A stretch of DNA of 64,000 nt from Candidatus Bathyarchaeia archaeon (GCA_049516875.1 JBEKSS010000001.1:320001-384000), one strand, 5' to 3'. Positions 1 through 64,000 are shown, counted from the first letter of the stretch. The notes: generated by a model not told the origin, from the letters alone. Made by a program: numbers and translations.

Positions 1-98
1 TATCCAACTGCGCTTTTTCCTTCTTTCACGAGAGCCTGAAGAATATTTGACCCGACAAAACCGGAAGCACCTGTTACAAGTACACCCATGGATGTCAT
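1..98 (-). CDS. NAD-dependent epimerase/dehydratase, 5' end only (runs off the window)
   Basis: Manual translation MTSMGVLVTGASGFVGSNIL; TGxxGxxG motif of extended SDRs. Confidence 0.75.
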   Translation of the reverse strand, partial: MTSMGVLVTGASGFVGSNILQALVKEGKSAVG

Positions 99-270
99 GA
101 GCCAACACCTGCTGAACTGATTGGAATACAGTAGTCAAATAATAAACTTATCGCAATGCGACGTTTAACGACAAGCTCATACTTCAACATACAATTCTTT
201 TAGAATCGTCGGCCAGAGTTGAACAGTGCTTAAACCTAGACCCAAGGCCTCAAACGAGCTTCCAGACATT

Positions 271-456
271 TCATGATTGAAACATAATGACTTTACGATC
301 AAGTACTGCGAATTTGTTTCCACCTAGTTCAAGAAGCATTCTGACAATTTCCATATCATAAATATCCCTGAAAGCCCCTTTGTTCGCATATGCTGCAAGA
401 ACCTCACCTATAAACATCGTGTGATCGCCAGTGTAGAATTCATTACGTAGCCTGCA
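271..456 (-). pseudogene. Flavin reductase-like protein, C-terminal remnant
   Basis: Manual translation CRLRNEFYTGDHTMFIGEVLAAY...FQS*; GDH-x-FIGEV motif; 5' part missing, abuts TAGCGCGC at 458. Confidence 0.7.
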
Positions 457-457
457 C

Positions 458-645
458 TAGCGCGCATGCGTGTTCCTAAAATGGTCAAAAATCGTCATAA
501 TTCCATTTTGCACGTTTCTGCCGCGTTCGAGGAAAACAAGTACCTATGAAGATCAAGGACAGATATTGAGCCCAAAACCCTGCCTAAACCATGAAACCCG
601 AATAAAAACCATTTTAGGCCAATTTCGGAACAAGCATGCGCGCTA
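458..645. mobile_element. MITE-like non-coding element with ~37-bp imperfect terminal inverted repeats starting TAGCGCGCATGC
   Basis: Left TAGCGCGCATGCGTGTTCCTAAAATGGTCAAAAATCG; right (reverse complement) TAGCGCGCATGCTTGTTCCGAAATTGGCCTAAAATGG; both flanking genes truncated at the ends. Confidence 0.65.
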
Positions 646-1201
646 TTCCTTTTCTGTCTTTAACGCTCAAAGTTATGTCTGTTCCTCCAGGAGAGGTAAC
701 CCTTGCTTGATTGGCTTTTGTAATCCACTCTGCGATTTTCCTCGTTTCCTCGTCTATCTCACGGTAGTCTGAAGTCATCGGTCCGCTGGGATAAAACATT
801 TCAGCGACAAACATAGGCATGCTTAGAACTCGCGTTCCAGCTTTGCAAGCGTTCACTCTAGCATCAGTGTGAGTCAATGAATAGGTCGTTATGGCGACCG
901 CCACGTCGGCACTTTTCATTTTGTCTTCAACTTCCTTTCCTGGATAGGTTCCGTGTTTGCCAATTGAGGGGTAGGTGAAGAACTTCGCTGTTTTTGGGAA
1001 ACTTTTCGGCCGCAATCTCGCTGACCGTCTTGGCAAGGATTGACCTTTCCATGACTTCAGCCAGCTTTGCGCTTATCTTGGTTTTCCATTCTTCAGCTGT
1101 AGGATTGTCGGTGATCACTACGATTTTTTCGCCGTCTTTCAGACCATGTTCACTTTGAGCATGTTGACGGTACCCTTAACAAGTTTCGCTTTGTCAATCA
1201 T
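646..1201 (-). pseudogene. Aminopeptidase-like (M29/leucyl aminopeptidase-like) pseudogene, two frameshifts, 3' truncated
   Basis: Pieces in different frames: MIDKAKLVKG..., DGEKIVVITDNPT..., KFFTYPSIGKHGTYP...SLTHT...RVTSPGGTDIT; ends at GCGCGCTA (638-645). Confidence 0.65.
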
Positions 1202-1311
1202 TTTGGTCACAGCATCATGGTTGCTTAAATATCCGTGAACTAGCTATGTTCAAAAAGCTTATAAGATTTCCGATATGCCCTTCTAGACAGAACCCCACGC
1301 GAGGTTAGATT

Positions 1312-1812
1312 GTGAAAGATGAGTCTTTAATGGATGCTATCAAGCAGCGGAGAAGCGTGCGGAGATACAAGGAGAAACCTTTTCCGATGGAAGAATTAAC
1401 TTCACTGGTCGAGGCGGCTCGTTGGGCTCCTTCTGCAGGAAACTCGCAGCCTTGGGAGTTTTTGCTGATAAACGATGAGGACATGCTGAGGGCCCTTAAG
1501 TCGGTGTCTCCAGGATGGCTCAAACAGGCTCCAGCGCTCGTAGTGACGTGTACAAACAAGAAAAGGAAGACGGACTGGAGCTTAATGGACGTTGGAGCGG
1601 CGATGCAGAACATCCTGTTGTACGCGCACTCTAGGGAGTATGGCTGTTGCCCAATCGGCAGTTTCGTAGTTGAGACGGTCAAAGAACTGTTGGAGTTGCC
1701 ACCGCATCTCGAGCCCGTGCTTTTCATTACTGTAGGGTATCCTGATGAGAAGCCACCAGCTACAAAGCGTTTGTCAACAGACGAGCTTGTTTTCAAGAGG
1801 GTTGGAAAGTGA
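1312..1812 (+). CDS. Nitroreductase family protein
   Basis: RRSVRRY and APSAGNSQPW motifs. Confidence 0.9.
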   Translation: MKDESLMDAIKQRRSVRRYKEKPFPMEELTSLVEAARWAPSAGNSQPWEFLLINDEDMLRALKSVSPGWLKQAPALVVTCTNKKRKTDWSLMDVGAAMQNILLYAHSREYGCCPIGSFVVETVKELLELPPHLEPVLFITVGYPDEKPPATKRLSTDELVFKRVGK

Positions 1813-2114
1813 CAACGAAGAAGGCGGATGATTATCTTTTTGAGATAACCTGCTTCGTGATAGCAAGTGCCGAGCGAGCAATAGGACCAGAGAGCGGCTA
1901 CGGAGCCTGCCGCCTCGTGCAGACCCTCTACATGCTGTCTTTCCTCCCAGATTACGTTGACATGAAGGGAAACGACTTGTTAATGAGGGTCAGGGCCTAT
2001 GTGGATGCGGATACTCAGAACTTCTGGCGTGAACCCCAGCTCAAGCAGTTTCTCGCAGAGCTGAGCCAGCAACTAGCGAAGGAGATCAAAAAACAGAAGA
2101 ATCTTGAAAAATAG
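1809..2114 (+). CDS. Small helical protein, DUF6092-like
   Basis: Overlaps upstream stop (GTGA); E-x-x-C...SA...YG..RL pattern as I recall for DUF6092. Confidence 0.5.
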   Translation: MTTKKADDYLFEITCFVIASAERAIGPESGYGACRLVQTLYMLSFLPDYVDMKGNDLLMRVRAYVDADTQNFWREPQLKQFLAELSQQLAKEIKKQKNLEK

Positions 2115-2158
2115 CGGCGTGCCCAAGTCTTAAATACCTTTTTTCGCAGATTAAGAGC

Positions 2159-2884
2159 TTGGTAATCAATTTGCTAAAGATCTTATATATAAACCCGGTC
2201 GGCACGAGTGCCTTCGACACGCATATGCTGGACACGATAAATGAAGTCAAGAGAACTGATGCAAAACCCAAGGTTGTTTCTCTGCGCAAGGGTCCAGTCC
2301 ACTTAGAATACCACTACTACGAGCATTTGAATCTCGGTGAAACTCTAGGATGGGTGAGGTGGGCGGAGAAGGAAGGTTACGATGCGGTCGTCATTGGCTG
2401 TTTCTACGACCCGGGATTGAGGGAAGCCAGAGAACTCGTTTCAATTCCTGTGATTTTCCCGGCAGAGGCTACAATGCATGTGGCCGCGACTCTTGGGCAC
2501 AAGTTTTCCATAATTGTGAGCAGGCGGAAATCCATTCCCAGGATGGAGAGCAACGTGTACATCTATGGACTTGAGAGGAAGCTTGCCTCGTTCAGGTCGG
2601 TAGAGTTCACTGTTCCAAGGATGGGCTCCGAACCTGAGAAACTGGAAAAGGCAATATTGAAAGAGGCCAAGAAGGCAATTGAAGAGGACGGCGCGGAAGT
2701 CATAGTTCTAGGGTGCACGCTGCTGTCTGAATTCATGAAGGAGCTGACGAAAAAGTTGAAGGTGCCGGTTCTGGACGCTGTTGTGACTTCGTGGAAGTTC
2801 GCTGAAATGATGGCTGATTTGCACCGCAAGGTTGGACTGGCACACTCAAGACTCTACGGGTACGAACCTCCACCAGACGTGTAG
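2159..2884 (+). CDS. Asp/Glu/hydantoin racemase family protein
   Basis: INP N-terminus; two catalytic Cys in IGCFYDPG and LGCT. Confidence 0.9.
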   Translation: MVINLLKILYINPVGTSAFDTHMLDTINEVKRTDAKPKVVSLRKGPVHLEYHYYEHLNLGETLGWVRWAEKEGYDAVVIGCFYDPGLREARELVSIPVIFPAEATMHVAATLGHKFSIIVSRRKSIPRMESNVYIYGLERKLASFRSVEFTVPRMGSEPEKLEKAILKEAKKAIEEDGAEVIVLGCTLLSEFMKELTKKLKVPVLDAVVTSWKFAEMMADLHRKVGLAHSRLYGYEPPPDV

Positions 2885-3045
2885 CGCGCGCTAAGGCGCA
2901 AATATGTTTCTTGCATCACCTGATGCTCAAACTGTTTTTCGGGGTACTTCACATACTACGTGATCCGCCCAAAACACTGTGAGATCAAAGAAAGACTTTT
3001 AGGGGCTTCTTGAGATGCTAGTTATCTGTTCTGAGATGATTCCAA

Positions 3046-4467
3046 ATGCAGGAAGATGCTCTGGCAGAAGAACTTGATTACATTTTTAATCCAAGGTCAA
3101 TCGCAGTGATTGGTGCCTCAACAGAACCAAAAAAACTCGGAAACAGAATATTGAATAACCTGATAAACAGAAAATATACCGGCAAGTTATTCCCAATAAA
3201 CCCGCGCGACAGGGAAATAATGGGCTTCCAAGCCTACTCTAAGGTTGTTGAGGTCCCGGAAACGATAGACGTAGCGGTAATCGTTGTGCCTGCGTCAGCT
3301 GTTCTGCAGGCCATGGAAGAATGTGTCAAGAAAGGTGTTAGAGGAGCTGTGATAATCACGTCAGGTTTTGCAGAAACAGGCGTAAAAGGAAGAGAGTTGC
3401 AGGAGAGAATGGCTGAGGTAGCACATAAAGGAGGATTAAGGTTTGTGGGGCCAAATTGCGAAGGAATCTTCAACGCATCAGCAAACGTAGATATGACATT
3501 CGCACCAAAATCCCCGAAAAAGGGAGGCATTTCATTCATTTCCCAAAGCGGGGCTATCGGGGCAAATACAATGTTTCGCTGGGGCGCTGAACGAGGCGTA
3601 GGATTCAACGTGTTTTGCAGTTCCGGCAACGAGGCCGATCTCAGCTCAGCTGATTACCTTCAATACGTCGGCCAAGACGAGGATACCAGAGTCGTCATGA
3701 TGTATGTTGAAGGAATAAAGAAAGGGAGGCTATTCTTTGAGGTAGCTAAGAGAACTTCACAAACGAAACCTATCGTACTGATGAAAGGGGGACAAACAGA
3801 GGCTGGAAGCAGAGCTGTATCATCGCACACTGGAGTTCTCTCAGGCTCGAGTGTCATTTTCGACACTGTCTGTAGACAGACGGGTATAGTGAAAGTTGAC
3901 GATGTTGACGAACTTTTCGATGTTTCTATGACGTTTGAAACTCAACCACTCCCTAAAGGAAGCAATGTTGGAATAGTGACAGGTGCAGGCGGTGGCATGG
4001 GAGTTGTTGCAGTTGATGCCTGCATAAAGCGAGAATTGTACGTCCCTGTATTCTCCGAGAACACCATTGCCCAGCTGAAAGCCAGTCTGCCTCCCTACGC
4101 TCCGGTCAACAATCCGGTCGATCTTACACCTCCCTTTGATCCCGCGCGCCTAGTCAAATGTACTGAAATAGTACTCCAAGACGAGAAAATAGACTCAGTG
4201 ATCTCAATGGGCTTTGGCTGGAGAACAGACATGGTTTCGGTTGAACTAGCGGCTGTTGAAGAATTCCTCGGGTTGAAAAAATACGGGAAACCAATCGTTA
4301 TGGTATCGGTCGCCAGCAAATGCGAATTTGAAACTTTGAGAAAGCTTGAAGCCGAAGGTATACCTGTTTTCCTTACGCCAGGAAAAGCCTCAAGGGCGAT
4401 TGCAGCTTTGGTTCAATATCAAAAATTCAAAAGCAAACAAAAAGGGTATTCTGAGACTCGCCTCTAG
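3046..4467 (+). CDS. acdA: ADP-forming acyl/acetate-CoA ligase alpha subunit
   Basis: PRSIAVIGAS CoA-binding domain, GPNC, SQSG, phospho-His in SHTG, NPVD. Confidence 0.9.
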   Translation: MQEDALAEELDYIFNPRSIAVIGASTEPKKLGNRILNNLINRKYTGKLFPINPRDREIMGFQAYSKVVEVPETIDVAVIVVPASAVLQAMEECVKKGVRGAVIITSGFAETGVKGRELQERMAEVAHKGGLRFVGPNCEGIFNASANVDMTFAPKSPKKGGISFISQSGAIGANTMFRWGAERGVGFNVFCSSGNEADLSSADYLQYVGQDEDTRVVMMYVEGIKKGRLFFEVAKRTSQTKPIVLMKGGQTEAGSRAVSSHTGVLSGSSVIFDTVCRQTGIVKVDDVDELFDVSMTFETQPLPKGSNVGIVTGAGGGMGVVAVDACIKRELYVPVFSENTIAQLKASLPPYAPVNNPVDLTPPFDPARLVKCTEIVLQDEKIDSVISMGFGWRTDMVSVELAAVEEFLGLKKYGKPIVMVSVASKCEFETLRKLEAEGIPVFLTPGKASRAIAALVQYQKFKSKQKGYSETRL

Positions 4468-5450
4468 CGAAGCGCGTCCTTGTTGACCAAGTTGACAGGT
4501 GTTTTGCCATTGAGTGCTCTGACAACGTCTTCGGCCAGGGTGACTATCATTTTGATTCTAGAGTCTTTTGTATGACCTGCAACATGTGGTGTCACAACCA
4601 AATTCTGCAGTTTGAGGATAGGGTCAGTTGCTCTAATCGGCTCTTCTTCAAAGACATCCAAGGCTGCGCCGGCTATTCTTCTGCCTTCTAATGCTGCATA
4701 TAAAGCTCTTTGATCCACTACTCCACCACGAGATGTGTTAATGAAGTATGCGGTTTTCTTCATCGCTTTGAATTCTTCTTCACCGAACATGCGCTCTGTC
4801 TCTTTTGCAAGAGCAACATGCACCGTTATGAAATCTGCTTCCTTTAGCAGAGTTTGAAGATCAGTGTACTCAATTCCAAGCTCCTTTTCTGCATCAGCCT
4901 TTCTTCTTCGACTCTGGTACACGATGCGCATGTTGAGGCCTTTTGCCTTCCGAGCAACAGCCATGCCTATCGTTCCTAAGCCCACTATACCAAGTGTCTT
5001 CCCAGCCAAGTCTATGTTTTTGGGAAGAAGCTTGTCTCTTATGCCCCAGTTTCCTTTCCTGACTTCTCTGTCGAATTCCAAAAGGTTCTTTGCCATCGCA
5101 AGGATCAAGCAGAGAACGTGTTCTGCCACTGAATCGGTGTTCATAACGGGCAGATTGACGACCATTATCTTCTTCCCAGTTGCCGCCACAACGTCTATGT
5201 TATCCACGCCTACCCCAGTTCTTGCTATCACTTTCAGCTTGTCGGCGCTCTCGATGATTCTTCCTGTGATCTTTGCCATGCGCACAACTATGGCGTCTGT
5301 GTCTTTTGCCTCTTTGATGAGATTGTCTTCAGATGTACCTGATGCTACATTGATTGTGCCCATTTTTCTTAGGATGTCAAGACCAGCATTGTCCACTAGT
5401 TCGATCAGGGGCTCAGTTAGTAATATCTTCATTTTTCGTTCTCCCAACAT
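4464..5450 (-). CDS. D-isomer-specific 2-hydroxyacid dehydrogenase
   Basis: GVGVDNID, GLGTIG, INTSRG, DVFEEEP, TPHVAG. Confidence 0.92.
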   Translation of the reverse strand: MLGERKMKILLTEPLIELVDNAGLDILRKMGTINVASGTSEDNLIKEAKDTDAIVVRMAKITGRIIESADKLKVIARTGVGVDNIDVVAATGKKIMVVNLPVMNTDSVAEHVLCLILAMAKNLLEFDREVRKGNWGIRDKLLPKNIDLAGKTLGIVGLGTIGMAVARKAKGLNMRIVYQSRRRKADAEKELGIEYTDLQTLLKEADFITVHVALAKETERMFGEEEFKAMKKTAYFINTSRGGVVDQRALYAALEGRRIAGAALDVFEEEPIRATDPILKLQNLVVTPHVAGHTKDSRIKMIVTLAEDVVRALNGKTPVNLVNKDALR

Positions 5451-5478
5451 TAAAAAGAAGAGAGTAGATTTGTGAAGG

Positions 5479-6678
5479 TTACTTCCCGCGTAGTTGGTTG
5501 ACGATAGATTTGAATTCTTCGTCGGAAACTAGTCCCTTTTTGCTTTCTCCTAAAGCTTTCACTTTGCCTAGTATTGGTTCAATCTGTTCTTCAGGCACGG
5601 TTATTCCGAGATTCTTCAGTTTCCATTCAATGGAGTGTCTTCCGCTCTTCTTTCCCAGGACTATTTCCCTTTTGCCGCCAACGAGTTCAGGAACAAAGCT
5701 TTCAACAGCTGGTGGATAGCTTATCAATTGCATTACAGTGACGCCAGATTCTCTCTTGAACACGTTCTCGCCCACGACGGGCTTAAACGGTGGCATTCTA
5801 ACTCCTGATAATCGTTCGACAAGCTTCGAAGTCTGAACCAGCTTATCATACTTCAATCCAACGTCAATTCCGTACAGAAGATATAGTGACAGCGCTAGTT
5901 CGCTGAGGTCTGTGTTACCAGCTTTCTCACCTAGACCATTTATTGTCACGTGCGCCCATTCAGCGCCTGCTTTTATAGCTGCAAGTTCACACGCTGTGCT
6001 AAGCCCAAAATCGTTGTGGCAGTGAATATGAATCGGAACCTTGAACCATTCTTTGAATTTCTTGGTCAAGTAGTACATTGCCTCTGGAAGGGCTACTCCA
6101 AGCGTATCCACAACTATGAGCTCATCAGCTTTTCCTTCGTTCACCGCCGCGGTATTGATTGTCTTTAGAAAATCCAGATCAGCTCTTGTCATATCGACAG
6201 AAAAGAATGCTGTGTGAAGACCATGGTCTTTAGCGTACTTTAAGGTCTCTACAGCGCGCGTCAAGGCTTTTTCTCTGTCCATGCCGTAAGCCTTGAATTT
6301 CAGCTCACTGGTCGCGATTTCACATACTACAGCATCGACATCTGCCTCTAGACAGGCATCGACGTCTGTTTTGATGCATCTACAGAAACCCCAGACTTCA
6401 GCGCTCAATCCTAGATTCGCTATGGCTTTAACAGCAGCCTTGTCTTCTGGAGAGACAACAGGCATCCCTGCCTCGATCCTCTGTACACCGAGTCCGTCCA
6501 ATGCCTTCGCTATTTTCACTTTTTCTTCCTTTTTGAAAACGACTCCAGGGGTTTGTTCTCCGTCTCTCAAAGTCACATCATAAAAACCCACTTTCTCGGG
6601 CAAATTCATTCCGCGTCTAACTTCATCAATGGAGTTAAATGGGCTCACCCACCACTTTTCTTCCAAATGTATCACCAT
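5479..6678 (-). CDS. DRE-TIM metallolyase (homocitrate/isopropylmalate/citramalate synthase family), no regulatory domain
   Basis: DVTLRDGEQ, HCHNDFG, NGLGEKAGN, GKKSG. Confidence 0.88.
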   Translation of the reverse strand: MVIHLEEKWWVSPFNSIDEVRRGMNLPEKVGFYDVTLRDGEQTPGVVFKKEEKVKIAKALDGLGVQRIEAGMPVVSPEDKAAVKAIANLGLSAEVWGFCRCIKTDVDACLEADVDAVVCEIATSELKFKAYGMDREKALTRAVETLKYAKDHGLHTAFFSVDMTRADLDFLKTINTAAVNEGKADELIVVDTLGVALPEAMYYLTKKFKEWFKVPIHIHCHNDFGLSTACELAAIKAGAEWAHVTINGLGEKAGNTDLSELALSLYLLYGIDVGLKYDKLVQTSKLVERLSGVRMPPFKPVVGENVFKRESGVTVMQLISYPPAVESFVPELVGGKREIVLGKKSGRHSIEWKLKNLGITVPEEQIEPILGKVKALGESKKGLVSDEEFKSIVNQLRGK

Positions 6679-6821
6679 TATTTCAAAAACCCTTTGAAAA
6701 CTGGGGTTAATAAGCTTTGATCAGCGAGTTACAAGATTGGATAAGTCTCTGAAGGTGGATTGCGTGCTTGCTCTGAAAAGAATGGGGTTTGCGATGAAAA
6801 CTTGCAAAAAGTCGGATGTTC

Positions 6822-8954
6822 CTATGATAAGTTTTCTGGGTTAATTGTCTGAGTTGTAGGAAGTCTTTGACCAAAGGAGAGTGAACTCCAAGTTTGGTCC
6901 ACTTCTTGCTGGATCTCTTGGATTTCTTGGTCTGATAAGCTATCGAATCTCCCTTGGGCCTTTAGATATTCACGCACTGGTATTCTTTTTTCTGGTTTCA
7001 GGCTGAGCTTCATTTTGCCTTCTTCGACTTCATAGAGAATCCACGTACCGCTCTGAACAGCAAGCCTAGCCACTCTCACTGTTTCCGATGTTGCGAACCT
7101 CCAGCCGGTCGGGCACGGGGCATGTATGTGCAAGTACGCAAGACCCTTGTCTTCCGCAACTATTTTCGCAGCCTTGCTAACTTTTCTGTTGAGATCCGGA
7201 ATGTAAGCTATTGACGCTGTTGCCACATATGGGATTCTGTGCATGGCCATAAGGGCGGCCATGTCTTTTCTGAACGTCTTCCTTTTCCTTCTTGCTCCAT
7301 ATGGAGTAGTCGTCGTCCAAGCGCCAAATGGAGTGCTTCCACTCTTTTGAATCCCCGTGTTCATGTAAGCCTCGTTGTCGTAGCAGATGTAGATTATCGA
7401 CTCGCCTCGCTCAGCCGCAGCTGAAAGAGCCTGCAAGCCAATGTCCACTGTTCCCCCATCACCAGCGAGGCCGACTACATTTACGTGTGATTTGCCACGG
7501 ATCTTCAGCCCCGCTCTCAGACCTGTAGCCACTGCTGCTGTGCCTGCGAAGACGACTTCAGCAAAAGGCAGCTTTACCAATGGTTTAAGAGCCAAGGCAC
7601 TTTGCATCGTGACACCTGCACAGCCTGGAATGAATGTGAACACTGTATTCTTGCCTAAGGTCTGGAATACGTGGCGAGCGGTCAGCAACATGCCACAACC
7701 TGCACACGCTCGAACTCCAGGGAGAACTATACGGTCCGCATACTTCTCAAGTGGTGCTGACTTGGTAACGGGTATTTGAACCTCGTCGAGCCATTCTACA
7801 GATTCTCCTGTTCCCTTCTTCACACTTTCAAGCGTTTTATTGGCCATGAATTTGAAGTGCTCAATCGTTATCTCTCGGCCGGCTAGTCCTGCGATGAAGT
7901 TTGTTAAACAAGGTTTGTTGTCAAGATTGTACAAGGCTGACTTGAGTTCTGTGAAGACTGCTCCACCGCGTCCGCCGATACCGTGAGTCACGTCACGATC
8001 AACAACAACAACGGCTTTCACATCCTTACATGCTTCTCTCAGTTCTTCGTCTGGAAAGGGTCTATATGATCTGAGCCTAACCAAACCCGCTTGGAACCCT
8101 TCTTTTCGCAGCTCATCTACGGCAACTCTGGCTGTACCGGTCATAGACCCCATTGTCATTAGCAAAAGTTCTGCATCGTTACATCTGTACTTATCTATCA
8201 AACCGTATTCTCTCCCGAATATTTTCCCGTATTCGCTGCCGACTTCTTTCATCACGTTCTTGGCATTGTCCATGCAGTCATCTGTCTGATGCTCAAATGA
8301 AATGACCCAAGGTCGAGGTGGAACGATAGCGGCCATTCTGTTGTCAGGGTCAAGTATGAAGTGTTCAGGGGCATAAGAAGGCAGGAAATTGTCAACGACT
8401 TCTTGATCTGGAATTTCAACGTTCTCAGCCGTGTGAGAAACGAGGAAGCCGTCCATGCAGACCATTGCTGGCAATAGGACTCTCTTGTCCTCAGCGATCT
8501 TGTACGCCTGAATTATCGTATCCAAGACTTCTTGCGCATTTTCTGCGAACAGTTGCAACCAACCGGAAGTGCTCTCCGCCATCGTGTCAGAATAGTCGCA
8601 CGTTGTGGCCCAAGGCGTTGACAAAGTTCGGTTTGCAATGGCCATTACAATGGGCAAGTGATATCCATGAGCGTGGTAGACAAATTCATGCATGTAGGCG
8701 AGACCTTGAGAGGCTGTCGCGGTGAAGACTCTGACTCCGCTCAAAGAGGCACCAATGCAGACGCCCATAGCGCTGTGTTCCGATTCAACAGGAATATATT
8801 CGGCTTTGAGTTCTCCACGGTTGATAAAGTTCGCAAGATGTTCTACAATTGCCGTTGATGGACTGATCGGATATGCAGCTATTACTTTTGGTCTAGAGAG
8901 TTTTGCTCCATGTGCTGCAGCCAAGTTTCCAGACATTAAATCCTTTTTAGGCAT
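6822..8954 (-). CDS. 2-oxoacid:ferredoxin oxidoreductase, fused alpha+beta subunits
   Basis: Alpha motifs YPISP, ESEH, TASQG followed in frame by beta motifs ACAGCG, GDGG, DNEAYMNTG, CPTGW. Confidence 0.9.
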   Translation of the reverse strand: MPKKDLMSGNLAAAHGAKLSRPKVIAAYPISPSTAIVEHLANFINRGELKAEYIPVESEHSAMGVCIGASLSGVRVFTATASQGLAYMHEFVYHAHGYHLPIVMAIANRTLSTPWATTCDYSDTMAESTSGWLQLFAENAQEVLDTIIQAYKIAEDKRVLLPAMVCMDGFLVSHTAENVEIPDQEVVDNFLPSYAPEHFILDPDNRMAAIVPPRPWVISFEHQTDDCMDNAKNVMKEVGSEYGKIFGREYGLIDKYRCNDAELLLMTMGSMTGTARVAVDELRKEGFQAGLVRLRSYRPFPDEELREACKDVKAVVVVDRDVTHGIGGRGGAVFTELKSALYNLDNKPCLTNFIAGLAGREITIEHFKFMANKTLESVKKGTGESVEWLDEVQIPVTKSAPLEKYADRIVLPGVRACAGCGMLLTARHVFQTLGKNTVFTFIPGCAGVTMQSALALKPLVKLPFAEVVFAGTAAVATGLRAGLKIRGKSHVNVVGLAGDGGTVDIGLQALSAAAERGESIIYICYDNEAYMNTGIQKSGSTPFGAWTTTTPYGARRKRKTFRKDMAALMAMHRIPYVATASIAYIPDLNRKVSKAAKIVAEDKGLAYLHIHAPCPTGWRFATSETVRVARLAVQSGTWILYEVEEGKMKLSLKPEKRIPVREYLKAQGRFDSLSDQEIQEIQQEVDQTWSSLSFGQRLPTTQTINPENLS

Positions 8955-8969
8955 AAGCTAACCTCTTGT

Positions 8970-9224
8970 TTACTCTTCTTCCAAGACCATTTCGATGGCC
9001 TCAGTCGGACATTCTTTCGCACATACTCCACAGCCCTTACAGAATACATAGTCAATTTCGACGCCATCTTTTGTCCTGAAGATTACTCCATCCGGACAAA
9101 ACATTACACAGAGACCACACTTCTTGCAAGCCTCGTTCTTCACGACTGGCTTGAACGTTCTCCAACTGCCGGTTTCTGCGCTCTCTGTTTCGGTTCCAAT
9201 AGGAACAAGTGGAAGCTTCTTCAT
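8970..9224 (-). CDS. porD: 2-oxoacid:ferredoxin oxidoreductase delta subunit
   Basis: TGSWRTFKP plus two CxxCxxCxxxCP motifs. Confidence 0.9.
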   Translation of the reverse strand: MKKLPLVPIGTETESAETGSWRTFKPVVKNEACKKCGLCVMFCPDGVIFRTKDGVEIDYVFCKGCGVCAKECPTEAIEMVLEEE

Positions 9225-9785
9225 CTAATTCACCTTCAATTCCAAAGCGGTAGTCTTTTCGTAAGCAATCTCAGCTGCCTTGACGTTCTTCTCAGCGGCA
9301 TCCTTAGAGAATCGGTTTGTTATCGCTTTGCGGACTGCTTTAATTCCGACCCAACCAGTAGCAACCGAAAAAGCTCCTAGCATTGCCATGTTCGTGATTG
9401 GGTTGCCAATTGTCTTCAAAGCAATGCCCGTAGCATCGACTGCAGCTATCTTGGACGGCTTACCTTGAATTGTTATTTCGGACGGCTTCATCACCGAATT
9501 GAGAACTACTATGCCGCCCTCCACTAGACCTTCCACAACATTAACCGTCCTTACAAGCTTGGGGTCGAGAACGACAACACAGCTTGGATGGTGGATCTCA
9601 GTCCTGACGCGTATTGGCACATCATCGATTCTTGTGAATGCAACGACTGGAGCCCCGCGCCTTTCTGGTCCAAAGTAAGGAAAGGACTGTGCATATTTTC
9701 CTTCATAGAATGCGGCTAGGGCAAGAATCTCCCCTGCGGTCGCGGCTCCTTGGCCTCCTCTTCCATGAATTCTGATCTCCTTCAT
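9225..9785 (-). CDS. porG: 2-oxoacid:ferredoxin oxidoreductase gamma subunit
   Basis: [17 protein letters not shown]. Confidence 0.9.
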
Positions 9786-11014
9786 CTTCTCATCTCAAGG
9801 AGTTTCTCATCGTATGGCGCTGTGGAAAGAACCTCATTTCCCCTTTCGGTTATCATGATTGTGTCCTCCAATCTCACACCTCCAACGCCGTGGACCGCGA
9901 CAGTAGGCTCCATTGAGAATATCATCCCCGGCTCTAGCTTGAACTTCACGAACTTCTGGTCACCGGTTAATACACGTTCCCCGATGAACGGGGCTTCTAA
10001 GCCAGCCACGCCTATACTGTGACCAAGCACACCGAAGTAAGCTTCTTTTTCGAACCCATGCTCCTTCATGACGTCTCTCGCGGCTTTGTTGACGTCCGTG
10101 TTGAGCGCTCCTGGCTTCATTACTTTGATGATGGTTTGTATTGAGTCGTATACGGTTCTGTAGATTTCTTTTTGTTTTTCAGTTGGATTTCCATGAATGA
10201 CGGTACGCGTCTGGTCTGAAAAGTATCCATTGAAGCACCCTCCAAGATCCAAGAACACTAATTCTCCTCTTCTTATCGGCTTGTCGGACGCAAACCTGTA
10301 GAGCGGCATCGTGTGATTCCCAGAGGCAATGATCAAGTTGCATTGAGGAACTTCCATTCCAAAGGAGTAGAGAATTCGCATTGCTTCGCCGAGCAGTTCA
10401 CATTCTCTCTTTCCAGATTGAATTAGACTTATGGTGCCTTCCAGGGCAAAGGATGCGATAGCGGAAGATACCCGCATCAGTTCTCTCTCCTCTGCTGTCT
10501 TTAAAACCCTTGCTTTTACGAAAACTTCGTCTCCATCGACGAAAGTTGCGTTCGGCAATGCCTGTTGCAGTCGTTGAGTCAGTCCGAACCGTGTGGCGTC
10601 TATCCCTATTCTGCCATCAGCAGCACCCATGCTGGTCAATTCCTTCTTGAACCCGTTTACTGCTGTTTTGAAAACTTCCAAGTCCTCCAAGACTGCAAGG
10701 GGTCGGATATCTTCTTTCTTGAGCCACGGCATCGTTGCTGTAGCGCGCGCCCAGTCGCCGCTTGCCACGTATAGAATCGGATCCTGATCTCTTGAGACAA
10801 TTGCGGCGTTCCTTGTGACTGCCATTCCGGTTGTCCACCACAATGGCCTATATGACGTGGTGTATCGAATGTTTTCGGGTCGGAACGCAAGAATAGCGTC
10901 GATTTCTTGTTCTTTCATCTGTTCCTTGAGTCTTGCGAGGCGCCCTTTCCTTAGTTTTTGAAAGTCTACGCGTTCTTCCCAATCGACACCAAACTGTCCA
11001 TATACATGCGACAT
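9782..11014 (-). CDS. M24 family (Xaa-Pro) metallopeptidase
   Basis: Metal ligands intact: LDLG, SDQTRT, GHSIG, MEP, RLEDT. Confidence 0.88.
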
Positions 11015-11020
11015 TTCGTC

Positions 11021-12952
11021 TCACGTTTTCGCATTTTTTGTGTAAGACTTGGGTAATACTCCGTGTTTTTCCAAGTCGTCTGCAACATCCTTAAGATCCA
11101 GTTCTTCCAGTTTCTCTCGAGAGGGGATGCCTTTTTTGACGTCCCATCCTCTTGCCTTGTAGTAAGCCCTCTTCATGACGTCCAGTCGAACCACCTGACC
11201 TTTAGCGGGGCCATCGGAAACGGGTTCTTTCAGGAAATACTCAGGTATTGTATCATCTTTACTTGTCACGCCAAGCCTCATGTTGTAGCATTTCATCAGG
11301 TGATAGATTCTCTCGCCGCCTCTCTGCAGTTCCTGTTCTGACATGCCCCAACCAGTTGCGGCAGACATCATTCCCGCAATCATTTTTGCGCTGACGCTTT
11401 GAAACAGGAACAAACACTCGAGTATACATAATCCAGTGGACGCCAATACTTGTATGAAATCCTCGTGCCACTTTACCATCGGTCCTTTCGCAGGATCGTC
11501 CGAATATGGGAAAACTATGTTTTCGCTCCCGAAGAATTTCTTGGCCGTCTCTCGATCTCCCACTACCTCGAATACAGGATATCCCTTGAGATGATCAGCT
11601 CCTCTGGGGTTGACGGCATATGCCAGAGCCCAGCTCTTACCGCCTCTGAGATCTTTGTATGTCATTCCGAGACCTTTTATGTGCCCTGGTCTGGGAAACT
11701 TCAGGTTCATCGCCTCACAGGCACCTTTGACCCCTTTTGCAAGAATCTTGCCAAAACCTTCGACATGGGCGATCTTGTCCATGATTTGGGTCATTGCTTC
11801 GACATTGCCCCATGTTAATTCTATTCCGCCTGTTTGTTCTTTTGTTATGATTCCTTTTTCGTACCATTCCATCGACATGCCGATTACGTCTCCAAGCTCA
11901 TGGATGTCGATTGCTAGTTTGTTCGACAAATCTTGAAGGTAACATATGGCTGCTAGGTCGTTGTTGCCAACATTTGTCCCGAAGGCTTCTGCCGCTGTAA
12001 GCTCAGGCTTGCCTCCCATCGTTCCTGCGAACTTGCCTTCTTCTATGGAATGGAAGTGTGTGCAATGTATCGGACATGCGAAGCAGGCCATACTTCTGAC
12101 TTTGTACTTCTTTTCAAGAGTTTCTGAGGTTATGTCTTCAAGATTTTCCAGATAATGCTCGGTTCCATTCTTTACACGTGCAAGTCCCATATCGTTGTAC
12201 GAAGCTATTTGGTCCAGAGTTCCATAAGTTGCGAAACGCTTGTATGAGTGGTGACCCATTATAGACAAGACGGATTCGTTCACGAAGTTTTCGAACTCGT
12301 CTACTCTTGCAATTTGAACTGCTCTCGTTCCCCTAACCGCGATTGCTTTCAAGTTCTTTGATCCCATAACCGCTCCTAGACCGGTTCTTGCAGCAGCTCT
12401 GTATCTTTGGACAATTACGCTGGCCATCAGAACCTTGTTTTCTCCAGCGGGTCCTGTGATTGCGGTTCTAATCTCTTCATCTCCAAGTTCATCTTTGATT
12501 ATTTGGTCAGTTTCCCACGTATCTTTTCCCCACAGATGCTCACCGTTTTTAATCTCGACATTGTCATCGTCAATCCAAACGTATACGGGCTTCTTTGCCT
12601 TTCCTTCTACTACTATTTGATCATAACCAGCGAATTTCACTGTAGGACCAAAATCTCCACCAGAATTTGCATCTCCGAAGATTCCGGTCAAAGGCGACCT
12701 AGCTGTGAAGGTGACCCTTGAGCAACACGGCGCCAGTGTTCCAGAGAGTGCACCGATCCCGACCATAAGGAGATTGTCCGGGCTAAAGGGGTCTACATTC
12801 GGTCCAACATGATCATACAAGACTCTGGCGTTGAAACCTGACCCGCCAATGTACTTTCTTGCAAAATCCATGTTCAAAGGTTCTTTTACGATCTTGTCGT
12901 TTGAAAGATTGATTCTTAGAATAGTTCCTGCATAACCGTACAGAGGCATCAC
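11021..12952 (-). CDS. aor: Tungsten-dependent aldehyde:ferredoxin oxidoreductase family
   Basis: GYAGTILRINL, SPLTG, GPAGEN, GAVMGSKNLKAI, CxxCPxxC, RGADH, YYKARGWD. Confidence 0.92.
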   Translation of the reverse strand: MMPLYGYAGTILRINLSNDKIVKEPLNMDFARKYIGGSGFNARVLYDHVGPNVDPFSPDNLLMVGIGALSGTLAPCCSRVTFTARSPLTGIFGDANSGGDFGPTVKFAGYDQIVVEGKAKKPVYVWIDDDNVEIKNGEHLWGKDTWETDQIIKDELGDEEIRTAITGPAGENKVLMASVIVQRYRAAARTGLGAVMGSKNLKAIAVRGTRAVQIARVDEFENFVNESVLSIMGHHSYKRFATYGTLDQIASYNDMGLARVKNGTEHYLENLEDITSETLEKKYKVRSMACFACPIHCTHFHSIEEGKFAGTMGGKPELTAAEAFGTNVGNNDLAAICYLQDLSNKLAIDIHELGDVIGMSMEWYEKGIITKEQTGGIELTWGNVEAMTQIMDKIAHVEGFGKILAKGVKGACEAMNLKFPRPGHIKGLGMTYKDLRGGKSWALAYAVNPRGADHLKGYPVFEVVGDRETAKKFFGSENIVFPYSDDPAKGPMVKWHEDFIQVLASTGLCILECLFLFQSVSAKMIAGMMSAATGWGMSEQELQRGGERIYHLMKCYNMRLGVTSKDDTIPEYFLKEPVSDGPAKGQVVRLDVMKRAYYKARGWDVKKGIPSREKLEELDLKDVADDLEKHGVLPKSYTKNAKT

Positions 12953-13512
12953 TCCTTTTTCGCGTCAGACAGAATCCGGTCGCGGCCACTGTAGTAGATC
13001 TTCTGAAGTATCGCTTCCTTATCCTTCACCGCATGCGCATCTTTTATTGCGGCTCTTCTCATTTTTTTCAGGTGCTGTTTGTCCGTGCGTACATATCTGA
13101 TTGCTTCAGTTGGACACCATTGGGCGCATTGAGGGTCTCCTCCGCAAAGGTCACACTTGTCAATTCTGCCTTCAGGGTTCATCCACACGAGCCCCCAAGG
13201 ACATGCAACAATACAAGAACGACATCCAACACACTTCGCAGAATCAACCAGAACGGCATCAGTGGAGCTGTCTCTGTATATTGCACCAGTTGGACATGCG
13301 TACATGCAAAAAGCCTCAGTACATTGCTTGCACACTGCAGGGATAAACAATCCTTGAGATTCCAGCCGAACAACATGAAGCAAGGCTCTAGAAGGGTTTG
13401 ATTCTCTCCGATGATGAAGCGAGCAGCGTAGTTCACATATCCTGCAACCAGTACAAACATCAGGGTCTACAATCAAGAATTTTTGGGAATTCTCCCTCAT
13501 ATGACCATGCAC
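12949..13512 (-). CDS. 4Fe-4S polyferredoxin subunit of the AOR complex
   Basis: Four Cys clusters of DmsB/HydN type; overlaps the aor start. Confidence 0.88.
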   Translation of the reverse strand: MHGHMRENSQKFLIVDPDVCTGCRICELRCSLHHRRESNPSRALLHVVRLESQGLFIPAVCKQCTEAFCMYACPTGAIYRDSSTDAVLVDSAKCVGCRSCIVACPWGLVWMNPEGRIDKCDLCGGDPQCAQWCPTEAIRYVRTDKQHLKKMRRAAIKDAHAVKDKEAILQKIYYSGRDRILSDAKKE

Positions 13513-13604
13513 CTAAGACGCATGCTTTTAGGGTATTTCCGTGACTTATCTTTCTTTCGACAAAAAGCAAGTCTTTTTAACGAGACTCTTCAATACTTCG
13601 CGAA

Positions 13605-14930
13605 GTGAGCTTGTTGCCAACTTCACATTTTGACCTAATAGTAATCGGCGGCGGAGTGGCAGGAATTCAAGCATCTCTTGAGGCAAAAAAGCTACAGCCA
13701 AGAAAATCAGTCGCACTAGTCACTGATGAAATAATCACGTATTCGAGACCCTCTCTTACTGCCGTGATCTCTGGCGCAGTGAACGATGTTGACAGAATAG
13801 GAATTTTCTCTCCTGAAACCTTGAAGAGCTCAGGTATTCAGCTTCTTTCAGGACACGAGATCTCCGAAATTGAACACCCTGCTCACACAGTCTACATGAA
13901 GAAGATAGGACAAAAACAATCAGGTAGTGCTTCTCCCTTTAATTATGAAAAACTGGTAATTGCAACTGGTGCGATACCACTGGTACCTAGAACTGAAGGA
14001 GGGGGGCTTACTGGAGTCTTCACTGTCCGAAAGTTCCAAGAAGCCCTTGCTGCTTCAAAGTTCATATCAAGTGGGATGACAGCTCACGTGGTAGGCGCAG
14101 GTTTCGTCGGACTCGACACTGCAGAAGCCTTAGCACGCAGAAGACTGAGCGTGACGCTCATAGTTCGTTCAAGAATCCTGAGAGGCATCTTGGAACAAGA
14201 TCTTTCTCAGGCATTAGTTGACCGTGCACAGATGCACGGCGTCAAAATATTGAACGGAGTTACGCTAGAAAGAATCGAAGGAAACCGAAAGGTAGAACGA
14301 GTGGTCATAGACGAAAAGGCACTCAAATCAGACGTCGTTATATTCGCAACTGGAGTTGAACCTGATACAAAACTAGCTCAATCCATGGGTTTGGTCACTG
14401 CTCGAAATGGCGCCATCAGAACCGACAAGAGCATGCAGACCAACCTAAATGGTGTTTACGCAACTGGTGATTGTTCAGAAAGCATCGACTTCGTCAGTGG
14501 CAAGAGTGTATACCGCCCACTGGGCAGTATTGCAGCACTAACCGCAAAAATTGCAGGAGCCAACGCTGTGGGCGTTGAGAAAATATACGAAGGGATCATA
14601 AGAAGGCAGTACAACAGAATATTCGACACAGAGATAATAAGCATTGGCTTAAGCACGGAAGAAGCGAAGAATCACAACATAAAAGCTAAAGCATTCAAAG
14701 TGAGGATAAAAAAACCGGAACTCTTGCTATTTCCTCAACTGGTGTCAAAGAATTTGATGAGAGTAATTGTGAACGAGGATACAGACGCTGTGATCGGATG
14801 GCAAGCGATCGGAATCAGACAAACTTCCCTGTTCTCACACTACTTCCATGACTGCATTTTCAATAGAAGAAAGCTCGAGGACGTTAATGCCTCAGGACAA
14901 AACATTGAGCTCGTCCTTGAACAGAAATAG
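13605..14930 (+). CDS. FAD-dependent pyridine nucleotide-disulfide oxidoreductase (NADH oxidase-like)
   Basis: GGGVAG, IATG, GAGFVG, VYATGD. Confidence 0.85.
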   Translation: MSLLPTSHFDLIVIGGGVAGIQASLEAKKLQPRKSVALVTDEIITYSRPSLTAVISGAVNDVDRIGIFSPETLKSSGIQLLSGHEISEIEHPAHTVYMKKIGQKQSGSASPFNYEKLVIATGAIPLVPRTEGGGLTGVFTVRKFQEALAASKFISSGMTAHVVGAGFVGLDTAEALARRRLSVTLIVRSRILRGILEQDLSQALVDRAQMHGVKILNGVTLERIEGNRKVERVVIDEKALKSDVVIFATGVEPDTKLAQSMGLVTARNGAIRTDKSMQTNLNGVYATGDCSESIDFVSGKSVYRPLGSIAALTAKIAGANAVGVEKIYEGIIRRQYNRIFDTEIISIGLSTEEAKNHNIKAKAFKVRIKKPELLLFPQLVSKNLMRVIVNEDTDAVIGWQAIGIRQTSLFSHYFHDCIFNRRKLEDVNASGQNIELVLEQK

Positions 14931-14931
14931 T

Positions 14932-16113
14932 CTATCTCAGCTTTTCCAGACTGCCCTCTATTCTCTGAAGCGCAATTTCTATCTGTTTGATGGAAGCGGC
15001 ATAGGTTAGTCTAATATGGCCTTCGCCAAGATTGCCGTACGCGATTCCGGGATAGACAGCGACTTTCGCCTTCTCAATCAGGAATTGAGTCATCTTGAGC
15101 GAATCCAATCCAAATGCTTTAACGTTTGGAAAAACGAAAAATGCTCCTTTAGGCAATTGACATGAGAGACCATCGATTGAATTTATCCTCCCAACGATGA
15201 AACGTCGGCGCTTGTCGAATTCTTTGACCATCTCACTTACACAGCCTTGGGGTCCCCTAAGTGCTGCAACAGCAGCCTTTTGAACAACAGCGTTTGTACA
15301 CAAAACGATGGAACTCTGAATCTGCAAGAGGTCGTCAACGAGACTCTTCTTGGCAGCTAGATAGCCGATTCTCCAGCCAGTCATCGCGTAAGTTTTCGAA
15401 AAACTTCCAATCAGAATTGTGCGCTCTTTCATGTCGGGAACAGACAAAATGCTTGAATGCCTTACACCATCATAGACGATTTTTTCATATGCTTCATCAG
15501 TCAATGCTATCAAGTTTTTTTTCTTGGTTATATCAGCTATTGCGACGATGTCTTTTCGATCAATCACCATCCCAGTGGGATTGCTCGGCGAGTTAAGGAT
15601 AATCATTTTGGATGCCTTGGTAATTCTTTTTTCAATCTCGGATGGTTCAAGTCGAAAACCTTCCTCTTCTTTAAGAGGTATCGGAACTGGAATCCCGCCT
15701 GCAAATCGAATACAAACCGGATACCCAACATAGCAGGGATCGGGTATAAGCACCTCGTCTCCTGGATTAATCACACCCATGATTGCAAGAAAAATACCCT
15801 GTATTGCTCCAGGCGTTGCAATTACCTCAGAAGATCTTAGGTCTACATCCTGTTCCCTTTGGATCTTTTCTGCTACGGCCTCTCTGAACTCTGGAATCCC
15901 GCCAGTTGGCGTGTAGAAAGTATTCCCTTCATCCAAAGCTCTTTTCGCTGCCTCTCTTATATGATCAGGCGTCAAAAAATCTGGTTCCCCCGACGTGAGT
16001 TTGATGACATCTTTTGTTTTCAGCGCCAGCTCGCGCATTTTCGAAGCTTCCAAAGAGCTCAAGGAAAGAATTGCTTTAAGTCTCTCAGACGCCCAGTTGT
16101 GCTCGGCATTCAT
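14932..16113 (-). CDS. Class I/II PLP aminotransferase (aspartate aminotransferase-like)
   Basis: GEPDF, NSPSNPTG, DEAY, SFSKTYAMTGWRIG. Confidence 0.93.
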   Translation of the reverse strand: MNAEHNWASERLKAILSLSSLEASKMRELALKTKDVIKLTSGEPDFLTPDHIREAAKRALDEGNTFYTPTGGIPEFREAVAEKIQREQDVDLRSSEVIATPGAIQGIFLAIMGVINPGDEVLIPDPCYVGYPVCIRFAGGIPVPIPLKEEEGFRLEPSEIEKRITKASKMIILNSPSNPTGMVIDRKDIVAIADITKKKNLIALTDEAYEKIVYDGVRHSSILSVPDMKERTILIGSFSKTYAMTGWRIGYLAAKKSLVDDLLQIQSSIVLCTNAVVQKAAVAALRGPQGCVSEMVKEFDKRRRFIVGRINSIDGLSCQLPKGAFFVFPNVKAFGLDSLKMTQFLIEKAKVAVYPGIAYGNLGEGHIRLTYAASIKQIEIALQRIEGSLEKLR

Positions 16114-16300
16114 AGTTCATTACCTTACTCCTAATGCTTCCTAGGTCTTTAAAAAAGCTGCTATGTACATCTTAAACGAAGCCATGCTACTCGGCTCTTT
16201 CTAGCGCGTGCCTCCAAAGTCTGATGCACGCGCCACGGCAACAGAACAAGCACAAAGGAAACGACAAACTACTCTCACTATTGCATGAGTCATGCATTCG

Positions 16301-16443
16301 TTTGAGTCTAAAAAAAATCACGAATTGAGCACTCAAACACAAGGACTCGAAACCCAACATCGCAGCCAACATGCCACAACAATGTTTTGACACTCAAAGA
16401 AATCACGACTTGAGCACTCAAACACAAGGGCTCAAATTCCAAC
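16301..16443 (+). repeat. Two tandem copies of a dispersed double-palindrome repeat
   Basis: TTTGA..CTCAAAGAAATCACG..TTGAGCACTCAAACACAAGG at ~16301 and ~16385; also at 57019 and 60503-60711. Confidence 0.85.
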
Positions 16444-16695
16444 TGAGCTATTGAAGCTGAAGTTCCACAGGCTTTAACAAAGTCCGCGCTTAGTTTTCGG
16501 CCAAACAACGAATACAGAGGCCCTGCATTCTTGGCATGTCGAAAGGCTCCTAGAAAACAACACCCATACTTTTTCACTCTGGACAATTGAAAAAAGCACA
16601 AAACCAATCATGATATTGCCCTCACCCATTTCAATAATGATATATCCACGCCTGCTTCAATGAAATATGAATCAAGAAACAAAAAAGGGACACAG

Positions 16696-17832
16696 ATGAG
16701 AACAAACAACCCAAAAACCTACTTTTGGTCTGGAAATGAGGCTTGCGTTGAAGCGGCAATAATCGCTGGATGCCGATTCTTCGCCGGTTACCCGATATCG
16801 CCTGCCAATGAGATACCTGAAGGTCTTTCGGAACGTTTGCCCAAGGTTGATGGAATTTTCATGCAGATGGAAGACGAGTTGGCCTCCATAGGTGCGGTTA
16901 TGGGGGCGAGTTGGGCAGGAAAGAAGGCCATGACCGCTACTTCAGGGCCGGGTTTCAGCTTGATGCAGGAGACAATAGGCTGGGGATTTATGACTGAAAC
17001 TCCCTGTGTCATAGTGGACGTTCAACGAGTCGGGCCGGGCACTGGACAAGCGACCAAGTGCGCCCAAGGAGATGTTATGCAGGCGCGGTGGGGAACACAC
17101 GGCGACTACGCGGCCATTGCGTTGTCGCCGAACTCGGTTCAGGAGATGTTTGAACTCACGGTAAGAGCCTTCAACCTTGCTGAAAAATACCGCACGCCAG
17201 TAGTCCTTCTAGCAGACGAAACAATAGCTCATCTTAGAGAGCAGATAACGGTGCCGCCGCTGGAAAGTATAGAGGTTATTAACCGCAAAAAACCCGAGGC
17301 GGGGGAAACAGCGTTCTTCGGGTTGGAGGAAGTTGCGCCGATGCCAGCAGTGGGCGAAGGCTTCAACGTGGCCGTGACGGCTTCGACGCACGATGAGCAT
17401 GGAGTCCGATTTACCCAAGACGCTGCAGTGCACAGAAGGATGTTGGAGAGGCTTAACGCAAAGATAAACAATCACGCGGATGATATCGTGGAGGTGGAGA
17501 GCTACAACGTTGACGACTGCAAGGTGGGCATAGTTTCTTTCGGCTGCACGTCCCGCGCGGTCTATGAAGCTGTCGAGCGGGCAGAGGCGTTGGGAATCAA
17601 AACGGGCTACGTCCGCCTTAAAACAGTGTGGCCTTTTCCAGACAAGGCCGTTGAAAGGCTGGCTAAGACTGCTGAGAGGATAATCGTTCCGGAGATGAAT
17701 CTGGGACAAGTTGCTGGAGAGGTTCAGAGAGTCGCGTGCAAAGCGGAGATCATAAAGTTGGACAAGATCGGTGGAGGCGAGCTTATCACGCCTGAAGAGG
17801 TGCTTGACAAGATCGTTGAAGGAGGAAAGTGA
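16696..17832 (+). CDS. korA: 2-oxoglutarate/2-oxoacid:ferredoxin oxidoreductase alpha subunit
   Basis: GYPISP, MEDE, TSGPG, QRVGPGTG. Confidence 0.88.
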   Translation: MRTNNPKTYFWSGNEACVEAAIIAGCRFFAGYPISPANEIPEGLSERLPKVDGIFMQMEDELASIGAVMGASWAGKKAMTATSGPGFSLMQETIGWGFMTETPCVIVDVQRVGPGTGQATKCAQGDVMQARWGTHGDYAAIALSPNSVQEMFELTVRAFNLAEKYRTPVVLLADETIAHLREQITVPPLESIEVINRKKPEAGETAFFGLEEVAPMPAVGEGFNVAVTASTHDEHGVRFTQDAAVHRRMLERLNAKINNHADDIVEVESYNVDDCKVGIVSFGCTSRAVYEAVERAEALGIKTGYVRLKTVWPFPDKAVERLAKTAERIIVPEMNLGQVAGEVQRVACKAEIIKLDKIGGGELITPEEVLDKIVEGGK

Positions 17833-17833
17833 A

Positions 17834-18667
17834 ATGGCTGAGGCTTTCTCGTCTCGGAAGTACATGAGAGATTTGAAGCTGCCGTTCTGTCCGGGCTGCG
17901 GACTGTTTTCACTCGGCGACACGTTTCTGAGGGCTGTACATGAACTAGGCCACGGAGACTTGAGTGGGTTCTGTTTCGCCAGTGGAATAGGCTGTTCCTC
18001 ATGGATCCCGTCGCCGTACTTCCTGGCAGATTCAGTTCACACGCTGCATGGCAGGAGCATTCCGGTCGCGACGAGCATCAAGCTCATACGTCCAGACTTG
18101 AACGTGGTCGTGTTCGGCGGAGACGGAGACATCGTCGGCATCGGCCTGAGCCACTTTGTACACGCTGCGAGACGCAACACAGACTTACTTGTCATAATGG
18201 GCAACAACATGGTGTACGGCATGACAGGCGGACAGGTAGCGCCCACAACACCGTTCAAAACCAAGACCACAACCACCCCCTACGGAAGTTTTGAGCACCC
18301 ACTGGACGCTGCAAAACTGGCTGTCGCCGCTGGAGCAGCGTATTCCGCTCGTTGGACGACGGCACACCTGAGCGAACTGAAGGAATCAGTCAAAACTGCA
18401 CTCCAGATGCCCGGCTTCAAGTTTATCGAAGTCGTAACCCACTGCCCGACAGCGTACGGCAGAAGAGCCGGGTTCAAAGACATCGGAGAAATGCTGAAGT
18501 ACTACAAAGAAAACGCTGTTTCGACACAGCAGGCTGGAAAACTGAGCGAGGAAGAACTTGAAAATAGAATAGTTGTCGGAGAATTCGTCAAGAGAAAGCG
18601 TCTAACACTTGTGGAGACGGTTTACGCCATGATCAAGGAGGCGAAAGCAAGTGGCGAACAAGACTGA
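17834..18667 (+). CDS. korB: 2-oxoacid:ferredoxin oxidoreductase beta subunit
   Basis: FCPGCG, SGIGC, HGR, GDGD, NMVYGMTGGQ, CPT. Confidence 0.88.
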   Translation: MAEAFSSRKYMRDLKLPFCPGCGLFSLGDTFLRAVHELGHGDLSGFCFASGIGCSSWIPSPYFLADSVHTLHGRSIPVATSIKLIRPDLNVVVFGGDGDIVGIGLSHFVHAARRNTDLLVIMGNNMVYGMTGGQVAPTTPFKTKTTTTPYGSFEHPLDAAKLAVAAGAAYSARWTTAHLSELKESVKTALQMPGFKFIEVVTHCPTAYGRRAGFKDIGEMLKYYKENAVSTQQAGKLSEEELENRIVVGEFVKRKRLTLVETVYAMIKEAKASGEQD

Positions 18668-19184
18668 GATAAAGATGGGCGGAAGTGGCGGACAAGGCGT
18701 AGTCCTAGCCGCACAGATACTGGGAAAAGCCGCCGTTTTGGATGGAAGAAACGTTTTGCAGACACAGGCTTACGGGGCTGAGGCCAGAGGAAGCCTGGCC
18801 AAGAGCGAAGTGATCATATCAGACAGCAAAATAGGCTTCCCCGCGGTCAGAAAATGCGACATACTCGTCGCGATGAACCAAGAATCCCTCAACATGCTGT
18901 TCAAGGATTTGAAAGAAAACGGAAAGCTGATAATCGACAGCACCAACGTAACAAACGTACCTGAAACAGAAGGCCAAGTCTACAAGATTCCAATCACAGA
19001 AACCGCTAAAAAAACGTTCGGAGAAGCATTCTACGCAAACATGATTATGCTCGGAGCCTTCACAAGAATAACCAACCTCGTGAGCAGAGAGGCAATGGAA
19101 AAAACAATCAGAGAAAACGTCTCAAAGAGAACCATTGAAACCAACATCAAAGCTTTCCAGAAAGGCCTAAAGCTCAAACGCTGA
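18651..19184 (+). CDS. korC: 2-oxoacid:ferredoxin oxidoreductase gamma subunit
   Basis: GSGGQG, YGAEARG. Confidence 0.85.
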   Translation: MANKTEIKMGGSGGQGVVLAAQILGKAAVLDGRNVLQTQAYGAEARGSLAKSEVIISDSKIGFPAVRKCDILVAMNQESLNMLFKDLKENGKLIIDSTNVTNVPETEGQVYKIPITETAKKTFGEAFYANMIMLGAFTRITNLVSREAMEKTIRENVSKRTIETNIKAFQKGLKLKR

Positions 19185-19259
19185 AAACAACAGACTCGGC
19201 ACAGCCTGATCTTACATAATGTTTTTATTGTTATAAAAAAAGTATTAACGCCGAGGCTT

Positions 19260-20258
19260 ATGTCAGACATAATCACTGTCAATAATCTTGTTGAAGTATA
19301 CTCCGACGGGACGAGGGCTGTTGACGACATTTCGTTCAGCGTGAAGGAGGGCGAGTTTTTCGGGTTTTTGGGTCCAAACGGAGCTGGAAAAAGCACAACC
19401 ATCAAGATTCTGACGACGCTTCTCAGGAAAACGTCCGGTTCGGCCATCGTGGCGGGCCATGACCTTGACAAGGAGCCTAAGGAGATTCGCAAGGTCATCG
19501 GCGTTCAGAGCCAAGAAACGGCTGTGGACGGAGACCTCACCGGCATGGAGAATCTGATGCTTCAGGGCCACTTTCAGCAGTTGCCCAGCGCCGAACTCAA
19601 ACAACGCGTCAACGAACTCCTGAAGCTCGTGGAACTCGAGGACGCCGCGAACAAGCGTGCAAGGAACTATTCGGGTGGCATGAAGAAGAGGCTTGACCTC
19701 GCTTCGGCTCTGGTCCACAGGCCGAGGTTGCTATTCCTGGATGAGCCGACGACGGGTCTGGATCCTCAGTCGCGCGCGGCGATTTGGGCTTACCTTGAGA
19801 AGCTGAATAATGAAGAGGGCACTACGATATTTTTGACGACGCAGTACATGGAGGAGGCTGATAGGCTTTGTCGGCAGCTTTCGATAATCGATTTCGGAAA
19901 AATCGTGGCCAGCGGATCTCCGGCTGAGCTCAAACGGCAGGTCGGAGCCGACTCCATCAAACTGTCGCTTGAGAATTGTGGTAAGGATAAGCCGAGTGCG
20001 AAGGAGATTCTTGGCGGTCTTGAGGGCGTTACGAAGGTCATCGATTCTGAAGAGTGCTTGACCGTTTACGCGAAGAATGCGGGACTCATCATCGCGGACA
20101 TCGTTAGGGCGTTTGACAGCAGGGGCATTCGGCTCTCGTCGGTGAGCTTTTCGTCGCCGACTCTTGATGACATTTTCCTGCAGCACACGGGAAGGAGGAT
20201 AAGGCCCGAGGAGCTTGTCAAGACCCCCAGCGTCATGTTCGGCGGGAGGAGGCGATGA
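19260..20258 (+). CDS. ABC exporter ATP-binding subunit (DrrA-like)
   Basis: GPNGAGKS, YSGG, LDEPTTGLD. Confidence 0.92.
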   Translation: MSDIITVNNLVEVYSDGTRAVDDISFSVKEGEFFGFLGPNGAGKSTTIKILTTLLRKTSGSAIVAGHDLDKEPKEIRKVIGVQSQETAVDGDLTGMENLMLQGHFQQLPSAELKQRVNELLKLVELEDAANKRARNYSGGMKKRLDLASALVHRPRLLFLDEPTTGLDPQSRAAIWAYLEKLNNEEGTTIFLTTQYMEEADRLCRQLSIIDFGKIVASGSPAELKRQVGADSIKLSLENCGKDKPSAKEILGGLEGVTKVIDSEECLTVYAKNAGLIIADIVRAFDSRGIRLSSVSFSSPTLDDIFLQHTGRRIRPEELVKTPSVMFGGRRR

Positions 20259-20261
20259 AAC

Positions 20262-21044
20262 ATGACTCTCTTCTCCGACACCGGTTACCTGTTCGTTAGG
20301 TACTTGAAGAAGCTCGTCCGAAACCCCATTCTGCTCTTCTTCTCGCTGTTTCAACCCATAATTTTCTTGCTGCTTTTCACGCAGTTGTTCTCGAAGTTCT
20401 CTTCCTTACAAAATTTCACTGAATTTAGTGGAGGCGCCAGCAGCTATCTTGAGTTCGCCACTGCAGGCATCCTCCTCCAAAACGCTTTCGGCAGCGCCCT
20501 GCAATCGGGGACTTCGATAGTGCTTGACCTGGATACTGGGTATTTGCAGAAGATGCTCGTGACGCCGGTTAGCAGATATGCCATATTGTTGGGAAGGTTG
20601 ACTAGTGACGCTTTCAGAGTTGTCGTTCAGTCAGCAATCATCCTGGTGTTGGCCTATGCCTTGGGTGCTACAGTGGCAACAGGGATTGTTGGAATACTGC
20701 TCATGCTTTTTATCGTAGCCTTCTTCGGCCTCGCTTGGTCCGGAATTTCTCTGGCCATAGGATTGAAGACAAGAAGTTCCGAGACGGTGTTCGCCATAGG
20801 CGGGTTCCTTACCTTTCCGTTGCTGTTCATGAGCACGGCTTTGACTCCAAAGGGCTTTATGCCCAATTGGATATCGGACATCTCGAACTTCAACCCGATC
20901 AGCTACACCGTGGACGCGGCTCGAGCGCTCATGGTTACCGGATACGATTGGGGCACGGTGCTCAAAGCGTTCGGCGTGATTGGGCTTATCGCCGTTGTCA
21001 CTTTGGGAGCGACGCTGTACCTGTTCAGGAAGGTAGTTAGCTAG
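20262..21044 (+). CDS. ABC-2 type permease
   Basis: Hydrophobic, TPVSR and NPISY motifs, directly after the ATPase. Confidence 0.88.
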   Translation: MTLFSDTGYLFVRYLKKLVRNPILLFFSLFQPIIFLLLFTQLFSKFSSLQNFTEFSGGASSYLEFATAGILLQNAFGSALQSGTSIVLDLDTGYLQKMLVTPVSRYAILLGRLTSDAFRVVVQSAIILVLAYALGATVATGIVGILLMLFIVAFFGLAWSGISLAIGLKTRSSETVFAIGGFLTFPLLFMSTALTPKGFMPNWISDISNFNPISYTVDAARALMVTGYDWGTVLKAFGVIGLIAVVTLGATLYLFRKVVS

Positions 21045-21166
21045 TTGAGAAGACCCGAATGGTTTTGAATAGCATGAGACGTGATGACCGCATGTCCTAT
21101 GAATGCAAGTGAACAAGTTTGGCTGGCTTTAAATAGTTGAATTTGCTCAGTTAATTATGGGGAACA

Positions 21167-21373
21167 GTGTTGGAAATACAACATTGGTGCTTCAACGAGT
21201 TCCCAGATCAATGCGTAGGATGCCCGGAATACAGCGAATCACGTCCAGATTCAACTATGCAACTCATTTTGCAAACAGCGAGTTGTGGCATACCATATCC
21301 GCAACGATACAGGAGATTAGTTACCAGAGAATGCAAACTGTATCACAAACGCAAAGTCGAATATTCAGAATGA
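21167..21373 (+). CDS. Small Cys-containing hypothetical protein
   Basis: 68-aa ORF with C-x7-CxxC and a TATA-like TTTAAAT upstream; no recognised family. Confidence 0.35.
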   Translation: MLEIQHWCFNEFPDQCVGCPEYSESRPDSTMQLILQTASCGIPYPQRYRRLVTRECKLYHKRKVEYSE

Positions 21374-21857
21374 AGAAAAATCCTAGCCTGCGGTTGCTAT
21401 CTTCCGTTTTCTGAATAGGTTGTCCTCGTAGCGCGCGCTAGGCCCCATTCTGATGTCTGATTACTTGTGTTTTCTGGACAGGTTAACCTAGTTAACGGCG
21501 CGGCAAGTACACGATGAAAACAGGCTTAAACGCAGATTATGAAATTCCCGTTATTTCCCGACTTTGTCCGAGTGCTTTTTCTTCTTTTGCTTATTCTTTT
21601 TTTCTAATGAAGGCATACACTAATCCCCACAAAGCAATACTTACAATTAATGATATTACCCTATGTAGGTCTTAAGACTTTTCACAGTTAAGCCTATAGG
21701 AGTTAGAAAAAGGGGATTGTGCTGGAGACATCTCCACTTTAAATGTAAGTATCTTACTCCGGCCACTTCTTTGCATACTCCGCCATCTTTTTGTATTGCG
21801 GGCGCCCACTTGGACAGGCATAAGTCAAACCCTAAGAGAACGGACAAGGGTGTTTCG

Positions 21858-22970
21858 ATGAAGTATGAAATCAGATGCTCAGTGTGCAACAAGCCCTCTT
21901 CCAGTTTACTTGCCTTCAAATGTCCCTCATGTGGGCAGCCATTGGACATTCAACTTGACTTCAATTTTGAACCCGAAAAGATTTTCAGGAATAACTACAG
22001 CGTTTGGAGGTACGCGCAATTTTTCCCGTATGCGCAGGAGAACAAAATCATCAGTCTGGGTGAAGGCTGGACTCCTCTGGTCAGGTTGTCAGACAACACG
22101 TACGTGAAGCTTGAGAGCCAGAATCCTACTGGTTCTTTCAAGGACAGAGGCTCAACGGTCCTGATCTCCGCTTTGCACAGGCTGATAGAAGAGGCGGGGG
22201 GTTACATTGCTGAGGATTCTTCGGGCAACGCTGGAGCTTCGATGGCCGCCTACGCTGCGCGCGCGGGCTTGAAGGCCAGAATTTACGTTCCAGAGACTGT
22301 TGCGGGTCCAAAGTTCAATCAAATCCAGTTTTACGGGGCGCAAGTCACGAGGGTTTCGGGCAGCCGTAGCAGAGTTGCTGAGGAAGCGCAGAGACCTCAG
22401 AAGGGGAAAGTCTACATCGGACACATTCTTCACCCCTTGTTTAGAGACGGAATCAGGAGCCTAGCTTACGAGATTGCTGAACAGTTTGACTGGCAACTCC
22501 CTGAGCGCATTTACTTGCCTGTATCTGCCGGAACTCTTCTTCTTGGCGTACTAAGCGGGTTCAGACACCTAGCTGAATCTGGCATCATCAAGTCCACGCC
22601 GAAGATTGTGGCTTGCCAGACACGCCAAGTTTCACCCCTTTATCATCGATTCAAGGGTTTGGGCTATACTCCACCTGAAAGGGTTACATCTGCTGCCGAC
22701 GCGCTTGTCAGCGTGAATCCGCCACTGCTTGAACTCATGGTCAAAGGATTGAGAGATGCAAGGGGAGACGCCGTCATGGTTGAGGAAAATGAGATTCTGG
22801 AGGCTTTCAAGGAACTGGCCAGAAACGGCTTTTTTGTCGAACCCAGCTCAGCTGTTGCGTATGCGGCTTACAAGAAACAAATCAGGACCAAACGGACTTC
22901 AAAAGATGCCATTGCGACAGTGGTATTAACGGGTATGGGGTTGAAGACCACATTTCAACCACTCGCATGA
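21858..22970 (+). CDS. thrC: Threonine synthase-like fold-II PLP enzyme with N-terminal Zn ribbon
   Basis: SLGEGWTP, NPTGSFKDRG, SSGNAG, VEPSSA, LTG-GLK. Confidence 0.8.
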   Translation: MKYEIRCSVCNKPSSSLLAFKCPSCGQPLDIQLDFNFEPEKIFRNNYSVWRYAQFFPYAQENKIISLGEGWTPLVRLSDNTYVKLESQNPTGSFKDRGSTVLISALHRLIEEAGGYIAEDSSGNAGASMAAYAARAGLKARIYVPETVAGPKFNQIQFYGAQVTRVSGSRSRVAEEAQRPQKGKVYIGHILHPLFRDGIRSLAYEIAEQFDWQLPERIYLPVSAGTLLLGVLSGFRHLAESGIIKSTPKIVACQTRQVSPLYHRFKGLGYTPPERVTSAADALVSVNPPLLELMVKGLRDARGDAVMVEENEILEAFKELARNGFFVEPSSAVAYAAYKKQIRTKRTSKDAIATVVLTGMGLKTTFQPLA

Positions 22971-23030
22971 GTTTACTTTTCAAAATCTGGCGGGCGCGCT
23001 TAAAAGCTGGGGTTCTGATTTTGCCTAGTG

Positions 23031-24020
23031 TCAATAAAGTAAACAGGCGACAAAATGCTCCTTCTCAACTTCAACGAGTTCCAGCTGCTTTTCAGCGCAT
23101 TCACGCTTCTTATGTGGACATCGTGGATTGAACCTGCACCCTGGTGGAACATTTATTGCTGAAGGGATTTCTCCTTGCAGCTCTACAGTTCTCCTTTTGC
23201 GCTCAGGATCAGGCACTGGAACCGCAGATAGCAAGGCCTGCGTGTAGGGGTGTAATGGTTTTAAGAAGATAGATTCTTTGCTGCCCATCTCTATTATTCT
23301 TCCAAGATACATAACAGCTATGCGATCGGATATATACTTGGCAACTGCCAAATCGTGGGTCACAAAAAGATAGGTCAAATTGAGTTCTTTCCTGAAACTC
23401 AACATAAGATCGATTATGGTTGTTCTGAGGGAAACGTCAATCATGGAGACAGGTTCATCCGCAACCATAAACTCGGGTCTCAAAATTATCGAACGCGCTA
23501 ATGCTATCCTCTGTCTTTGACCACCACTGAGCTGATGCGGAAAAAGCCTCACGAACTGCTCAGGAGGCGACAATCCTACCTTTTCAAGAACCTCCAGAAC
23601 CATTTTCTCCCTTTCTCTCCCATGAGCTATCCCATGGATCTTGAGCGGATGACCGACTGCATCACCAATCCTCATTCGCGGGCTGAGCGATGCATACGGG
23701 TCTTGAAAGATCATCTGAATTTTTCGTCGAAGAAGCCTAAGCGTCTCACCCTTAAGCTTTGTGACGTCCGTGCCTTCAAACCAGATTTTGCCCGATGTCG
23801 GCTCGATCAGCCTTACGATGAGCTTTCCAGAAGTTGTCTTCCCACATCCACTTTCCCCGGCTAAGGTGAAGATTTCTCCTTTCTTTACTGAGAACGTTAT
23901 ATCGTCAACGGCCTTGAGATAACTCTTTTTCCTCGTGAATAGTTGTTCAAGCACGTTCTTTTGAACAGGGAAATACTTCTTTAGATGTTCGACTTTCAGG
24001 ACTTCACTCACTGCGAACAC
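23031..24020 (-). CDS. oppF: Oligopeptide/dipeptide ABC ATPase
   Basis: GESGCGKT, LSGGQRQR, HPYT, GCRFNPRC. Confidence 0.88.
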   Translation of the reverse strand: MFAVSEVLKVEHLKKYFPVQKNVLEQLFTRKKSYLKAVDDITFSVKKGEIFTLAGESGCGKTTSGKLIVRLIEPTSGKIWFEGTDVTKLKGETLRLLRRKIQMIFQDPYASLSPRMRIGDAVGHPLKIHGIAHGREREKMVLEVLEKVGLSPPEQFVRLFPHQLSGGQRQRIALARSIILRPEFMVADEPVSMIDVSLRTTIIDLMLSFRKELNLTYLFVTHDLAVAKYISDRIAVMYLGRIIEMGSKESIFLKPLHPYTQALLSAVPVPDPERKRRTVELQGEIPSAINVPPGCRFNPRCPHKKRECAEKQLELVEVEKEHFVACLLY

Positions 24021-24981
24021 CTACTTCACCATAAAGAAAGCAGCGGACGAGATGGTTGCTTCCAACGTCGATTAAAGGTGGCTTCTTGTTCGGGCAGATT
24101 TCCATTGCGTATGAACACCGTGGCCAAAAGGGGCAACCTCTTGGTGGATCGAGCATATTCGGAGGTGACCCTGGTATAGCTGTCAGTCTCTGGTCGGAGA
24201 GCTCTATGTTAGGAATACTTTGCAGAAGCTTCTGTGTGTAGGGATGTTTGGGCGATCGATAGAGTTCGGTGCTGGTTGTGTATTCAACCATGTGTCCAGC
24301 ATACATTACGATTATTCTGTCACATCTCTCCAAGATTATGCTCAGGTCGTGGGAAATGAGGATTAGGGCCATGTGGTGTGTTTTGCGCAGACTTGCGAGC
24401 AGGTCCAGTATTTTTGCTTGAACAATCACGTCTAGGGCGGTTGTCGGTTCATCGGCTATTACCAGATCAGGGTTCAGTGCTATTGCCAAACCGATCATTA
24501 TACGTTGCCGCATTCCACCACTGAATTGATGAGGATAATCATTGACGCGTTCAGACTGTATTCCCAAGTCTTTCAAGACAGTCTTTGCCCGTTCGAATGC
24601 TTGTTTTTTGCTTGTGTTAGGTTCATGCGTTCGTATCAGCTCCACAAAATGTTCGCCGATTCGTTTGACAGGATCCAAGGATATCATCGGGTCTTGGAAG
24701 ACATAAGCAACGCGCTTTCCTCTGATGGAACGCATCTTGTCCTCTGGCAGTCCCAAAATGCTTTCTCCATCAACGTTTATTTCGCCTCTGCTTATAACAC
24801 CCGGGTACGGGACTAATCGGATGATAGAAACGCCTAGGGTTGATTTTCCAGAACCCGATTCTCCAACCAGACCCAGCGTTTCTCCTTTTCCCAAGGAGAA
24901 CGACATGTCGTCAACGGCGTGTATTGTTCCTCTGCTTGTGCGATAATCAATGGCTAATGAGTCCACCTCCAACAAAGGCAA
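24004..24981 (-). CDS. oppD: Oligopeptide/dipeptide ABC ATPase
   Basis: GESGSGKS, FSGGMRQR, DEPTTALDV. Confidence 0.88.
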   Translation of the reverse strand: MPLLEVDSLAIDYRTSRGTIHAVDDMSFSLGKGETLGLVGESGSGKSTLGVSIIRLVPYPGVISRGEINVDGESILGLPEDKMRSIRGKRVAYVFQDPMISLDPVKRIGEHFVELIRTHEPNTSKKQAFERAKTVLKDLGIQSERVNDYPHQFSGGMRQRIMIGLAIALNPDLVIADEPTTALDVIVQAKILDLLASLRKTHHMALILISHDLSIILERCDRIIVMYAGHMVEYTTSTELYRSPKHPYTQKLLQSIPNIELSDQRLTAIPGSPPNMLDPPRGCPFWPRCSYAMEICPNKKPPLIDVGSNHLVRCFLYGEVGVRSE

Positions 24982-24990
24982 TTTTCCACC

Positions 24991-25872
24991 TCAACGCTGA
25001 AGTTTCGGGTTTAGCAATTCACTCAATCCTTCTCCTACCAGAGTGAACCCGAGGGCTAAGAGGATTATCATGAGACCGGGAAAAGTTATGATCCACCATG
25101 CTCCACTAGAAAGAAATTGCCATCCGTTCTTCAAGTCCCATCCCCAGTCAGGTATGTTGTAGGGCACTCCTAGACCTATAAAAGTCAAGCCAGCAGCTGT
25201 GAGAACGGCGTCAGCAAAGTTGACTGTGGCAACGATTATTATCGAGGGAATAACGTTTGGAAACACGTAGCTTATCAGTATCGTGTACCATTTTGCACCA
25301 GATGATTTGGCTGCTTCTATGTACGTTAGCTCTTTTATACTCAAGACCTGGCTTCGAACTATCCTGAAATAGGAGGGGATATAGACGACGGCTATTGAAA
25401 GAGCCATGTTGATCACTCCAGGACCTAGCATGGCAGCCACAGCAATTGCGATGACGAGGCCCGGGAATGCGTAAACGGCGTCTATCACCAAGGAGAAACC
25501 TCTGTCAAACATTCCCCCAACATAGGAAGAAAAGAGCCCTAAAGGTACACCGACGAGAAAACAGATGAGGACAGAAAGAACTGAAATCTCAAGCATTATC
25601 GAACCTCCGAACAGAATCCTGCTGAGCATGTCAAAGCCGAGTTGATTGGTCCCCATTGGGAACCCCAGACTTGGTGGAGCCCTTATCGAACCGACCTGTA
25701 AATTTGGATCGTGCGGCGATATCCACGGAGCCACTGCTGTCATGACGATGATTGCTGAAACGATGGCTATACCAACAATAACCATCCATCCCGAGGGGCC
25801 TCTTCTTGTAAGGGAAGTCAGTTGTGGAACTATGCGCGCGAGGATGCTTCGCTTCATCTTGGCTTCTGTCAT
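24991..25872 (-). CDS. oppC: Oligopeptide ABC permease
   Basis: GTNQLGFD, EAA loop, WWIITFPG. Confidence 0.88.
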   Translation of the reverse strand: MTEAKMKRSILARIVPQLTSLTRRGPSGWMVIVGIAIVSAIIVMTAVAPWISPHDPNLQVGSIRAPPSLGFPMGTNQLGFDMLSRILFGGSIMLEISVLSVLICFLVGVPLGLFSSYVGGMFDRGFSLVIDAVYAFPGLVIAIAVAAMLGPGVINMALSIAVVYIPSYFRIVRSQVLSIKELTYIEAAKSSGAKWYTILISYVFPNVIPSIIIVATVNFADAVLTAAGLTFIGLGVPYNIPDWGWDLKNGWQFLSSGAWWIITFPGLMIILLALGFTLVGEGLSELLNPKLQR

Positions 25873-25884
25873 TCTTCTTCCTTC

Positions 25885-27147
25885 CTAGAGTCTTATTCTG
25901 GGGTCAAGATAGGCATAGAGGATGTCGACGACGAGACTTACGAGCGCGACGAGCAGGCCGAAGACTACTATGGCGCCTTGGATTGCGGTGTAGTCTCTGA
26001 AATTGATCCTGTTTACGATGTATCTTCCAAGTCCAGGCCATGAAAAAGTGGTCTCGGTGAGTATCGCTCCTCCCAGCAGCATGGCGAACTGAAGTCCCAT
26101 CATTGTCAGGATGGGCAGGAAAGCGTTTCTTAATGCGTATCCATAGGTCACTGTTGTCTCTTTTAGCCCTCTTGCTTTTGCAGCTGTTACAAAGTCAAGT
26201 CGAAGGGTTTCAAGCATGTTTGTCCTTGTCAACCTTACGAAGATCCCTGATAGAACAATTCCGAGCGTTATGGAAGGCAGCAGAAGGGCCTTGACAGATC
26301 CGAAGAACGTGAATATGTTACCTTGGAGAAGACTGTCAATCGTGTACAAGCCTGTTGATATCTGCAGTTTTCCTGCCTGCACAAAGTGCCATGAAACAAA
26401 GGCGTAGATAACCCACGTTATTATGAAAGCAACGACAGAGATGGCAATTCCTCTGTACTTGAGGTTCTTGCGTCTCATTTTCAGGATGACGATACACATG
26501 AGGAAAACGATTAACCCAGCAATGGATGAAAGCAGGAAATGGTTGGGAAAGCCTCCCGGTAGGGCGCTCAAGGTTATAGTAAGACCAGTGGGTGGCGTTA
26601 TGGATGGGTCGAGGCGCAGTCCGGTTGGAAGCCAATGAAGGTAAACTCCAAAGATTAGCTGTAGGACTATGCCCAAGAAGAAGACTGGAACGGCGTATGT
26701 TACTGTGCCGAAGCCTCTTATGAATTGGTCTAGAACAGAATTGTACGACTTGGAGGCCACGACGCCCAGAAGTATTCCTATCACACACGCGATGATCATG
26801 GAGTAAATGGCCAGTTCGAGGGTGGCAGGAAATGCTGAGAAAATCTGGCCTCCCACATCCTCAAAGGTTTGCATGGACTTTCCCAGGTTGGGGTACCCGT
26901 GTGCCAACAGATAGTTGATGTCTACAATACCCCCAATGTAATCAATGTACTGTTCCAGTATCGGTCTGTCTAACCCCAAGATATGTCTCATCTGGTCCAT
27001 TGTTGCCGGGTCAGCCTTCTTCTCGAAATGGAGGGCAACAGGATCGCCGGGGAGAACACGCATTACCAAGAAAACCATTGAAAGAAGCAGTAGTAGAGTT
27101 GGTATCATGAGCACTAGTCTTGTGATGATGTATGAACGAAGCCCCAT
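25885..27147 (-). CDS. oppB: Oligopeptide ABC permease with internal extra TM insertion
   Basis: PGDP, PATLEL, AKARGL, FSWPGLG. Confidence 0.88.
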   Translation of the reverse strand: MGLRSYIITRLVLMIPTLLLLLSMVFLVMRVLPGDPVALHFEKKADPATMDQMRHILGLDRPILEQYIDYIGGIVDINYLLAHGYPNLGKSMQTFEDVGGQIFSAFPATLELAIYSMIIACVIGILLGVVASKSYNSVLDQFIRGFGTVTYAVPVFFLGIVLQLIFGVYLHWLPTGLRLDPSITPPTGLTITLSALPGGFPNHFLLSSIAGLIVFLMCIVILKMRRKNLKYRGIAISVVAFIITWVIYAFVSWHFVQAGKLQISTGLYTIDSLLQGNIFTFFGSVKALLLPSITLGIVLSGIFVRLTRTNMLETLRLDFVTAAKARGLKETTVTYGYALRNAFLPILTMMGLQFAMLLGGAILTETTFSWPGLGRYIVNRINFRDYTAIQGAIVVFGLLVALVSLVVDILYAYLDPRIRL

Positions 27148-27218
27148 AATGTTCTACCCTAGGTTGGGATTTGTGATTTCAGCATAAAAATAGAAAGAGG
27201 GGAGATTAAAGCTTGCTA

Positions 27219-28988
27219 TTATGTGAAGGATATCAGCCAGTACCTCATGTCTTGGGTGATGTCCAAGTAGATGCCGTTAATGTTCGGTTTCGTCACTGCC
27301 CAAGCGCTACTCACGTAAAGCGGGACAACCGAGCATTGCTGTACGGCCATAGCGTCTATCTGGCCATAGAGTTGTGTTCTTAGAGTCAGGTTTCCTGTAG
27401 CCCTTGCTTGATCGTACAAACTGACCTGGGTACTGTTAGCGTAGTTAGTGTGCAGCCATTCGGCCCAGTAGAGGAATGAGTAGTCATCTGGGTCAACGTA
27501 GTCTGGGTACCAACCGTATACGTAAGCGTCCATTATCTCGCTGTTCCTATTCGCTCTGTAGCTTGCCCAATCTGCAGATTTCAAAGTGACTGATATGACG
27601 CCGCTTAATTCAAGTGCAGTCTTGTAGAGGAGGGCTTGGTCGGCGCTACTTGGGTAGTGTCCTGAAGACTCGTACCACAATTCAAACGTGAGCTTGTTGT
27701 TCTCGTTGTAGCCCAGTTGGGCGAGCAAGCTTCTGGTCAACGTGTAATTTGCGTCTCCGAGATCTTTGAAAGCTTCTGTATGTCCCAGCATACCTGGAGG
27801 AATTATGCTGTACAGCGGCTGCGACAGGCCGAGGAACACTGTCTGGCACACATCTGACCTGTTCAATGCGGCTGCTACTGCCATCCTCACTCGGGCGTCA
27901 TTGAACGGTGGACGTTTTTCTTGGAAGCACAAGTATTGGACGAAGGCGCCTGTACCCCACCAGACCTTGACGTTCGGATTATTGTTGAGGTCAAGTGCAT
28001 CGGTTGGCGATATTTGCCTGAAGGCCATGTCCACGTCGCCTGCTTCAATTGCCAGTCGCAGCACCGACGCGTCGCTGTAGAACCTGAATATTATGTGCTT
28101 TATCTTTGGGTATCCGCTTGTAGCGTTCCAGTAATGCGGGTTTGCGTCCAGTTTGATCTCAACGTCTGATCCGCCCACACGGTTCCATTCGGACAAGTAG
28201 TAGGGGCCGACAGACGCAACTGGGGTGCTTTGCCTAGGATTCCCTGCTGTGTAGTTCACCTGTGCGATTGGAGCGTAGGCGGGGTCAACTATGGCTGAGG
28301 CTCTGCACGCTATAATTCCTAGGAACGCACTGAATGGAAAATTCAGGACGAACCTCACTCTGTAAGTGTCAAGAACCTCTGTGTGGTTTATGATTAGGTC
28401 GTATCCCAAACCTGCTGGTGCACCTTCTGGAATGCTGGGTTCCAGTGTTATGTCTCTGTCGAAGCTGTACTTCACGTGTGTGGCGTTGAATACTGTGCCA
28501 TCTGGAAACGTTACGTTTTGTCTCAGGTTGAAGTCCCAGACTGTTAGGTCACTACTGAAATTCCAGCTTGTGGCTAGGTCTGCCTCGAAGTCGGCCCCTG
28601 TCGTTGAGTTCGGCTGGACGCTGACAAGCGTTCCGGATATCTGTTGGAGTATGTTCCATCCGAAATAGTCGTATGCTTGGGCAGGGTCAAGGGTGAGCTC
28701 AACAGAGTCTGTTGTTCCCACAATTATGGTTTCTTTCGCTTGCGCTGCCAAACCTGCTTCTATCGCCGTCAACCTTGCCAAAACGCTGGCAAGTGTCTCA
28801 CCAGTTAGTCCAACGGACTGCGCTACAGCTGAGGTTAGGTTTGCTATGCTAGTCGTCAAGGTGGTGACGTCGTCGGTTAGTTTGGATATGTTATTCGTTA
28901 CCGTAGAAGTGTAGTATATTGAAGTGCTTGAAAGAATAATGCTGATTAATACCAAAACTACTATTCCGATTTCAATCCTGCTTGCCAT
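27219..28988 (-). CDS. oppA: Family-5 peptide-binding protein with N-terminal membrane anchor
   Basis: TLDPA, LRQNVTFPDG, GPY, RMAVAAALNR, WYPDYVDPD. Confidence 0.88.
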   Translation of the reverse strand: MASRIEIGIVVLVLISIILSSTSIYYTSTVTNNISKLTDDVTTLTTSIANLTSAVAQSVGLTGETLASVLARLTAIEAGLAAQAKETIIVGTTDSVELTLDPAQAYDYFGWNILQQISGTLVSVQPNSTTGADFEADLATSWNFSSDLTVWDFNLRQNVTFPDGTVFNATHVKYSFDRDITLEPSIPEGAPAGLGYDLIINHTEVLDTYRVRFVLNFPFSAFLGIIACRASAIVDPAYAPIAQVNYTAGNPRQSTPVASVGPYYLSEWNRVGGSDVEIKLDANPHYWNATSGYPKIKHIIFRFYSDASVLRLAIEAGDVDMAFRQISPTDALDLNNNPNVKVWWGTGAFVQYLCFQEKRPPFNDARVRMAVAAALNRSDVCQTVFLGLSQPLYSIIPPGMLGHTEAFKDLGDANYTLTRSLLAQLGYNENNKLTFELWYESSGHYPSSADQALLYKTALELSGVISVTLKSADWASYRANRNSEIMDAYVYGWYPDYVDPDDYSFLYWAEWLHTNYANSTQVSLYDQARATGNLTLRTQLYGQIDAMAVQQCSVVPLYVSSAWAVTKPNINGIYLDITQDMRYWLISFT

Positions 28989-29244
28989 ATGTTTATTCTT
29001 CCTTTTCAACTTACAAAGCTACATGTGACAGCTTACGTTATTTAAGACTTGCTCATTGAATTGATGGGGCACAGTCGATATCTTGGCGCAGAATAACTGA
29101 ACCGAAGAATCTTCGCATGTAAGTACAACTCCAGCCCATGAGGTTTTAAGAAACAATCCAAGAAAGCCTGGTGACAGCGTTCTGAAAAGGTGGAAAAGAC
29201 CATCTTGGCAGCGGGCGTATTGGGCTCAAGGATTTTGGATGCTG

Positions 29245-29435
29245 TGGTTGAAGAAGATGAGATACTGGAAGCATACGTGGAACTTGGAAGAAAAGGCCTC
29301 CTCGTGGAGCCGAGTTCCGCTGTTGCATACGCGAGTTACAAGAAACAGCTCATAAACAAAGAGATCTCACGAGAAAGTAGCACGATGATAATCCTGACGG
29401 GAAACGGTTTGAAAACGACGATTAGGCCGGTTTGA
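29245..29435 (+). pseudogene. Diverged 3' fragment of a threonine synthase-like gene
   Basis: VEEDEILEAY...VEPSSAVAYASYKKQ...ILTGNGLKT aligns with the C-terminus of 21858-22970. Confidence 0.8.
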
Positions 29436-29547
29436 TACGGGTTCTCATGGGTTAATCCTCTGAAATCTTGGTTTCGGCTGATTTTTTTAGAAATACTTAT
29501 ATTGTGAGGCTGTTTCTGTTTGTGACGCATTAAGGAGGTTATAGGAT

Positions 29548-31102
29548 TTGTCATCACAACAAGCTGGCGGTGTTCCAGTTTTAGTGCTGAAAGAAGGTTC
29601 AAACCGCTCAAGAGGAAAGGAAGCGCAAAACTCAAACATAGAAGCAGCAAAAATCGTTGCTGAAGTAATCAAGAGCTCTCTCGGACCTAAGGGCATGGAC
29701 AAAATGCTTGTCGACAGTTTCGGCGACGTGACGATAACGAGTGACGGGCGCACAAATATCTGGCGAGCTTCTGAACAGGGCTCAGGAACTGATTGAGAAG
29801 GGCGTTCATCCCACGATAATAATTGACGGATACAGAAAAGCTTCAGAAAAAGCATTGGAAATCTTGGAGAAAATCGCGATAGAAGTGGATCTTAACTCTC
29901 AAGATTACTTGAAGAAGGTTGCAATGACCTCGATGGCCAGCAAGCTGGTCGCTGAGCACAAGGAATACCTGGCGGATATAGCGGTCAAGGCGATTCTTGC
30001 AGTTGCGGAGAAGGAAGGCGAGAAATACAAGGTCGACGTGGACGATGTCAAGGTCGAGAAGAAGGCTGGCGAGTCTGTGAGGGACACGAAGCTCATTCAA
30101 GGCATTGTTCTGGACAAGGAAATCTCACATTCGGGAATGCCCAAGCGTGTGGAAAAAGCGAAAATAGCCCTGCTGGACTGCGCGCTCGAGATTGAAAAGA
30201 CCGAGTTCGACGCCAAAATCAACATCGAAAGCCCTGAGCAGATGGAGGCTTTCCTAAAACAGGAAGAAGACATGATGCGTGACATGGTTGATAAAATTGC
30301 GAAGACGGGCGCAAACGTTGTTCTGTGCGAGAAAGGCATTGACGACATGGTTCAACACTTCCTTGCAAGAAAAGGAATCATTGCGGTTCGACGCAACAAG
30401 AAGTCAGACATGGAGAAGCTTGCAAAGGCCACTGGAGGAAAAGTAGTTTCAAACTTGGACTCTATTACCTCGGAAGATCTGGGTTATGCAGCCCTCGTGG
30501 AGGAACGCAAGATAGGCGACGACAAGATGACTTTCATAGAAGGGTGCAAACATCCCAAAGCCGTCACGATTCTGATCAGAGGCGGAACACAGCGCATAGT
30601 CGACGAAGCTGAAAGATCCCTGCACGACGCACTGTGCGTGGTCAGAGACGTGGTTCAAGAGCCAAAAGTGGTCGCCGGCGGCGGCGCGCCTGAACTGGAA
30701 GTTTCACGCATGCTGAAGAAGTTCGCGGAAACTCTTCCGGGAAGGGAGCAGCTGGCAGCCCGAGCCTTTGCGGAAGCTCTTGAAGCCATTCCGACAACGC
30801 TGACGGAAAACGCTGGTCTAGACCCGATTGACATACTGTCCGAACTGAGGTCAAGACACGAGAAAGGCGAAACATGGGCTGGAATAGAAGTCAACACTGG
30901 AAAAGCACAGGACATGACTAAAGCCGGAGTTTTTGAACCCCTTGCCGTCAAGAAGCAAATAATCAAATCGGGAACTGAAGCTTCCACGATGTTACTGAAA
31001 ATCGACGACGTGATTGCCTCTGGAAAGATGAAGACTCCTCCGGGACCCCCAGGAGGCGGTGGCCCACCGGGCGGTGGCTACCCAGGAATGGGTGAGTACT
31101 AG
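29548..31102 (+). pseudogene. ths: Thermosome (group II chaperonin) subunit with internal deletion/frameshift at ~29753
   Basis: N-part ...GPKGMDKML...VTITSDGRT jumps to [10 protein letters not shown] in another frame; the HP...GDGTTT segment is missing. Confidence 0.8.
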
Positions 31103-31105
31103 AAC

Positions 31106-31363
31106 ACGTCAGAAAAAAAGAGAATCACGATTGGACCGCCAAAAATAACTCGGTTCGAAAAGGCAAGGATAGTGGGGGCTAGAGCCCTTCAAATAAGTAT
31201 GGGAGCCCCCATACTTGTCGACGTTTCAGAAGGCTTCACGGGACCCATAGACATAGCGTTGAAAGAGTTCGCAGCCGACATACTGCCCATGACTGTGAGA
31301 CGAAAGTTGCCAGACGGTTCCTTCCAGGACATCCCGCTGACATGGCTTCTTGAACAGCGCTAG
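31106..31363 (+). CDS. rpoK: RNA polymerase subunit K (Rpo6)
   Basis: [25 protein letters not shown]...TVRRKLPDG; homology extends upstream of the GTG at 31172 to an ACG at 31106. Confidence 0.88.
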
Positions 31364-31851
31364 ACACTTCCCCTTTTTTGTTTCTGCAAACTCTGCTCTG
31401 CCGTTTTGAGTGTTTCCCTGATTTTCGTCCAGTGTGCACCTTGCCAGTAGACTTGGCCGCATTTTGGACACTCCCAGAACTCTGTGTAATGTTCAAAAGT
31501 GCTTTTCTCAACTCGGCTGGCCACTTCTTCTTTTGAAACGGGCTTCACTTGGGTGTTGCATTTTGGGCATCTGGATGTTGCCATGTCTATTTCAAGGCTG
31601 ATGCCGAATCTCTTAGCGAGTTCTGCGAGTCTCTGTTCTTCTGTTTGTCCTTGAACGTAGAAGGCGTCGACTTCTTTGGCGACAGCGTGCTGATAGAGTT
31701 CAAAGTCCCTCGTGAGTAGGATCCTTTGCTGCTTCTTGGCGATTGTTAACAGTTCAGAATCGTCCATGTTGTTTGAGTATTTCACGTCGTGTCCCATCAT
31801 TCGAAGCCAGCGAGCCAGTTTGCCGAGCATTCCATCGATGACAAACTTCAA
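31360..31851 (-). CDS. Mut7-C RNase domain protein (PIN-like + Zn ribbon)
   Basis: [26 protein letters not shown]...[13 protein letters not shown]. Confidence 0.88.
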
Positions 31852-31855
31852 AGGG

Positions 31856-33190
31856 CTACTCTCTCCGGATTATTCGTCCGCTTCCAGGTTTCGCCACTAT
31901 TTCGTCATCGTCCATGACCAGTTGACCGGCAACGATGGTTTTAACCGGTTTTCCTTCGACCTCGCGGCCTTCGAATGGTGACCATTTTGCTTTTGAATGG
32001 AACTTTGACGCGTCAACCTTGTACTTTCTGTGGAGATCTACAATGGTTAGGTCAGCGTCGTTTCCTTCTTTCAAGCGGCCTTTGTTTTTCAGTTTGAAGA
32101 TTTCCGCGGGGTTTTCAGACATTAGTCTAACCACGTCGCCGATTGATATTCGTCCGCGTCGGACTTCGGTGAGGAGGAGCGGAAGCGTTGTCTCTAAGCC
32201 GGGTATTCCGACTTTTACGTCCCAAACAGACTCTGCTTCTTTTTCTTTCAGAGTGTGGGGCGCATGATCCGAACCTATGACGTCGACCCAGCCGTTCTTG
32301 ACAGCTTCCCACAAACCGTCAACGTCACTTTTATCACGCAAAGGCGGCATAGTCAGCGCCAAAGTTCCAACCCGTTTCAAATCCTTGGCGGACAGGAACA
32401 GGTGATGAGGTGTTACTTCACACGTTATTGGCAGCCCGGACTTCTTGGCTTCAATTATTGCCTTAAACCCTGCTTCCGTGCTTACGTGACAAAAATGCAG
32501 ATGCATGTCAGTCTGCTTTACAAGTTTCGACAAACGTTCGACAGCTTTAACTTCGACGTCCTCAGAGTGTGCCTTCAAGAAAGCATTGATGTCGTTCCGC
32601 CCAGTGTGCTTGAACTTGTCCTTATTTCTCTTCAGAGTCTGCTCATCCTCTGCGTGAGTAGCCGTTAGAATTCCTAAGCTACCAGCAATTTTGAATGCGT
32701 CTATAATAGCTTGGTCGCTGTGGATGTTCAGCCCGCCGACTTGTTCAGCCATGTAAAGTTTGAAGCCGACGGCATCTTCTCTTACAATTCCTTGGATTTC
32801 CGAATTGTCTTTTGGAAATTCAGAATAGAAACCTACGTTCACCGAAATCTTTCTTTCAGCAATTCCAATTCTGTTTCTGAGAGTTTCAACGCTCATGGTC
32901 ACTGGGTTGTTGTTGGGCATGTCGAAAACTGTTGTCATCCCGCCGGCCGCTGCCGCCGCAGTGCCGCTGTAAAAATCCTCTTTGTATGCCTTTCCCTCAT
33001 CTCGCAGATGCACATGCACATCGATCAAACCCGGCAGCACTAGGAGATTCTTCAAGTCAAACCTTGCATCTGACTTCGGCATGTTCGTTTCTCTGCCTAC
33101 CTTGAGAATCTTGCCGTCATCAATTGCCACGCTGCAATCCACTATCGTCTTATTCATGTAGGCCTTCGCGTTGATTAATACGAGGTCCAC
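31856..33190 (-). CDS. pyrC: Dihydroorotase (cyclic amidohydrolase)
   Basis: DVHVHLR, DMPN, HAED, EVTPHHL, SDHAPH. Confidence 0.85.
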   Translation of the reverse strand: MDLVLINAKAYMNKTIVDCSVAIDDGKILKVGRETNMPKSDARFDLKNLLVLPGLIDVHVHLRDEGKAYKEDFYSGTAAAAAGGMTTVFDMPNNNPVTMSVETLRNRIGIAERKISVNVGFYSEFPKDNSEIQGIVREDAVGFKLYMAEQVGGLNIHSDQAIIDAFKIAGSLGILTATHAEDEQTLKRNKDKFKHTGRNDINAFLKAHSEDVEVKAVERLSKLVKQTDMHLHFCHVSTEAGFKAIIEAKKSGLPITCEVTPHHLFLSAKDLKRVGTLALTMPPLRDKSDVDGLWEAVKNGWVDVIGSDHAPHTLKEKEAESVWDVKVGIPGLETTLPLLLTEVRRGRISIGDVVRLMSENPAEIFKLKNKGRLKEGNDADLTIVDLHRKYKVDASKFHSKAKWSPFEGREVEGKPVKTIVAGQLVMDDDEIVAKPGSGRIIRRE

Positions 33191-33290
33191 TATCAAACCG
33201 CGACACCCTTTGTGCCTGAATAACATTCGACAATCCGTTAAAGGTTTGTCATTAGATTGCCGTTCCTTTCAGGTTTCGTACGTTTACGTA

Positions 33291-33659
33291 AGGTTCCTTC
33301 ACAATTTGGCTTGGGGTAAACGCGTGTCGTTGTGCGATTTTCAAGAGCTGTACCGTTATCTTGTGGATGATTTCGTCATTGAGTACTGTCGAAGACTTCA
33401 GAAGCGAGATTTCACAATGAAGAATGAGGACTTTTCAACGAACCGAAAGGGAAAGAGAGAATGCCTCAACGATTTCTTGACGCGCAATCTGACCAGAAGC
33501 TTGAACGAATACTTCCAGACCAAGGTTGAGATTCCCCGAATTAGAATGGGAAAGAAACAAGAAATTGAAACGTTAATCAATGAAGAAGCCTTACTACTTG
33601 CCAAATATCTGAGAAATGAAAGAGAAACGTGGAAACCAAGACTTTGTTCAGTTGATTGA
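33291..33659 (+). pseudogene. cas1: C-terminal fragment of a solo/casposase-like Cas1
   Basis: FLH...SLCDFQELYRYLVDD Cas1 catalytic region and IPRIRMGKKQEIETLINEEALLLAKYLR tail; N-terminal part absent. Confidence 0.65.
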
Positions 33660-33697
33660 AGGCGCGCGTCAGGATGTAATGTGGGTCGGAAAAACAA

Positions 33698-34303
33698 ATG
33701 AGTTCAGTTAGTGATTGGCGGGTTACACCAAGAAGGAGTCGGAGTGAACTTCCGAAGGACATCACGCTTGACTTGAAAATAGATATTTTCCATGAACGCA
33801 TTGAGGGTTGGAAACTTGATATTGCAGACCAACTGATCAACGGCATCAAAGACGAAAAGGGTAACACAATAACAGAAGGCAATCCAAATGCGGGATATGC
33901 AGTTCTGGACATCATACTGAGCTACTTTGAAATGATCGCCAAGTATCAAGCTGGCTATCTAGGTATAAAGTCAAAACCGTACTTCAAAAAGGGAGTATGC
34001 ATGGTTTTCCCAGAATTGGAACGTGAAGACCCAAACTTGGTCGATATGCTGTTAGATACACTCTACTACGGTGCGCGCTGCGGGCTATATCATAACGGTC
34101 TTACTGACACTAGCATTTATCTGGAGGGCGGACGCCCACCAATAACTTTCCTGTCTGACGGGAAGGCGATTATAAATCCACATGAACTAGTTCTCGTAGT
34201 GAAGAGACACTTTGACAGTTACATAGAACAACTCAAAGACGTAAGAAATTTGGAACTAAGACAGAAATTTGAGAAAAGATTTGACGAAGATAATTCCCCG
34301 TAA
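33698..34303 (+). CDS. Hypothetical protein with HEPN-like RxxxxH motif
   Basis: Helical 201-aa ORF, YFE-x...ARCGLYHNG. Confidence 0.55.
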   Translation: MSSVSDWRVTPRRSRSELPKDITLDLKIDIFHERIEGWKLDIADQLINGIKDEKGNTITEGNPNAGYAVLDIILSYFEMIAKYQAGYLGIKSKPYFKKGVCMVFPELEREDPNLVDMLLDTLYYGARCGLYHNGLTDTSIYLEGGRPPITFLSDGKAIINPHELVLVVKRHFDSYIEQLKDVRNLELRQKFEKRFDEDNSP

Positions 34304-34354
34304 GGTTTGGGTTTGGGAGTAAAGTTCTATCCAACCAACACCCAACCCGACCTA
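34302..34354. repeat. GT-rich imperfect hairpin repeat, copy 1
   Basis: GGTTTGGGTTTGGGAGTAAAGTTCTATCCAACCAAC; direct repeat of 34755-34805. Confidence 0.7.
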
Positions 34355-34400
34355 AAGAGACGAGGAAAAAAGAATGGAACTGACAGAAGATGAGGTGATT

Positions 34401-34715
34401 CTATTGGGCCTTTTTTAGCATTTCCAGAATTTCTTCGTTCTTGCTCACAATCTTTCTTTCCATTGTATTCCATGAGAGCCATGCCATCATGCATGGTTCC
34501 TTTTGGAGTTTTTGCATAGCGTCAAGACTCCCTTCGAACACCATGTATATTATGTGTTCTGGGAAGTCAGTCCATGAGCCAAGTAGCTTTATTCCCTGTT
34601 TCTTCGTCAGGCTGTCTATTGTAGATATGAATTCCAAAGTACTCTTCCGATGTTTCTCATGAAAAGCAGGGCAGTTGTCAGGAGTATGCCTACTTATATA
34701 CATGAATACTGGCAT
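34401..34715 (-). CDS. Small DUF3303/GYD-like protein
   Basis: HTPDNCP N-terminus, LGSW...HIIYMVFE. Confidence 0.6.
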   Translation of the reverse strand: MPVFMYISRHTPDNCPAFHEKHRKSTLEFISTIDSLTKKQGIKLLGSWTDFPEHIIYMVFEGSLDAMQKLQKEPCMMAWLSWNTMERKIVSKNEEILEMLKKAQ

Positions 34716-34754
34716 AGTCCAACCTAATTCAGAATACTTTATAAATTTTATGGT

Positions 34755-34805
34755 GGGTTTGGGGTTTGGGGGTAAAGTTTTATCCCAGCCAACTTTCGCA
34801 CCCGA
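34755..34805. repeat. GT-rich imperfect hairpin repeat, copy 2
   Basis: GGGTTTGGGGTTTGGGGGTAAAGTTTTATCCCAGCCAAC. Confidence 0.7.
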
Positions 34806-34864
34806 GGATGCGGAGGTTCTATGCTACGTTTGAGACGGTGCGTTTGACGGATTGACTGTTTGCG

Positions 34865-37165
34865 TTACTGTGATGCCAATCTGATTTGTCTTTGTCCTTT
34901 GACTGCATCATAAATGGTTTTAACGGAGTAGCCGAAGGGACTGAGCATGTTGGCTGCTGATGTGTAGAGAAGAAGCAGGTACTTCTTGGTGTCCGAGTCC
35001 GTATTCTTCTCTATTAGCTCTTCTGCCAGAACTCTTCTTTCGTGACGTTTGTTTTTGGCGCTCGTGAAGAGGAACCTGACGTTCTTTCCTGCCGCAACCT
35101 CAGCTCCTTCTTTGATTAGTTGTTCGGCTGCGATGACTTGGCTGACCCGTTGCTTGTAGCTCTTCGGATCCTTCGACAAGTGTTTTGTTATTATCAGATC
35201 CCAGACTGAAACCTCGCCGTCCAGAAGCTTCTGCCTGTACTCTTTCAGCTCCTTCAAAGCGTCAGGAATCTTCTCGACAAATTCTTTCGAGTTTTTGGCC
35301 TCTGCAAGCACTTCCAACATTCTGGTCTGAGCACTGCACACAAATGGGGGAGTGTCTCTTCTTCTAACCTCCAGACCTCTTACCTTGATTTTGCCGCTCT
35401 CCATCACTCCGTAGTAACGGTTCAAAACACCCACGTTCGGATGCATTCTAGACGGAAGAAAAACAATCCAGTTATACCGACCCTCAAAACTCAGCGGAAT
35501 CCTCGTCTCCTCGCGTACCCGGCTGCACAATTCCTGATACTCCTCATCCGTTGCTCCTCTCTTCTTGAGCCAAAGCGAATCAACAATGCCGTGAACAATC
35601 CTGAATCCCTTTTCTTCGGCTATTCTTGACGCTCTCAGAAAGGCTTCTCTGCCGAAAGCGCAGACGCCTATGTGCCCGTCCACAGTGCCAAACCGTGCGT
35701 TTCTGTAGCCCAGGTAGCCGAAGCACGTGACGAGAATCCACTTCAGAGCCGTCTGCCGATTGTCGTAAACCTCCCTCAGCCTTTCATCCTCAGCCTCCGA
35801 CTTCAGCCTCTTGTAGAGCAGCCTCTTCGCGATCACGGGCTTCAGAGCCTTCGGAACGATTCCCACTTTTTTCTCGCAGATGTTGTAGCCCAGTTCTGGA
35901 ATGCGAAGCTTCGAGTCTGGACAGCACTTACACAGCACCGTTTCGGCAGAGATGTTGTTGTTAACCATCACCGTCGGGTACATAGAAGCAAAGTCAACCT
36001 CCCCAACATCGTCATGCACGCCCACCTCCGGCTCATAGACGAAGCCACCCTTATCCCCGACGAGCAGCTCAAAAGCAGACTTGAACGCCTCAGGAATACT
36101 CTTGTTCCTCGGAATCAACACGCCATCCTTCATAGCCTGATAAAACTGAATCGAAGACATGCTCGAACCTATCGACGAACGCGCAGCCGTGTGCAGCGAA
36201 ACCCTGCAAGTCCGCGCAATCTCAAACAACCCGTCCAGCCCACACTCGGCCAGGATAAACGTGTTCCTCTCGTCAACGTGAACCCTACCATACAAACGCC
36301 TCATCGGAGCCCTGTAAAAAGTGCGACCATAAGAGAAGAAAGTCCTTCCACGAACCTTCCTAGCAACAAGCGGCGTGCCTTCCCGACCCAAAACAAGCTT
36401 ATCCACAACCCCGTTAATCACCGCCCTCCGAACAAGGTAGACGAAAAGATACGAATCTCCACCCTTCGTAACAATAATATCTGGATCAAGCTCTTTAATC
36501 ACCTGCACGAATCGAAGCAACTTGTACTCCTCGTCGCCCGAATCGACGACTTCTCCGCCACCGCCTTGGCTCACCGTGATTCTGCTTACGGGATCGCTTG
36601 TCTTGGCAATCTTGCCCTGCTTGGCAACTTCCACGTCGATTCGCGAGATTCTCAAAGGCGGAATCGCGTAATCCACGCTTTCAGCCGAATCAAGCAGGCC
36701 ATACTTCAATCGGCCGCTCTCAGACTTGACGTCAACGAGCGCCAACGGAAAAACGTCACGATCGTAAAAGTACAGCTGCTCATGCTTCAAATCACAGTTA
36801 AAAACCTCGTACTGCAGGTACCTTCCAGACTTCAACACTCGACGAGTGAACGAAGACAGTCTTCTGCAGTCTTCGAGAACCACTTCGAGAACGTTGGACT
36901 CTTCGACGTCAGTTGCCTTCGCACGCCTTCGAACAAAATCCCAAGAAACAACCGCCCCGTCGTACGGAAGCTGAGCGGCAAGCCTCTCCAAGCCTTCCTC
37001 TTTTCCTGAAACGTAGATTGTGGGCTTGAAACTGTCCGTGAATCGCAGGCGTTCTCCGTTTTCACTTATAATCCAAACCGCAAACTCTCCCAGTTTGGAA
37101 GGGTATACGTCGAGTACCCAGCCCCTCACATGATCAGGGTTGAGCTGGCTTCTGTTTGACTGCAA
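34865..37165 (-). CDS. polB2: Family B DNA polymerase, PolB2 (Dpo2) group
   Basis: Motif A DFASMYP, motif B KWILVTCFGYLG, motif C HGIVDS, RGLEVRRRD; exonuclease motifs look degenerate. Confidence 0.85.
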   Translation of the reverse strand: MQSNRSQLNPDHVRGWVLDVYPSKLGEFAVWIISENGERLRFTDSFKPTIYVSGKEEGLERLAAQLPYDGAVVSWDFVRRRAKATDVEESNVLEVVLEDCRRLSSFTRRVLKSGRYLQYEVFNCDLKHEQLYFYDRDVFPLALVDVKSESGRLKYGLLDSAESVDYAIPPLRISRIDVEVAKQGKIAKTSDPVSRITVSQGGGGEVVDSGDEEYKLLRFVQVIKELDPDIIVTKGGDSYLFVYLVRRAVINGVVDKLVLGREGTPLVARKVRGRTFFSYGRTFYRAPMRRLYGRVHVDERNTFILAECGLDGLFEIARTCRVSLHTAARSSIGSSMSSIQFYQAMKDGVLIPRNKSIPEAFKSAFELLVGDKGGFVYEPEVGVHDDVGEVDFASMYPTVMVNNNISAETVLCKCCPDSKLRIPELGYNICEKKVGIVPKALKPVIAKRLLYKRLKSEAEDERLREVYDNRQTALKWILVTCFGYLGYRNARFGTVDGHIGVCAFGREAFLRASRIAEEKGFRIVHGIVDSLWLKKRGATDEEYQELCSRVREETRIPLSFEGRYNWIVFLPSRMHPNVGVLNRYYGVMESGKIKVRGLEVRRRDTPPFVCSAQTRMLEVLAEAKNSKEFVEKIPDALKELKEYRQKLLDGEVSVWDLIITKHLSKDPKSYKQRVSQVIAAEQLIKEGAEVAAGKNVRFLFTSAKNKRHERRVLAEELIEKNTDSDTKKYLLLLYTSAANMLSPFGYSVKTIYDAVKGQRQIRLASQ

Positions 37166-37406
37166 CGAGTTCCTTCTCCAGACGCATTAGAGTCTTCTGC
37201 TGTTCCAGCAGGATGCACATGACCATCGACTCGAACACCTCGGGCCGCGTAGCGTTGCTTCCAGCCGAAGCGTGATTCCTGCACGCGTCAGTCATCCGTT
37301 CAAACGCCTCTCTGTCATCACTGCGCAAGGCCTTGGCAAACCCGTTCCAAGTCCGAATCTCCGTGTCTAAAGCAATCCGGTACGATTCAACCGTTTTCCC
37401 CATCAC
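37134..37406 (-). CDS. Small helical protein typically linked to PolB2 (arCOG07300-like)
   Basis: MGKTVESYR...W..F.KALR..DREAF; position between RadA-like gene and polB2. Confidence 0.7.
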   Translation of the reverse strand: MMGKTVESYRIALDTEIRTWNGFAKALRSDDREAFERMTDACRNHASAGSNATRPEVFESMVMCILLEQQKTLMRLEKELVAVKQKPAQP

Positions 37407-38143
37407 ACACCACCTCTCACGAAATCGTCCAAAGTCAAATTCTCACATGGAAAATCAACACGTCCAAGCTTGAACAACGAATGCTTCTCGAGAGCAAACT
37501 GCTTGCCAAACGGGTACGTCCGCTTGTTCGTCACCGATATCGTGACGTTCGATCTTGCGCAAGCAACTGCGTGCAAGAAAGCACGGCGCCTAGAATAGGG
37601 GTGCGGCAAGCAAGTGGCAAGCACTATTGTGCCTTTCTTCTCGGCAAACTCGGAAACGTGAGCGCAGACCTGACTGAAAACCTCTCTGCTCTCGTCCGGC
37701 TTAATGTCCTTGTCGAGGTATAGTCCTTGAAAATCCGATATGATCACGAATTTCGCCTCATACTTGTCGATGGCTTCTTCGAGGCCGTCGAGGATTAGCG
37801 AAGTCATCTGGTGCATTGTGAACGCTCTTGAGATAAAGAATCGCTTAAGGATATCCTTCGGCCTGAGATGGTGCAGCCTAGCCAGCCGCGAAACCCTGTA
37901 CAGCCTGAACGTGTTTCCGCCGTCCACGAACACGACGCTTGATCCCAAGCCGCCCAACTGGCAGGGCAGACAAGCCCTAACAGCCAGAAGCGAAGACAAC
38001 GTCAAGACGTGTGGCAGGCCGTACATCACGGCGAAATCGCCCATCATGAACCCTGGGAACAGACTGTCTATGTTCTGCATGTTGAACGATAGCAAGGCTT
38101 GAGATGGAAGCGGCTTGATTAGGGTACTTTGCGCCAAAACCAT
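37403..38143 (-). CDS. Inactivated RadA/RecA-fold protein
   Basis: LGGLG..VVFVDGGNTF, ISRAFT..Q, IISD; Walker A degenerate (YGLPHVLT). Confidence 0.75.
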   Translation of the reverse strand: MVLAQSTLIKPLPSQALLSFNMQNIDSLFPGFMMGDFAVMYGLPHVLTLSSLLAVRACLPCQLGGLGSSVVFVDGGNTFRLYRVSRLARLHHLRPKDILKRFFISRAFTMHQMTSLILDGLEEAIDKYEAKFVIISDFQGLYLDKDIKPDESREVFSQVCAHVSEFAEKKGTIVLATCLPHPYSRRRAFLHAVACARSNVTISVTNKRTYPFGKQFALEKHSLFKLGRVDFPCENLTLDDFVRGGV

Positions 38144-38270
38144 TCACTTCCTCGAGTTAACAGGGATTAAGACACGGGCTTCCCTACACTTTTAACTGTT
38201 AGCCAGAAAAGTACGTCCATGAAAGGGGAGAGAGAAGAGTTAAAGTGAAGAAAGGCATGGAAAGCGCGCG

Positions 38271-38729
38271 CGGGAGACTCGTGGCGCTCGTGATTCTTTT
38301 AATGCGATGTTGAATTTTGGTTATCAGACGATTCTTTTTCCTGAGGTTTGGAAGGCTGTGAGCTATGCTGGGCTGGATTTCTATGCTGGATATTTACATG
38401 CTGATAGATCTGGAAAGCCTTCTCTTGTCTTGGATTTGATGGAGGAATTTCGCCAACAGCTTGTCGATCGGACCTTGGTGGGGCTGATCACAAGAAGCAT
38501 CATAAAACCTAACGAAATTTTGGCTACGGAAGCTGTTGAGGAAGGCCGAGTCTTGAGTAAGGATGTGGTTAAGGTTTTGTTGGCTAGTTTTCAGGAGCGT
38601 TTGGACAGTGAGGTGATGTTCAACGGTCAGAAAGGATCGTTGAAGAGCTTTATTTATTTGCAGGCACATTGTGTGGTGCGTTTTCTCTTGAAGGAAGCAG
38701 AGTATGTGCCCTTCTGTCTAGGATGGTAG
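38271..38729 (+). pseudogene. cas1: CRISPR-type Cas1, 5'-truncated
   Basis: RETRGARDSFNAMLNFGY...GYLH...SLVLDLMEEFR; homology starts inside GCGCGCGCG (38264-38272). Confidence 0.85.
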
Positions 38730-38779
38730 CTGTATGATAAAAAGAGAATTCTTTTTTTGTGTGTGCGGTTGTCAGGTGA

Positions 38780-39076
38780 TTGTTTTTGCGGTATGTTGTG
38801 ATTTATGATGTTTCGGATGATAATTTGCGGGCACTTGTTGCTGAGACGCTTAAGGATTATGGGTTGCAGCGGATTCAGTACAGTGGGTTCATGGGGGATC
38901 TTCGGCGGGATGAGTTGAACAGTTTGCTTGTGGACTTAAAGAATCTGATTAAGGATCTGGTTGAGAACGTTCTGCTTTTCTCTATGTGCGACAGTTGCTT
39001 GAAGGGAAAAAAAGAGGTAGGCAAGCCGAAGAAGTACCAGTTCAAGGAGGAGAAAGACAAGATTGCGTATTTTTAA
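38780..39076 (+). CDS. cas2: CRISPR-associated Cas2
   Basis: VIYDVSDD..R, YGLQRIQYS-F. Confidence 0.9.
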   Translation: MFLRYVVIYDVSDDNLRALVAETLKDYGLQRIQYSGFMGDLRRDELNSLLVDLKNLIKDLVENVLLFSMCDSCLKGKKEVGKPKKYQFKEEKDKIAYF

Positions 39077-39148
39077 TGGTGTATTGCTTGACAGTCGGTG
39101 CAAAACGTTTATGTATGCATTTGGTATCTATTGTATACGGTGGTTGTG

Positions 39149-39469
39149 TTGACGCTTAAGCCTTTGGCTGTAAGAGTGCCTGCAGAAGTGGAAAAAGAAA
39201 TTCGCGAAATCATTGAAGAAGAAAAGCTCGATAAAGCAACAGTAGTGAGGAACCTTCTTGAAATCGGCATAGCGGAATGGCGCAAGCAGACCGCGCTGGA
39301 ACTCTTGCAGAAAGGTAAAGTGACCTTTGCGAAGGCGGCCGAGACTGCAAGACTCTCTTTATGGGAGTTTGCTGACTTGGTGAAGCAGCGCAACGTCGAG
39401 TGGGTCCGCTACACGCCTGAAGAAGTTGAACGGGAGTTTAGTGAAGCGTCGGCGGCGAAGTGCAAGTGA
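39149..39469 (+). CDS. UPF0175-family antitoxin-like DNA-binding protein
   Basis: RHH-like N-terminus, ALELLQKGKVTFAKAAE...WEF. Confidence 0.75.
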   Translation: MTLKPLAVRVPAEVEKEIREIIEEEKLDKATVVRNLLEIGIAEWRKQTALELLQKGKVTFAKAAETARLSLWEFADLVKQRNVEWVRYTPEEVEREFSEASAAKCK

Positions 39470-39978
39470 AACCGCCAGTTTTCAATTCGACGCCCCTGAT
39501 TTACTTAACGAAGGCTGGGCTCAGCAGGGTTTTTGAGGGGTTGCAGGGTGAAAAGTTGACGTCGCCAGTTGTTAAGAGAGAGGTTGTTGATGAAGGCAAG
39601 CGCAGAGGCATTCCTGATGCGATTGTTTTGGATACGCTGTTTGTGAATGGAGTTTTCAAAGTTTGCGAACCTATGGATAAGAAGTTTTTGGCGAGGTTGT
39701 TGGAGACGCATGGGCTTCACTTGGCGGATGCTGAGGTTTTAACTATCGCTCGTGAACGTTCAGGAATCGCGGTGATTGATGATGAGGTGGCGAGGAAGAC
39801 TGCGAAGGTTTATGGTGTTGATTATGTTGGTTCGCCTTATGTTTTGATGCAGGCTGTCTGTGAAGGGCTTATTTCGAAAGCGAAGGCTAAGCAAGCTGTT
39901 AATGACATGGTTTCTGCGGGTTGGCATTGTAGCGTGGAGAGCTACGCGAAGATTATGGAAGCCTTAGAGAAACTGTAA
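39466..39978 (+). CDS. PIN-domain toxin-like protein (DUF3368)
   Basis: VFNSTPLIYL, V..EV, L.LADAE, IDDEVARK; coupled to the antitoxin. Confidence 0.78.
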   Translation: MKPPVFNSTPLIYLTKAGLSRVFEGLQGEKLTSPVVKREVVDEGKRRGIPDAIVLDTLFVNGVFKVCEPMDKKFLARLLETHGLHLADAEVLTIARERSGIAVIDDEVARKTAKVYGVDYVGSPYVLMQAVCEGLISKAKAKQAVNDMVSAGWHCSVESYAKIMEALEKL

Positions 39979-39990
39979 GGGTTTTAAACG

Positions 39991-40476
39991 TTGGGCAAGT
40001 TTAGGGATGAATGGTTGAAGCGGCAACAGCGGTTGCCTGTTTCAGATATTGCTGAGTCTTTTGTCTCTGTTACTGATATCAAGCATTACGTTTATTGTCC
40101 CCGGTTGGTTTATTTTGATAGAGTTTTGCATGCGGCGCCAGTTTTTGGTTCTCAGCAAGAGGATAGTAAAGAATTGCATGAAGATTATGTTGCTAAAGAG
40201 CTCAGGAGAAAAGACGCAGTCTACTATTCGCCTGAGTTTGTTGGTGCCGAGAAGTTTTTGTTTACAACGTTGAGTTCTGGTGAGTTGGGGTTGCAGGGTA
40301 ACGTTGACTGCATAATCAAAACCGCGAAGGGCGAGTTTGTTCCTGTGGAGTACAAGAACATGAGCTCTGACGATGGCCCAGTTTGCATGGACCACAAGTA
40401 CCAACTCGTCGCCTACGCCTTGCTCATCGAAGAGAATTTTGGTACAATCGTTAAGCAGGGGTTTGTGAATTACATT
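39991..40476 (+). pseudogene. cas4: Cas4, 3'-truncated
   Basis: YCPR, G-VD, PVEYK, QLVAY; the three C-terminal Fe-S cysteines are missing and the ORF runs into unrelated sequence. Confidence 0.82.
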
Positions 40477-40543
40477 ATGGACTCACAACACGATAGAGGA
40501 CAATACGACTGCGCGCGCTCGAGTCGCGGGGTGAGTCGCTCAG

Positions 40544-41221
40544 ATGAGGACAGAGATTTTTCCTTTTTCTCTTGGGTTCAACGACTGCTACATAATTCGA
40601 GAACAAGGCGTGATAATGATTGACGGTGGACCACCTAATAAGAAAATGGATTTAATCAAAGCGATGAAGGAAATCTCATTGAACCCTGAGAACATCAAGT
40701 TGATTGTCATAACTGATGGGCATCCAGACCACATTGGCTCTGCCAGAGACATCAAAGAACCCACAAAGGCGAAGATTGCAATGCACCGACTGGCAAAGGA
40801 TTGTCTTGAAACTGGAGAATGGAAAAAGATGCATACGCCTGGAGGGTGGATAGGCAGAAAAATGCTCGGTCGAGTTGTCACATGGTTTTATGGCGAGATT
40901 CCATCCGCTGAAGTTGAACTAGTTGTCGAAGATGATGGTCTGTCTTTGAAGGAGTATGGAATTTCTGGAAGAATTGTCTACACTCCTGGGCATACCATGG
41001 GTTCAGTTAGCGTGCTATTGGATTCTGGAGAGGCTTTTGTGGGAGACCTTGCAATGAACAAGCTTCCATTCAGGCTTGGCCCAGGGCTACCCACCGTTGC
41101 TGAAGACAGCGGTAAAGTCAAAGAAAGCTGGAGGAAATTACTGGAACTTGGGGCAACAACAGTCTATCCCGCACACGGAAAACCGTTCTCGGCCGAAGTA
41201 ATCAAGAAGGCTCTGAAGTGA
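40544..41221 (+). CDS. MBL-fold metallo-hydrolase
   Basis: IDGG, TDGHPDHIG, TPGHT, GD, YPAHG. Confidence 0.85.
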   Translation: MRTEIFPFSLGFNDCYIIREQGVIMIDGGPPNKKMDLIKAMKEISLNPENIKLIVITDGHPDHIGSARDIKEPTKAKIAMHRLAKDCLETGEWKKMHTPGGWIGRKMLGRVVTWFYGEIPSAEVELVVEDDGLSLKEYGISGRIVYTPGHTMGSVSVLLDSGEAFVGDLAMNKLPFRLGPGLPTVAEDSGKVKESWRKLLELGATTVYPAHGKPFSAEVIKKALK

Positions 41222-41304
41222 TACATTAAAAGCATAAGCGCGCGCTGCGCATGTCTCGGTAAAATCAAGAACGCGCGAAGGAAGATTGCGTACGAGCGAG
41301 ATTT

Positions 41305-43365
41305 TCAAAGCCTGCGAGGGGAGTGCCAGAAACTCTCCATTTTTTCGCCACATTCAGATGGATTTCGCACGGTTATCATCTCTTTTTGATAGTAGCCTGG
41401 AAGTTGTCGTTTGATGTGAGGCTGGGTGACGCGTTCGTCCAGCATCGCTATGCATCCTCTGTCTTCTGCTGACCTGTGAACGCGCCCGCAAGCCTGAACG
41501 AGTCGCAGTATAGCTGGAGCAAAATATGCGTAGGTTCTCCCTTTCCCCGGAAACTGCTGTTCAAGATAATCGATGAGCGATTCTTCATAGACGTTCCATG
41601 TTGCCAACGGCAATCCCATAGTCACGACGCACTTGAGCACGTTGCCAGGGTAGTCCATTCCTTCACTCAGTTTGGCCCCCATGACTCCATAAAGAATATT
41701 GTTAGACGAGCTTCTCAGCTTCTCAATCACCTCATTTCTTCTCGTGCCCTGCTCCTCCATAATCATCCTTCTATTCGTCTTAATCAGCCTTGCAACTTCA
41801 TGCATCAGCCCGTAGCTCGTGAAGAAAAACGCCAAATTGCCCGGTGTAGCCCGCGAAATGGCTTCAACGTAGCTCTTCCATTTTTCAAGCATCACGTCCG
41901 TTCTCTTCTTAAACTCTGACGACACGTCCTCAGCTGCCAGTATGAGCCTGTTCTCCCTCGGAAAGGGAGAGTCAAACTCTTTCAGACAAACATTGTCCGA
42001 GCTGTAGAGCATCAGATCTCTGTAGACGGTTAGCGGAGACAGAAAACCGCTCATGAGAACTGCTCCTCTTGCTTGTCTCAGAACTGGATCGACGATTTCT
42101 CTTCCGTCGAAGCTTCTGACCTCCAAAGCAACCCGACGATTCCGATCTCTTTCAAGCAGATGCACATGTTTTGACCCAACATTGCTGAAAAAGCTCTCCA
42201 TGAACGTGCCGATTCGATAGTTGTAGCTCGAAATCCTCTCGGAACCAGACTCAAGCCGCTTCTTTTTCACGTATTCCCCATATTCCTGAAGGAGGCCCGC
42301 AACTTCAGGACCCGACGCACCATTGTTAGCCACAAACAAATCGCCGAGTTCTTGAGGGTTAAGCAGCCTCAGATCTTCAGCCTTCAAAATGGATTGCGCA
42401 CGTTGAAAAACCTCTTTTATGAGAACTCGCAGATGCTCCTTGACTGATCCAGACGATTCATGTTCGAAAGTCTCAGTTTCTTTCAAGGCTCTTTCAACCG
42501 TGCCCTCCGTCAACTGGTCGGAAAGCAATTCTCTGGCGAAGGTTGGCAGGTTGTGAGCCTCATCAACGATCAAGAAGACCTTGGAAAGGCCGACTCCGAA
42601 GCTCTTCAGTATCGACTCCCTAATCGCGGGATCGAAGGCGTAGTGGTACGTTCCGAGAAAAACGTTCGCCTTGGGCAGAACCCTCTTCAAGGCTTCGTAG
42701 GCGCAGAATCCTCTTCTGGACATGAACTCGACCGATTCTTCCGGCGCAAGGACTCTTCGCGCACAATCCAGAGCCAAATCTTCCGTCTCTCTTCTCCCTC
42801 TCAGAATGCTCATGTAGAATTTACAATAGGGCTTAGCGGAAGATTCGCAGTTCTCTTTCAGTCTCTTGCACTCTTCGAAAAAGTCAAAATACGACAGATC
42901 GCCCCTTGTCTTCAACGGACACATGTCTTGTTTGCTGAAGAAGGAAACACAGTAAAGATCTCTCGAGAGCGCCCTCAGCTCCTTGAGGTATATGTGCAGC
43001 TGGCTCCTGGTTCGGAAACAAATCATCAGCCTGTTTTCCCCGAGCTCAGGCAAAATCGCAAGCAGCGACGCAAGGGATTTGCCGATTCCACAAGGAGCGC
43101 TCCCAACAAAAATCTCCCTGCTCTTAACAGCTTTTGCGGCCTCCTGAACGAACTCCATCTGACCCCTTCGCATCTCATAGTTTTCAGGCAGCACGCCGCT
43201 CTTCGGAACCTTGGACTTCAGACTGTAGCCGCTTCTTCTGAGAAGCCCCGAAGCCTTACTCTTGGGCATCAAGAATGTCCCACAGTCGCTACAAAAACGA
43301 TTGTTCTTGTACTCTTCCGAAGAGTATATCTTACCACAGGTGCGGCAGACGTAAGACAGAGGCAA
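41305..43365 (-). CDS. XPD/Rad3-family Fe-S DNA helicase with N-terminal Zn ribbon
   Basis: APCGIGKS, four Fe-S Cys, DEAH, SEGMDY, QACGRVHR. Confidence 0.88.
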   Translation of the reverse strand: MPLSYVCRTCGKIYSSEEYKNNRFCSDCGTFLMPKSKASGLLRRSGYSLKSKVPKSGVLPENYEMRRGQMEFVQEAAKAVKSREIFVGSAPCGIGKSLASLLAILPELGENRLMICFRTRSQLHIYLKELRALSRDLYCVSFFSKQDMCPLKTRGDLSYFDFFEECKRLKENCESSAKPYCKFYMSILRGRRETEDLALDCARRVLAPEESVEFMSRRGFCAYEALKRVLPKANVFLGTYHYAFDPAIRESILKSFGVGLSKVFLIVDEAHNLPTFARELLSDQLTEGTVERALKETETFEHESSGSVKEHLRVLIKEVFQRAQSILKAEDLRLLNPQELGDLFVANNGASGPEVAGLLQEYGEYVKKKRLESGSERISSYNYRIGTFMESFFSNVGSKHVHLLERDRNRRVALEVRSFDGREIVDPVLRQARGAVLMSGFLSPLTVYRDLMLYSSDNVCLKEFDSPFPRENRLILAAEDVSSEFKKRTDVMLEKWKSYVEAISRATPGNLAFFFTSYGLMHEVARLIKTNRRMIMEEQGTRRNEVIEKLRSSSNNILYGVMGAKLSEGMDYPGNVLKCVVTMGLPLATWNVYEESLIDYLEQQFPGKGRTYAYFAPAILRLVQACGRVHRSAEDRGCIAMLDERVTQPHIKRQLPGYYQKEMITVRNPSECGEKMESFWHSPRRL

Positions 43366-43565
43366 CTATTTCACGATAACATATGCTTAGAGCTGTCAAC
43401 TTATACTTTGTTGGCATAGCGTGCTAGGTTGTCGCGCGCGCTTTCTTGGAGTTTTGTCCAAGTCGCCAAAAGAGATATTGAGCAAATACATTAGGGCTTA
43501 TCTTGAGTGAGTGAAATTCTGCAACAAGTTTTATCTTTCGTGGTTGGTTTGTTTAATGGGGCGTT

Positions 43566-43943
43566 ATGATGCCTTCATGGACTTGTCCGAACCCAAAATG
43601 CACGTATGACAAGAAGCTCGAGCCTGGACAGCATTGCCCACTATGCGGCGAAGAAGCAAAAGGGTTCAATTTCACCGAGTTTGGCGACATATTGAAAGAG
43701 AAGTGGAGCCTCAAAAAGTCGATAGCTAGATCCAAAGAACAAGAAGAAATCTTGGCGAGAATGAAGTTCTGCCCAAAATGCGGTTCAACAAACATCAATT
43801 TCCTCATCTTCTACCGCCCCTCCATCTGGAAATGCCTTGACTGCGGCTATCAAGGCGCCCTGATAGTAGAAGACGGCAAGGTTGCAGAAAAAATACGAAA
43901 ACGCTACCAGAAGCAACAAAGGAAAACAAAACTAGAATCCTAA
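43566..43943 (+). CDS. Hypothetical double Zn-ribbon protein
   Basis: CPNPKC..CPLCG and CPKCG..CLDCG. Confidence 0.65.
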   Translation: MMPSWTCPNPKCTYDKKLEPGQHCPLCGEEAKGFNFTEFGDILKEKWSLKKSIARSKEQEEILARMKFCPKCGSTNINFLIFYRPSIWKCLDCGYQGALIVEDGKVAEKIRKRYQKQQRKTKLES

Positions 43944-44080
43944 TTCCTGTATGCACGAGCGCACGCCAACATGATTGATTGGGCAATCATTCCACGGAGC
44001 CGAAGCGTAGACGGACAAGAGCGCAAAATGGTGCGTTACACAAAAGTTTATAGACGCTTTCTGCTTCTGCTGAAGGGAAT

Positions 44081-45001
44081 ATGACTGCCCAGATTACAGA
44101 ATTCGCCAAGAAGCATTTGCCCGCCATCGTCAGTTTGTTGAATGATGAGTACAGAGATCACGATGAGTTCATTCCATTCGACGAAGGCAGAGTTCAGTCC
44201 GAAATCCGTAGTCGCCGTCTCAGGCTTCTTGTTGCAGAAGAGAACGGCAAGGTGCTAGGCCTCATCGGAACCCACTCTCACGAGAACTCGGAAGAACACG
44301 TTACTTGGCTTGCCGCGAGCAAAGGACAAAATCAGAAGGCCATTGAAAACATGCTCGTAAACGCCGCGGAAAAGAATGGCAAAGCCAGTGCTGTTCTGAT
44401 AATGATTGATGAAGGAAGCCCAAAAATAGCCGATTGGACCAAACGAGGCTACATATTGCAACCAGGCTTTCAGCGAATGTCCGCAAAACTCGACGGCCTA
44501 AGACCAATCCCAAAGGTTGACGAAGACACCAAACTTCGAAGCTTGAGAGCCGATGGGGAAGAACAGTTCGTTGAAGCTGTGAACAGAGGATTCGGATGGG
44601 AAAGGCTACAACGCGGAGACCTTGAAGTCTGGAAAGTCGAAGACCCACCGTTCACTGAGGAGTGGGTGCAGATCGCCGAGGTCAAAGGGAGGATCGTGTC
44701 GACTGTCGTGGCAAAGCCAGACACGGACGCAATGAAATATCTGCATCTCAACAGAGGTTATCTAGGTCCAGCAGCGACTCTGCCCGAATTTCGGAACAAA
44801 CACCTCGCCTCAGCCCTCACGGCTCGAGCGATGAATTTCCTATACAAAAAAGGAATGGACTCTGTGATATTGGGAACGTCGGAACAAAACGTCTCCTCGA
44901 TCGCTCTGCTGCGAAGTCTAGGCTTTCAGGTAGAAAATGTCAGGAAGATTCTGCGCAAAGAACCGGAAAAAACACGCCCGCCTACCGCACGCAGTCCTTG
45001 A
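44081..45001 (+). CDS. Tandem GNAT N-acetyltransferase
   Basis: LPEFRNKHLA acetyl-CoA motif, N..SIALLRSLGF. Confidence 0.8.
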   Translation: MTAQITEFAKKHLPAIVSLLNDEYRDHDEFIPFDEGRVQSEIRSRRLRLLVAEENGKVLGLIGTHSHENSEEHVTWLAASKGQNQKAIENMLVNAAEKNGKASAVLIMIDEGSPKIADWTKRGYILQPGFQRMSAKLDGLRPIPKVDEDTKLRSLRADGEEQFVEAVNRGFGWERLQRGDLEVWKVEDPPFTEEWVQIAEVKGRIVSTVVAKPDTDAMKYLHLNRGYLGPAATLPEFRNKHLASALTARAMNFLYKKGMDSVILGTSEQNVSSIALLRSLGFQVENVRKILRKEPEKTRPPTARSP

Positions 45002-45151
45002 TGCGAGAGCATAAGGAACAGTCTAGCTTCACTTTAACTCTGGTCTCTCCAACTTCTAAGAATGTCGTATTGACAAACTCCTTTTAACCTTCAAAACTCG
45101 CGTTTTCATTTAGATGACGCCTTCGCCAACAAAACAAGGAAGTTACAAAAC

Positions 45152-45373
45152 ATGAGGGATAGGCCACTCATAAACTATATCGTGGAAAACGGCAAGTTCA
45201 AAGATGACATGTTTGTGAACGTGACAATATGCAACATTCCTGAAAGCCTAGTCAGAGAGTTCTTGCGAACAGTCGTCAACCCCTCCTACCCTGGTGGAAT
45301 TAGTCAAGCAATTCAAGACTTAATGAAAAAAGAAACCCAAAAACAAAAGAAACTAGACACAGTGCTAGAATAG
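45152..45373 (+). CDS. Small hypothetical protein (RHH-like)
   Basis: VTICNIPESL...GGISQAIQDLM beta-alpha-alpha pattern. Confidence 0.45.
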   Translation: MRDRPLINYIVENGKFKDDMFVNVTICNIPESLVREFLRTVVNPSYPGGISQAIQDLMKKETQKQKKLDTVLE

Positions 45374-45440
45374 GCTTTTTGAAAACGCACGCTTTACAAG
45401 CTCGAAGATTGGTGGACTAATGCAATCGTTTTTTTGATCA

Positions 45441-46133
45441 CTAAACTTCCCTCCACCGTGCCTTGCTCTTCGCTATCATGAAGAGTGCGACTGCTACAGC
45501 CATTAGGACACCCCAATCGAGAACAATCGTCGCAAGCGGTAACGGCAGATACCCTCCAGCATTCTGAGCTAACTCTGCTGCATACGTAGTCGGAGAGAGA
45601 TAGGCCAAATATCTGTACGGAAGCGGAATGTAAGTAATCGGGTAGTAAACAGGCGGTATCGTCGAGAAAAGCGTCGAAATAAGCCTTGAAAACGCGAAGC
45701 TCTGAACTATGTCGCTGGAAAATGTTGAAAGCGTGTAGCCAATCGCCATTGAAGCAAGGAACATCAACAGAAGCACCCCGATCAACTCTAGAACTCCAAC
45801 AACGCTCAGGACCATAAAGTAGCTCGCGAGCAGAACGAGTACAATCAACGCGGGGATAGAGTAAACAATCTCCGAGATGGCGATTCCAACCATGTAGGTC
45901 AGCCAAGTGGTTGGAGAACTGACCACCATATCTTGAAGCTTGAAATCATTCTTCAGGTGTGAGAGATCCGCCTGGAGCGACATGCCGCTCGAGAACATAC
46001 TCATTATGAACGCGCCCTCAACGGCCTCTCCTATCAGGCTGCCGCGGCTTACGAACACTATTAGAACTAGGAAAGAGAGAGGGGAAAGAACAGTGTTGAT
46101 GAGGACAATCGGATAGTTCCTCATTTCATACAA
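45441..46133 (-). CDS. ABC-2 type permease
   Basis: Hydrophobic, PVYYPI...SPTTY; downstream of the ATPase. Confidence 0.8.
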   Translation of the reverse strand: MYEMRNYPIVLINTVLSPLSFLVLIVFVSRGSLIGEAVEGAFIMSMFSSGMSLQADLSHLKNDFKLQDMVVSSPTTWLTYMVGIAISEIVYSIPALIVLVLLASYFMVLSVVGVLELIGVLLLMFLASMAIGYTLSTFSSDIVQSFAFSRLISTLFSTIPPVYYPITYIPLPYRYLAYLSPTTYAAELAQNAGGYLPLPLATIVLDWGVLMAVAVALFMIAKSKARWREV

Positions 46134-46170
46134 GGAATTGACGAGTATCGCAGCCAGAATCTGGCTGAAT

Positions 46171-47145
46171 TTACTCCTCTTCTGCGTCGAGCTCTTCTTG
46201 AACGCCGACTGCTTTGCCTCCTTCTCGATTCACAAGATAGAAGAATATGTCGTCAAGCGATATCGGATTGATGGTAAACTTGAATCCGCCTTTGGAGAGT
46301 TCTCTTGAAATCCTGAACGCCTCTTCTTCTGCTGTGAGGATTCTGACGTAGCCATCCCTTCCCGTTACTATTTCGCCCTTCGAAAGCGCAAGAAAATCAG
46401 GCGCCGGTTTTGAGAGCAGCTTCATGCTGTAGTTGTAATTCACGCTTTGCCTCAAATCCTCGAGTGTTCCGATGCGGATCAGTTTGCCATGATCCAATAT
46501 GCCAATCTCATCAGCCAGCTGTTCCGCCTCTTCGAGATAATGTGTCGTAAGAAATGTGAACCGGTCCTTCCCAATTTCTTTGAGAATTTCCCAGAATTCT
46601 CTTCTTGAGATCGGGTCAAGTCCCGTCGTCGGCTCGTCCAAGAAAATTATTTCGGCTTCTGAGGAGAGGACCGTGGCAACCAAAACCTTTCTTTTCATTC
46701 CCCCAGAGAGCATGCGATTCAGAGTATTGGAGTATTCGCCGAGTCCGAGCCTTTCAAGCGACTCGGAGGCCCTCTGTTTTGCCTCAGCGTAGTCGAGTCC
46801 TCGCCAAAGAAGATATGACAGTACTGTTTGCATCGGTGTCATCCAAGGTATTGGTCTCGCTTCCTGGGGGACTATGGCAATTTTTTCTCTGAGCCTACGC
46901 GGTTCCTTTACGACATCTATGCCGTTTATGGTGGCCCTTCCAGATGTTGGTTCAAGCTCGGTTGCAAGAATACGAACGAGAGTGGTCTTTCCAGAACCGT
47001 TCCGGCCTATCAGCACAAAAATACCACGACACGGAATAGAGAAGCTCAGGGAGTCAAGCGCCTTAGTCTTGCTCTTGCCGTAGACCTTGACCAGATGATC
47101 ACACGTAATTAACTGAGAACTCTCTTCTGTTCTCCCATCCAACAT
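46171..47145 (-). CDS. ABC exporter ATP-binding subunit
   Basis: GRNGSGKT, LSGG, LDEPTTGLD, TTHYLEEA. Confidence 0.9.
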   Translation of the reverse strand: MLDGRTEESSQLITCDHLVKVYGKSKTKALDSLSFSIPCRGIFVLIGRNGSGKTTLVRILATELEPTSGRATINGIDVVKEPRRLREKIAIVPQEARPIPWMTPMQTVLSYLLWRGLDYAEAKQRASESLERLGLGEYSNTLNRMLSGGMKRKVLVATVLSSEAEIIFLDEPTTGLDPISRREFWEILKEIGKDRFTFLTTHYLEEAEQLADEIGILDHGKLIRIGTLEDLRQSVNYNYSMKLLSKPAPDFLALSKGEIVTGRDGYVRILTAEEEAFRISRELSKGGFKFTINPISLDDIFFYLVNREGGKAVGVQEELDAEEE

Positions 47146-47308
47146 GACTGTTGAATTTTTAGGCGCGCTGTTAACTCTTTCGGTTGACGAAACACAAGAC
47201 ATATGCTTCGTCTATCGACAAACGCGCTAAACACCGAATTCATGAACAGGCATAAGAGCTAAGCCATGTGGACTTCCCACGGTCTTTTGCGTGTCTGGGG
47301 AGTAATGA

Positions 47309-47869
47309 TTATTCGTAGAATATCAGTTGCTGTTCCTCGAGTATCCTGTGAAGCTTGTGCACGGCGTCATAGACGTCCTGTTCTCTTTTGGCTCCGGTGC
47401 AAACAAGGTTTCCGCTCGCAAACACCAGTATGACCACTTTGGGCTCGTCCATCCTGTAAATCAAGCCTGGAAACTGCTCCGGTTCATACATCGTTTTTCC
47501 AAGCTTGCTCACTGCCAGTTCCAAATCTATCTTTCCGCCTAAGCTTGCGGAAGCAACGATGTTCACAACCCTCAAGTCTGGCTTGCTGATGATGATTATT
47601 CCGCCCTTCTTCAGCTCCTTAACAACCGTCAAAACAGCCCTGCGCGCTTCCTTCTCCGATTTCGCTCCCGTGCAAACCATTTTACCAGAGCTAAAAATCA
47701 ACGTAGCCGTCTTCGGCCTCTTAAGCCTAAACACCAAGCCCGGAAACTGCTCCGGCCGATACTCCACCCCCGGATAACCCTTCACGATAGCGTTCAAGTC
47801 AACTCTCTGATTCAAAGTAGCAGACGCAACCACATTCTGAATATTGACGATAGCCTTGCTCTTCGACAT
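47309..47869 (-). CDS. tbp: TATA-box-binding protein
   Basis: Two repeats NVVAS...PEQFPGL...LIFSSGKMVCTGAK. Confidence 0.97.
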   Translation of the reverse strand: MSKSKAIVNIQNVVASATLNQRVDLNAIVKGYPGVEYRPEQFPGLVFRLKRPKTATLIFSSGKMVCTGAKSEKEARRAVLTVVKELKKGGIIIISKPDLRVVNIVASASLGGKIDLELAVSKLGKTMYEPEQFPGLIYRMDEPKVVILVFASGNLVCTGAKREQDVYDAVHKLHRILEEQQLIFYE

Positions 47870-48130
47870 TAAACACAACTTCTTACAGTGAAGTGTGCAA
47901 ACACCTATTATAAACCCTTAGATCCAAGAGGTGCAGACTCCTCCCGGGAAACCATAGTATAAAGTGCCCGCCATGTTGAAAAACATCAAGAAAACTACAA
48001 AAAAATTTGCATAAATCAATTTCGTGTTCTACTGAAATTCTAGCAAGATACCCGAAAGCCGAACTTCACCGTACGAGCGAAACCCACCAGGGAGTAGACC
48101 TCGCGTGGTCCACACTCTGTTTCGCAAGCC

Positions 48131-48418
48131 CTACTCTTTTGTAAGAGCTATTTCCAACGTTGAAACATTCCGCGCCCTGTTTTCTCCTTCTCTCGGTGGC
48201 ATTTCCTCTGTTCCTATGGAGATTCTGCTTACTTTTAGGTCTTTTAGGAAGCGTCTTCTGGTTATTTCAGCTACGTCAACAGCTGTGGCAATTGCTCGGC
48301 CTCGCGCTTTCAAGATTACCTCCTTAGCATCGCCCGCGGACAGTCTTGTGATAACTGCCAGAACATAGTCCATCGGTGTTTTGCTTCCAACGAAAACGAT
48401 TCCTGATTTTTCCGACAT
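48131..48418 (-). CDS. albA: Chromatin protein Alba
   Basis: [30 protein letters not shown]. Confidence 0.95.
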
Positions 48419-48531
48419 TTTTCATCACTCTTTTCATCATTTATTGTGTGTGTAACGTTGCCGTGTTTCTTCTCGTCCTTCAACAACAGAACGCTACTGT
48501 CCTATACTACGCATACTTCCTTATAAAGCGA

Positions 48532-49089
48532 TCAAGTAACAGAACGCACTTCTTTCTTAGACTTCTCGAATGCTTTTTCTCTCCACTTCCTTTTCCAGCT
48601 TTTCCATCCTGTCTTCACGAGTTTTTCTCTCAGTTCAGGTCTTTCCCCAACCCATTCCAGAAGTGTCCAGAAGCGCCTCTCATCTTCCAGCGTTTCCGCT
48701 GGCACTCCTACTTCAACACACCATCTTATGTAGCCTCTTTCAACCATCTCTTGGAGTTCGCCTGTGATTTCCACTTCTTCGACCTTGAATCCCCGGTCTC
48801 GCAAGCGTCCACGTACGCTGGAAAGAACGTATCCAGAGCAGACCTTAAAGCGGGTTTCCAAATCAGGCCGCATAACCTCAACGATCTCATCAGCAATCTT
48901 CACTGCGTCATCCAGATACTTTTTATTCTCGAAGTTCGGCGGCTGGAAGGACGAGACAGGGATCCTGCGTTCCATGTACCGACGGTCTGGAGGCTTGAGG
49001 GCACCGATTACTACGCCCAAGATAAGGTCTCCCCATCCAGCATCATCTATCAAGATATCCTTTCTGGACATAAACCGATTCAACCCCAT
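48532..49089 (-). CDS. Hypothetical protein (possible RNase H-like fold)
   Basis: ILIDDAGWGDLILGVVIG resembles an RNase HII-type N-terminal strand. Confidence 0.55.
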   Translation of the reverse strand: MGLNRFMSRKDILIDDAGWGDLILGVVIGALKPPDRRYMERRIPVSSFQPPNFENKKYLDDAVKIADEIVEVMRPDLETRFKVCSGYVLSSVRGRLRDRGFKVEEVEITGELQEMVERGYIRWCVEVGVPAETLEDERRFWTLLEWVGERPELREKLVKTGWKSWKRKWREKAFEKSKKEVRSVT

Positions 49090-49319
49090 AACCCAACCAC
49101 CGAAGATCCTTGACAAACCTACTCTTACAAGCTGTTTGATGCAAACTATAGTGCTTTTTACACTTCCCACATATCTAATTGCAAACTTTCTGATATAGAA
49201 TTTATCTCACTTTGTCCAGCGTATGTCCGCACTAGTGCGCAGTAACCGGAGTCAAGCAACACGCGCGAGCAGACAAAGATTTAATTCCCTATTCTGACTA
49301 TTTGAGTGTGGTGATTGCG

Positions 49320-49412
49320 TTGGGCATGGGAAGCGCTAAGAAGAAACCAATGACTAAAAAGGAAAGAGAGGAGAAAAGAAGAAAGCACAAGGAGAAACAA
49401 TTGAAGAAGTAG
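49320..49412 (+). CDS. 30-aa highly basic small protein
   Basis: Manual translation MGMGSAKKKPMTKKEREEKRRKHKEKQLKK*; SD-like GGTGA just upstream. Confidence 0.5.
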   Translation: MGMGSAKKKPMTKKEREEKRRKHKEKQLKK

Positions 49413-49421
49413 TCTCAATTG

Positions 49422-49456
49422 TAGCGTGCTTGCGTGTTCCTAAAATGGTTAAAAAT
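49422..49456 (+). mobile_element. Orphan copy of the MITE-like terminal repeat
   Basis: TAGCGTGCTTGCGTGTTCCTAAAATGGTTAAAAAT, 32/35 identical to 458-492. Confidence 0.7.
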
Positions 49457-49579
49457 GTTTTTTTCTTTTTTAGAAGTTTGGGTATGCGAAAACACAACTT
49501 CTTGTAGGATCTGCCGGAGCTCCCATGATTTGGCGCGCGTTAAAGAGAGTTTGCAATGAACTTGACTTTTGGCGTTGCA

Positions 49580-50434
49580 TCAGACATCAAAAGTCAGTTC
49601 TGAGCCTACAAAGCAATCGTGAACTACTTGTGGTCCGAATCTGGCTCTCAGTTGCTCGATTGCGTCGTCTCCCGTGCAGTGATTTAGATACAGCGTGGGA
49701 GTCCCGTAGTCTTTCTCCAAAACGTCGGCGACGTGATCCACATCTTCCTTTGAATATTCCAACATGTGGGTGCCTCCGACTATTGCCTCAATTTTCCTCC
49801 CAAAGAGCTTAGTAGCTTTTGCACACGTATTCAGTAATCCAGCGTGGCAACAGCCGGTTATTAAGACCAGCCCAGTCTTTGCTTGCAGAATTAGTGATAG
49901 GTCATCGATTACGTCGTCGTGCTCGCGCCGCCCATTCACTTGGTGAAACACATTTTTGGCGATACCAGGCTTTTGCGGTCGTTCGGCGATTGGGATTTCA
50001 CCGGTGGTGTAGAGGTTAGGCAGGACTTCTGTTGGTTCCCTTGCCGGCTGAAAAGCCATTCTCTCAGCGAGTTTCGGAGGCAGCCTGGGCAATTCCCCTC
50101 GGAAGTAGAATAGCCATATCTTAACGAATTTGGGTTCTGATACAGCAGGGTGTGCAATGACCGGAAGCGGTGTCTTCACGGTTCTAGCTTCGAGCAGTCC
50201 TGGCAATCCTCCTGTGTGGTCGCGGTGACCGTGTGAAAGCACTAGTTTGTCTACCTCGTCAACGCTTATCCCGAGTGCTCGGATGTTATTCATGAGTATC
50301 TTGCCTTTGTATCCAGCATCAAAGAGCACTTTTTTCTCGCAGAAAGTTATGTGAAAGCAGTCACCCCACCCGCCCTTCAAACCCTTGTCAGGCAAAACTC
50401 TGTCGTTGTAGACATTCACTATTTTGGCATTCAC
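49580..50434 (-). CDS. MBL-fold hydrolase (COG1237-like)
   Basis: LFDAG, SHGHRDHTGG, TGCCHAG, GGTH, NHCTG. Confidence 0.85.
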   Translation of the reverse strand: MNAKIVNVYNDRVLPDKGLKGGWGDCFHITFCEKKVLFDAGYKGKILMNNIRALGISVDEVDKLVLSHGHRDHTGGLPGLLEARTVKTPLPVIAHPAVSEPKFVKIWLFYFRGELPRLPPKLAERMAFQPAREPTEVLPNLYTTGEIPIAERPQKPGIAKNVFHQVNGRREHDDVIDDLSLILQAKTGLVLITGCCHAGLLNTCAKATKLFGRKIEAIVGGTHMLEYSKEDVDHVADVLEKDYGTPTLYLNHCTGDDAIEQLRARFGPQVVHDCFVGSELTFDV

Positions 50435-50648
50435 AACCTTCCCTCCTCAAAAATACTGACCAAGTTTCGTAATATGAAATGGGTTTAAATTTGATCCCGC
50501 CTCTTTTCAATTTCGAAGAACATGGCATGCCCCCGTGCGGGCAACGTAATCATTCACCTCTGGTATCTGTGAGGCATTTGAGGTATATTATATGTGCTGT
50601 AGCGCGCGGTTGGATGAATGCTAGAGGCTGTTGACCGGGGAGCAACGG

Positions 50649-50962
50649 TCAGTCTTTTCCGGAAACGAAGATCAATCCCTCTGCCTTGGGTTTTCTAGGC
50701 GGCTTGATCTTCCAATCGGGGTAGCACTTGATCTCCTTGAAGCCAGTCACCTGAAGATAGTGAAGATGTTCCAGTAGGTGAAGAGTCGCCTGCGTTCGCG
50801 GTCCCGAAAGACATGTGTGCCATCGGAAGCCTCGATCACGCTCGTTTCCTGCCACCAAGCCACACCATGAACTGGGTCAAAGTCTTGAACTCGATCTACA
50901 TTCGTGTATCGCATGCCGGGAGCATGTTTCCTGAACATGATATCCTTGATGGATTAACTTGA
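50649..50962 (-). pseudogene. Probable class I SAM methyltransferase C-terminal remnant, frameshifted
   Basis: RRRLFT.../GFKEIKCYPDW...LIFVS; begins at GCGCGCGC 50963-50970. Confidence 0.45.
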
Positions 50963-51299
50963 GCGCGCGCTTCTTTGCGCGCGCGATAGAACTTGTCTCT
51001 GCTGAGATGGTTTCTTAATCCTTCAAATCCCCGTTTCAGGAGCTTCGAGTCGTTCTTTGTCACATTGAAGCGCGCGCAGCATCTCTATTTGCTTTCAACT
51101 GGCGAAGTTGGGGGCGCTGTGGGAAGGCTGCGTGGGGGGGAGTAGCAAAAATGTTTGCAGCCTTCGCTTGCGCTCTTTCTCCCTTCTCCAATACTATTAC
51201 GAGTGCAAGGTGAAAAAGCTTTTCTCAAAGAGAAGCTGCAGTTTTGTATAGATTGATTCAAACACTTGGTGAAAGTCAACAAAGAGTGCGCGTTTGGCG

Positions 51300-51449
51300 C
51301 TAAGACGGCTTGCCGATGCTTGCCAACTCATCGGCAACATCGTTTAGCCCCAGTTCTTCGAGTTTGGCTCTTGTTGGCCAACCTGTTTTTACATCCCAGC
51401 CACGCAGCTCATGGTACCTGTCTTTAAGTGCTTCAAATTTAGCCTTATC
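51300..51449 (-). pseudogene. AOR C-terminal remnant
   Basis: Manual translation DKAKFEALKDRYHELRGWDVKTGWPTRAKLEELGLNDVADEL, compare the C-terminus of 11021-12952. Confidence 0.8.
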
Positions 51450-51552
51450 TCTCGATCGCGGAAGATTCACTTTTTATAACGTGCCCGCGCTAAGCTTTGT
51501 TGGAGTTTCCAACAAATATGAAACATAAAATGGGTTTTGTTGCTTGAACGAC

Positions 51553-51933
51553 TTAACTGGTCTCTGTGTCTTCCAGACTTGACGCTTCAGCCATTATCTC
51601 GGCGTCTTTGACGCTTGTCTTTCTGTTTGTCGCCTTCAGAACCATTCGTGCTCTCCATCCGCATTCTCCGCATTCAAACTTTGGCGGAAGTATCCCCATG
51701 TTACCCCACAAGTCGCCACTCATGGCTCCTACCCTACGAACCTTGGGACTTTTGCACTCTGGACAGATTTGCACATCAACGTATTTGCCCTCCTTCTCAA
51801 GCTCGTCCAAAACCTCAACTAGCTCATGGAACGTGTAACTCTCAAGCTTCTCTTCTTCGAGAGGGACAGACTGCTTCCTTTTCTTCTTCTGTTTTTGTTT
51901 TTGAAGCTCTTCTTCTTCCACAGAAAACTCCAC
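51553..51933 (-). CDS. Hypothetical Zn-ribbon protein
   Basis: CPECKS...PKFECGECGW. Confidence 0.65.
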   Translation of the reverse strand: MEFSVEEEELQKQKQKKKRKQSVPLEEEKLESYTFHELVEVLDELEKEGKYVDVQICPECKSPKVRRVGAMSGDLWGNMGILPPKFECGECGWRARMVLKATNRKTSVKDAEIMAEASSLEDTETS

Positions 51934-52366
51934 TCAACTGCCACTTAACTAGAGATGGAACGAATGTGATAAACATTCCTTCGGTGCACGACGTTGCGTT
52001 CACACGATTTCAGATGCTGGTTGGACAAAACTTCACCCCAGAACCCAAACCGTTACGTAAGTCGGCGAAACTTCTTAACGTCTCCGTTGAGCGCGTTTGT
52101 GGATGCTTGTTACTCCACATTCTCTAAAAAGGTGTTAATAAGGTGGCAAGACAGAGTGAAGTTAAGACTAGCAGTTTGATTGAAAAAGGAAAAACTAGGA
52201 AGAAAAGACGATGAAAAGATCTGCCAAGAAACTAGCGAGAAAGAAACGATTCTTAAAAAGAATGAAGAACAGAAGAATGTGGAAACACGGAAAGAAACCC
52301 CTGAAGGCCTGAAAAATGGGCCCGTCTACTCACTTTGTTTTTTCCATTTAACCCGCGTTTTTGGGC

Positions 52367-52768
52367 TTATTTTTCAATCATCGTTGGATGAACAAGTTGG
52401 CGACAGTGAGGGCAATGCACCAAAGCCTTGGTTCCACTCGACCTCCAATCCTTGTGGCAGAACGGGCATCGATACCACACGACCTTCCCAGGCAGAAAAA
52501 TTCGTTGTACGCTCAAGGCATACAATATGACCCCTGAAATGAGCATAACATCGCCTAAAACGACAAGGTATACAAGTTTGAATTCGAGACTACGAACAGA
52601 ACCCAGGTTTTCCGTCCAAAGAAGCGTTAGAAAAGTTGAAAAAGGCTCTCTGGCCGACGAAACCTGCGGCCAAGTCTTCCAAAGCGTAGCCAAAAGGGCA
52701 GCCATTCCCACTAGACATAAGAGTAGACTGAGGGCATACGCGGACTTCTGCCTACGAAGAACCTTCAT
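52367..52768 (-). CDS. Two-TM membrane protein with C-terminal Zn ribbon
   Basis: Two hydrophobic segments then CPFC...CPHC. Confidence 0.6.
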   Translation of the reverse strand: MKVLRRQKSAYALSLLLCLVGMAALLATLWKTWPQVSSAREPFSTFLTLLWTENLGSVRSLEFKLVYLVVLGDVMLISGVILYALSVQRIFLPGKVVWYRCPFCHKDWRSSGTKALVHCPHCRQLVHPTMIEK

Positions 52769-53130
52769 CTTGAACTCTCTGCTTCAGCTCTGCCACTCTT
52801 GTTTTATTAGATTTATGAAGCCTATGTACAAACAACAAATCTATATTCGACCGACCCGACAGTCTTGAAATACGACCTGATTCATTGCCACTTTGTCAAT
52901 GGACCAGTGAGACAATCATGGGAGAAAAAGTACCCATCAGCTTTGAACTGAACTTCGAATGACACCAAAGAAAAGCGTGGTCACACCACGCACCCGACAG
53001 TTCGCAACTGCCATCCAAAAACTATATTTCCAACATTGCACACCCTCATGCAATACAGTTGTACATAATGGGGCTGTGCTGGCTCCGAGAGATTCTGTGA
53101 AAAGGATGGCTGAGTGAGGTTGTGCTCCGA

Positions 53131-54096
53131 ATGATTCCGGTTGAAATCTCTGACGTCAGAAAATCGTACGGCGATCTGAAGGCCGTTGATGGAGTTTCCT
53201 TCTCGGTTAACGAGGGCGAAGTTTTCGCTCTTGTCGGCCCGAACGGCGCGGGTAAGACAACGCTGATAGAGATAATGGAAGGTTTGCGGAAACGAGACGA
53301 AGGTGCGGTAAAGGTGCTCGGTCTTGATCCGTGGGAAAACAGCTACGTGCTCCACAGGAGAATCGGGGTGATACCCCAGGACTTCACGTTCTTTGACAAA
53401 GCAAACCCGAGGGAGGCGGTGAAATACTACGCAGATCTCTTCGGTGTCACCGTTGACCCAGACGCGATCTTGAAAGAAGTCTTGCTGGACGATTCAGTCC
53501 GTGTCCTCTTCGAGAATCTTTCAGGAGGGCAAAAGCAGAAGATGGGTCTCGCGCTCGCGCTCGTGAATAACGCTGAGCTTCTGTTCCTCGACGAACCAAC
53601 CACGGGACTTGATCCGAACGCGAGAAGAGCTGTCTGGGACGTGATAAGGGGGTTGAAGAGTAAGGGCAGGACGGTGATTTTGACCACTCATTACCTTGAT
53701 GAGGCTGAGCAGCTTTCCGACAGAGTCGCCATCATGAATCACGGACATGTAGTGGCCATGGGAACCACTGAAGACATCATTGAAACTCACGGTTCGGGCG
53801 AAAGGCTGGAAGTCCACGGAACAGAGAAGCTAGCTGCCTACGTCAGGGCCAACACGGATCTGAAGACTGAATACAACGGCAAGGGTTTGATTAGCATAGC
53901 TATCAATCAAAAACACGATGCGTTAGCAGCCTTAACGGCCATCGAGCAGTCAGGGCTCGACTGGCATGATATTCACACACGCCGTGACAGTTTGGACGAC
54001 GTTTTTGTCAAACTTGTGAGCGGAACGATTGATGAGCACGGCGAGATCAGAGTTGAAAATGTAAGTGATAATTCACGTAATCAGCGGAGGCGCTAG
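53131..54096 (+). CDS. ABC exporter ATP-binding subunit
   Basis: GPNGAGKT, LSGGQ, LDEPTTGLD. Confidence 0.92.
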   Translation: MIPVEISDVRKSYGDLKAVDGVSFSVNEGEVFALVGPNGAGKTTLIEIMEGLRKRDEGAVKVLGLDPWENSYVLHRRIGVIPQDFTFFDKANPREAVKYYADLFGVTVDPDAILKEVLLDDSVRVLFENLSGGQKQKMGLALALVNNAELLFLDEPTTGLDPNARRAVWDVIRGLKSKGRTVILTTHYLDEAEQLSDRVAIMNHGHVVAMGTTEDIIETHGSGERLEVHGTEKLAAYVRANTDLKTEYNGKGLISIAINQKHDALAALTAIEQSGLDWHDIHTRRDSLDDVFVKLVSGTIDEHGEIRVENVSDNSRNQRRR

Positions 54097-54101
54097 GACG
54101 A

Positions 54102-55196
54102 ATGCCAAGTGCAAGAAGAATCGTGTCTGACCTTCGCGTATTCGGTCGCGGATACCTAAGAAATGCGGCAGGACTGTTCTTCGGCCTAATTTTCCCAGTC
54201 ATCCTCATACTCATCTTCGGCGCCATTTTCCAAAGCGGCTTTTCCGGCACGATAACACTCTACGTTCAAAACCACGACACTGGCCCTGTCTCCAACTCTT
54301 TCCTAGGCAACCTTACCCAAACAGGCACGGTTAGCCTGGTAAATGTGAGTAATTCTGAAAACTTTTCTCAATACCTCTCAGCTCATTCTGCCTCCGACGG
54401 AATAATCATCCCCGCAGATTTCTCGGCGAACTACATCAACGGCACGCCCTTCAACGTGACACTCTACGGCAACCCCACCCAGAGCTCCAGCCAAGTCGTG
54501 AGCGGAACGGTCAATGGAGTAATAAACGGGTTTAACCTTGGACGTTACGGCGGTTCACCAATCATCGGCGTAACGCAGACTACAGCCAACTCTCAAGTGA
54601 CCAAGTACATCGATTTCCTAGTTCCAGGCCTCATCGGTTTCGCGATACTCATCAGCCCCATGTTTTCCCTCGTAAACATATCCTCCGAGTACAAGAGAAT
54701 AAAACTCTTCAAACAGCTGTCGTTGACTCCGCTTACCAAGATGGAGTGGCTAGCCTCCAAGGTACTTTTCTACATCCTCCTCTCATCGGCGTCATTCTTG
54801 TTGATGACTGCCGTGGGCGTCATCGCTTTTGGCGCACACATCGCGCTCTCACCGTGGCTGGTACCGTTCCTAGTGCTGGGCCCGATGTTCTTCGCTTCGC
54901 TGGGCATGCTGGTGGGAACCATCTCAAAGAGCACCGAAACAGCCAGCGTCGTCGGAAACGTCATAACCTTCCCCATGATGTTCCTCTCCGGCACCTTCTT
55001 CCCAATCAGTCTCATGCCCACGTACCTGCAGGCTTTCGCACACGTCCTGCCACTGTTCTACATCGTCGACGGACTCAACGGCGTCATGATATACAACAAC
55101 TATGCACAGGTCACACTGGACCTCGTCGTGGTCGCGGTAATCACTGTTGTTGCCTTTGTAGCAGCAGCCAGACTATTCAAGTGGAGAGAAGACTAG
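54102..55196 (+). CDS. ABC-2 type permease with large extracellular loop
   Basis: YIDFLVPG, FLSGTFFP. Confidence 0.88.
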   Translation: MPSARRIVSDLRVFGRGYLRNAAGLFFGLIFPVILILIFGAIFQSGFSGTITLYVQNHDTGPVSNSFLGNLTQTGTVSLVNVSNSENFSQYLSAHSASDGIIIPADFSANYINGTPFNVTLYGNPTQSSSQVVSGTVNGVINGFNLGRYGGSPIIGVTQTTANSQVTKYIDFLVPGLIGFAILISPMFSLVNISSEYKRIKLFKQLSLTPLTKMEWLASKVLFYILLSSASFLLMTAVGVIAFGAHIALSPWLVPFLVLGPMFFASLGMLVGTISKSTETASVVGNVITFPMMFLSGTFFPISLMPTYLQAFAHVLPLFYIVDGLNGVMIYNNYAQVTLDLVVVAVITVVAFVAAARLFKWRED

Positions 55197-55263
55197 CCTC
55201 AGAAACAAGCACCCACTAGTCGTCGGATCAAGTTGAGCAGAGACAAAACAAGATAAGATTTTC

Positions 55264-55998
55264 TCAGCCAAGGCCTTTGTTTCCAAACAGACCTTGGTGG
55301 GTGAACGCCTCCGAATCACGGCGCACTCTCAGGCTTTTAACCGGTGCAGAGACGGGGTATCCCAGACGGAAGACAAAGGCAGTCTTCATGTATTCAGGGA
55401 CATTGAGAATTCGCTTCACCTCTTTCTCCACGGGGTTCGCGCTGAAGACACTCAACACCTGAACGCTAATCCCCAAAGACTGGGCCATGAGCCACATGTT
55501 CTCCATAACACAACCCAGGCTCATAATTCCCAAAACATCCCCCTCTGAAGCAGGAGCCCTCTTCCTAGCATCATAAACCACGATCAGCAGCACCGGACTA
55601 CCTCTAATCCTCTGGTTCAGGGGCGAAGGCCTGCTCTCACGAACGGCTTTGTCCAGCCTAGTAGGGTCCCTCCAATCGGACGGAAACACGGTGCCGAGGA
55701 TTCCAACCTTCTTTTGAAGTAACTCCTCTTCCGAGAACGAGAGCTGCTGATAGTTCTCTCGGATGAACGCTTCCGAAACACGAGATTTTATGTTTCCTAT
55801 CCTTTCCAGAAGCTCTTTATCATCAACGACGAGGATCTCGAAGTTCTGCATGTTGTGAGGTGTTGGCGCCCAACGCGCCGCCTCGATGATCTGCCTCAGG
55901 TTCTCCTTAGCCACTGGGTGATTCCGGTCGAAAGGAACTCTTGTGGACTGTCTTTGCTGGATGATTTTCAGGAGATCAGTCATGACGATCATGTCCAT
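55264..55998 (-). CDS. Nitroreductase family protein
   Basis: RQSTR, WAPTPHNMQ, ENMWL, RLGYP. Confidence 0.85.
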   Translation of the reverse strand: MDMIVMTDLLKIIQQRQSTRVPFDRNHPVAKENLRQIIEAARWAPTPHNMQNFEILVVDDKELLERIGNIKSRVSEAFIRENYQQLSFSEEELLQKKVGILGTVFPSDWRDPTRLDKAVRESRPSPLNQRIRGSPVLLIVVYDARKRAPASEGDVLGIMSLGCVMENMWLMAQSLGISVQVLSVFSANPVEKEVKRILNVPEYMKTAFVFRLGYPVSAPVKSLRVRRDSEAFTHQGLFGNKGLG

Positions 55999-56010
55999 CC
56001 AGCACGCGTG

Positions 56011-56757
56011 TTAGGAGTTTGCGTCGGCTCTTCTCTTCATCCAGTCGTGTGCAAGAATTTCTGCTTCTCCGCTTTCTATTCCTTCCAGTATCTTCTGCGC
56101 CACATATTCTGCGGTATCAGCTGGAAACGGGCCGGTGCCTTCTTGTTCCCTTTCATCAGGAATGGAGTCTTTAATGGTGTTTTTCTCGAAATTTGTGAGC
56201 GTCATGTACGGGTACACGACGCTGACGATGATGTTGTCTTTCTTTAATTCTTCCCTTGCAGTCAAGCTAATGCTGGCAAGCGCTCGTTTTAACGATGAAT
56301 ATGCGCCGTTTTCCGGCAAATACATCAGCGCAGTGCCAGAACTGATGTTGATAATCGTTCCTCCACCCTGTTTCCTCATGATGGGGATGACTTGCTGCAT
56401 GGCAACAAGAGGGCCGACCACGTCTAAGTCAAAAATACGACGAAAAGTGTCAACGTTAGTCTTCTCTACCGGAGCATCATATCCCTGACCCGCACAATTG
56501 ATTAGAACGTCAATCCTCCCCAAGTGCTCCACCGTTTCCGTAATCATCCTTTCGATTTCAAAAACCTTTGTCATATCAGCGGGAACTGCCAACGAGTTCG
56601 GAAGCTCAGCTGACAGTTGCTCCAACCTCTCCTTTGAGCGGGAGACAAGAGCCAGTTTCGCGCCTTGCTTAGCAAGAAGTCTCGCGGTCGCAAGACCGAT
56701 ACCTGAAGAAGCGCCAGTGACAATAACAACCTTATCTCGAACGTTCACAAAAACCAC
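56011..56757 (-). CDS. Short-chain dehydrogenase/reductase
   Basis: TGASSGIG, INCAG, NISS, YSSLK. Confidence 0.9.
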   Translation of the reverse strand: MVFVNVRDKVVIVTGASSGIGLATARLLAKQGAKLALVSRSKERLEQLSAELPNSLAVPADMTKVFEIERMITETVEHLGRIDVLINCAGQGYDAPVEKTNVDTFRRIFDLDVVGPLVAMQQVIPIMRKQGGGTIINISSGTALMYLPENGAYSSLKRALASISLTAREELKKDNIIVSVVYPYMTLTNFEKNTIKDSIPDEREQEGTGPFPADTAEYVAQKILEGIESGEAEILAHDWMKRRADANS

Positions 56758-57018
56758 TCCTTACTCTTCGGCCCGTACCGGTCTCCTTGACTTCACAGCT
56801 TCAACAACAAAACCCGTGGACACAATTCCACCGCATTAGACACGCCGCCAAGAACTATAAAAGAATTCCTTCTTCAAACCCAAAAACGTGCAGCGCACAC
56901 CCCAACCCCAAAGGTCCATGAACCCGTCACAAACCAAAGCAAAAGCCAAACTCCAAGAATCCAGCACGCCCCAAACTCACGACCCACCTCCAACAAACAC
57001 GAGCAGACGTCATCACCC

Positions 57019-57064
57019 TTTTGACACTCAAAGAAATCACGGATTGAGCACTCAAACACAAGGA
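57019..57064 (+). repeat. Single copy of the double-palindrome repeat
   Basis: TTTTGACACTCAAAGAAATCACGGATTGAGCACTCAAACACAAGGA. Confidence 0.85.
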
Positions 57065-57075
57065 TTGCGCCGTGT

Positions 57076-57978
57076 TCATGTTTTCTTGGGTTCGGGTGCT
57101 TTCAGCTTGAGGATGTCTGCGATGTTGGCTTTGGCGTCTATCTTGGGGGTGATTTTTCCTGTGCGGGACGTGAAGAGTGTGGTTACTCCGGGTCCGTGGC
57201 CTGCTGACACGCAGTTTGTGTGGACGACGATGCCGACGGAGACGGCGCCCTGTCTGTAGATTCGCCCGAACGAGTGGTCCGCGTCCGTGATGGCCACTAG
57301 GTCGCCTAGCCTTAGGCTGTCGAGCTTGTACTGTTTTATGGCTTTTTCGTCGAAGAGCTGGATGTCGTAGTCTCCGGAGTACGTGTTGTCTGAGCCGAGT
57401 CCTGAACCCATGATGGCGGCTGGAACCACATGCGTCACCGGTACCTCCAGCTTGTCCGCTTTCCCTTTGGGGTTGAGGGCTTCGAGGAACCGCGGATCCA
57501 TGTTCATGACGGTTACGTCTCGGAAGTCCAGGAGCTTCAGGCCGACGCCGTAGGCTTTTACGAGGAACTTATCGCCGAGCATCAGCTTCTCCATGACTTT
57601 GGGCTGAACGTCCACGAGGACGTGTTCTATGCCACCGTGCTTGCCCGTGACGACGCCCTTGGCGCCCTTCGCCTCGCCCGTGACCACGATGGCCTCGTTT
57701 CCAACGCATGAAAGCACGTTGAACGCGACGTTCGCGCCCTGCCCGAACCGGACATCGTTCTCCTTGTTCTCGACACTCACGCCGGGCTCTACGTGGTCAG
57801 CCTCCCACCCGCAGGCCGGATCGCCAACTCTTACGTTGTAGGTGATGCCGCCGACGCCGGGCAAGACCAGGGGGTGGCCCTGAGCGGAAATCCTGTAAAC
57901 ACCCCTGCCGAAAACTGGGCTGACTGCCTCACCGAAAACGGAAAGTTTGACCAGCCTGTCAACGTTGGTCCTCAGCAT
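57076..57978 (-). CDS. DUF4438 family protein
   Basis: PGVGGITYNV, DHVEPGVS, GKHGG, GSGLG, GHGPG. Confidence 0.7.
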   Translation of the reverse strand: MLRTNVDRLVKLSVFGEAVSPVFGRGVYRISAQGHPLVLPGVGGITYNVRVGDPACGWEADHVEPGVSVENKENDVRFGQGANVAFNVLSCVGNEAIVVTGEAKGAKGVVTGKHGGIEHVLVDVQPKVMEKLMLGDKFLVKAYGVGLKLLDFRDVTVMNMDPRFLEALNPKGKADKLEVPVTHVVPAAIMGSGLGSDNTYSGDYDIQLFDEKAIKQYKLDSLRLGDLVAITDADHSFGRIYRQGAVSVGIVVHTNCVSAGHGPGVTTLFTSRTGKITPKIDAKANIADILKLKAPEPKKT

Positions 57979-58169
57979 CAACACATTCCTCCCGTCAGAG
58001 TGACTGCATCCATAAGTGGAGGCATATAAGATTTGGCGCGCATCGCGAGGAGGAAAGGCTCTTTTGTGCTCTTTATCTGGTGTTAGCAAGTCTTAAATTA
58101 GACCTTATCTTTTCTGTTGAGTGAACTCAAATCTCTTCGAAGCATGAGTTGACTGCGTGGCTGAACAAC

Positions 58170-58757
58170 ATGTCTGAAATCGGGTTAAGACCTAAGATGC
58201 TGGTCAAAGACGTCATGAGCAGCCCAGCGATAACTATAGAAGAAAACGCGTCTGCAAACCGTGTCGCAAAGCTTATGGAAAAACACGATTTGGGCTGCGT
58301 AATAGTGACCTCCAACGATGGAAAACCAATCGGAATAATAACCGAGAGAGATCTCGTCCTGAGAGTGCTGGCCAAGAACGCCAAGCCAGACACGCTCGAG
58401 GCCAAGGAAGTCATGACGTCGCCTCTTATCACCATAGAGCCTGACGCGACGATAACCGAGACGGCTAGAAGAATGAGCAGGCTGAACATTAGAAGGTTGG
58501 GAGTCGTGTACAGGGGGCAGCTCGTCGGCATAATCTCGAGCAAGGACGTGCTCGGCGTCATGCCTGAACTGCTTGAAACGATCCAGGAGAAAGCCCTCAT
58601 AGAGAGCGAGAACATGGCTGAGCAGGAGCACGAGGAATCCGCTCCGCTTGCGGGTAACTGCGACCACTGCGGAGTCTGGTCCGACAGCCTGACAGAGGTC
58701 AACGGCGAGTTCCTCTGTGAAGACTGCAAGGTTGAGCTTGAAGAGAGCGAGGAGTGA
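58170..58757 (+). CDS. CBS-domain protein with C-terminal Zn finger
   Basis: VKDVMS, GIITERD, CDHCG...CEDC. Confidence 0.88.
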   Translation: MSEIGLRPKMLVKDVMSSPAITIEENASANRVAKLMEKHDLGCVIVTSNDGKPIGIITERDLVLRVLAKNAKPDTLEAKEVMTSPLITIEPDATITETARRMSRLNIRRLGVVYRGQLVGIISSKDVLGVMPELLETIQEKALIESENMAEQEHEESAPLAGNCDHCGVWSDSLTEVNGEFLCEDCKVELEESEE

Positions 58758-59548
58758 GAGGAGATCTTTTGCGTGTCAGAGAAATCATGGATGGAAAGCA
58801 TCCGGCCATCTACATGGATGAGCTCGCCACAAAAGCCCGTGCGATGATACGCGACTTCAACCTTAGAATTCTGCCCGTGACGGATGGGGACAAGAGGCTG
58901 CTTGGAAAAGTTTCCAGGCGCGACGTGATGATCATATCCTCGTCCAAGTCTTCGATTCTTGTCAAGGGATTGATGACCGCTGCAAAGCACGTGGCAATGG
59001 TCGATGATGACGTGATGGCAACGGTTAAGACCATGCTCAGAGTGGACGTGTGGTGTGCGCCGGTTGTCACCTCATCTCAGGACGGAACTTACCGGGGAGT
59101 GTTGGGGCTGGAGAGCTTCATAGAGAAGCAGATCGAGACGAGTCCTGAAAAGTTCGCGACAGAGGTCGGGGAGATAATGACCAGGGACGTTGTGACGTGT
59201 TCGCCGGAAGACGGGGTTGAGCGCATCTGGCGCCTGATGCAGGAGAGGCGTTTCGCCGGTCTGCCGGTGGTGAAGAACGGCAAGCTGGTGGGCATCGTGA
59301 CGCACAAGGATCTGCTGCAAAGCGGCGCTGTTCTGCCGACGTTTGAGTCTAAGAAGGGACGTTTTTCGCCGAGAATCTCGTCGGTGATGAAGGCGAACCT
59401 CGTGGCCGTGGAACCTTCGGTGAAGGCGATTAGGGTGGCCAAGGTTATGGTTTCCAAGGACATTGGAAGAGTTCCGGTTAAAGATGAGGGCGGCAGGCTT
59501 GTGGGTATTGTTGACCGCGAGGACATTGTTCGCCTGACGGTGAAATAG
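58754..59548 (+). CDS. Four-CBS-domain protein
   Basis: Repeated LPV...LVGIV...D. Confidence 0.88.
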   Translation: MRGDLLRVREIMDGKHPAIYMDELATKARAMIRDFNLRILPVTDGDKRLLGKVSRRDVMIISSSKSSILVKGLMTAAKHVAMVDDDVMATVKTMLRVDVWCAPVVTSSQDGTYRGVLGLESFIEKQIETSPEKFATEVGEIMTRDVVTCSPEDGVERIWRLMQERRFAGLPVVKNGKLVGIVTHKDLLQSGAVLPTFESKKGRFSPRISSVMKANLVAVEPSVKAIRVAKVMVSKDIGRVPVKDEGGRLVGIVDREDIVRLTVK

Positions 59549-59559
59549 GGGGAGAACGT

Positions 59560-60468
59560 TTGAGCAGGGAGGGTTTCAGGAGGAGGATAAGGGGGAGGGG
59601 TCCCATGGACTTGAAGGTTCATCGGGCGAAGAAGCGTGACGGCGAAATCTTGACCGTGGCGAAGAGTCCGGTTGTGATGGTGGCGCCGACCACGCCGGTT
59701 TACGATGCGATTCAGTTGATGGCGAAGAAGGGTTTTCGTCGGTTGCCGATAGCCAACGCGGGAACCAGGCATTTGGAGGGGATAGTGACGGCCATGGACA
59801 TCGTTGACTATTTGGGCGGGGGCAGTAAGTTTGAGATGGTTCGGCGGAGGTTTGGTGGGAACTTTTTCAAGGCGATTAACGAGCCGGTAAGGCTGGTGAT
59901 GACACAGGACGTGGTGTCGGTGAGGACGTCTGCGAAGATAAGCGAGGCGATTGGGAGGATGAAGGAGTCGAACTTGGGCGGGTTGCCGGTGGTGGATGAT
60001 GAGGGCAGCGTGAAGGCGATAATCACTGAACGGGACATTGCGAACCTTTTCGCTGACAGGACGAGCGGCGTGAAAGTCGCAGAGCTGATGTCGGAAAAAG
60101 TTATCACGGCGTTGCCGAAGACGACGATTTTCGAGGCGGAGAGGACGATGGCGACGCAGGGCTTCAGGAGGCTGCCGATAGTGTCGGACGGCAGTGTGGT
60201 GGGTATAATAACGGCGATGGACATCGTGCGGTTCTTCGGCTGCGGAGAAGCGTTTGCCTATCTGCGTTCTGGGACCATAATACAGGTTCTGAACAACCCT
60301 GCGCTTGAGATAGCATCGAAGACGGTTGTAACGGTGGAGCCGGACTTGGATGTGGGACAGGCGGCGAAGGTTATGCGGGAGAAGAACATTGGCGCCATGC
60401 CCGTTGTGCAGAACGGAAAACTCGTTGGCATAATTACGGAAAGAGACTTTTTCAAGATAATCGAGTGA
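59560..60468 (+). CDS. Four-CBS-domain protein
   Basis: GFRRLPI twice, GIITERD. Confidence 0.88.
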   Translation: MSREGFRRRIRGRGPMDLKVHRAKKRDGEILTVAKSPVVMVAPTTPVYDAIQLMAKKGFRRLPIANAGTRHLEGIVTAMDIVDYLGGGSKFEMVRRRFGGNFFKAINEPVRLVMTQDVVSVRTSAKISEAIGRMKESNLGGLPVVDDEGSVKAIITERDIANLFADRTSGVKVAELMSEKVITALPKTTIFEAERTMATQGFRRLPIVSDGSVVGIITAMDIVRFFGCGEAFAYLRSGTIIQVLNNPALEIASKTVVTVEPDLDVGQAAKVMREKNIGAMPVVQNGKLVGIITERDFFKIIE

Positions 60469-60502
60469 ACCGTTTCCAATAGCCTGTGAGGCTTCAGATG
60501 CT

Positions 60503-60711
60503 CATGTTGGGTTTCGAGTCCTTGTGTTTGAGTGCTCAATCCGTGATTTCTTTGAGCCTCAAAACATTGTTCTAGCATGTTGGTTTGAAGCTTTTTTACT
60601 CAATTCCGCGAGGTTTTTGAGTGTCAAAAGTTTCGGCATGCTGAGTTTCTCATGTTAGAGTTGGCATTCTTGTGTTTGAGTACTCAATTCGTGATTTTTT
60701 TGAGGCTCAAA
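60503..60711 (-). repeat. Tandem array of the double-palindrome repeat (two good copies plus a degenerate middle copy)
   Basis: Reverse complement ACAATGTTTTGAGGCTCAAAGAAATCACGGATTGAGCACTCAAACACAAGGACTCGAAACCCAACAT and TTTGAGCCTCAAAAAAATCACGAATTGAGTACTCAAACACAAG. Confidence 0.85.
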
Positions 60712-60785
60712 CAGGGTTGACGTGAAAATAGATATATAAAGCTGCATGTTCATTGTTGTTGTAGGATGGTTTAGGAGTAAGAAGG

Positions 60786-61082
60786 TTGCCGTTTAAGCGT
60801 AAGAGTCGTGGTAGGTCTAAGGGTGGTAAGGGCAGCAGCGGTTCTGTTCAGTGTGCCAGTTGCGGAGCGATGGTGCCGCGGGACAAGGCGAAGAAGGTTA
60901 CGAAGAGGCTTTCTTTCGTTGATTATGCCTTGGCTAAGGAGTTGCGGCAGAAGGGCACGTACATTGCCGTGCCGTCTGACACGAAGTACTACTGCGTCTC
61001 ATGTGCGGTGCACCGCGGAGTCGTGAAGGTTAGGGCTGAGAACGAGCGTCGCATTCGCACGAGGCCCGGAAGAAGATTTTAG
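60786..61082 (+). CDS. rps26e: 30S ribosomal protein S26e
   Basis: KRKSRGRSKG, C..CG..VPRDKA, YCVSCAVH. Confidence 0.95.
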   Translation: MPFKRKSRGRSKGGKGSSGSVQCASCGAMVPRDKAKKVTKRLSFVDYALAKELRQKGTYIAVPSDTKYYCVSCAVHRGVVKVRAENERRIRTRPGRRF

Positions 61083-61693
61083 CTTTCAGTTTCCTTTTTC
61101 TTTGTTTTGCCGTAAACGTGGAGGCTTCTCTGCAGGACGGTCAGGTTTGAGAACACCGCGAGCAGAATTATGCCCGCGTTCATCACCGTCGTCGGCTGCC
61201 AAAACAGGGCCGTCAAGCTTGCCGCGAGCAGTATGATGATGCGTTCGGCTCTTTCTGCCAAGCCGACGGATTCCATCTTGATTCCGGCCGCTTCGGCCCT
61301 TGCACGACTGTAGCTGACGAGCAGGGAACCAACAATTGCGATCATGCCCCACAGAGGGTAGCACAGGCCGCCCAGGATTATGCCGATGTAGACGGCAGCG
61401 TCAGCGTATCTGTCTAGCACGGAGTCTAGAAAGCCGCCGAAAACCGTTGCCTGCCCGTAGAGCCTCGCGACTATTCCGTCCAGCGCATCGCAGAAGCCTG
61501 ATAGGAGAAGCAGAACGGTGGCGAGCAGGAGATAGAGCAGCTGGTTCTGCCATTCTGCATAGGTGAGGGCTGAGAGGAAAGCCAGTGCGGTACCGATGCC
61601 GGTGATGATGTTAGGAGTCAAACCTATCCGGTGGGCTGCTCTTGCCTCGGCCGCAAGCATCTGCTGGACTTTCTGCTTCAGTTTCGTGAGCAT
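61079..61693 (-). CDS. pgsA: CDP-alcohol phosphatidyltransferase (archaetidylinositol phosphate synthase-like)
   Basis: TPNIIT, DALDGIVAR...G.FLDSVLDRYAD, SYSRARAE. Confidence 0.85.
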   Translation of the reverse strand: MLTKLKQKVQQMLAAEARAAHRIGLTPNIITGIGTALAFLSALTYAEWQNQLLYLLLATVLLLLSGFCDALDGIVARLYGQATVFGGFLDSVLDRYADAAVYIGIILGGLCYPLWGMIAIVGSLLVSYSRARAEAAGIKMESVGLAERAERIIILLAASLTALFWQPTTVMNAGIILLAVFSNLTVLQRSLHVYGKTKKKETES

Positions 61694-61767
61694 TCGCGGC
61701 TGTTTCTCCAGCACGCATTTATTTAAGCTGCAGTTATGTAAAGGAGTTAGGTTTAAAGGTGTTTGGA

Positions 61768-62061
61768 ATGATTGACGTCACGACGGTTAAGATTGACGGC
61801 AAGGCTTGCTTAGGGTTGAAAGTTGATTTACCCGAGAGCCCACCCTTGCTATTGATGGTGGCGGAGAAAGGCTTCGTGATGTGCGGCTTCCTGAACATTG
61901 AAGCCGCTGAAAGACTGGGCGTAGCCGCCGCCATGGTCAGCGGAGTGAAAACCTTTGAAGACGTACTCAACGCACAGGTCAAGGCTGTAACGACCAAAAC
62001 GAAGAATTCGGGCGTCGAGGTCGGAATGAAAGGTTCCGAAGCCCTGAAGCATATGTTCTAG
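61768..62061 (+). CDS. YunC/DUF1805 family protein
   Basis: KGFVMCGFLN, AAMVSGV, GMKG.EAL. Confidence 0.8.
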   Translation: MIDVTTVKIDGKACLGLKVDLPESPPLLLMVAEKGFVMCGFLNIEAAERLGVAAAMVSGVKTFEDVLNAQVKAVTTKTKNSGVEVGMKGSEALKHMF

Positions 62062-62165
62062 AATTCTGTATCCGACGGCTTTTTGGATAGTCATGGCAAC
62101 TCCCTCTTCCGAGTCTCAGCGCCCTAATCTTGTATCTGCAAATTCCTTCACGCACGCCTTGATTT

Positions 62166-62709
62166 GCGCGCGCGCTAAGATGGTTGAGCCGTCCGGAGCC
62201 ATCCATCTGAAGAAGTAGTATGGGAAGACTGTTGTGTCGTTCCAGAGCATTTTCTGCGTCAGAAAGAATTCCATGCTGGATTTTCTCATTATCTGGGGCA
62301 GAGTGCAAGCGTAACCGAACGAGTCGGGAAACCATGCAACCTTCACGTCAACGTTGAACCTTTCCCAAAAGTATCTTTTCCCATAAAGGAACTGTCTTAC
62401 GAAGGATTCACCGGAAGGCATGTTGCCGTCAGGTTCAACCCATGTCCCGCCAACGGTCTCCCAACGTCCCTCCTCCACCCTCTTCTTCACTTTCTCGAAG
62501 GTTTCAGGGTACTTCTCCTCCAACCACTTATAGTATTGAGCGCTGCTCTGGCAGAAGCAGAAGTCATGATATTTCTCCATCAGTCTGAGGATCGTTTCAC
62601 AGGTATCGTGAAAGACCTCGATTGTTTCGCTGAATGTCCATAACCACGCGGCGTCCAAATGGCTGTGCCCTAAGAAGTAACATGTTCTACCGACATTTTT
62701 TGAGCCCAT
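62166..62709 (-). pseudogene. GH38 alpha-mannosidase, N-terminal fragment
   Basis: GHSHLDAAWLW, GESFVRQF.YG, WFPDSFG, FRWMAPDGS; homology stops at GCGCGCGCGC (62166-62175). Confidence 0.85.
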
Positions 62710-62802
62710 TTTGTCCCTTCAATGCCTTCGTACGCGGTTATAGCATAACATGTATTGTTATAAACGCTTTAGCATGATGTAGGACGCGCCTTCTCCATCG
62801 AT

Positions 62803-63465
62803 GTGAGGTTTATAAGAACCGAAATCGAGAGGCACCCATATCGAGAGAGTGTTGCGTTGTCTAAGAAGAAGCTTCTGGATGCTGTTGCCTCGGACGTCGT
62901 GGTTTGCACAAAGTGTCCGCTCTGGAAATCTCGCAAGAACGCGGTTCCTGGCGTGGGAAATCCCCGAAGCCGGATAATGTTCATTGGGGAGGCTCCGGGC
63001 GCGTCAGAGGATGCTAAAGGTGAACCCTTTGTGGGGATGGCGGGCAAATTCCTCGACGCACTCTTGTCACAGATAGGATTCTCAAGAGAGCAGGTTTTTA
63101 TCACAAACGTTGTGAAGTGCAGGCCGCCCGGAAACCGTCAGCCCAAGCCTCTGGAGATTGAGACTTGCACGCCATATCTGGACAGGCAGGTGCTGATCAT
63201 TCGGCCAAAATTCGTTGTTACGCTTGGCAGTCATTCGACATCCTATGTTTTCTCAAAGGCAGTGTTGCCCTTCAACAGTATAACACAAGTCCGCGGAAAA
63301 ATGTATAAGGCAACCATTCTAGGCTTGCAGCTGGGAGTCTTCCCAGTGTTCCATCCAGCGTCAACTCTCTACAATCCACAATACAAGGAAATTCTGGAAG
63401 ATGATTTTCAACTGTTGAAAACGAAATTGTCGAAGGCTCACTCAGGCGTCACCAATAGGTGTTAG
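62803..63465 (+). CDS. udg: Family 4 (Fe-S) uracil-DNA glycosylase
   Basis: C..C.L, GEAPG, PFVG, NVVKCRPP.NR, FHPA. Confidence 0.92.
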   Translation: MRFIRTEIERHPYRESVALSKKKLLDAVASDVVVCTKCPLWKSRKNAVPGVGNPRSRIMFIGEAPGASEDAKGEPFVGMAGKFLDALLSQIGFSREQVFITNVVKCRPPGNRQPKPLEIETCTPYLDRQVLIIRPKFVVTLGSHSTSYVFSKAVLPFNSITQVRGKMYKATILGLQLGVFPVFHPASTLYNPQYKEILEDDFQLLKTKLSKAHSGVTNRC

Positions 63466-63577
63466 CTAGCTTGCAAGACTGCCTGCATCCTTGACGAGTT
63501 CTTCGAACTTTTTGTAGGTCTGGGAAGCGCAGGCGTTGAGAACCCGCAACATCTTATGTTCATATTGTGAGCCGCTA

Positions 63578-64000
63578 TTATGCGGTTACTTGCGGTGGCG
63601 GGCGGACTGGTCTGCCAAGTTTTCTGCGGAGCGCGATGCGATACAGCTTTCTCAAACATTTCACAAGTCGCTCGACGCTAGGCAAGCTGGAGTATATGAT
63701 TGGGATTCGGTCATACTCTGCTAGTCGTGTCGAATACTCGTCCGGCTGAGCGCCGTGAAAGACAACTACGCGTGGTTTCAGGTTGCTGATGCGAACGATA
63801 AGCATGGGGGATATGCCGTTTTCTATGTTTGTGAATATCAAGGCTCGCTCTGTTGTTGCTCCGAAAAGCTGTGAGAACTCTGAGCCTGAGAGTGTTTCAA
63901 CGGCTCTCTTGCTGTCGACTACGGTGTAACCGTTAACCTCCTTGACGTATGTGTCTGGGCATGCGACGGTTTTGCCTTCTATGGCTTTGCACAGGTACTC
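63578..64000 (-). CDS. Predicted transcriptional regulator (COG1709-like), 3' part
   Basis: Manual extension GYTVVDS...FGATTERALIFTN...SPML...LKP; starts beyond the window. Confidence 0.65.
   Translation of the reverse strand, partial: EYLCKAIEGKTVACPDTYVKEVNGYTVVDSKRAVETLSGSEFSQLFGATTERALIFTNIENGISPMLIVRISNLKPRVVVFHGAQPDEYSTRLAEYDRIPIIYSSLPSVERLVKCLRKLYRIALRRKLGRPVRPPPQVTA

Follow-up and report, generated by a model that had tools for sequence, protein, structure and literature searches.

Short alternating GC tracts are a real, strongly non-random and lineage-specific feature of the Bathyarchaeia genome (a peat MAG of 2.43 Mb) to which the window, the 64,000-nucleotide stretch of DNA analysed here, belongs, and our comparisons support their coincidence with synteny breaks, strain breakpoints and truncated genes. 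The explanation that we favour, at somewhat less than an even chance, is that the tracts are the tips of insertion sequences (IS) and MITEs together with the solo remnants of these tips, and that they mark rearrangements caused by these elements. A sequence-only reading of the window had proposed that the tracts mark gene truncations and module junctions made by an undescribed recombination system. That interpretation is partly supported; whether the label 'undescribed' applies depends on what the solo tracts are, passive remnants of IS and MITEs or the sites of a separate system.

The window contains 13 matches to GCGCGCGC (the overlapping pair at 62166/62168 counted), against an expectation of 0.94, which agrees with the earlier estimate of less than one per window; this number was reached by none of 100 dinucleotide shuffles of the window. 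The ten non-genic and two genic sites (10743 and 22257) named by the sequence-only reading are all present, as are its eight shorter tracts (460, 638, 22994, 33662, 47163, 49533, 50602 and 58036). Both genic copies of GCGCGCGC are real, but a copy in the other phase, CGCGCGCG, at 19771 had been missed. In total there are 28 alternating GC runs of at least 6 nt in the window. The genome-wide count that had been suggested as a check yielded 447 copies of GCGCGCGC versus 3-10 for each of the other G+C-only 8-mers, and other dinucleotide repeats are not enriched (ATATATAT 21, ACACACAC 32). The motif can be written as (T)A-(GC)3-5-T(A): exact run lengths include 212 runs of precisely GCGCGCGC (8 nt) and 48 of (GC)5 (10 nt), and the 416 runs of at least 8 nt have an A upstream in 58% and a T downstream in 56% of the cases. 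Only this core of 8-12 bp recurs, the flanks being unique at 314 of 388 tracts. Tract lengths change in steps of 2, from (GC)3 to (GC)5, with non-coding counts of 216 for (GC)3 (which includes element ends), 181 for (GC)4 and 35 for (GC)5. Non-coding solo (GC)4 tracts have A and T as direct neighbours in 71% and 65%, and TA in 33% and 31%. Across 206 solo (GC)4 tracts, the occurrence of TA on one side is statistically independent of that on the other (23 both, 47 and 40 one side, 96 none).

The enrichment goes together with a confinement to variable non-coding DNA. According to our own crude gene caller, which assigns 80.4% of the genome to coding sequence, 359 copies of GCGCGCGC are intergenic, 84 are coding and 4 lie at a gene edge, i.e. 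81% are non-coding or at an edge, and some 80% of the copies sit in the 20% of the DNA called non-coding. The type of spacer has no effect (0.79, 0.61 and 0.68 tracts per kb for convergent, divergent and tandem spacers). When contig C1 of the relative G004 was compared to the genome of the window (G000), the predicted association with synteny breakpoints was indeed found: a tract of at least 7 nt is present at 37 of the 47 synteny breaks, in 18 of the 40 indel gaps and in one of the 16 conserved gaps (Fisher p = 4e-5). A functional motif under selection (a site for protein binding or regulation, a former of Z-DNA or cruciforms, part of a terminator or a DNA uptake sequence) would fit the strongly non-coding location and the conservation of the 12-mer palindrome in several families of the class. 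Nevertheless, we consider such a role very improbable, as the tracts are nearly missing from conserved spacers and concentrated in variable ones (1/16 versus 55/87), prefer neither promoter-side nor terminator-side spacers, have a patchy distribution among lineages and erode by single transitions, a mutational decay that is visible between close strains. The DNA uptake sequence in particular was rejected: it needs enrichment in the core and maintenance, whereas the tracts favour variable gaps and decay.

Comparison of the window with three metagenome contigs that are 95-99.9% identical to it (L206, L207 and L208) placed strain breakpoints to the base at the tracts 38264, 40511-18 and 43433-41; the breaks of L206 and L207 relative to the window are at 38264, 40519, 43415/43417 and 43439/43440. 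The first two of these tracts belong to an 8-kb mosaic of tract-separated modules (33248-41257) that is not found in the relatives G004 and G002 (57 bp there). The homology of L206 and L207 stops exactly at the tract GCGCGCGCG (38264-38272). The module that follows (38273-40510, plus strand), with a C-terminal cas1 fragment, cas2, UPF0175, DUF3368 and a cas4 fragment, is missing from both contigs and found in L208, and in sequencing run X7 the word depth is about 9 within it versus about 250 outside. After the tract GCGCGCGC at 40511-40518 the homology of L207 picks up at 40519, the junction in L207 itself being without a tract. The next module (40519-41237, plus strand), which carries a gene of the metallo-beta-lactamase fold (40544-41221), is present in L207 and absent from L206. 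It ends at an old tract (41238-41245) that has the same position in G004, G002, L206 and L207, while the DNA on its left differs. Further downstream (43418-43441), a 23-bp filler (43418-43440), the 3' part of which is formed by the tract CGCGCGCGC (43433-43441), stands in place of about 494 bp found in L206 and L207 (similar in G004), and in run X3 the joint 43417->43439 has a depth of 120 of 318.

An assembly, library or sequencing artefact, which the sequence-only reading had named among the outcomes that would refute its interpretation, is hardly credible and can be taken as refuted for practical purposes; we found nothing in its favour. Contigs from other samples and studies cross the junctions with 0 differences (X4, 4133 bp, 37366-41498; X3, 2720 bp, 37853-40572), and L208 is 99.9% identical across 34851-45753. 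Moreover, the enrichment is shared by four other species of the genus and by 13 further genomes of the class, which include one-contig and five-contig assemblies.

Two genes are truly cut at tracts, as had been claimed. The cas1 gene (38307-38729), right after the tract at 38264, retains only positions 191-283 of the 283 of the Pfam profile. At 62166-62175 a (GC)5 tract is followed by TAA and then by an N-terminal GH38 fragment (62116-62709, minus strand; a 197-aa ORF with positions 2-173 of 270 of the N-domain profile), the homology of which to an intact gene in G003 begins at 62179. That gene encodes at least 680 aa, continues past the cut point and reads GGGCGAG|GATGG there, without a tract. 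The truncation of cas4 was equally confirmed (profile positions 2-112 of 160). For the other proposed cut genes the identities were not confirmed: the 'flavin reductase' (456) has no more than a weak, sub-threshold match (E 4.5e-4; positions 110-140 of the 153 of the profile) and the 'methyltransferase' at 50962 has no supporting Pfam match. The gene at 614-1036 (minus strand) is truncated, since its counterparts in G003 and G004 extend past 645, but it lacks a Pfam match and its naming as an aminopeptidase is thus not confirmed.

The solo tract GTA-GCGCGCGC-TAAGG (2884-2891) begins at the G of the TAG stop codon of a racemase gene, where relatives have GTAGACC and GTAGCTC without a tract. It bounds on the right a block (645-2884) that is bounded on the left by a MITE; this block lies at a different locus in G003 (C1:275749-277981) and G004 (C1:56930-59176), its homology ending at 645 and at 2884/2885. 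The solo tract GTA-GCGCGCGC-TAGG (21431-21438) is within a 381-bp stretch where G004 has 5.4 kb, and two tracts 6 bp apart, GCGCGCGC ttcttt GCGCGCGCG (50963-50985), lie in an 8.5-kb stretch where G004 has 1.7 kb; another solo tract, GAA-GCGCGCGC-AGC, is at 51070-51077. Of the genic copies, GCGCGCGC at 10743-10750 lies within an intact gene and is kept in G003, CGCGCGCG at 19771-19778 is one substitution away in relatives, and at 22257-22265 relatives differ by substitutions alone. A block inverted relative to all four genus relatives (57095-60471) has no tract of at least 8 nt at its ends.

The same genomes contain elements with GCGCGC tips. The supposed junctions at 460 and 638 turned out to be the two ends of one MITE of 184 bp (460-643; inverted repeats GCGCGCATGCGTGTTCC.../...GGAACAAGCATGCGCGC, TA on both sides). 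It fits this class in being short, multi-copy and in having the inverted repeats of an autonomous element: about 13 complete copies (181-185 bp) are present in the genome, all four genus relatives have copies at 74-96% identity, and the same inverted repeat is found in an autonomous IS of 1082 bp (G002:C7:99619-100700), the transposase of which is 43% identical. The sequence-only reading had found no candidate enzyme in the window. However, elsewhere in the genome a DDE transposase gene (C7:36829-37749) lies in an IS (G000:C7:36804-37906) that ends in GCGCGC, often with TA before it. The proposed transposase acting in trans on a palindromic GCGC core is compatible with these findings. The 307-aa ORF matches DUF772 (PF05598, 35.7 bits; cut-off 23.1) and DDE_Tnp_1 (PF01609, 52.7 bits; cut-off 23) but falls below all NCBIfam IS equivalogs (best IS1182, 80.6 vs 270; IS5_4, 65.5 vs 140). 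On the basis of these profile scores the enzyme is a distant IS5/IS1182 relative to which no named family can be assigned. The ends GCGCGCTGGCTTGTCCC and GGGACAAGSCAGCGCGC recur at 80 loci of related IS among the Bathyarchaeia MAGs, with GCGCGC kept at both ends and variable outer flanks. The outer flanks of 111 IS ends have A in 59% and TA in 32%, and the latter value equals that of the solo tracts (31-33%). Three places show partial element remnants: 43418-43440 in the window, G000 C4:14181-14199, and C1:274479 with the sequence TTA-GCGCGC-ATGTG. The first of these matches the IS inverted repeat GCGCGCTGGCTTGTC at 12 of 15 bases, by eye and in an ambiguous alignment.

Considering these elements, the tracts of (GC)3-5 may represent the outermost tips of a Bathyarchaeia IS group of about 1.1 kb, with a DDE transposase of IS5/IS1182 architecture, and of its MITEs. 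The inverted repeats read 5'-GCGCGC-(W)KGBNTGTYCC..., and they are usually preceded by A, in many cases by TA. The majority of the tracts in the window would then be solo tips, left after loss of an element or after joining of one end to other DNA. As GCGCGC repeats itself both directly and in inverted orientation, the joining of two tips would, depending on the register, result in (GC)3, (GC)4 or (GC)5. Breaks made by the elements or by the transposase could lead to adjacent deletions, inversions and the movement of DNA between two elements, so that solo tips would come to lie at module edges and at the ends of cut genes, to decay afterwards through point mutation. It is the origin of the solo tracts from elements, and the route, that we infer here. 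Some observations argue against such an origin. No orthologous site was found at which one genome has a solo tract and another a MITE or IS: in the search for occupied, scarred and empty states only same-spacer and no same-base cases emerged, the species being too diverged and the strain contigs without an element. Among the three strains, several tract junctions are polymorphic within 15 kb and none of these contains an intact element. In addition, slippage between tips should favour (GC)3, yet (GC)4 is as common, and the independence of TA on the two sides of solo (GC)4 is not expected from simple excision of an element that duplicates TA.

The latter independence would suit another proposal, which we regard as doubtful: that TA(GC)4TA serves as the minimal site for a Bathyarchaeia cut-and-join system so far undescribed, in which an enzyme in trans, a nuclease or recombinase, joins DNA at tA|Ta and thereby shuffles gene-sized modules within and between strains, or that the motif is a minimal transposon end. 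GC-tipped segments would be excised, inserted and exchanged, with IS and MITEs as one kind of cargo or as mimics or targeters of the site. If this were true, the enzyme would be the DDE transposase where present and unknown or extrachromosomal in genomes like G080, and the IS and MITEs would be merely the self-encoding members of the system. It is in line with the tract position that stays fixed in G000, G002, G004, L206 and L207 while the adjoining DNA changes, with the replacement of DNA to the left or right of a tract, the boundary being exactly at the tract edge, with the tract junctions that vary among strains 95-98% identical and hold no intact element, and with a 2.1-kb stretch in G100 that contains a transposase gene and is enclosed by two solo tracts which are not its inverted repeats. 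On the other hand, no candidate enzyme was found, the tracts erode by point mutation instead of being maintained, and 8-12 bp is very short for the site of a recombinase or transposase. The absence of a tract at 40519 in L207, where G000 has one, indicates that a site need not have existed beforehand on both partners, and IS and MITEs with identical tips and flank preference are a simpler source.

At a deletion junction of G000 (C1:424022-424074) a tract is present, while the relative contains about 560 bp of other DNA at this place and is free of tracts. Such tract-free relatives, the length steps of 2 and the 8-10-nt runs at 9 of the 111 IS ends would also be explained by repair, an option that we find improbable: broken ends would be joined via a short self-complementary GC filler, made by tailing and annealing or through a host nuclease that repeatedly cuts at GCGC-type sites, followed by fill-in and ligation, and the IS family would merely prefer such targets. 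The IS copies of G135 in GC-type contexts (..GC|IS|GC..) instead of TA point the same way. Filler synthesis does not lead one to expect A/T, often TA, beside the tract, nor does it fit the lack of enrichment of any other dinucleotide repeat; the C5 methyltransferase partner (PF00145) was not found above cut-off in any of the five genus genomes, and the MITE ends are nearly always exactly 6 nt of GC run, whereas insertion into tracts should have given extended runs.

The comparison with known systems is closest for the IS5/IS1182 group, given a DDE_Tnp_1 domain with N-terminal DUF772, a length of about 1.1 kb, terminal inverted repeats and multiple copies, and short, putatively non-coding derivatives that share the inverted repeats. 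IS are known to cause deletions and rearrangements beside their ends. The elements described here differ in that the transposase scores under every NCBIfam equivalog cut-off, the tips consist of repeated GC dinucleotides, and neither a clear target duplication of fixed length nor a clean empty site was seen. The solo tips, in hundreds, exceed the elements about ten-fold; to our knowledge such a surplus has not been reported, and our literature searches returned no report of it. Excision of Tc1/mariner-type transposons leaves a footprint in which a few bases of the tip and their complement are enclosed by TA on both sides and which is always palindromic, and footprints of TA transposons pile up with every move and mark broken genes. 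Although TA-GCGC-GCGC-TA has this canonical form, the transposase is from another superfamily, TA on one side does not depend on TA on the other, and no site was seen for which one strain has a scar and another strain the empty state. Furthermore, of the seven IS copies of 1117 bp in G111 (four (near-)identical at 1115-1117/1117, three about 92% identical at 1026-1029/1117) four have TA on both sides, while the other three lack it on one side, with unmatched flanks and no matching duplication.

The likeness to HIP1 (GCGATCGC) of cyanobacteria, drawn in the sequence-only reading, consists in a palindrome of 8 bp, rich in G+C, that certain lineages contain in exceptionally high numbers. HIP1 occurs throughout genes too. 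It is linked to CGATCG methylation (PMC6604393). Here the copies lie in variable and overwhelmingly non-coding DNA, and the suggested search for a methyltransferase gave no PF00145 match above the cut-off in the genus, which makes the analogy weak; a HIP1-like palindrome was rejected on these two grounds. Integron cassette arrays, also invoked, share the edging of modules by a recurring short palindrome and a content that varies by strain. The tracts do not fit this class, since the modules are gene fragments (cas1, cas4, GH38) rather than whole promoterless genes and the site is 8-12 bp long, without a structured attC. REP/BIME and Correia repeats resemble the tracts in being short, palindromic and intergenic, in reaching hundreds of copies and in their link to a transposase in trans, but measure 20-150 bp with conserved internal sequence, whereas the tracts share nothing beyond their core.

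The distribution among genomes bears on both the element and the cut-and-join explanation. In the five genus genomes tract counts are 98, 29, 87, 69 and 115, against 0-9, and the inverted-repeat pattern occurs 40, 8, 25, 5 and 64 times, against 0 in 25 of 26 other relatives, a co-occurrence that supports the element explanation. Within the class sample only 5 of 14 tract-rich genomes have at least five inverted-repeat matches, which speaks against tracts as IS tips. The same holds for two tract-rich genomes without such a transposase: G080, assembled as one contig of 2.0 Mb, contains 94 AGCGCGCGCT and 39 TAGCGCGCGCTA and has no inverted-repeat pattern, no homologue of the IS transposase, no PF01609/PF13358 match and no recurrent sequence adjoining TAGCGCGC, and G089 (131 tracts) likewise has neither a homologue nor a PF01609/PF13358 match. 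These genomes, G153 and others favour the cut-and-join proposal. Conversely, and again to the disadvantage of the element explanation, G135 and G154 do have the IS (28 and 10 ends), yet show 0 TAGCGCGCGCTA and no enrichment over control; their IS copies are TA-flanked in 0/9 and have GC/GC flanks in 2/9 cases.

The alternating G/C runs, hereafter tracts when they are of the form (GC)3-5, are far more frequent in the window than its composition predicts. The word GCGCGCGC occurs 13 times, where 0.94 copies are expected, and none of 100 dinucleotide-preserving shuffles attained 13. The excess that the sequence-only reading had claimed site by site is thereby confirmed, as are the shorter tracts it listed, all of which are among the 28 alternating runs of six or more in the window. 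Across the source genome (2.43 Mb in 20 contigs, 47.2% G+C) we counted 447 copies of GCGCGCGC and 223 of CGCGCGCG; other G+C-only 8-mers have 3-10 copies each, and ATATATAT and ACACACAC are present 21 and 32 times, respectively. The run lengths do not show a geometric fall-off: GCGCGCGC makes up the whole of 212 runs and (GC)5 the whole of 48, and the runs of eight or more (n=416) are preceded by A in 58% and followed by T in 56% of cases.

Genome-wide, 359 of the 447 copies of GCGCGCGC are intergenic, 84 are coding and 4 lie at a gene edge according to a crude, self-written gene caller, which was trained with codon usage and made 2289 calls (80.4% coding). This agrees with the earlier claim that the tracts are found mostly outside genes; by the same caller, other G+C-rich 6-mers are non-coding in 11-17% of cases. 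The non-coding DNA contains 807 (GC)2, 216 (GC)3, 181 (GC)4, 35 (GC)5 and one (GC)6. No preference of the tracts for convergent, divergent or tandem spacers was seen in the source genome, which argues against a role as promoter or terminator, and we consider it very improbable that the tracts represent a motif maintained by selection. A GCGC methyltransferase had been put forward as a further check. No C5 methyltransferase scored above cut-off in any of the five genus genomes, and such an enzyme was therefore rejected as the origin of the motif for the genus.

The enrichment follows lineages. The five species of the genus have 98, 29, 87, 69 and 115 copies of AGCGCGCGCT, as against 0-9 in 26 further genomes from its family and order; a reversed control pattern has 0-6 copies. 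In a survey of 151 genomes sampled evenly across the class, all with a completeness of 80% or more, 14 genomes spread over five families were tract-rich, i.e. had 13 or more copies and a control count of five or less, a cut-off that was set post hoc with the data already seen. Three of the tract-rich genomes carry 36, 39 and 21 copies of the full 12-mer TAGCGCGCGCTA and none of the control. The sequence-only reading had allowed that the junctions might be unspanned, and hence an artefact of assembly or library. In fact, Logan contigs from other samples and studies bridge window junctions with 0 differences, namely a 4133-bp contig of run X4 (37366-41498) and a 2720-bp contig of run X3 (37853-40572); uncovered parts and joints that had less than 30 on one side (e.g. 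43415 to 47551 in run X7) were excluded as evidence. Considering these contigs together with the enrichment in other species of the genus and genomes of the class, an artefact can practically be dismissed. The tracts are a lineage-specific feature.

A comparison of the window with the four genus relatives revealed a conserved backbone with absent or different stretches at 22880-29245, 33248-41257, 43417-47229 and 48543-57095. Block ends lie within ~15 bp of the tracts at 2884, 38264, 41238, 43433 and 62166; one block is inverted relative to the relatives and has no tract at its ends. For the 387-kb contig C1 of the relative G004, only 47% of which can be aligned to the source genome, we left out overlapping HSPs and those shorter than 150 bp, classified each gap between one match and the next, and scored tracts of seven or more in either genome. 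A tract was present in 1/16 collinear gaps of equal length, as against 18/40 collinear gaps of unequal length and 37/47 synteny breaks (Fisher p = 4e-5 for the first class versus the other two pooled). Thus, the tracts belong to variable DNA and not to conserved spacers, and the proposed coincidence of synteny breakpoints with tracts was found. Within the interspecies aligned blocks, which are mostly coding, tracts vary by substitutions only. Such blocks include none of the window's intergenic (GC)4, and base-level 'empty sites' across species are therefore ambiguous. Within the source genome just five paralogue pairs span a tract, two of which represent the overlap between contig ends: C7:239414-239535 and C8:1-122 are identical over 122 bp, including a (GC)5 tract, and the two contigs thus overlap. 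Insertions of 0.8-2.2 kb between direct repeats of 13-45 bp were observed at C1:259939-262116 and C1:393694-395217 of the source genome and at C1:23269-24112 of G004, one of them with TA(GC)4TA just inside its left edge; these could reflect att-like integration or deletion between repeats.

The claim that unrelated genes are cut at tracts proved correct for cas1, which covers only positions 191-283 of its 283-position profile and begins just after the tract at 38264, and for GH38, whose N-domain match (2-173 of 270) ends at the tract at 62166. In the relative G003 the GH38 gene is intact: its reading frame of 680 aa or more crosses the cut point without interruption, with neither tract nor GCGC there. 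The same claim is not supported for the 'flavin reductase' at 456, which has a weak match only, and the 'methyltransferase' at 50962, which has no match.

Between close strains the association can be followed to the base. We retrieved three contigs from metagenomes with a 30-mer of the window. One of these (L208) is 99.9% identical to the window at 34851-45753. The second (L206, 95-96% identical) follows the window over 37587-38264, then has 119 bp, 41259-43417, 494 bp and 43440-45153; the third (L207, 95-98%) consists of 34751-38264, 878 bp, 40519-43415, 497 bp and 43439-49393. Four of the six breakpoints of L206 and L207 coincide exactly with a tract edge (38264 twice, 40519 and 43439/40), and the remaining two are 13-16 bp off a tract. 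The module between the tracts at 38264 and 40511 contains a C-terminal cas1 fragment, cas2, a UPF0175/DUF3368 pair and a cas4 fragment; the breakpoints on either side identify it as strain-specific, and its word depth in run X7 is ~9 versus ~250 outside. At its junction with 40519, L207 has no tract, so that the 40511 tract arrived together with the arrangement of the source genome. A 23-bp filler at 43418-43440, running into a tract that ends at 43441, stands in place of ~494 bp found in L206, L207 and, in similar form, G004. The tract at 41238 occupies the identical place in G004, the relative G002, L206 and L207 with different leftward DNA in each, and is old. Near 43958 the source genome and L208 have GCGCACGC, versus GCGCGCGC in L206 and L207, which is a case of decay. 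Upstream of a conserved block the window has a unit GCGCGCGC-N21-CGCGCG (41238-41277), present as a single copy in L206 (781-815). The reverse complement of L207 has a partial left copy (3799-3830; tract and spacer, lacking CGCGCG) and a diverged full right copy (5291-5330) that bracket inserted DNA; judged from this layout, they look like a duplicated attachment site. Just past the tract at 43433, a 125-aa ORF (43566-43943, plus strand) matches the IS1595-type transposase zinc ribbon PF12760 with 25.6 bits (cut-off 25.4).

Two kinds of mobile element carry the motif at their tips. The tracts at 460 and 638, which had been taken for separate junctions, are the two ends of one 184-bp MITE (460-643) with inverted repeats GCGCGCATGCGTGTTCC... 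and ...GGAACAAGCATGCGCGC and TA on either side; homologues of the gene at 614-1036 (minus strand) in G003 and G004 run on past the MITE end. The source genome has ~13 complete MITE copies of 181-185 bp and other size variants. It also has one full copy and one fragment of an IS5/IS1182-like element (C7:36804-37906, 1103 bp) with the related ends GCGCGC-TGGCTTGTCCC. The 307-aa protein of this IS has DUF772 and DDE_Tnp_1 above Pfam cut-offs and lies under every cut-off of the NCBIfam IS equivalogs. An IS that shares the MITE's own inverted repeat is found in G002 (C7:99619-100700). For the inverted-repeat pattern, the counts in the five genus genomes are 40, 8, 25, 5 and 64, and 25 of 26 other relatives have none. 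In 80 related IS loci of Bathyarchaeia MAGs, GCGCGC is preserved at both ends and the outer flanks are variable. A 4-bp CTAG-type or a 3-bp target duplication for the MITE was rejected, as the flanks of the copies do not fit; three of the seven IS copies in the class genome G111 lack TA on one side and have no matching duplication, and TA thus does not appear to be a simple target duplication. An 8.7-kb hot spot in the source genome (C9:103500-112200) holds three complete MITEs, one more MITE end and at least ten solo tracts, including GCGCGC-TTA-GCGCGCGC. The 599-kb contig C1 of G111 has five TAGCGCGCGCTA sites, four of which are either enclosed by or adjacent to a pair of IS copies located at 531 kb and 587 kb; this suggests local clustering of tracts and IS at 531-588 kb. 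Literature judged by title or the start of the abstract yielded nothing relevant on the motif or these IS.

The solo tracts resemble the tips of these elements. At the IS ends of the 80 loci (n=111), A lies outside the tip in 59% and TA in 32%; non-coding solo (GC)4 in the source genome are flanked by A/T in 71%/65% and by TA in 33%/31%. The outer flanks of both agree. Where relatives are readable, the boundary is TA and not GCGC, in one case GTAG|ACC versus GTA-(GC)4-TAAGG and in a second TTAG|GAC versus TTA-GCGCGC-ATGTG. Partial remnants were also seen, in which one inverted-repeat tip is fused to a few bases of its partner; the 43418-43440 filler is, from its sequence, a possible further example. 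As GCGCGC is at once an inverted repeat and a direct one, an element lost when its tips were joined would leave (GC)3-5 behind.

Nevertheless, several observations weaken the derivation of solo tracts from element tips. There are tract-rich genomes without the IS: G080, a single 2.0-Mb contig with 94 AGCGCGCGCT, has no inverted-repeat pattern, transposase homologue, PF01609 or PF13358 hit, nor a recurrent sequence adjoining TAGCGCGC, and G089, with 131 tracts, is likewise without either transposase. Conversely, G135 and G154 have many IS copies, which are not TA-flanked, but 0 TAGCGCGCGCTA and no enrichment. Only 5/14 tract-rich genomes have five or more inverted-repeat matches, versus 5/137 other class genomes (Fisher p = 7e-5 was computed with 6/14, an over-count; with 5/14 the association is somewhat weaker, and the relatives are non-independent). 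Around solo (GC)4, TA on one side is independent of TA on the other (n=206: 23 with both, 87 with one and 96 with neither), and, as stated above, three of seven G111 copies lack TA on one side. No orthologous site was seen where one genome has an element and a second has a solo tract at the identical base. Of the tract pairs at most 45 bp apart (n=65), most have spacers unlike the inverted repeat.

The most economical account, which we advance tentatively, is that the IS/MITE family is responsible: the elements would provoke rearrangements, where solo tips stay behind and pile up as scars. The sequence-only reading was partly right: the tracts do mark cut-and-rejoined DNA, and a trans-acting transposase with GCGCGC ends exists in the genome; the separate system it proposed is not the account we prefer. 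Such an independent cut-and-join system would fit the tract-rich genomes without IS, as well as the fixed-pivot behavior that tracts show when close strains are compared, and is unlikely but worth serious consideration. That the tracts are a signature of repair seems distinctly improbable.

Bathyarchaeia are abundant, uncultured archaea of sediment and peat, and to our knowledge little is known about how their genomes change. Here the strain-level events (insertions, deletions and gene truncations) are flagged with single-base precision by a palindrome of 12 bp. This palindrome is a simple sequence tag for locating the flexible part of the genome and, because it decays by transitions, for dating rearrangements. 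Should the tracts prove to be scars left by an IS/MITE family of the cut-and-paste type, they would form an unusually clear case of footprint accumulation in prokaryotes and would imply that these archaea perform end-joining repair; as sites of a separate system, they would represent a new mechanism of module exchange. For annotation, many 'genes' adjoining tracts should be regarded as fragments.

Two further genes of the window deserve mention. The thermosome gene (29190-31102; Pfam profile 70-488 of 490) is split into ORFs 29548-29796 and 29741-31102, with ~104-107 bp missing at 29755 that are present in all four genus relatives; judging by the sequence, this reflects either a pseudogene or a fault in the assembly. 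The TATA-binding protein gene (47309-47878, minus strand) adjoins an Alba gene (48131-48418, minus strand). The multi-copy block 47309-47890 was ruled out as a mobile element, as it is a TBP paralogue; each genus genome has many such paralogues, which share 80-85% nucleotide identity, and G004 has them in eight or more places.
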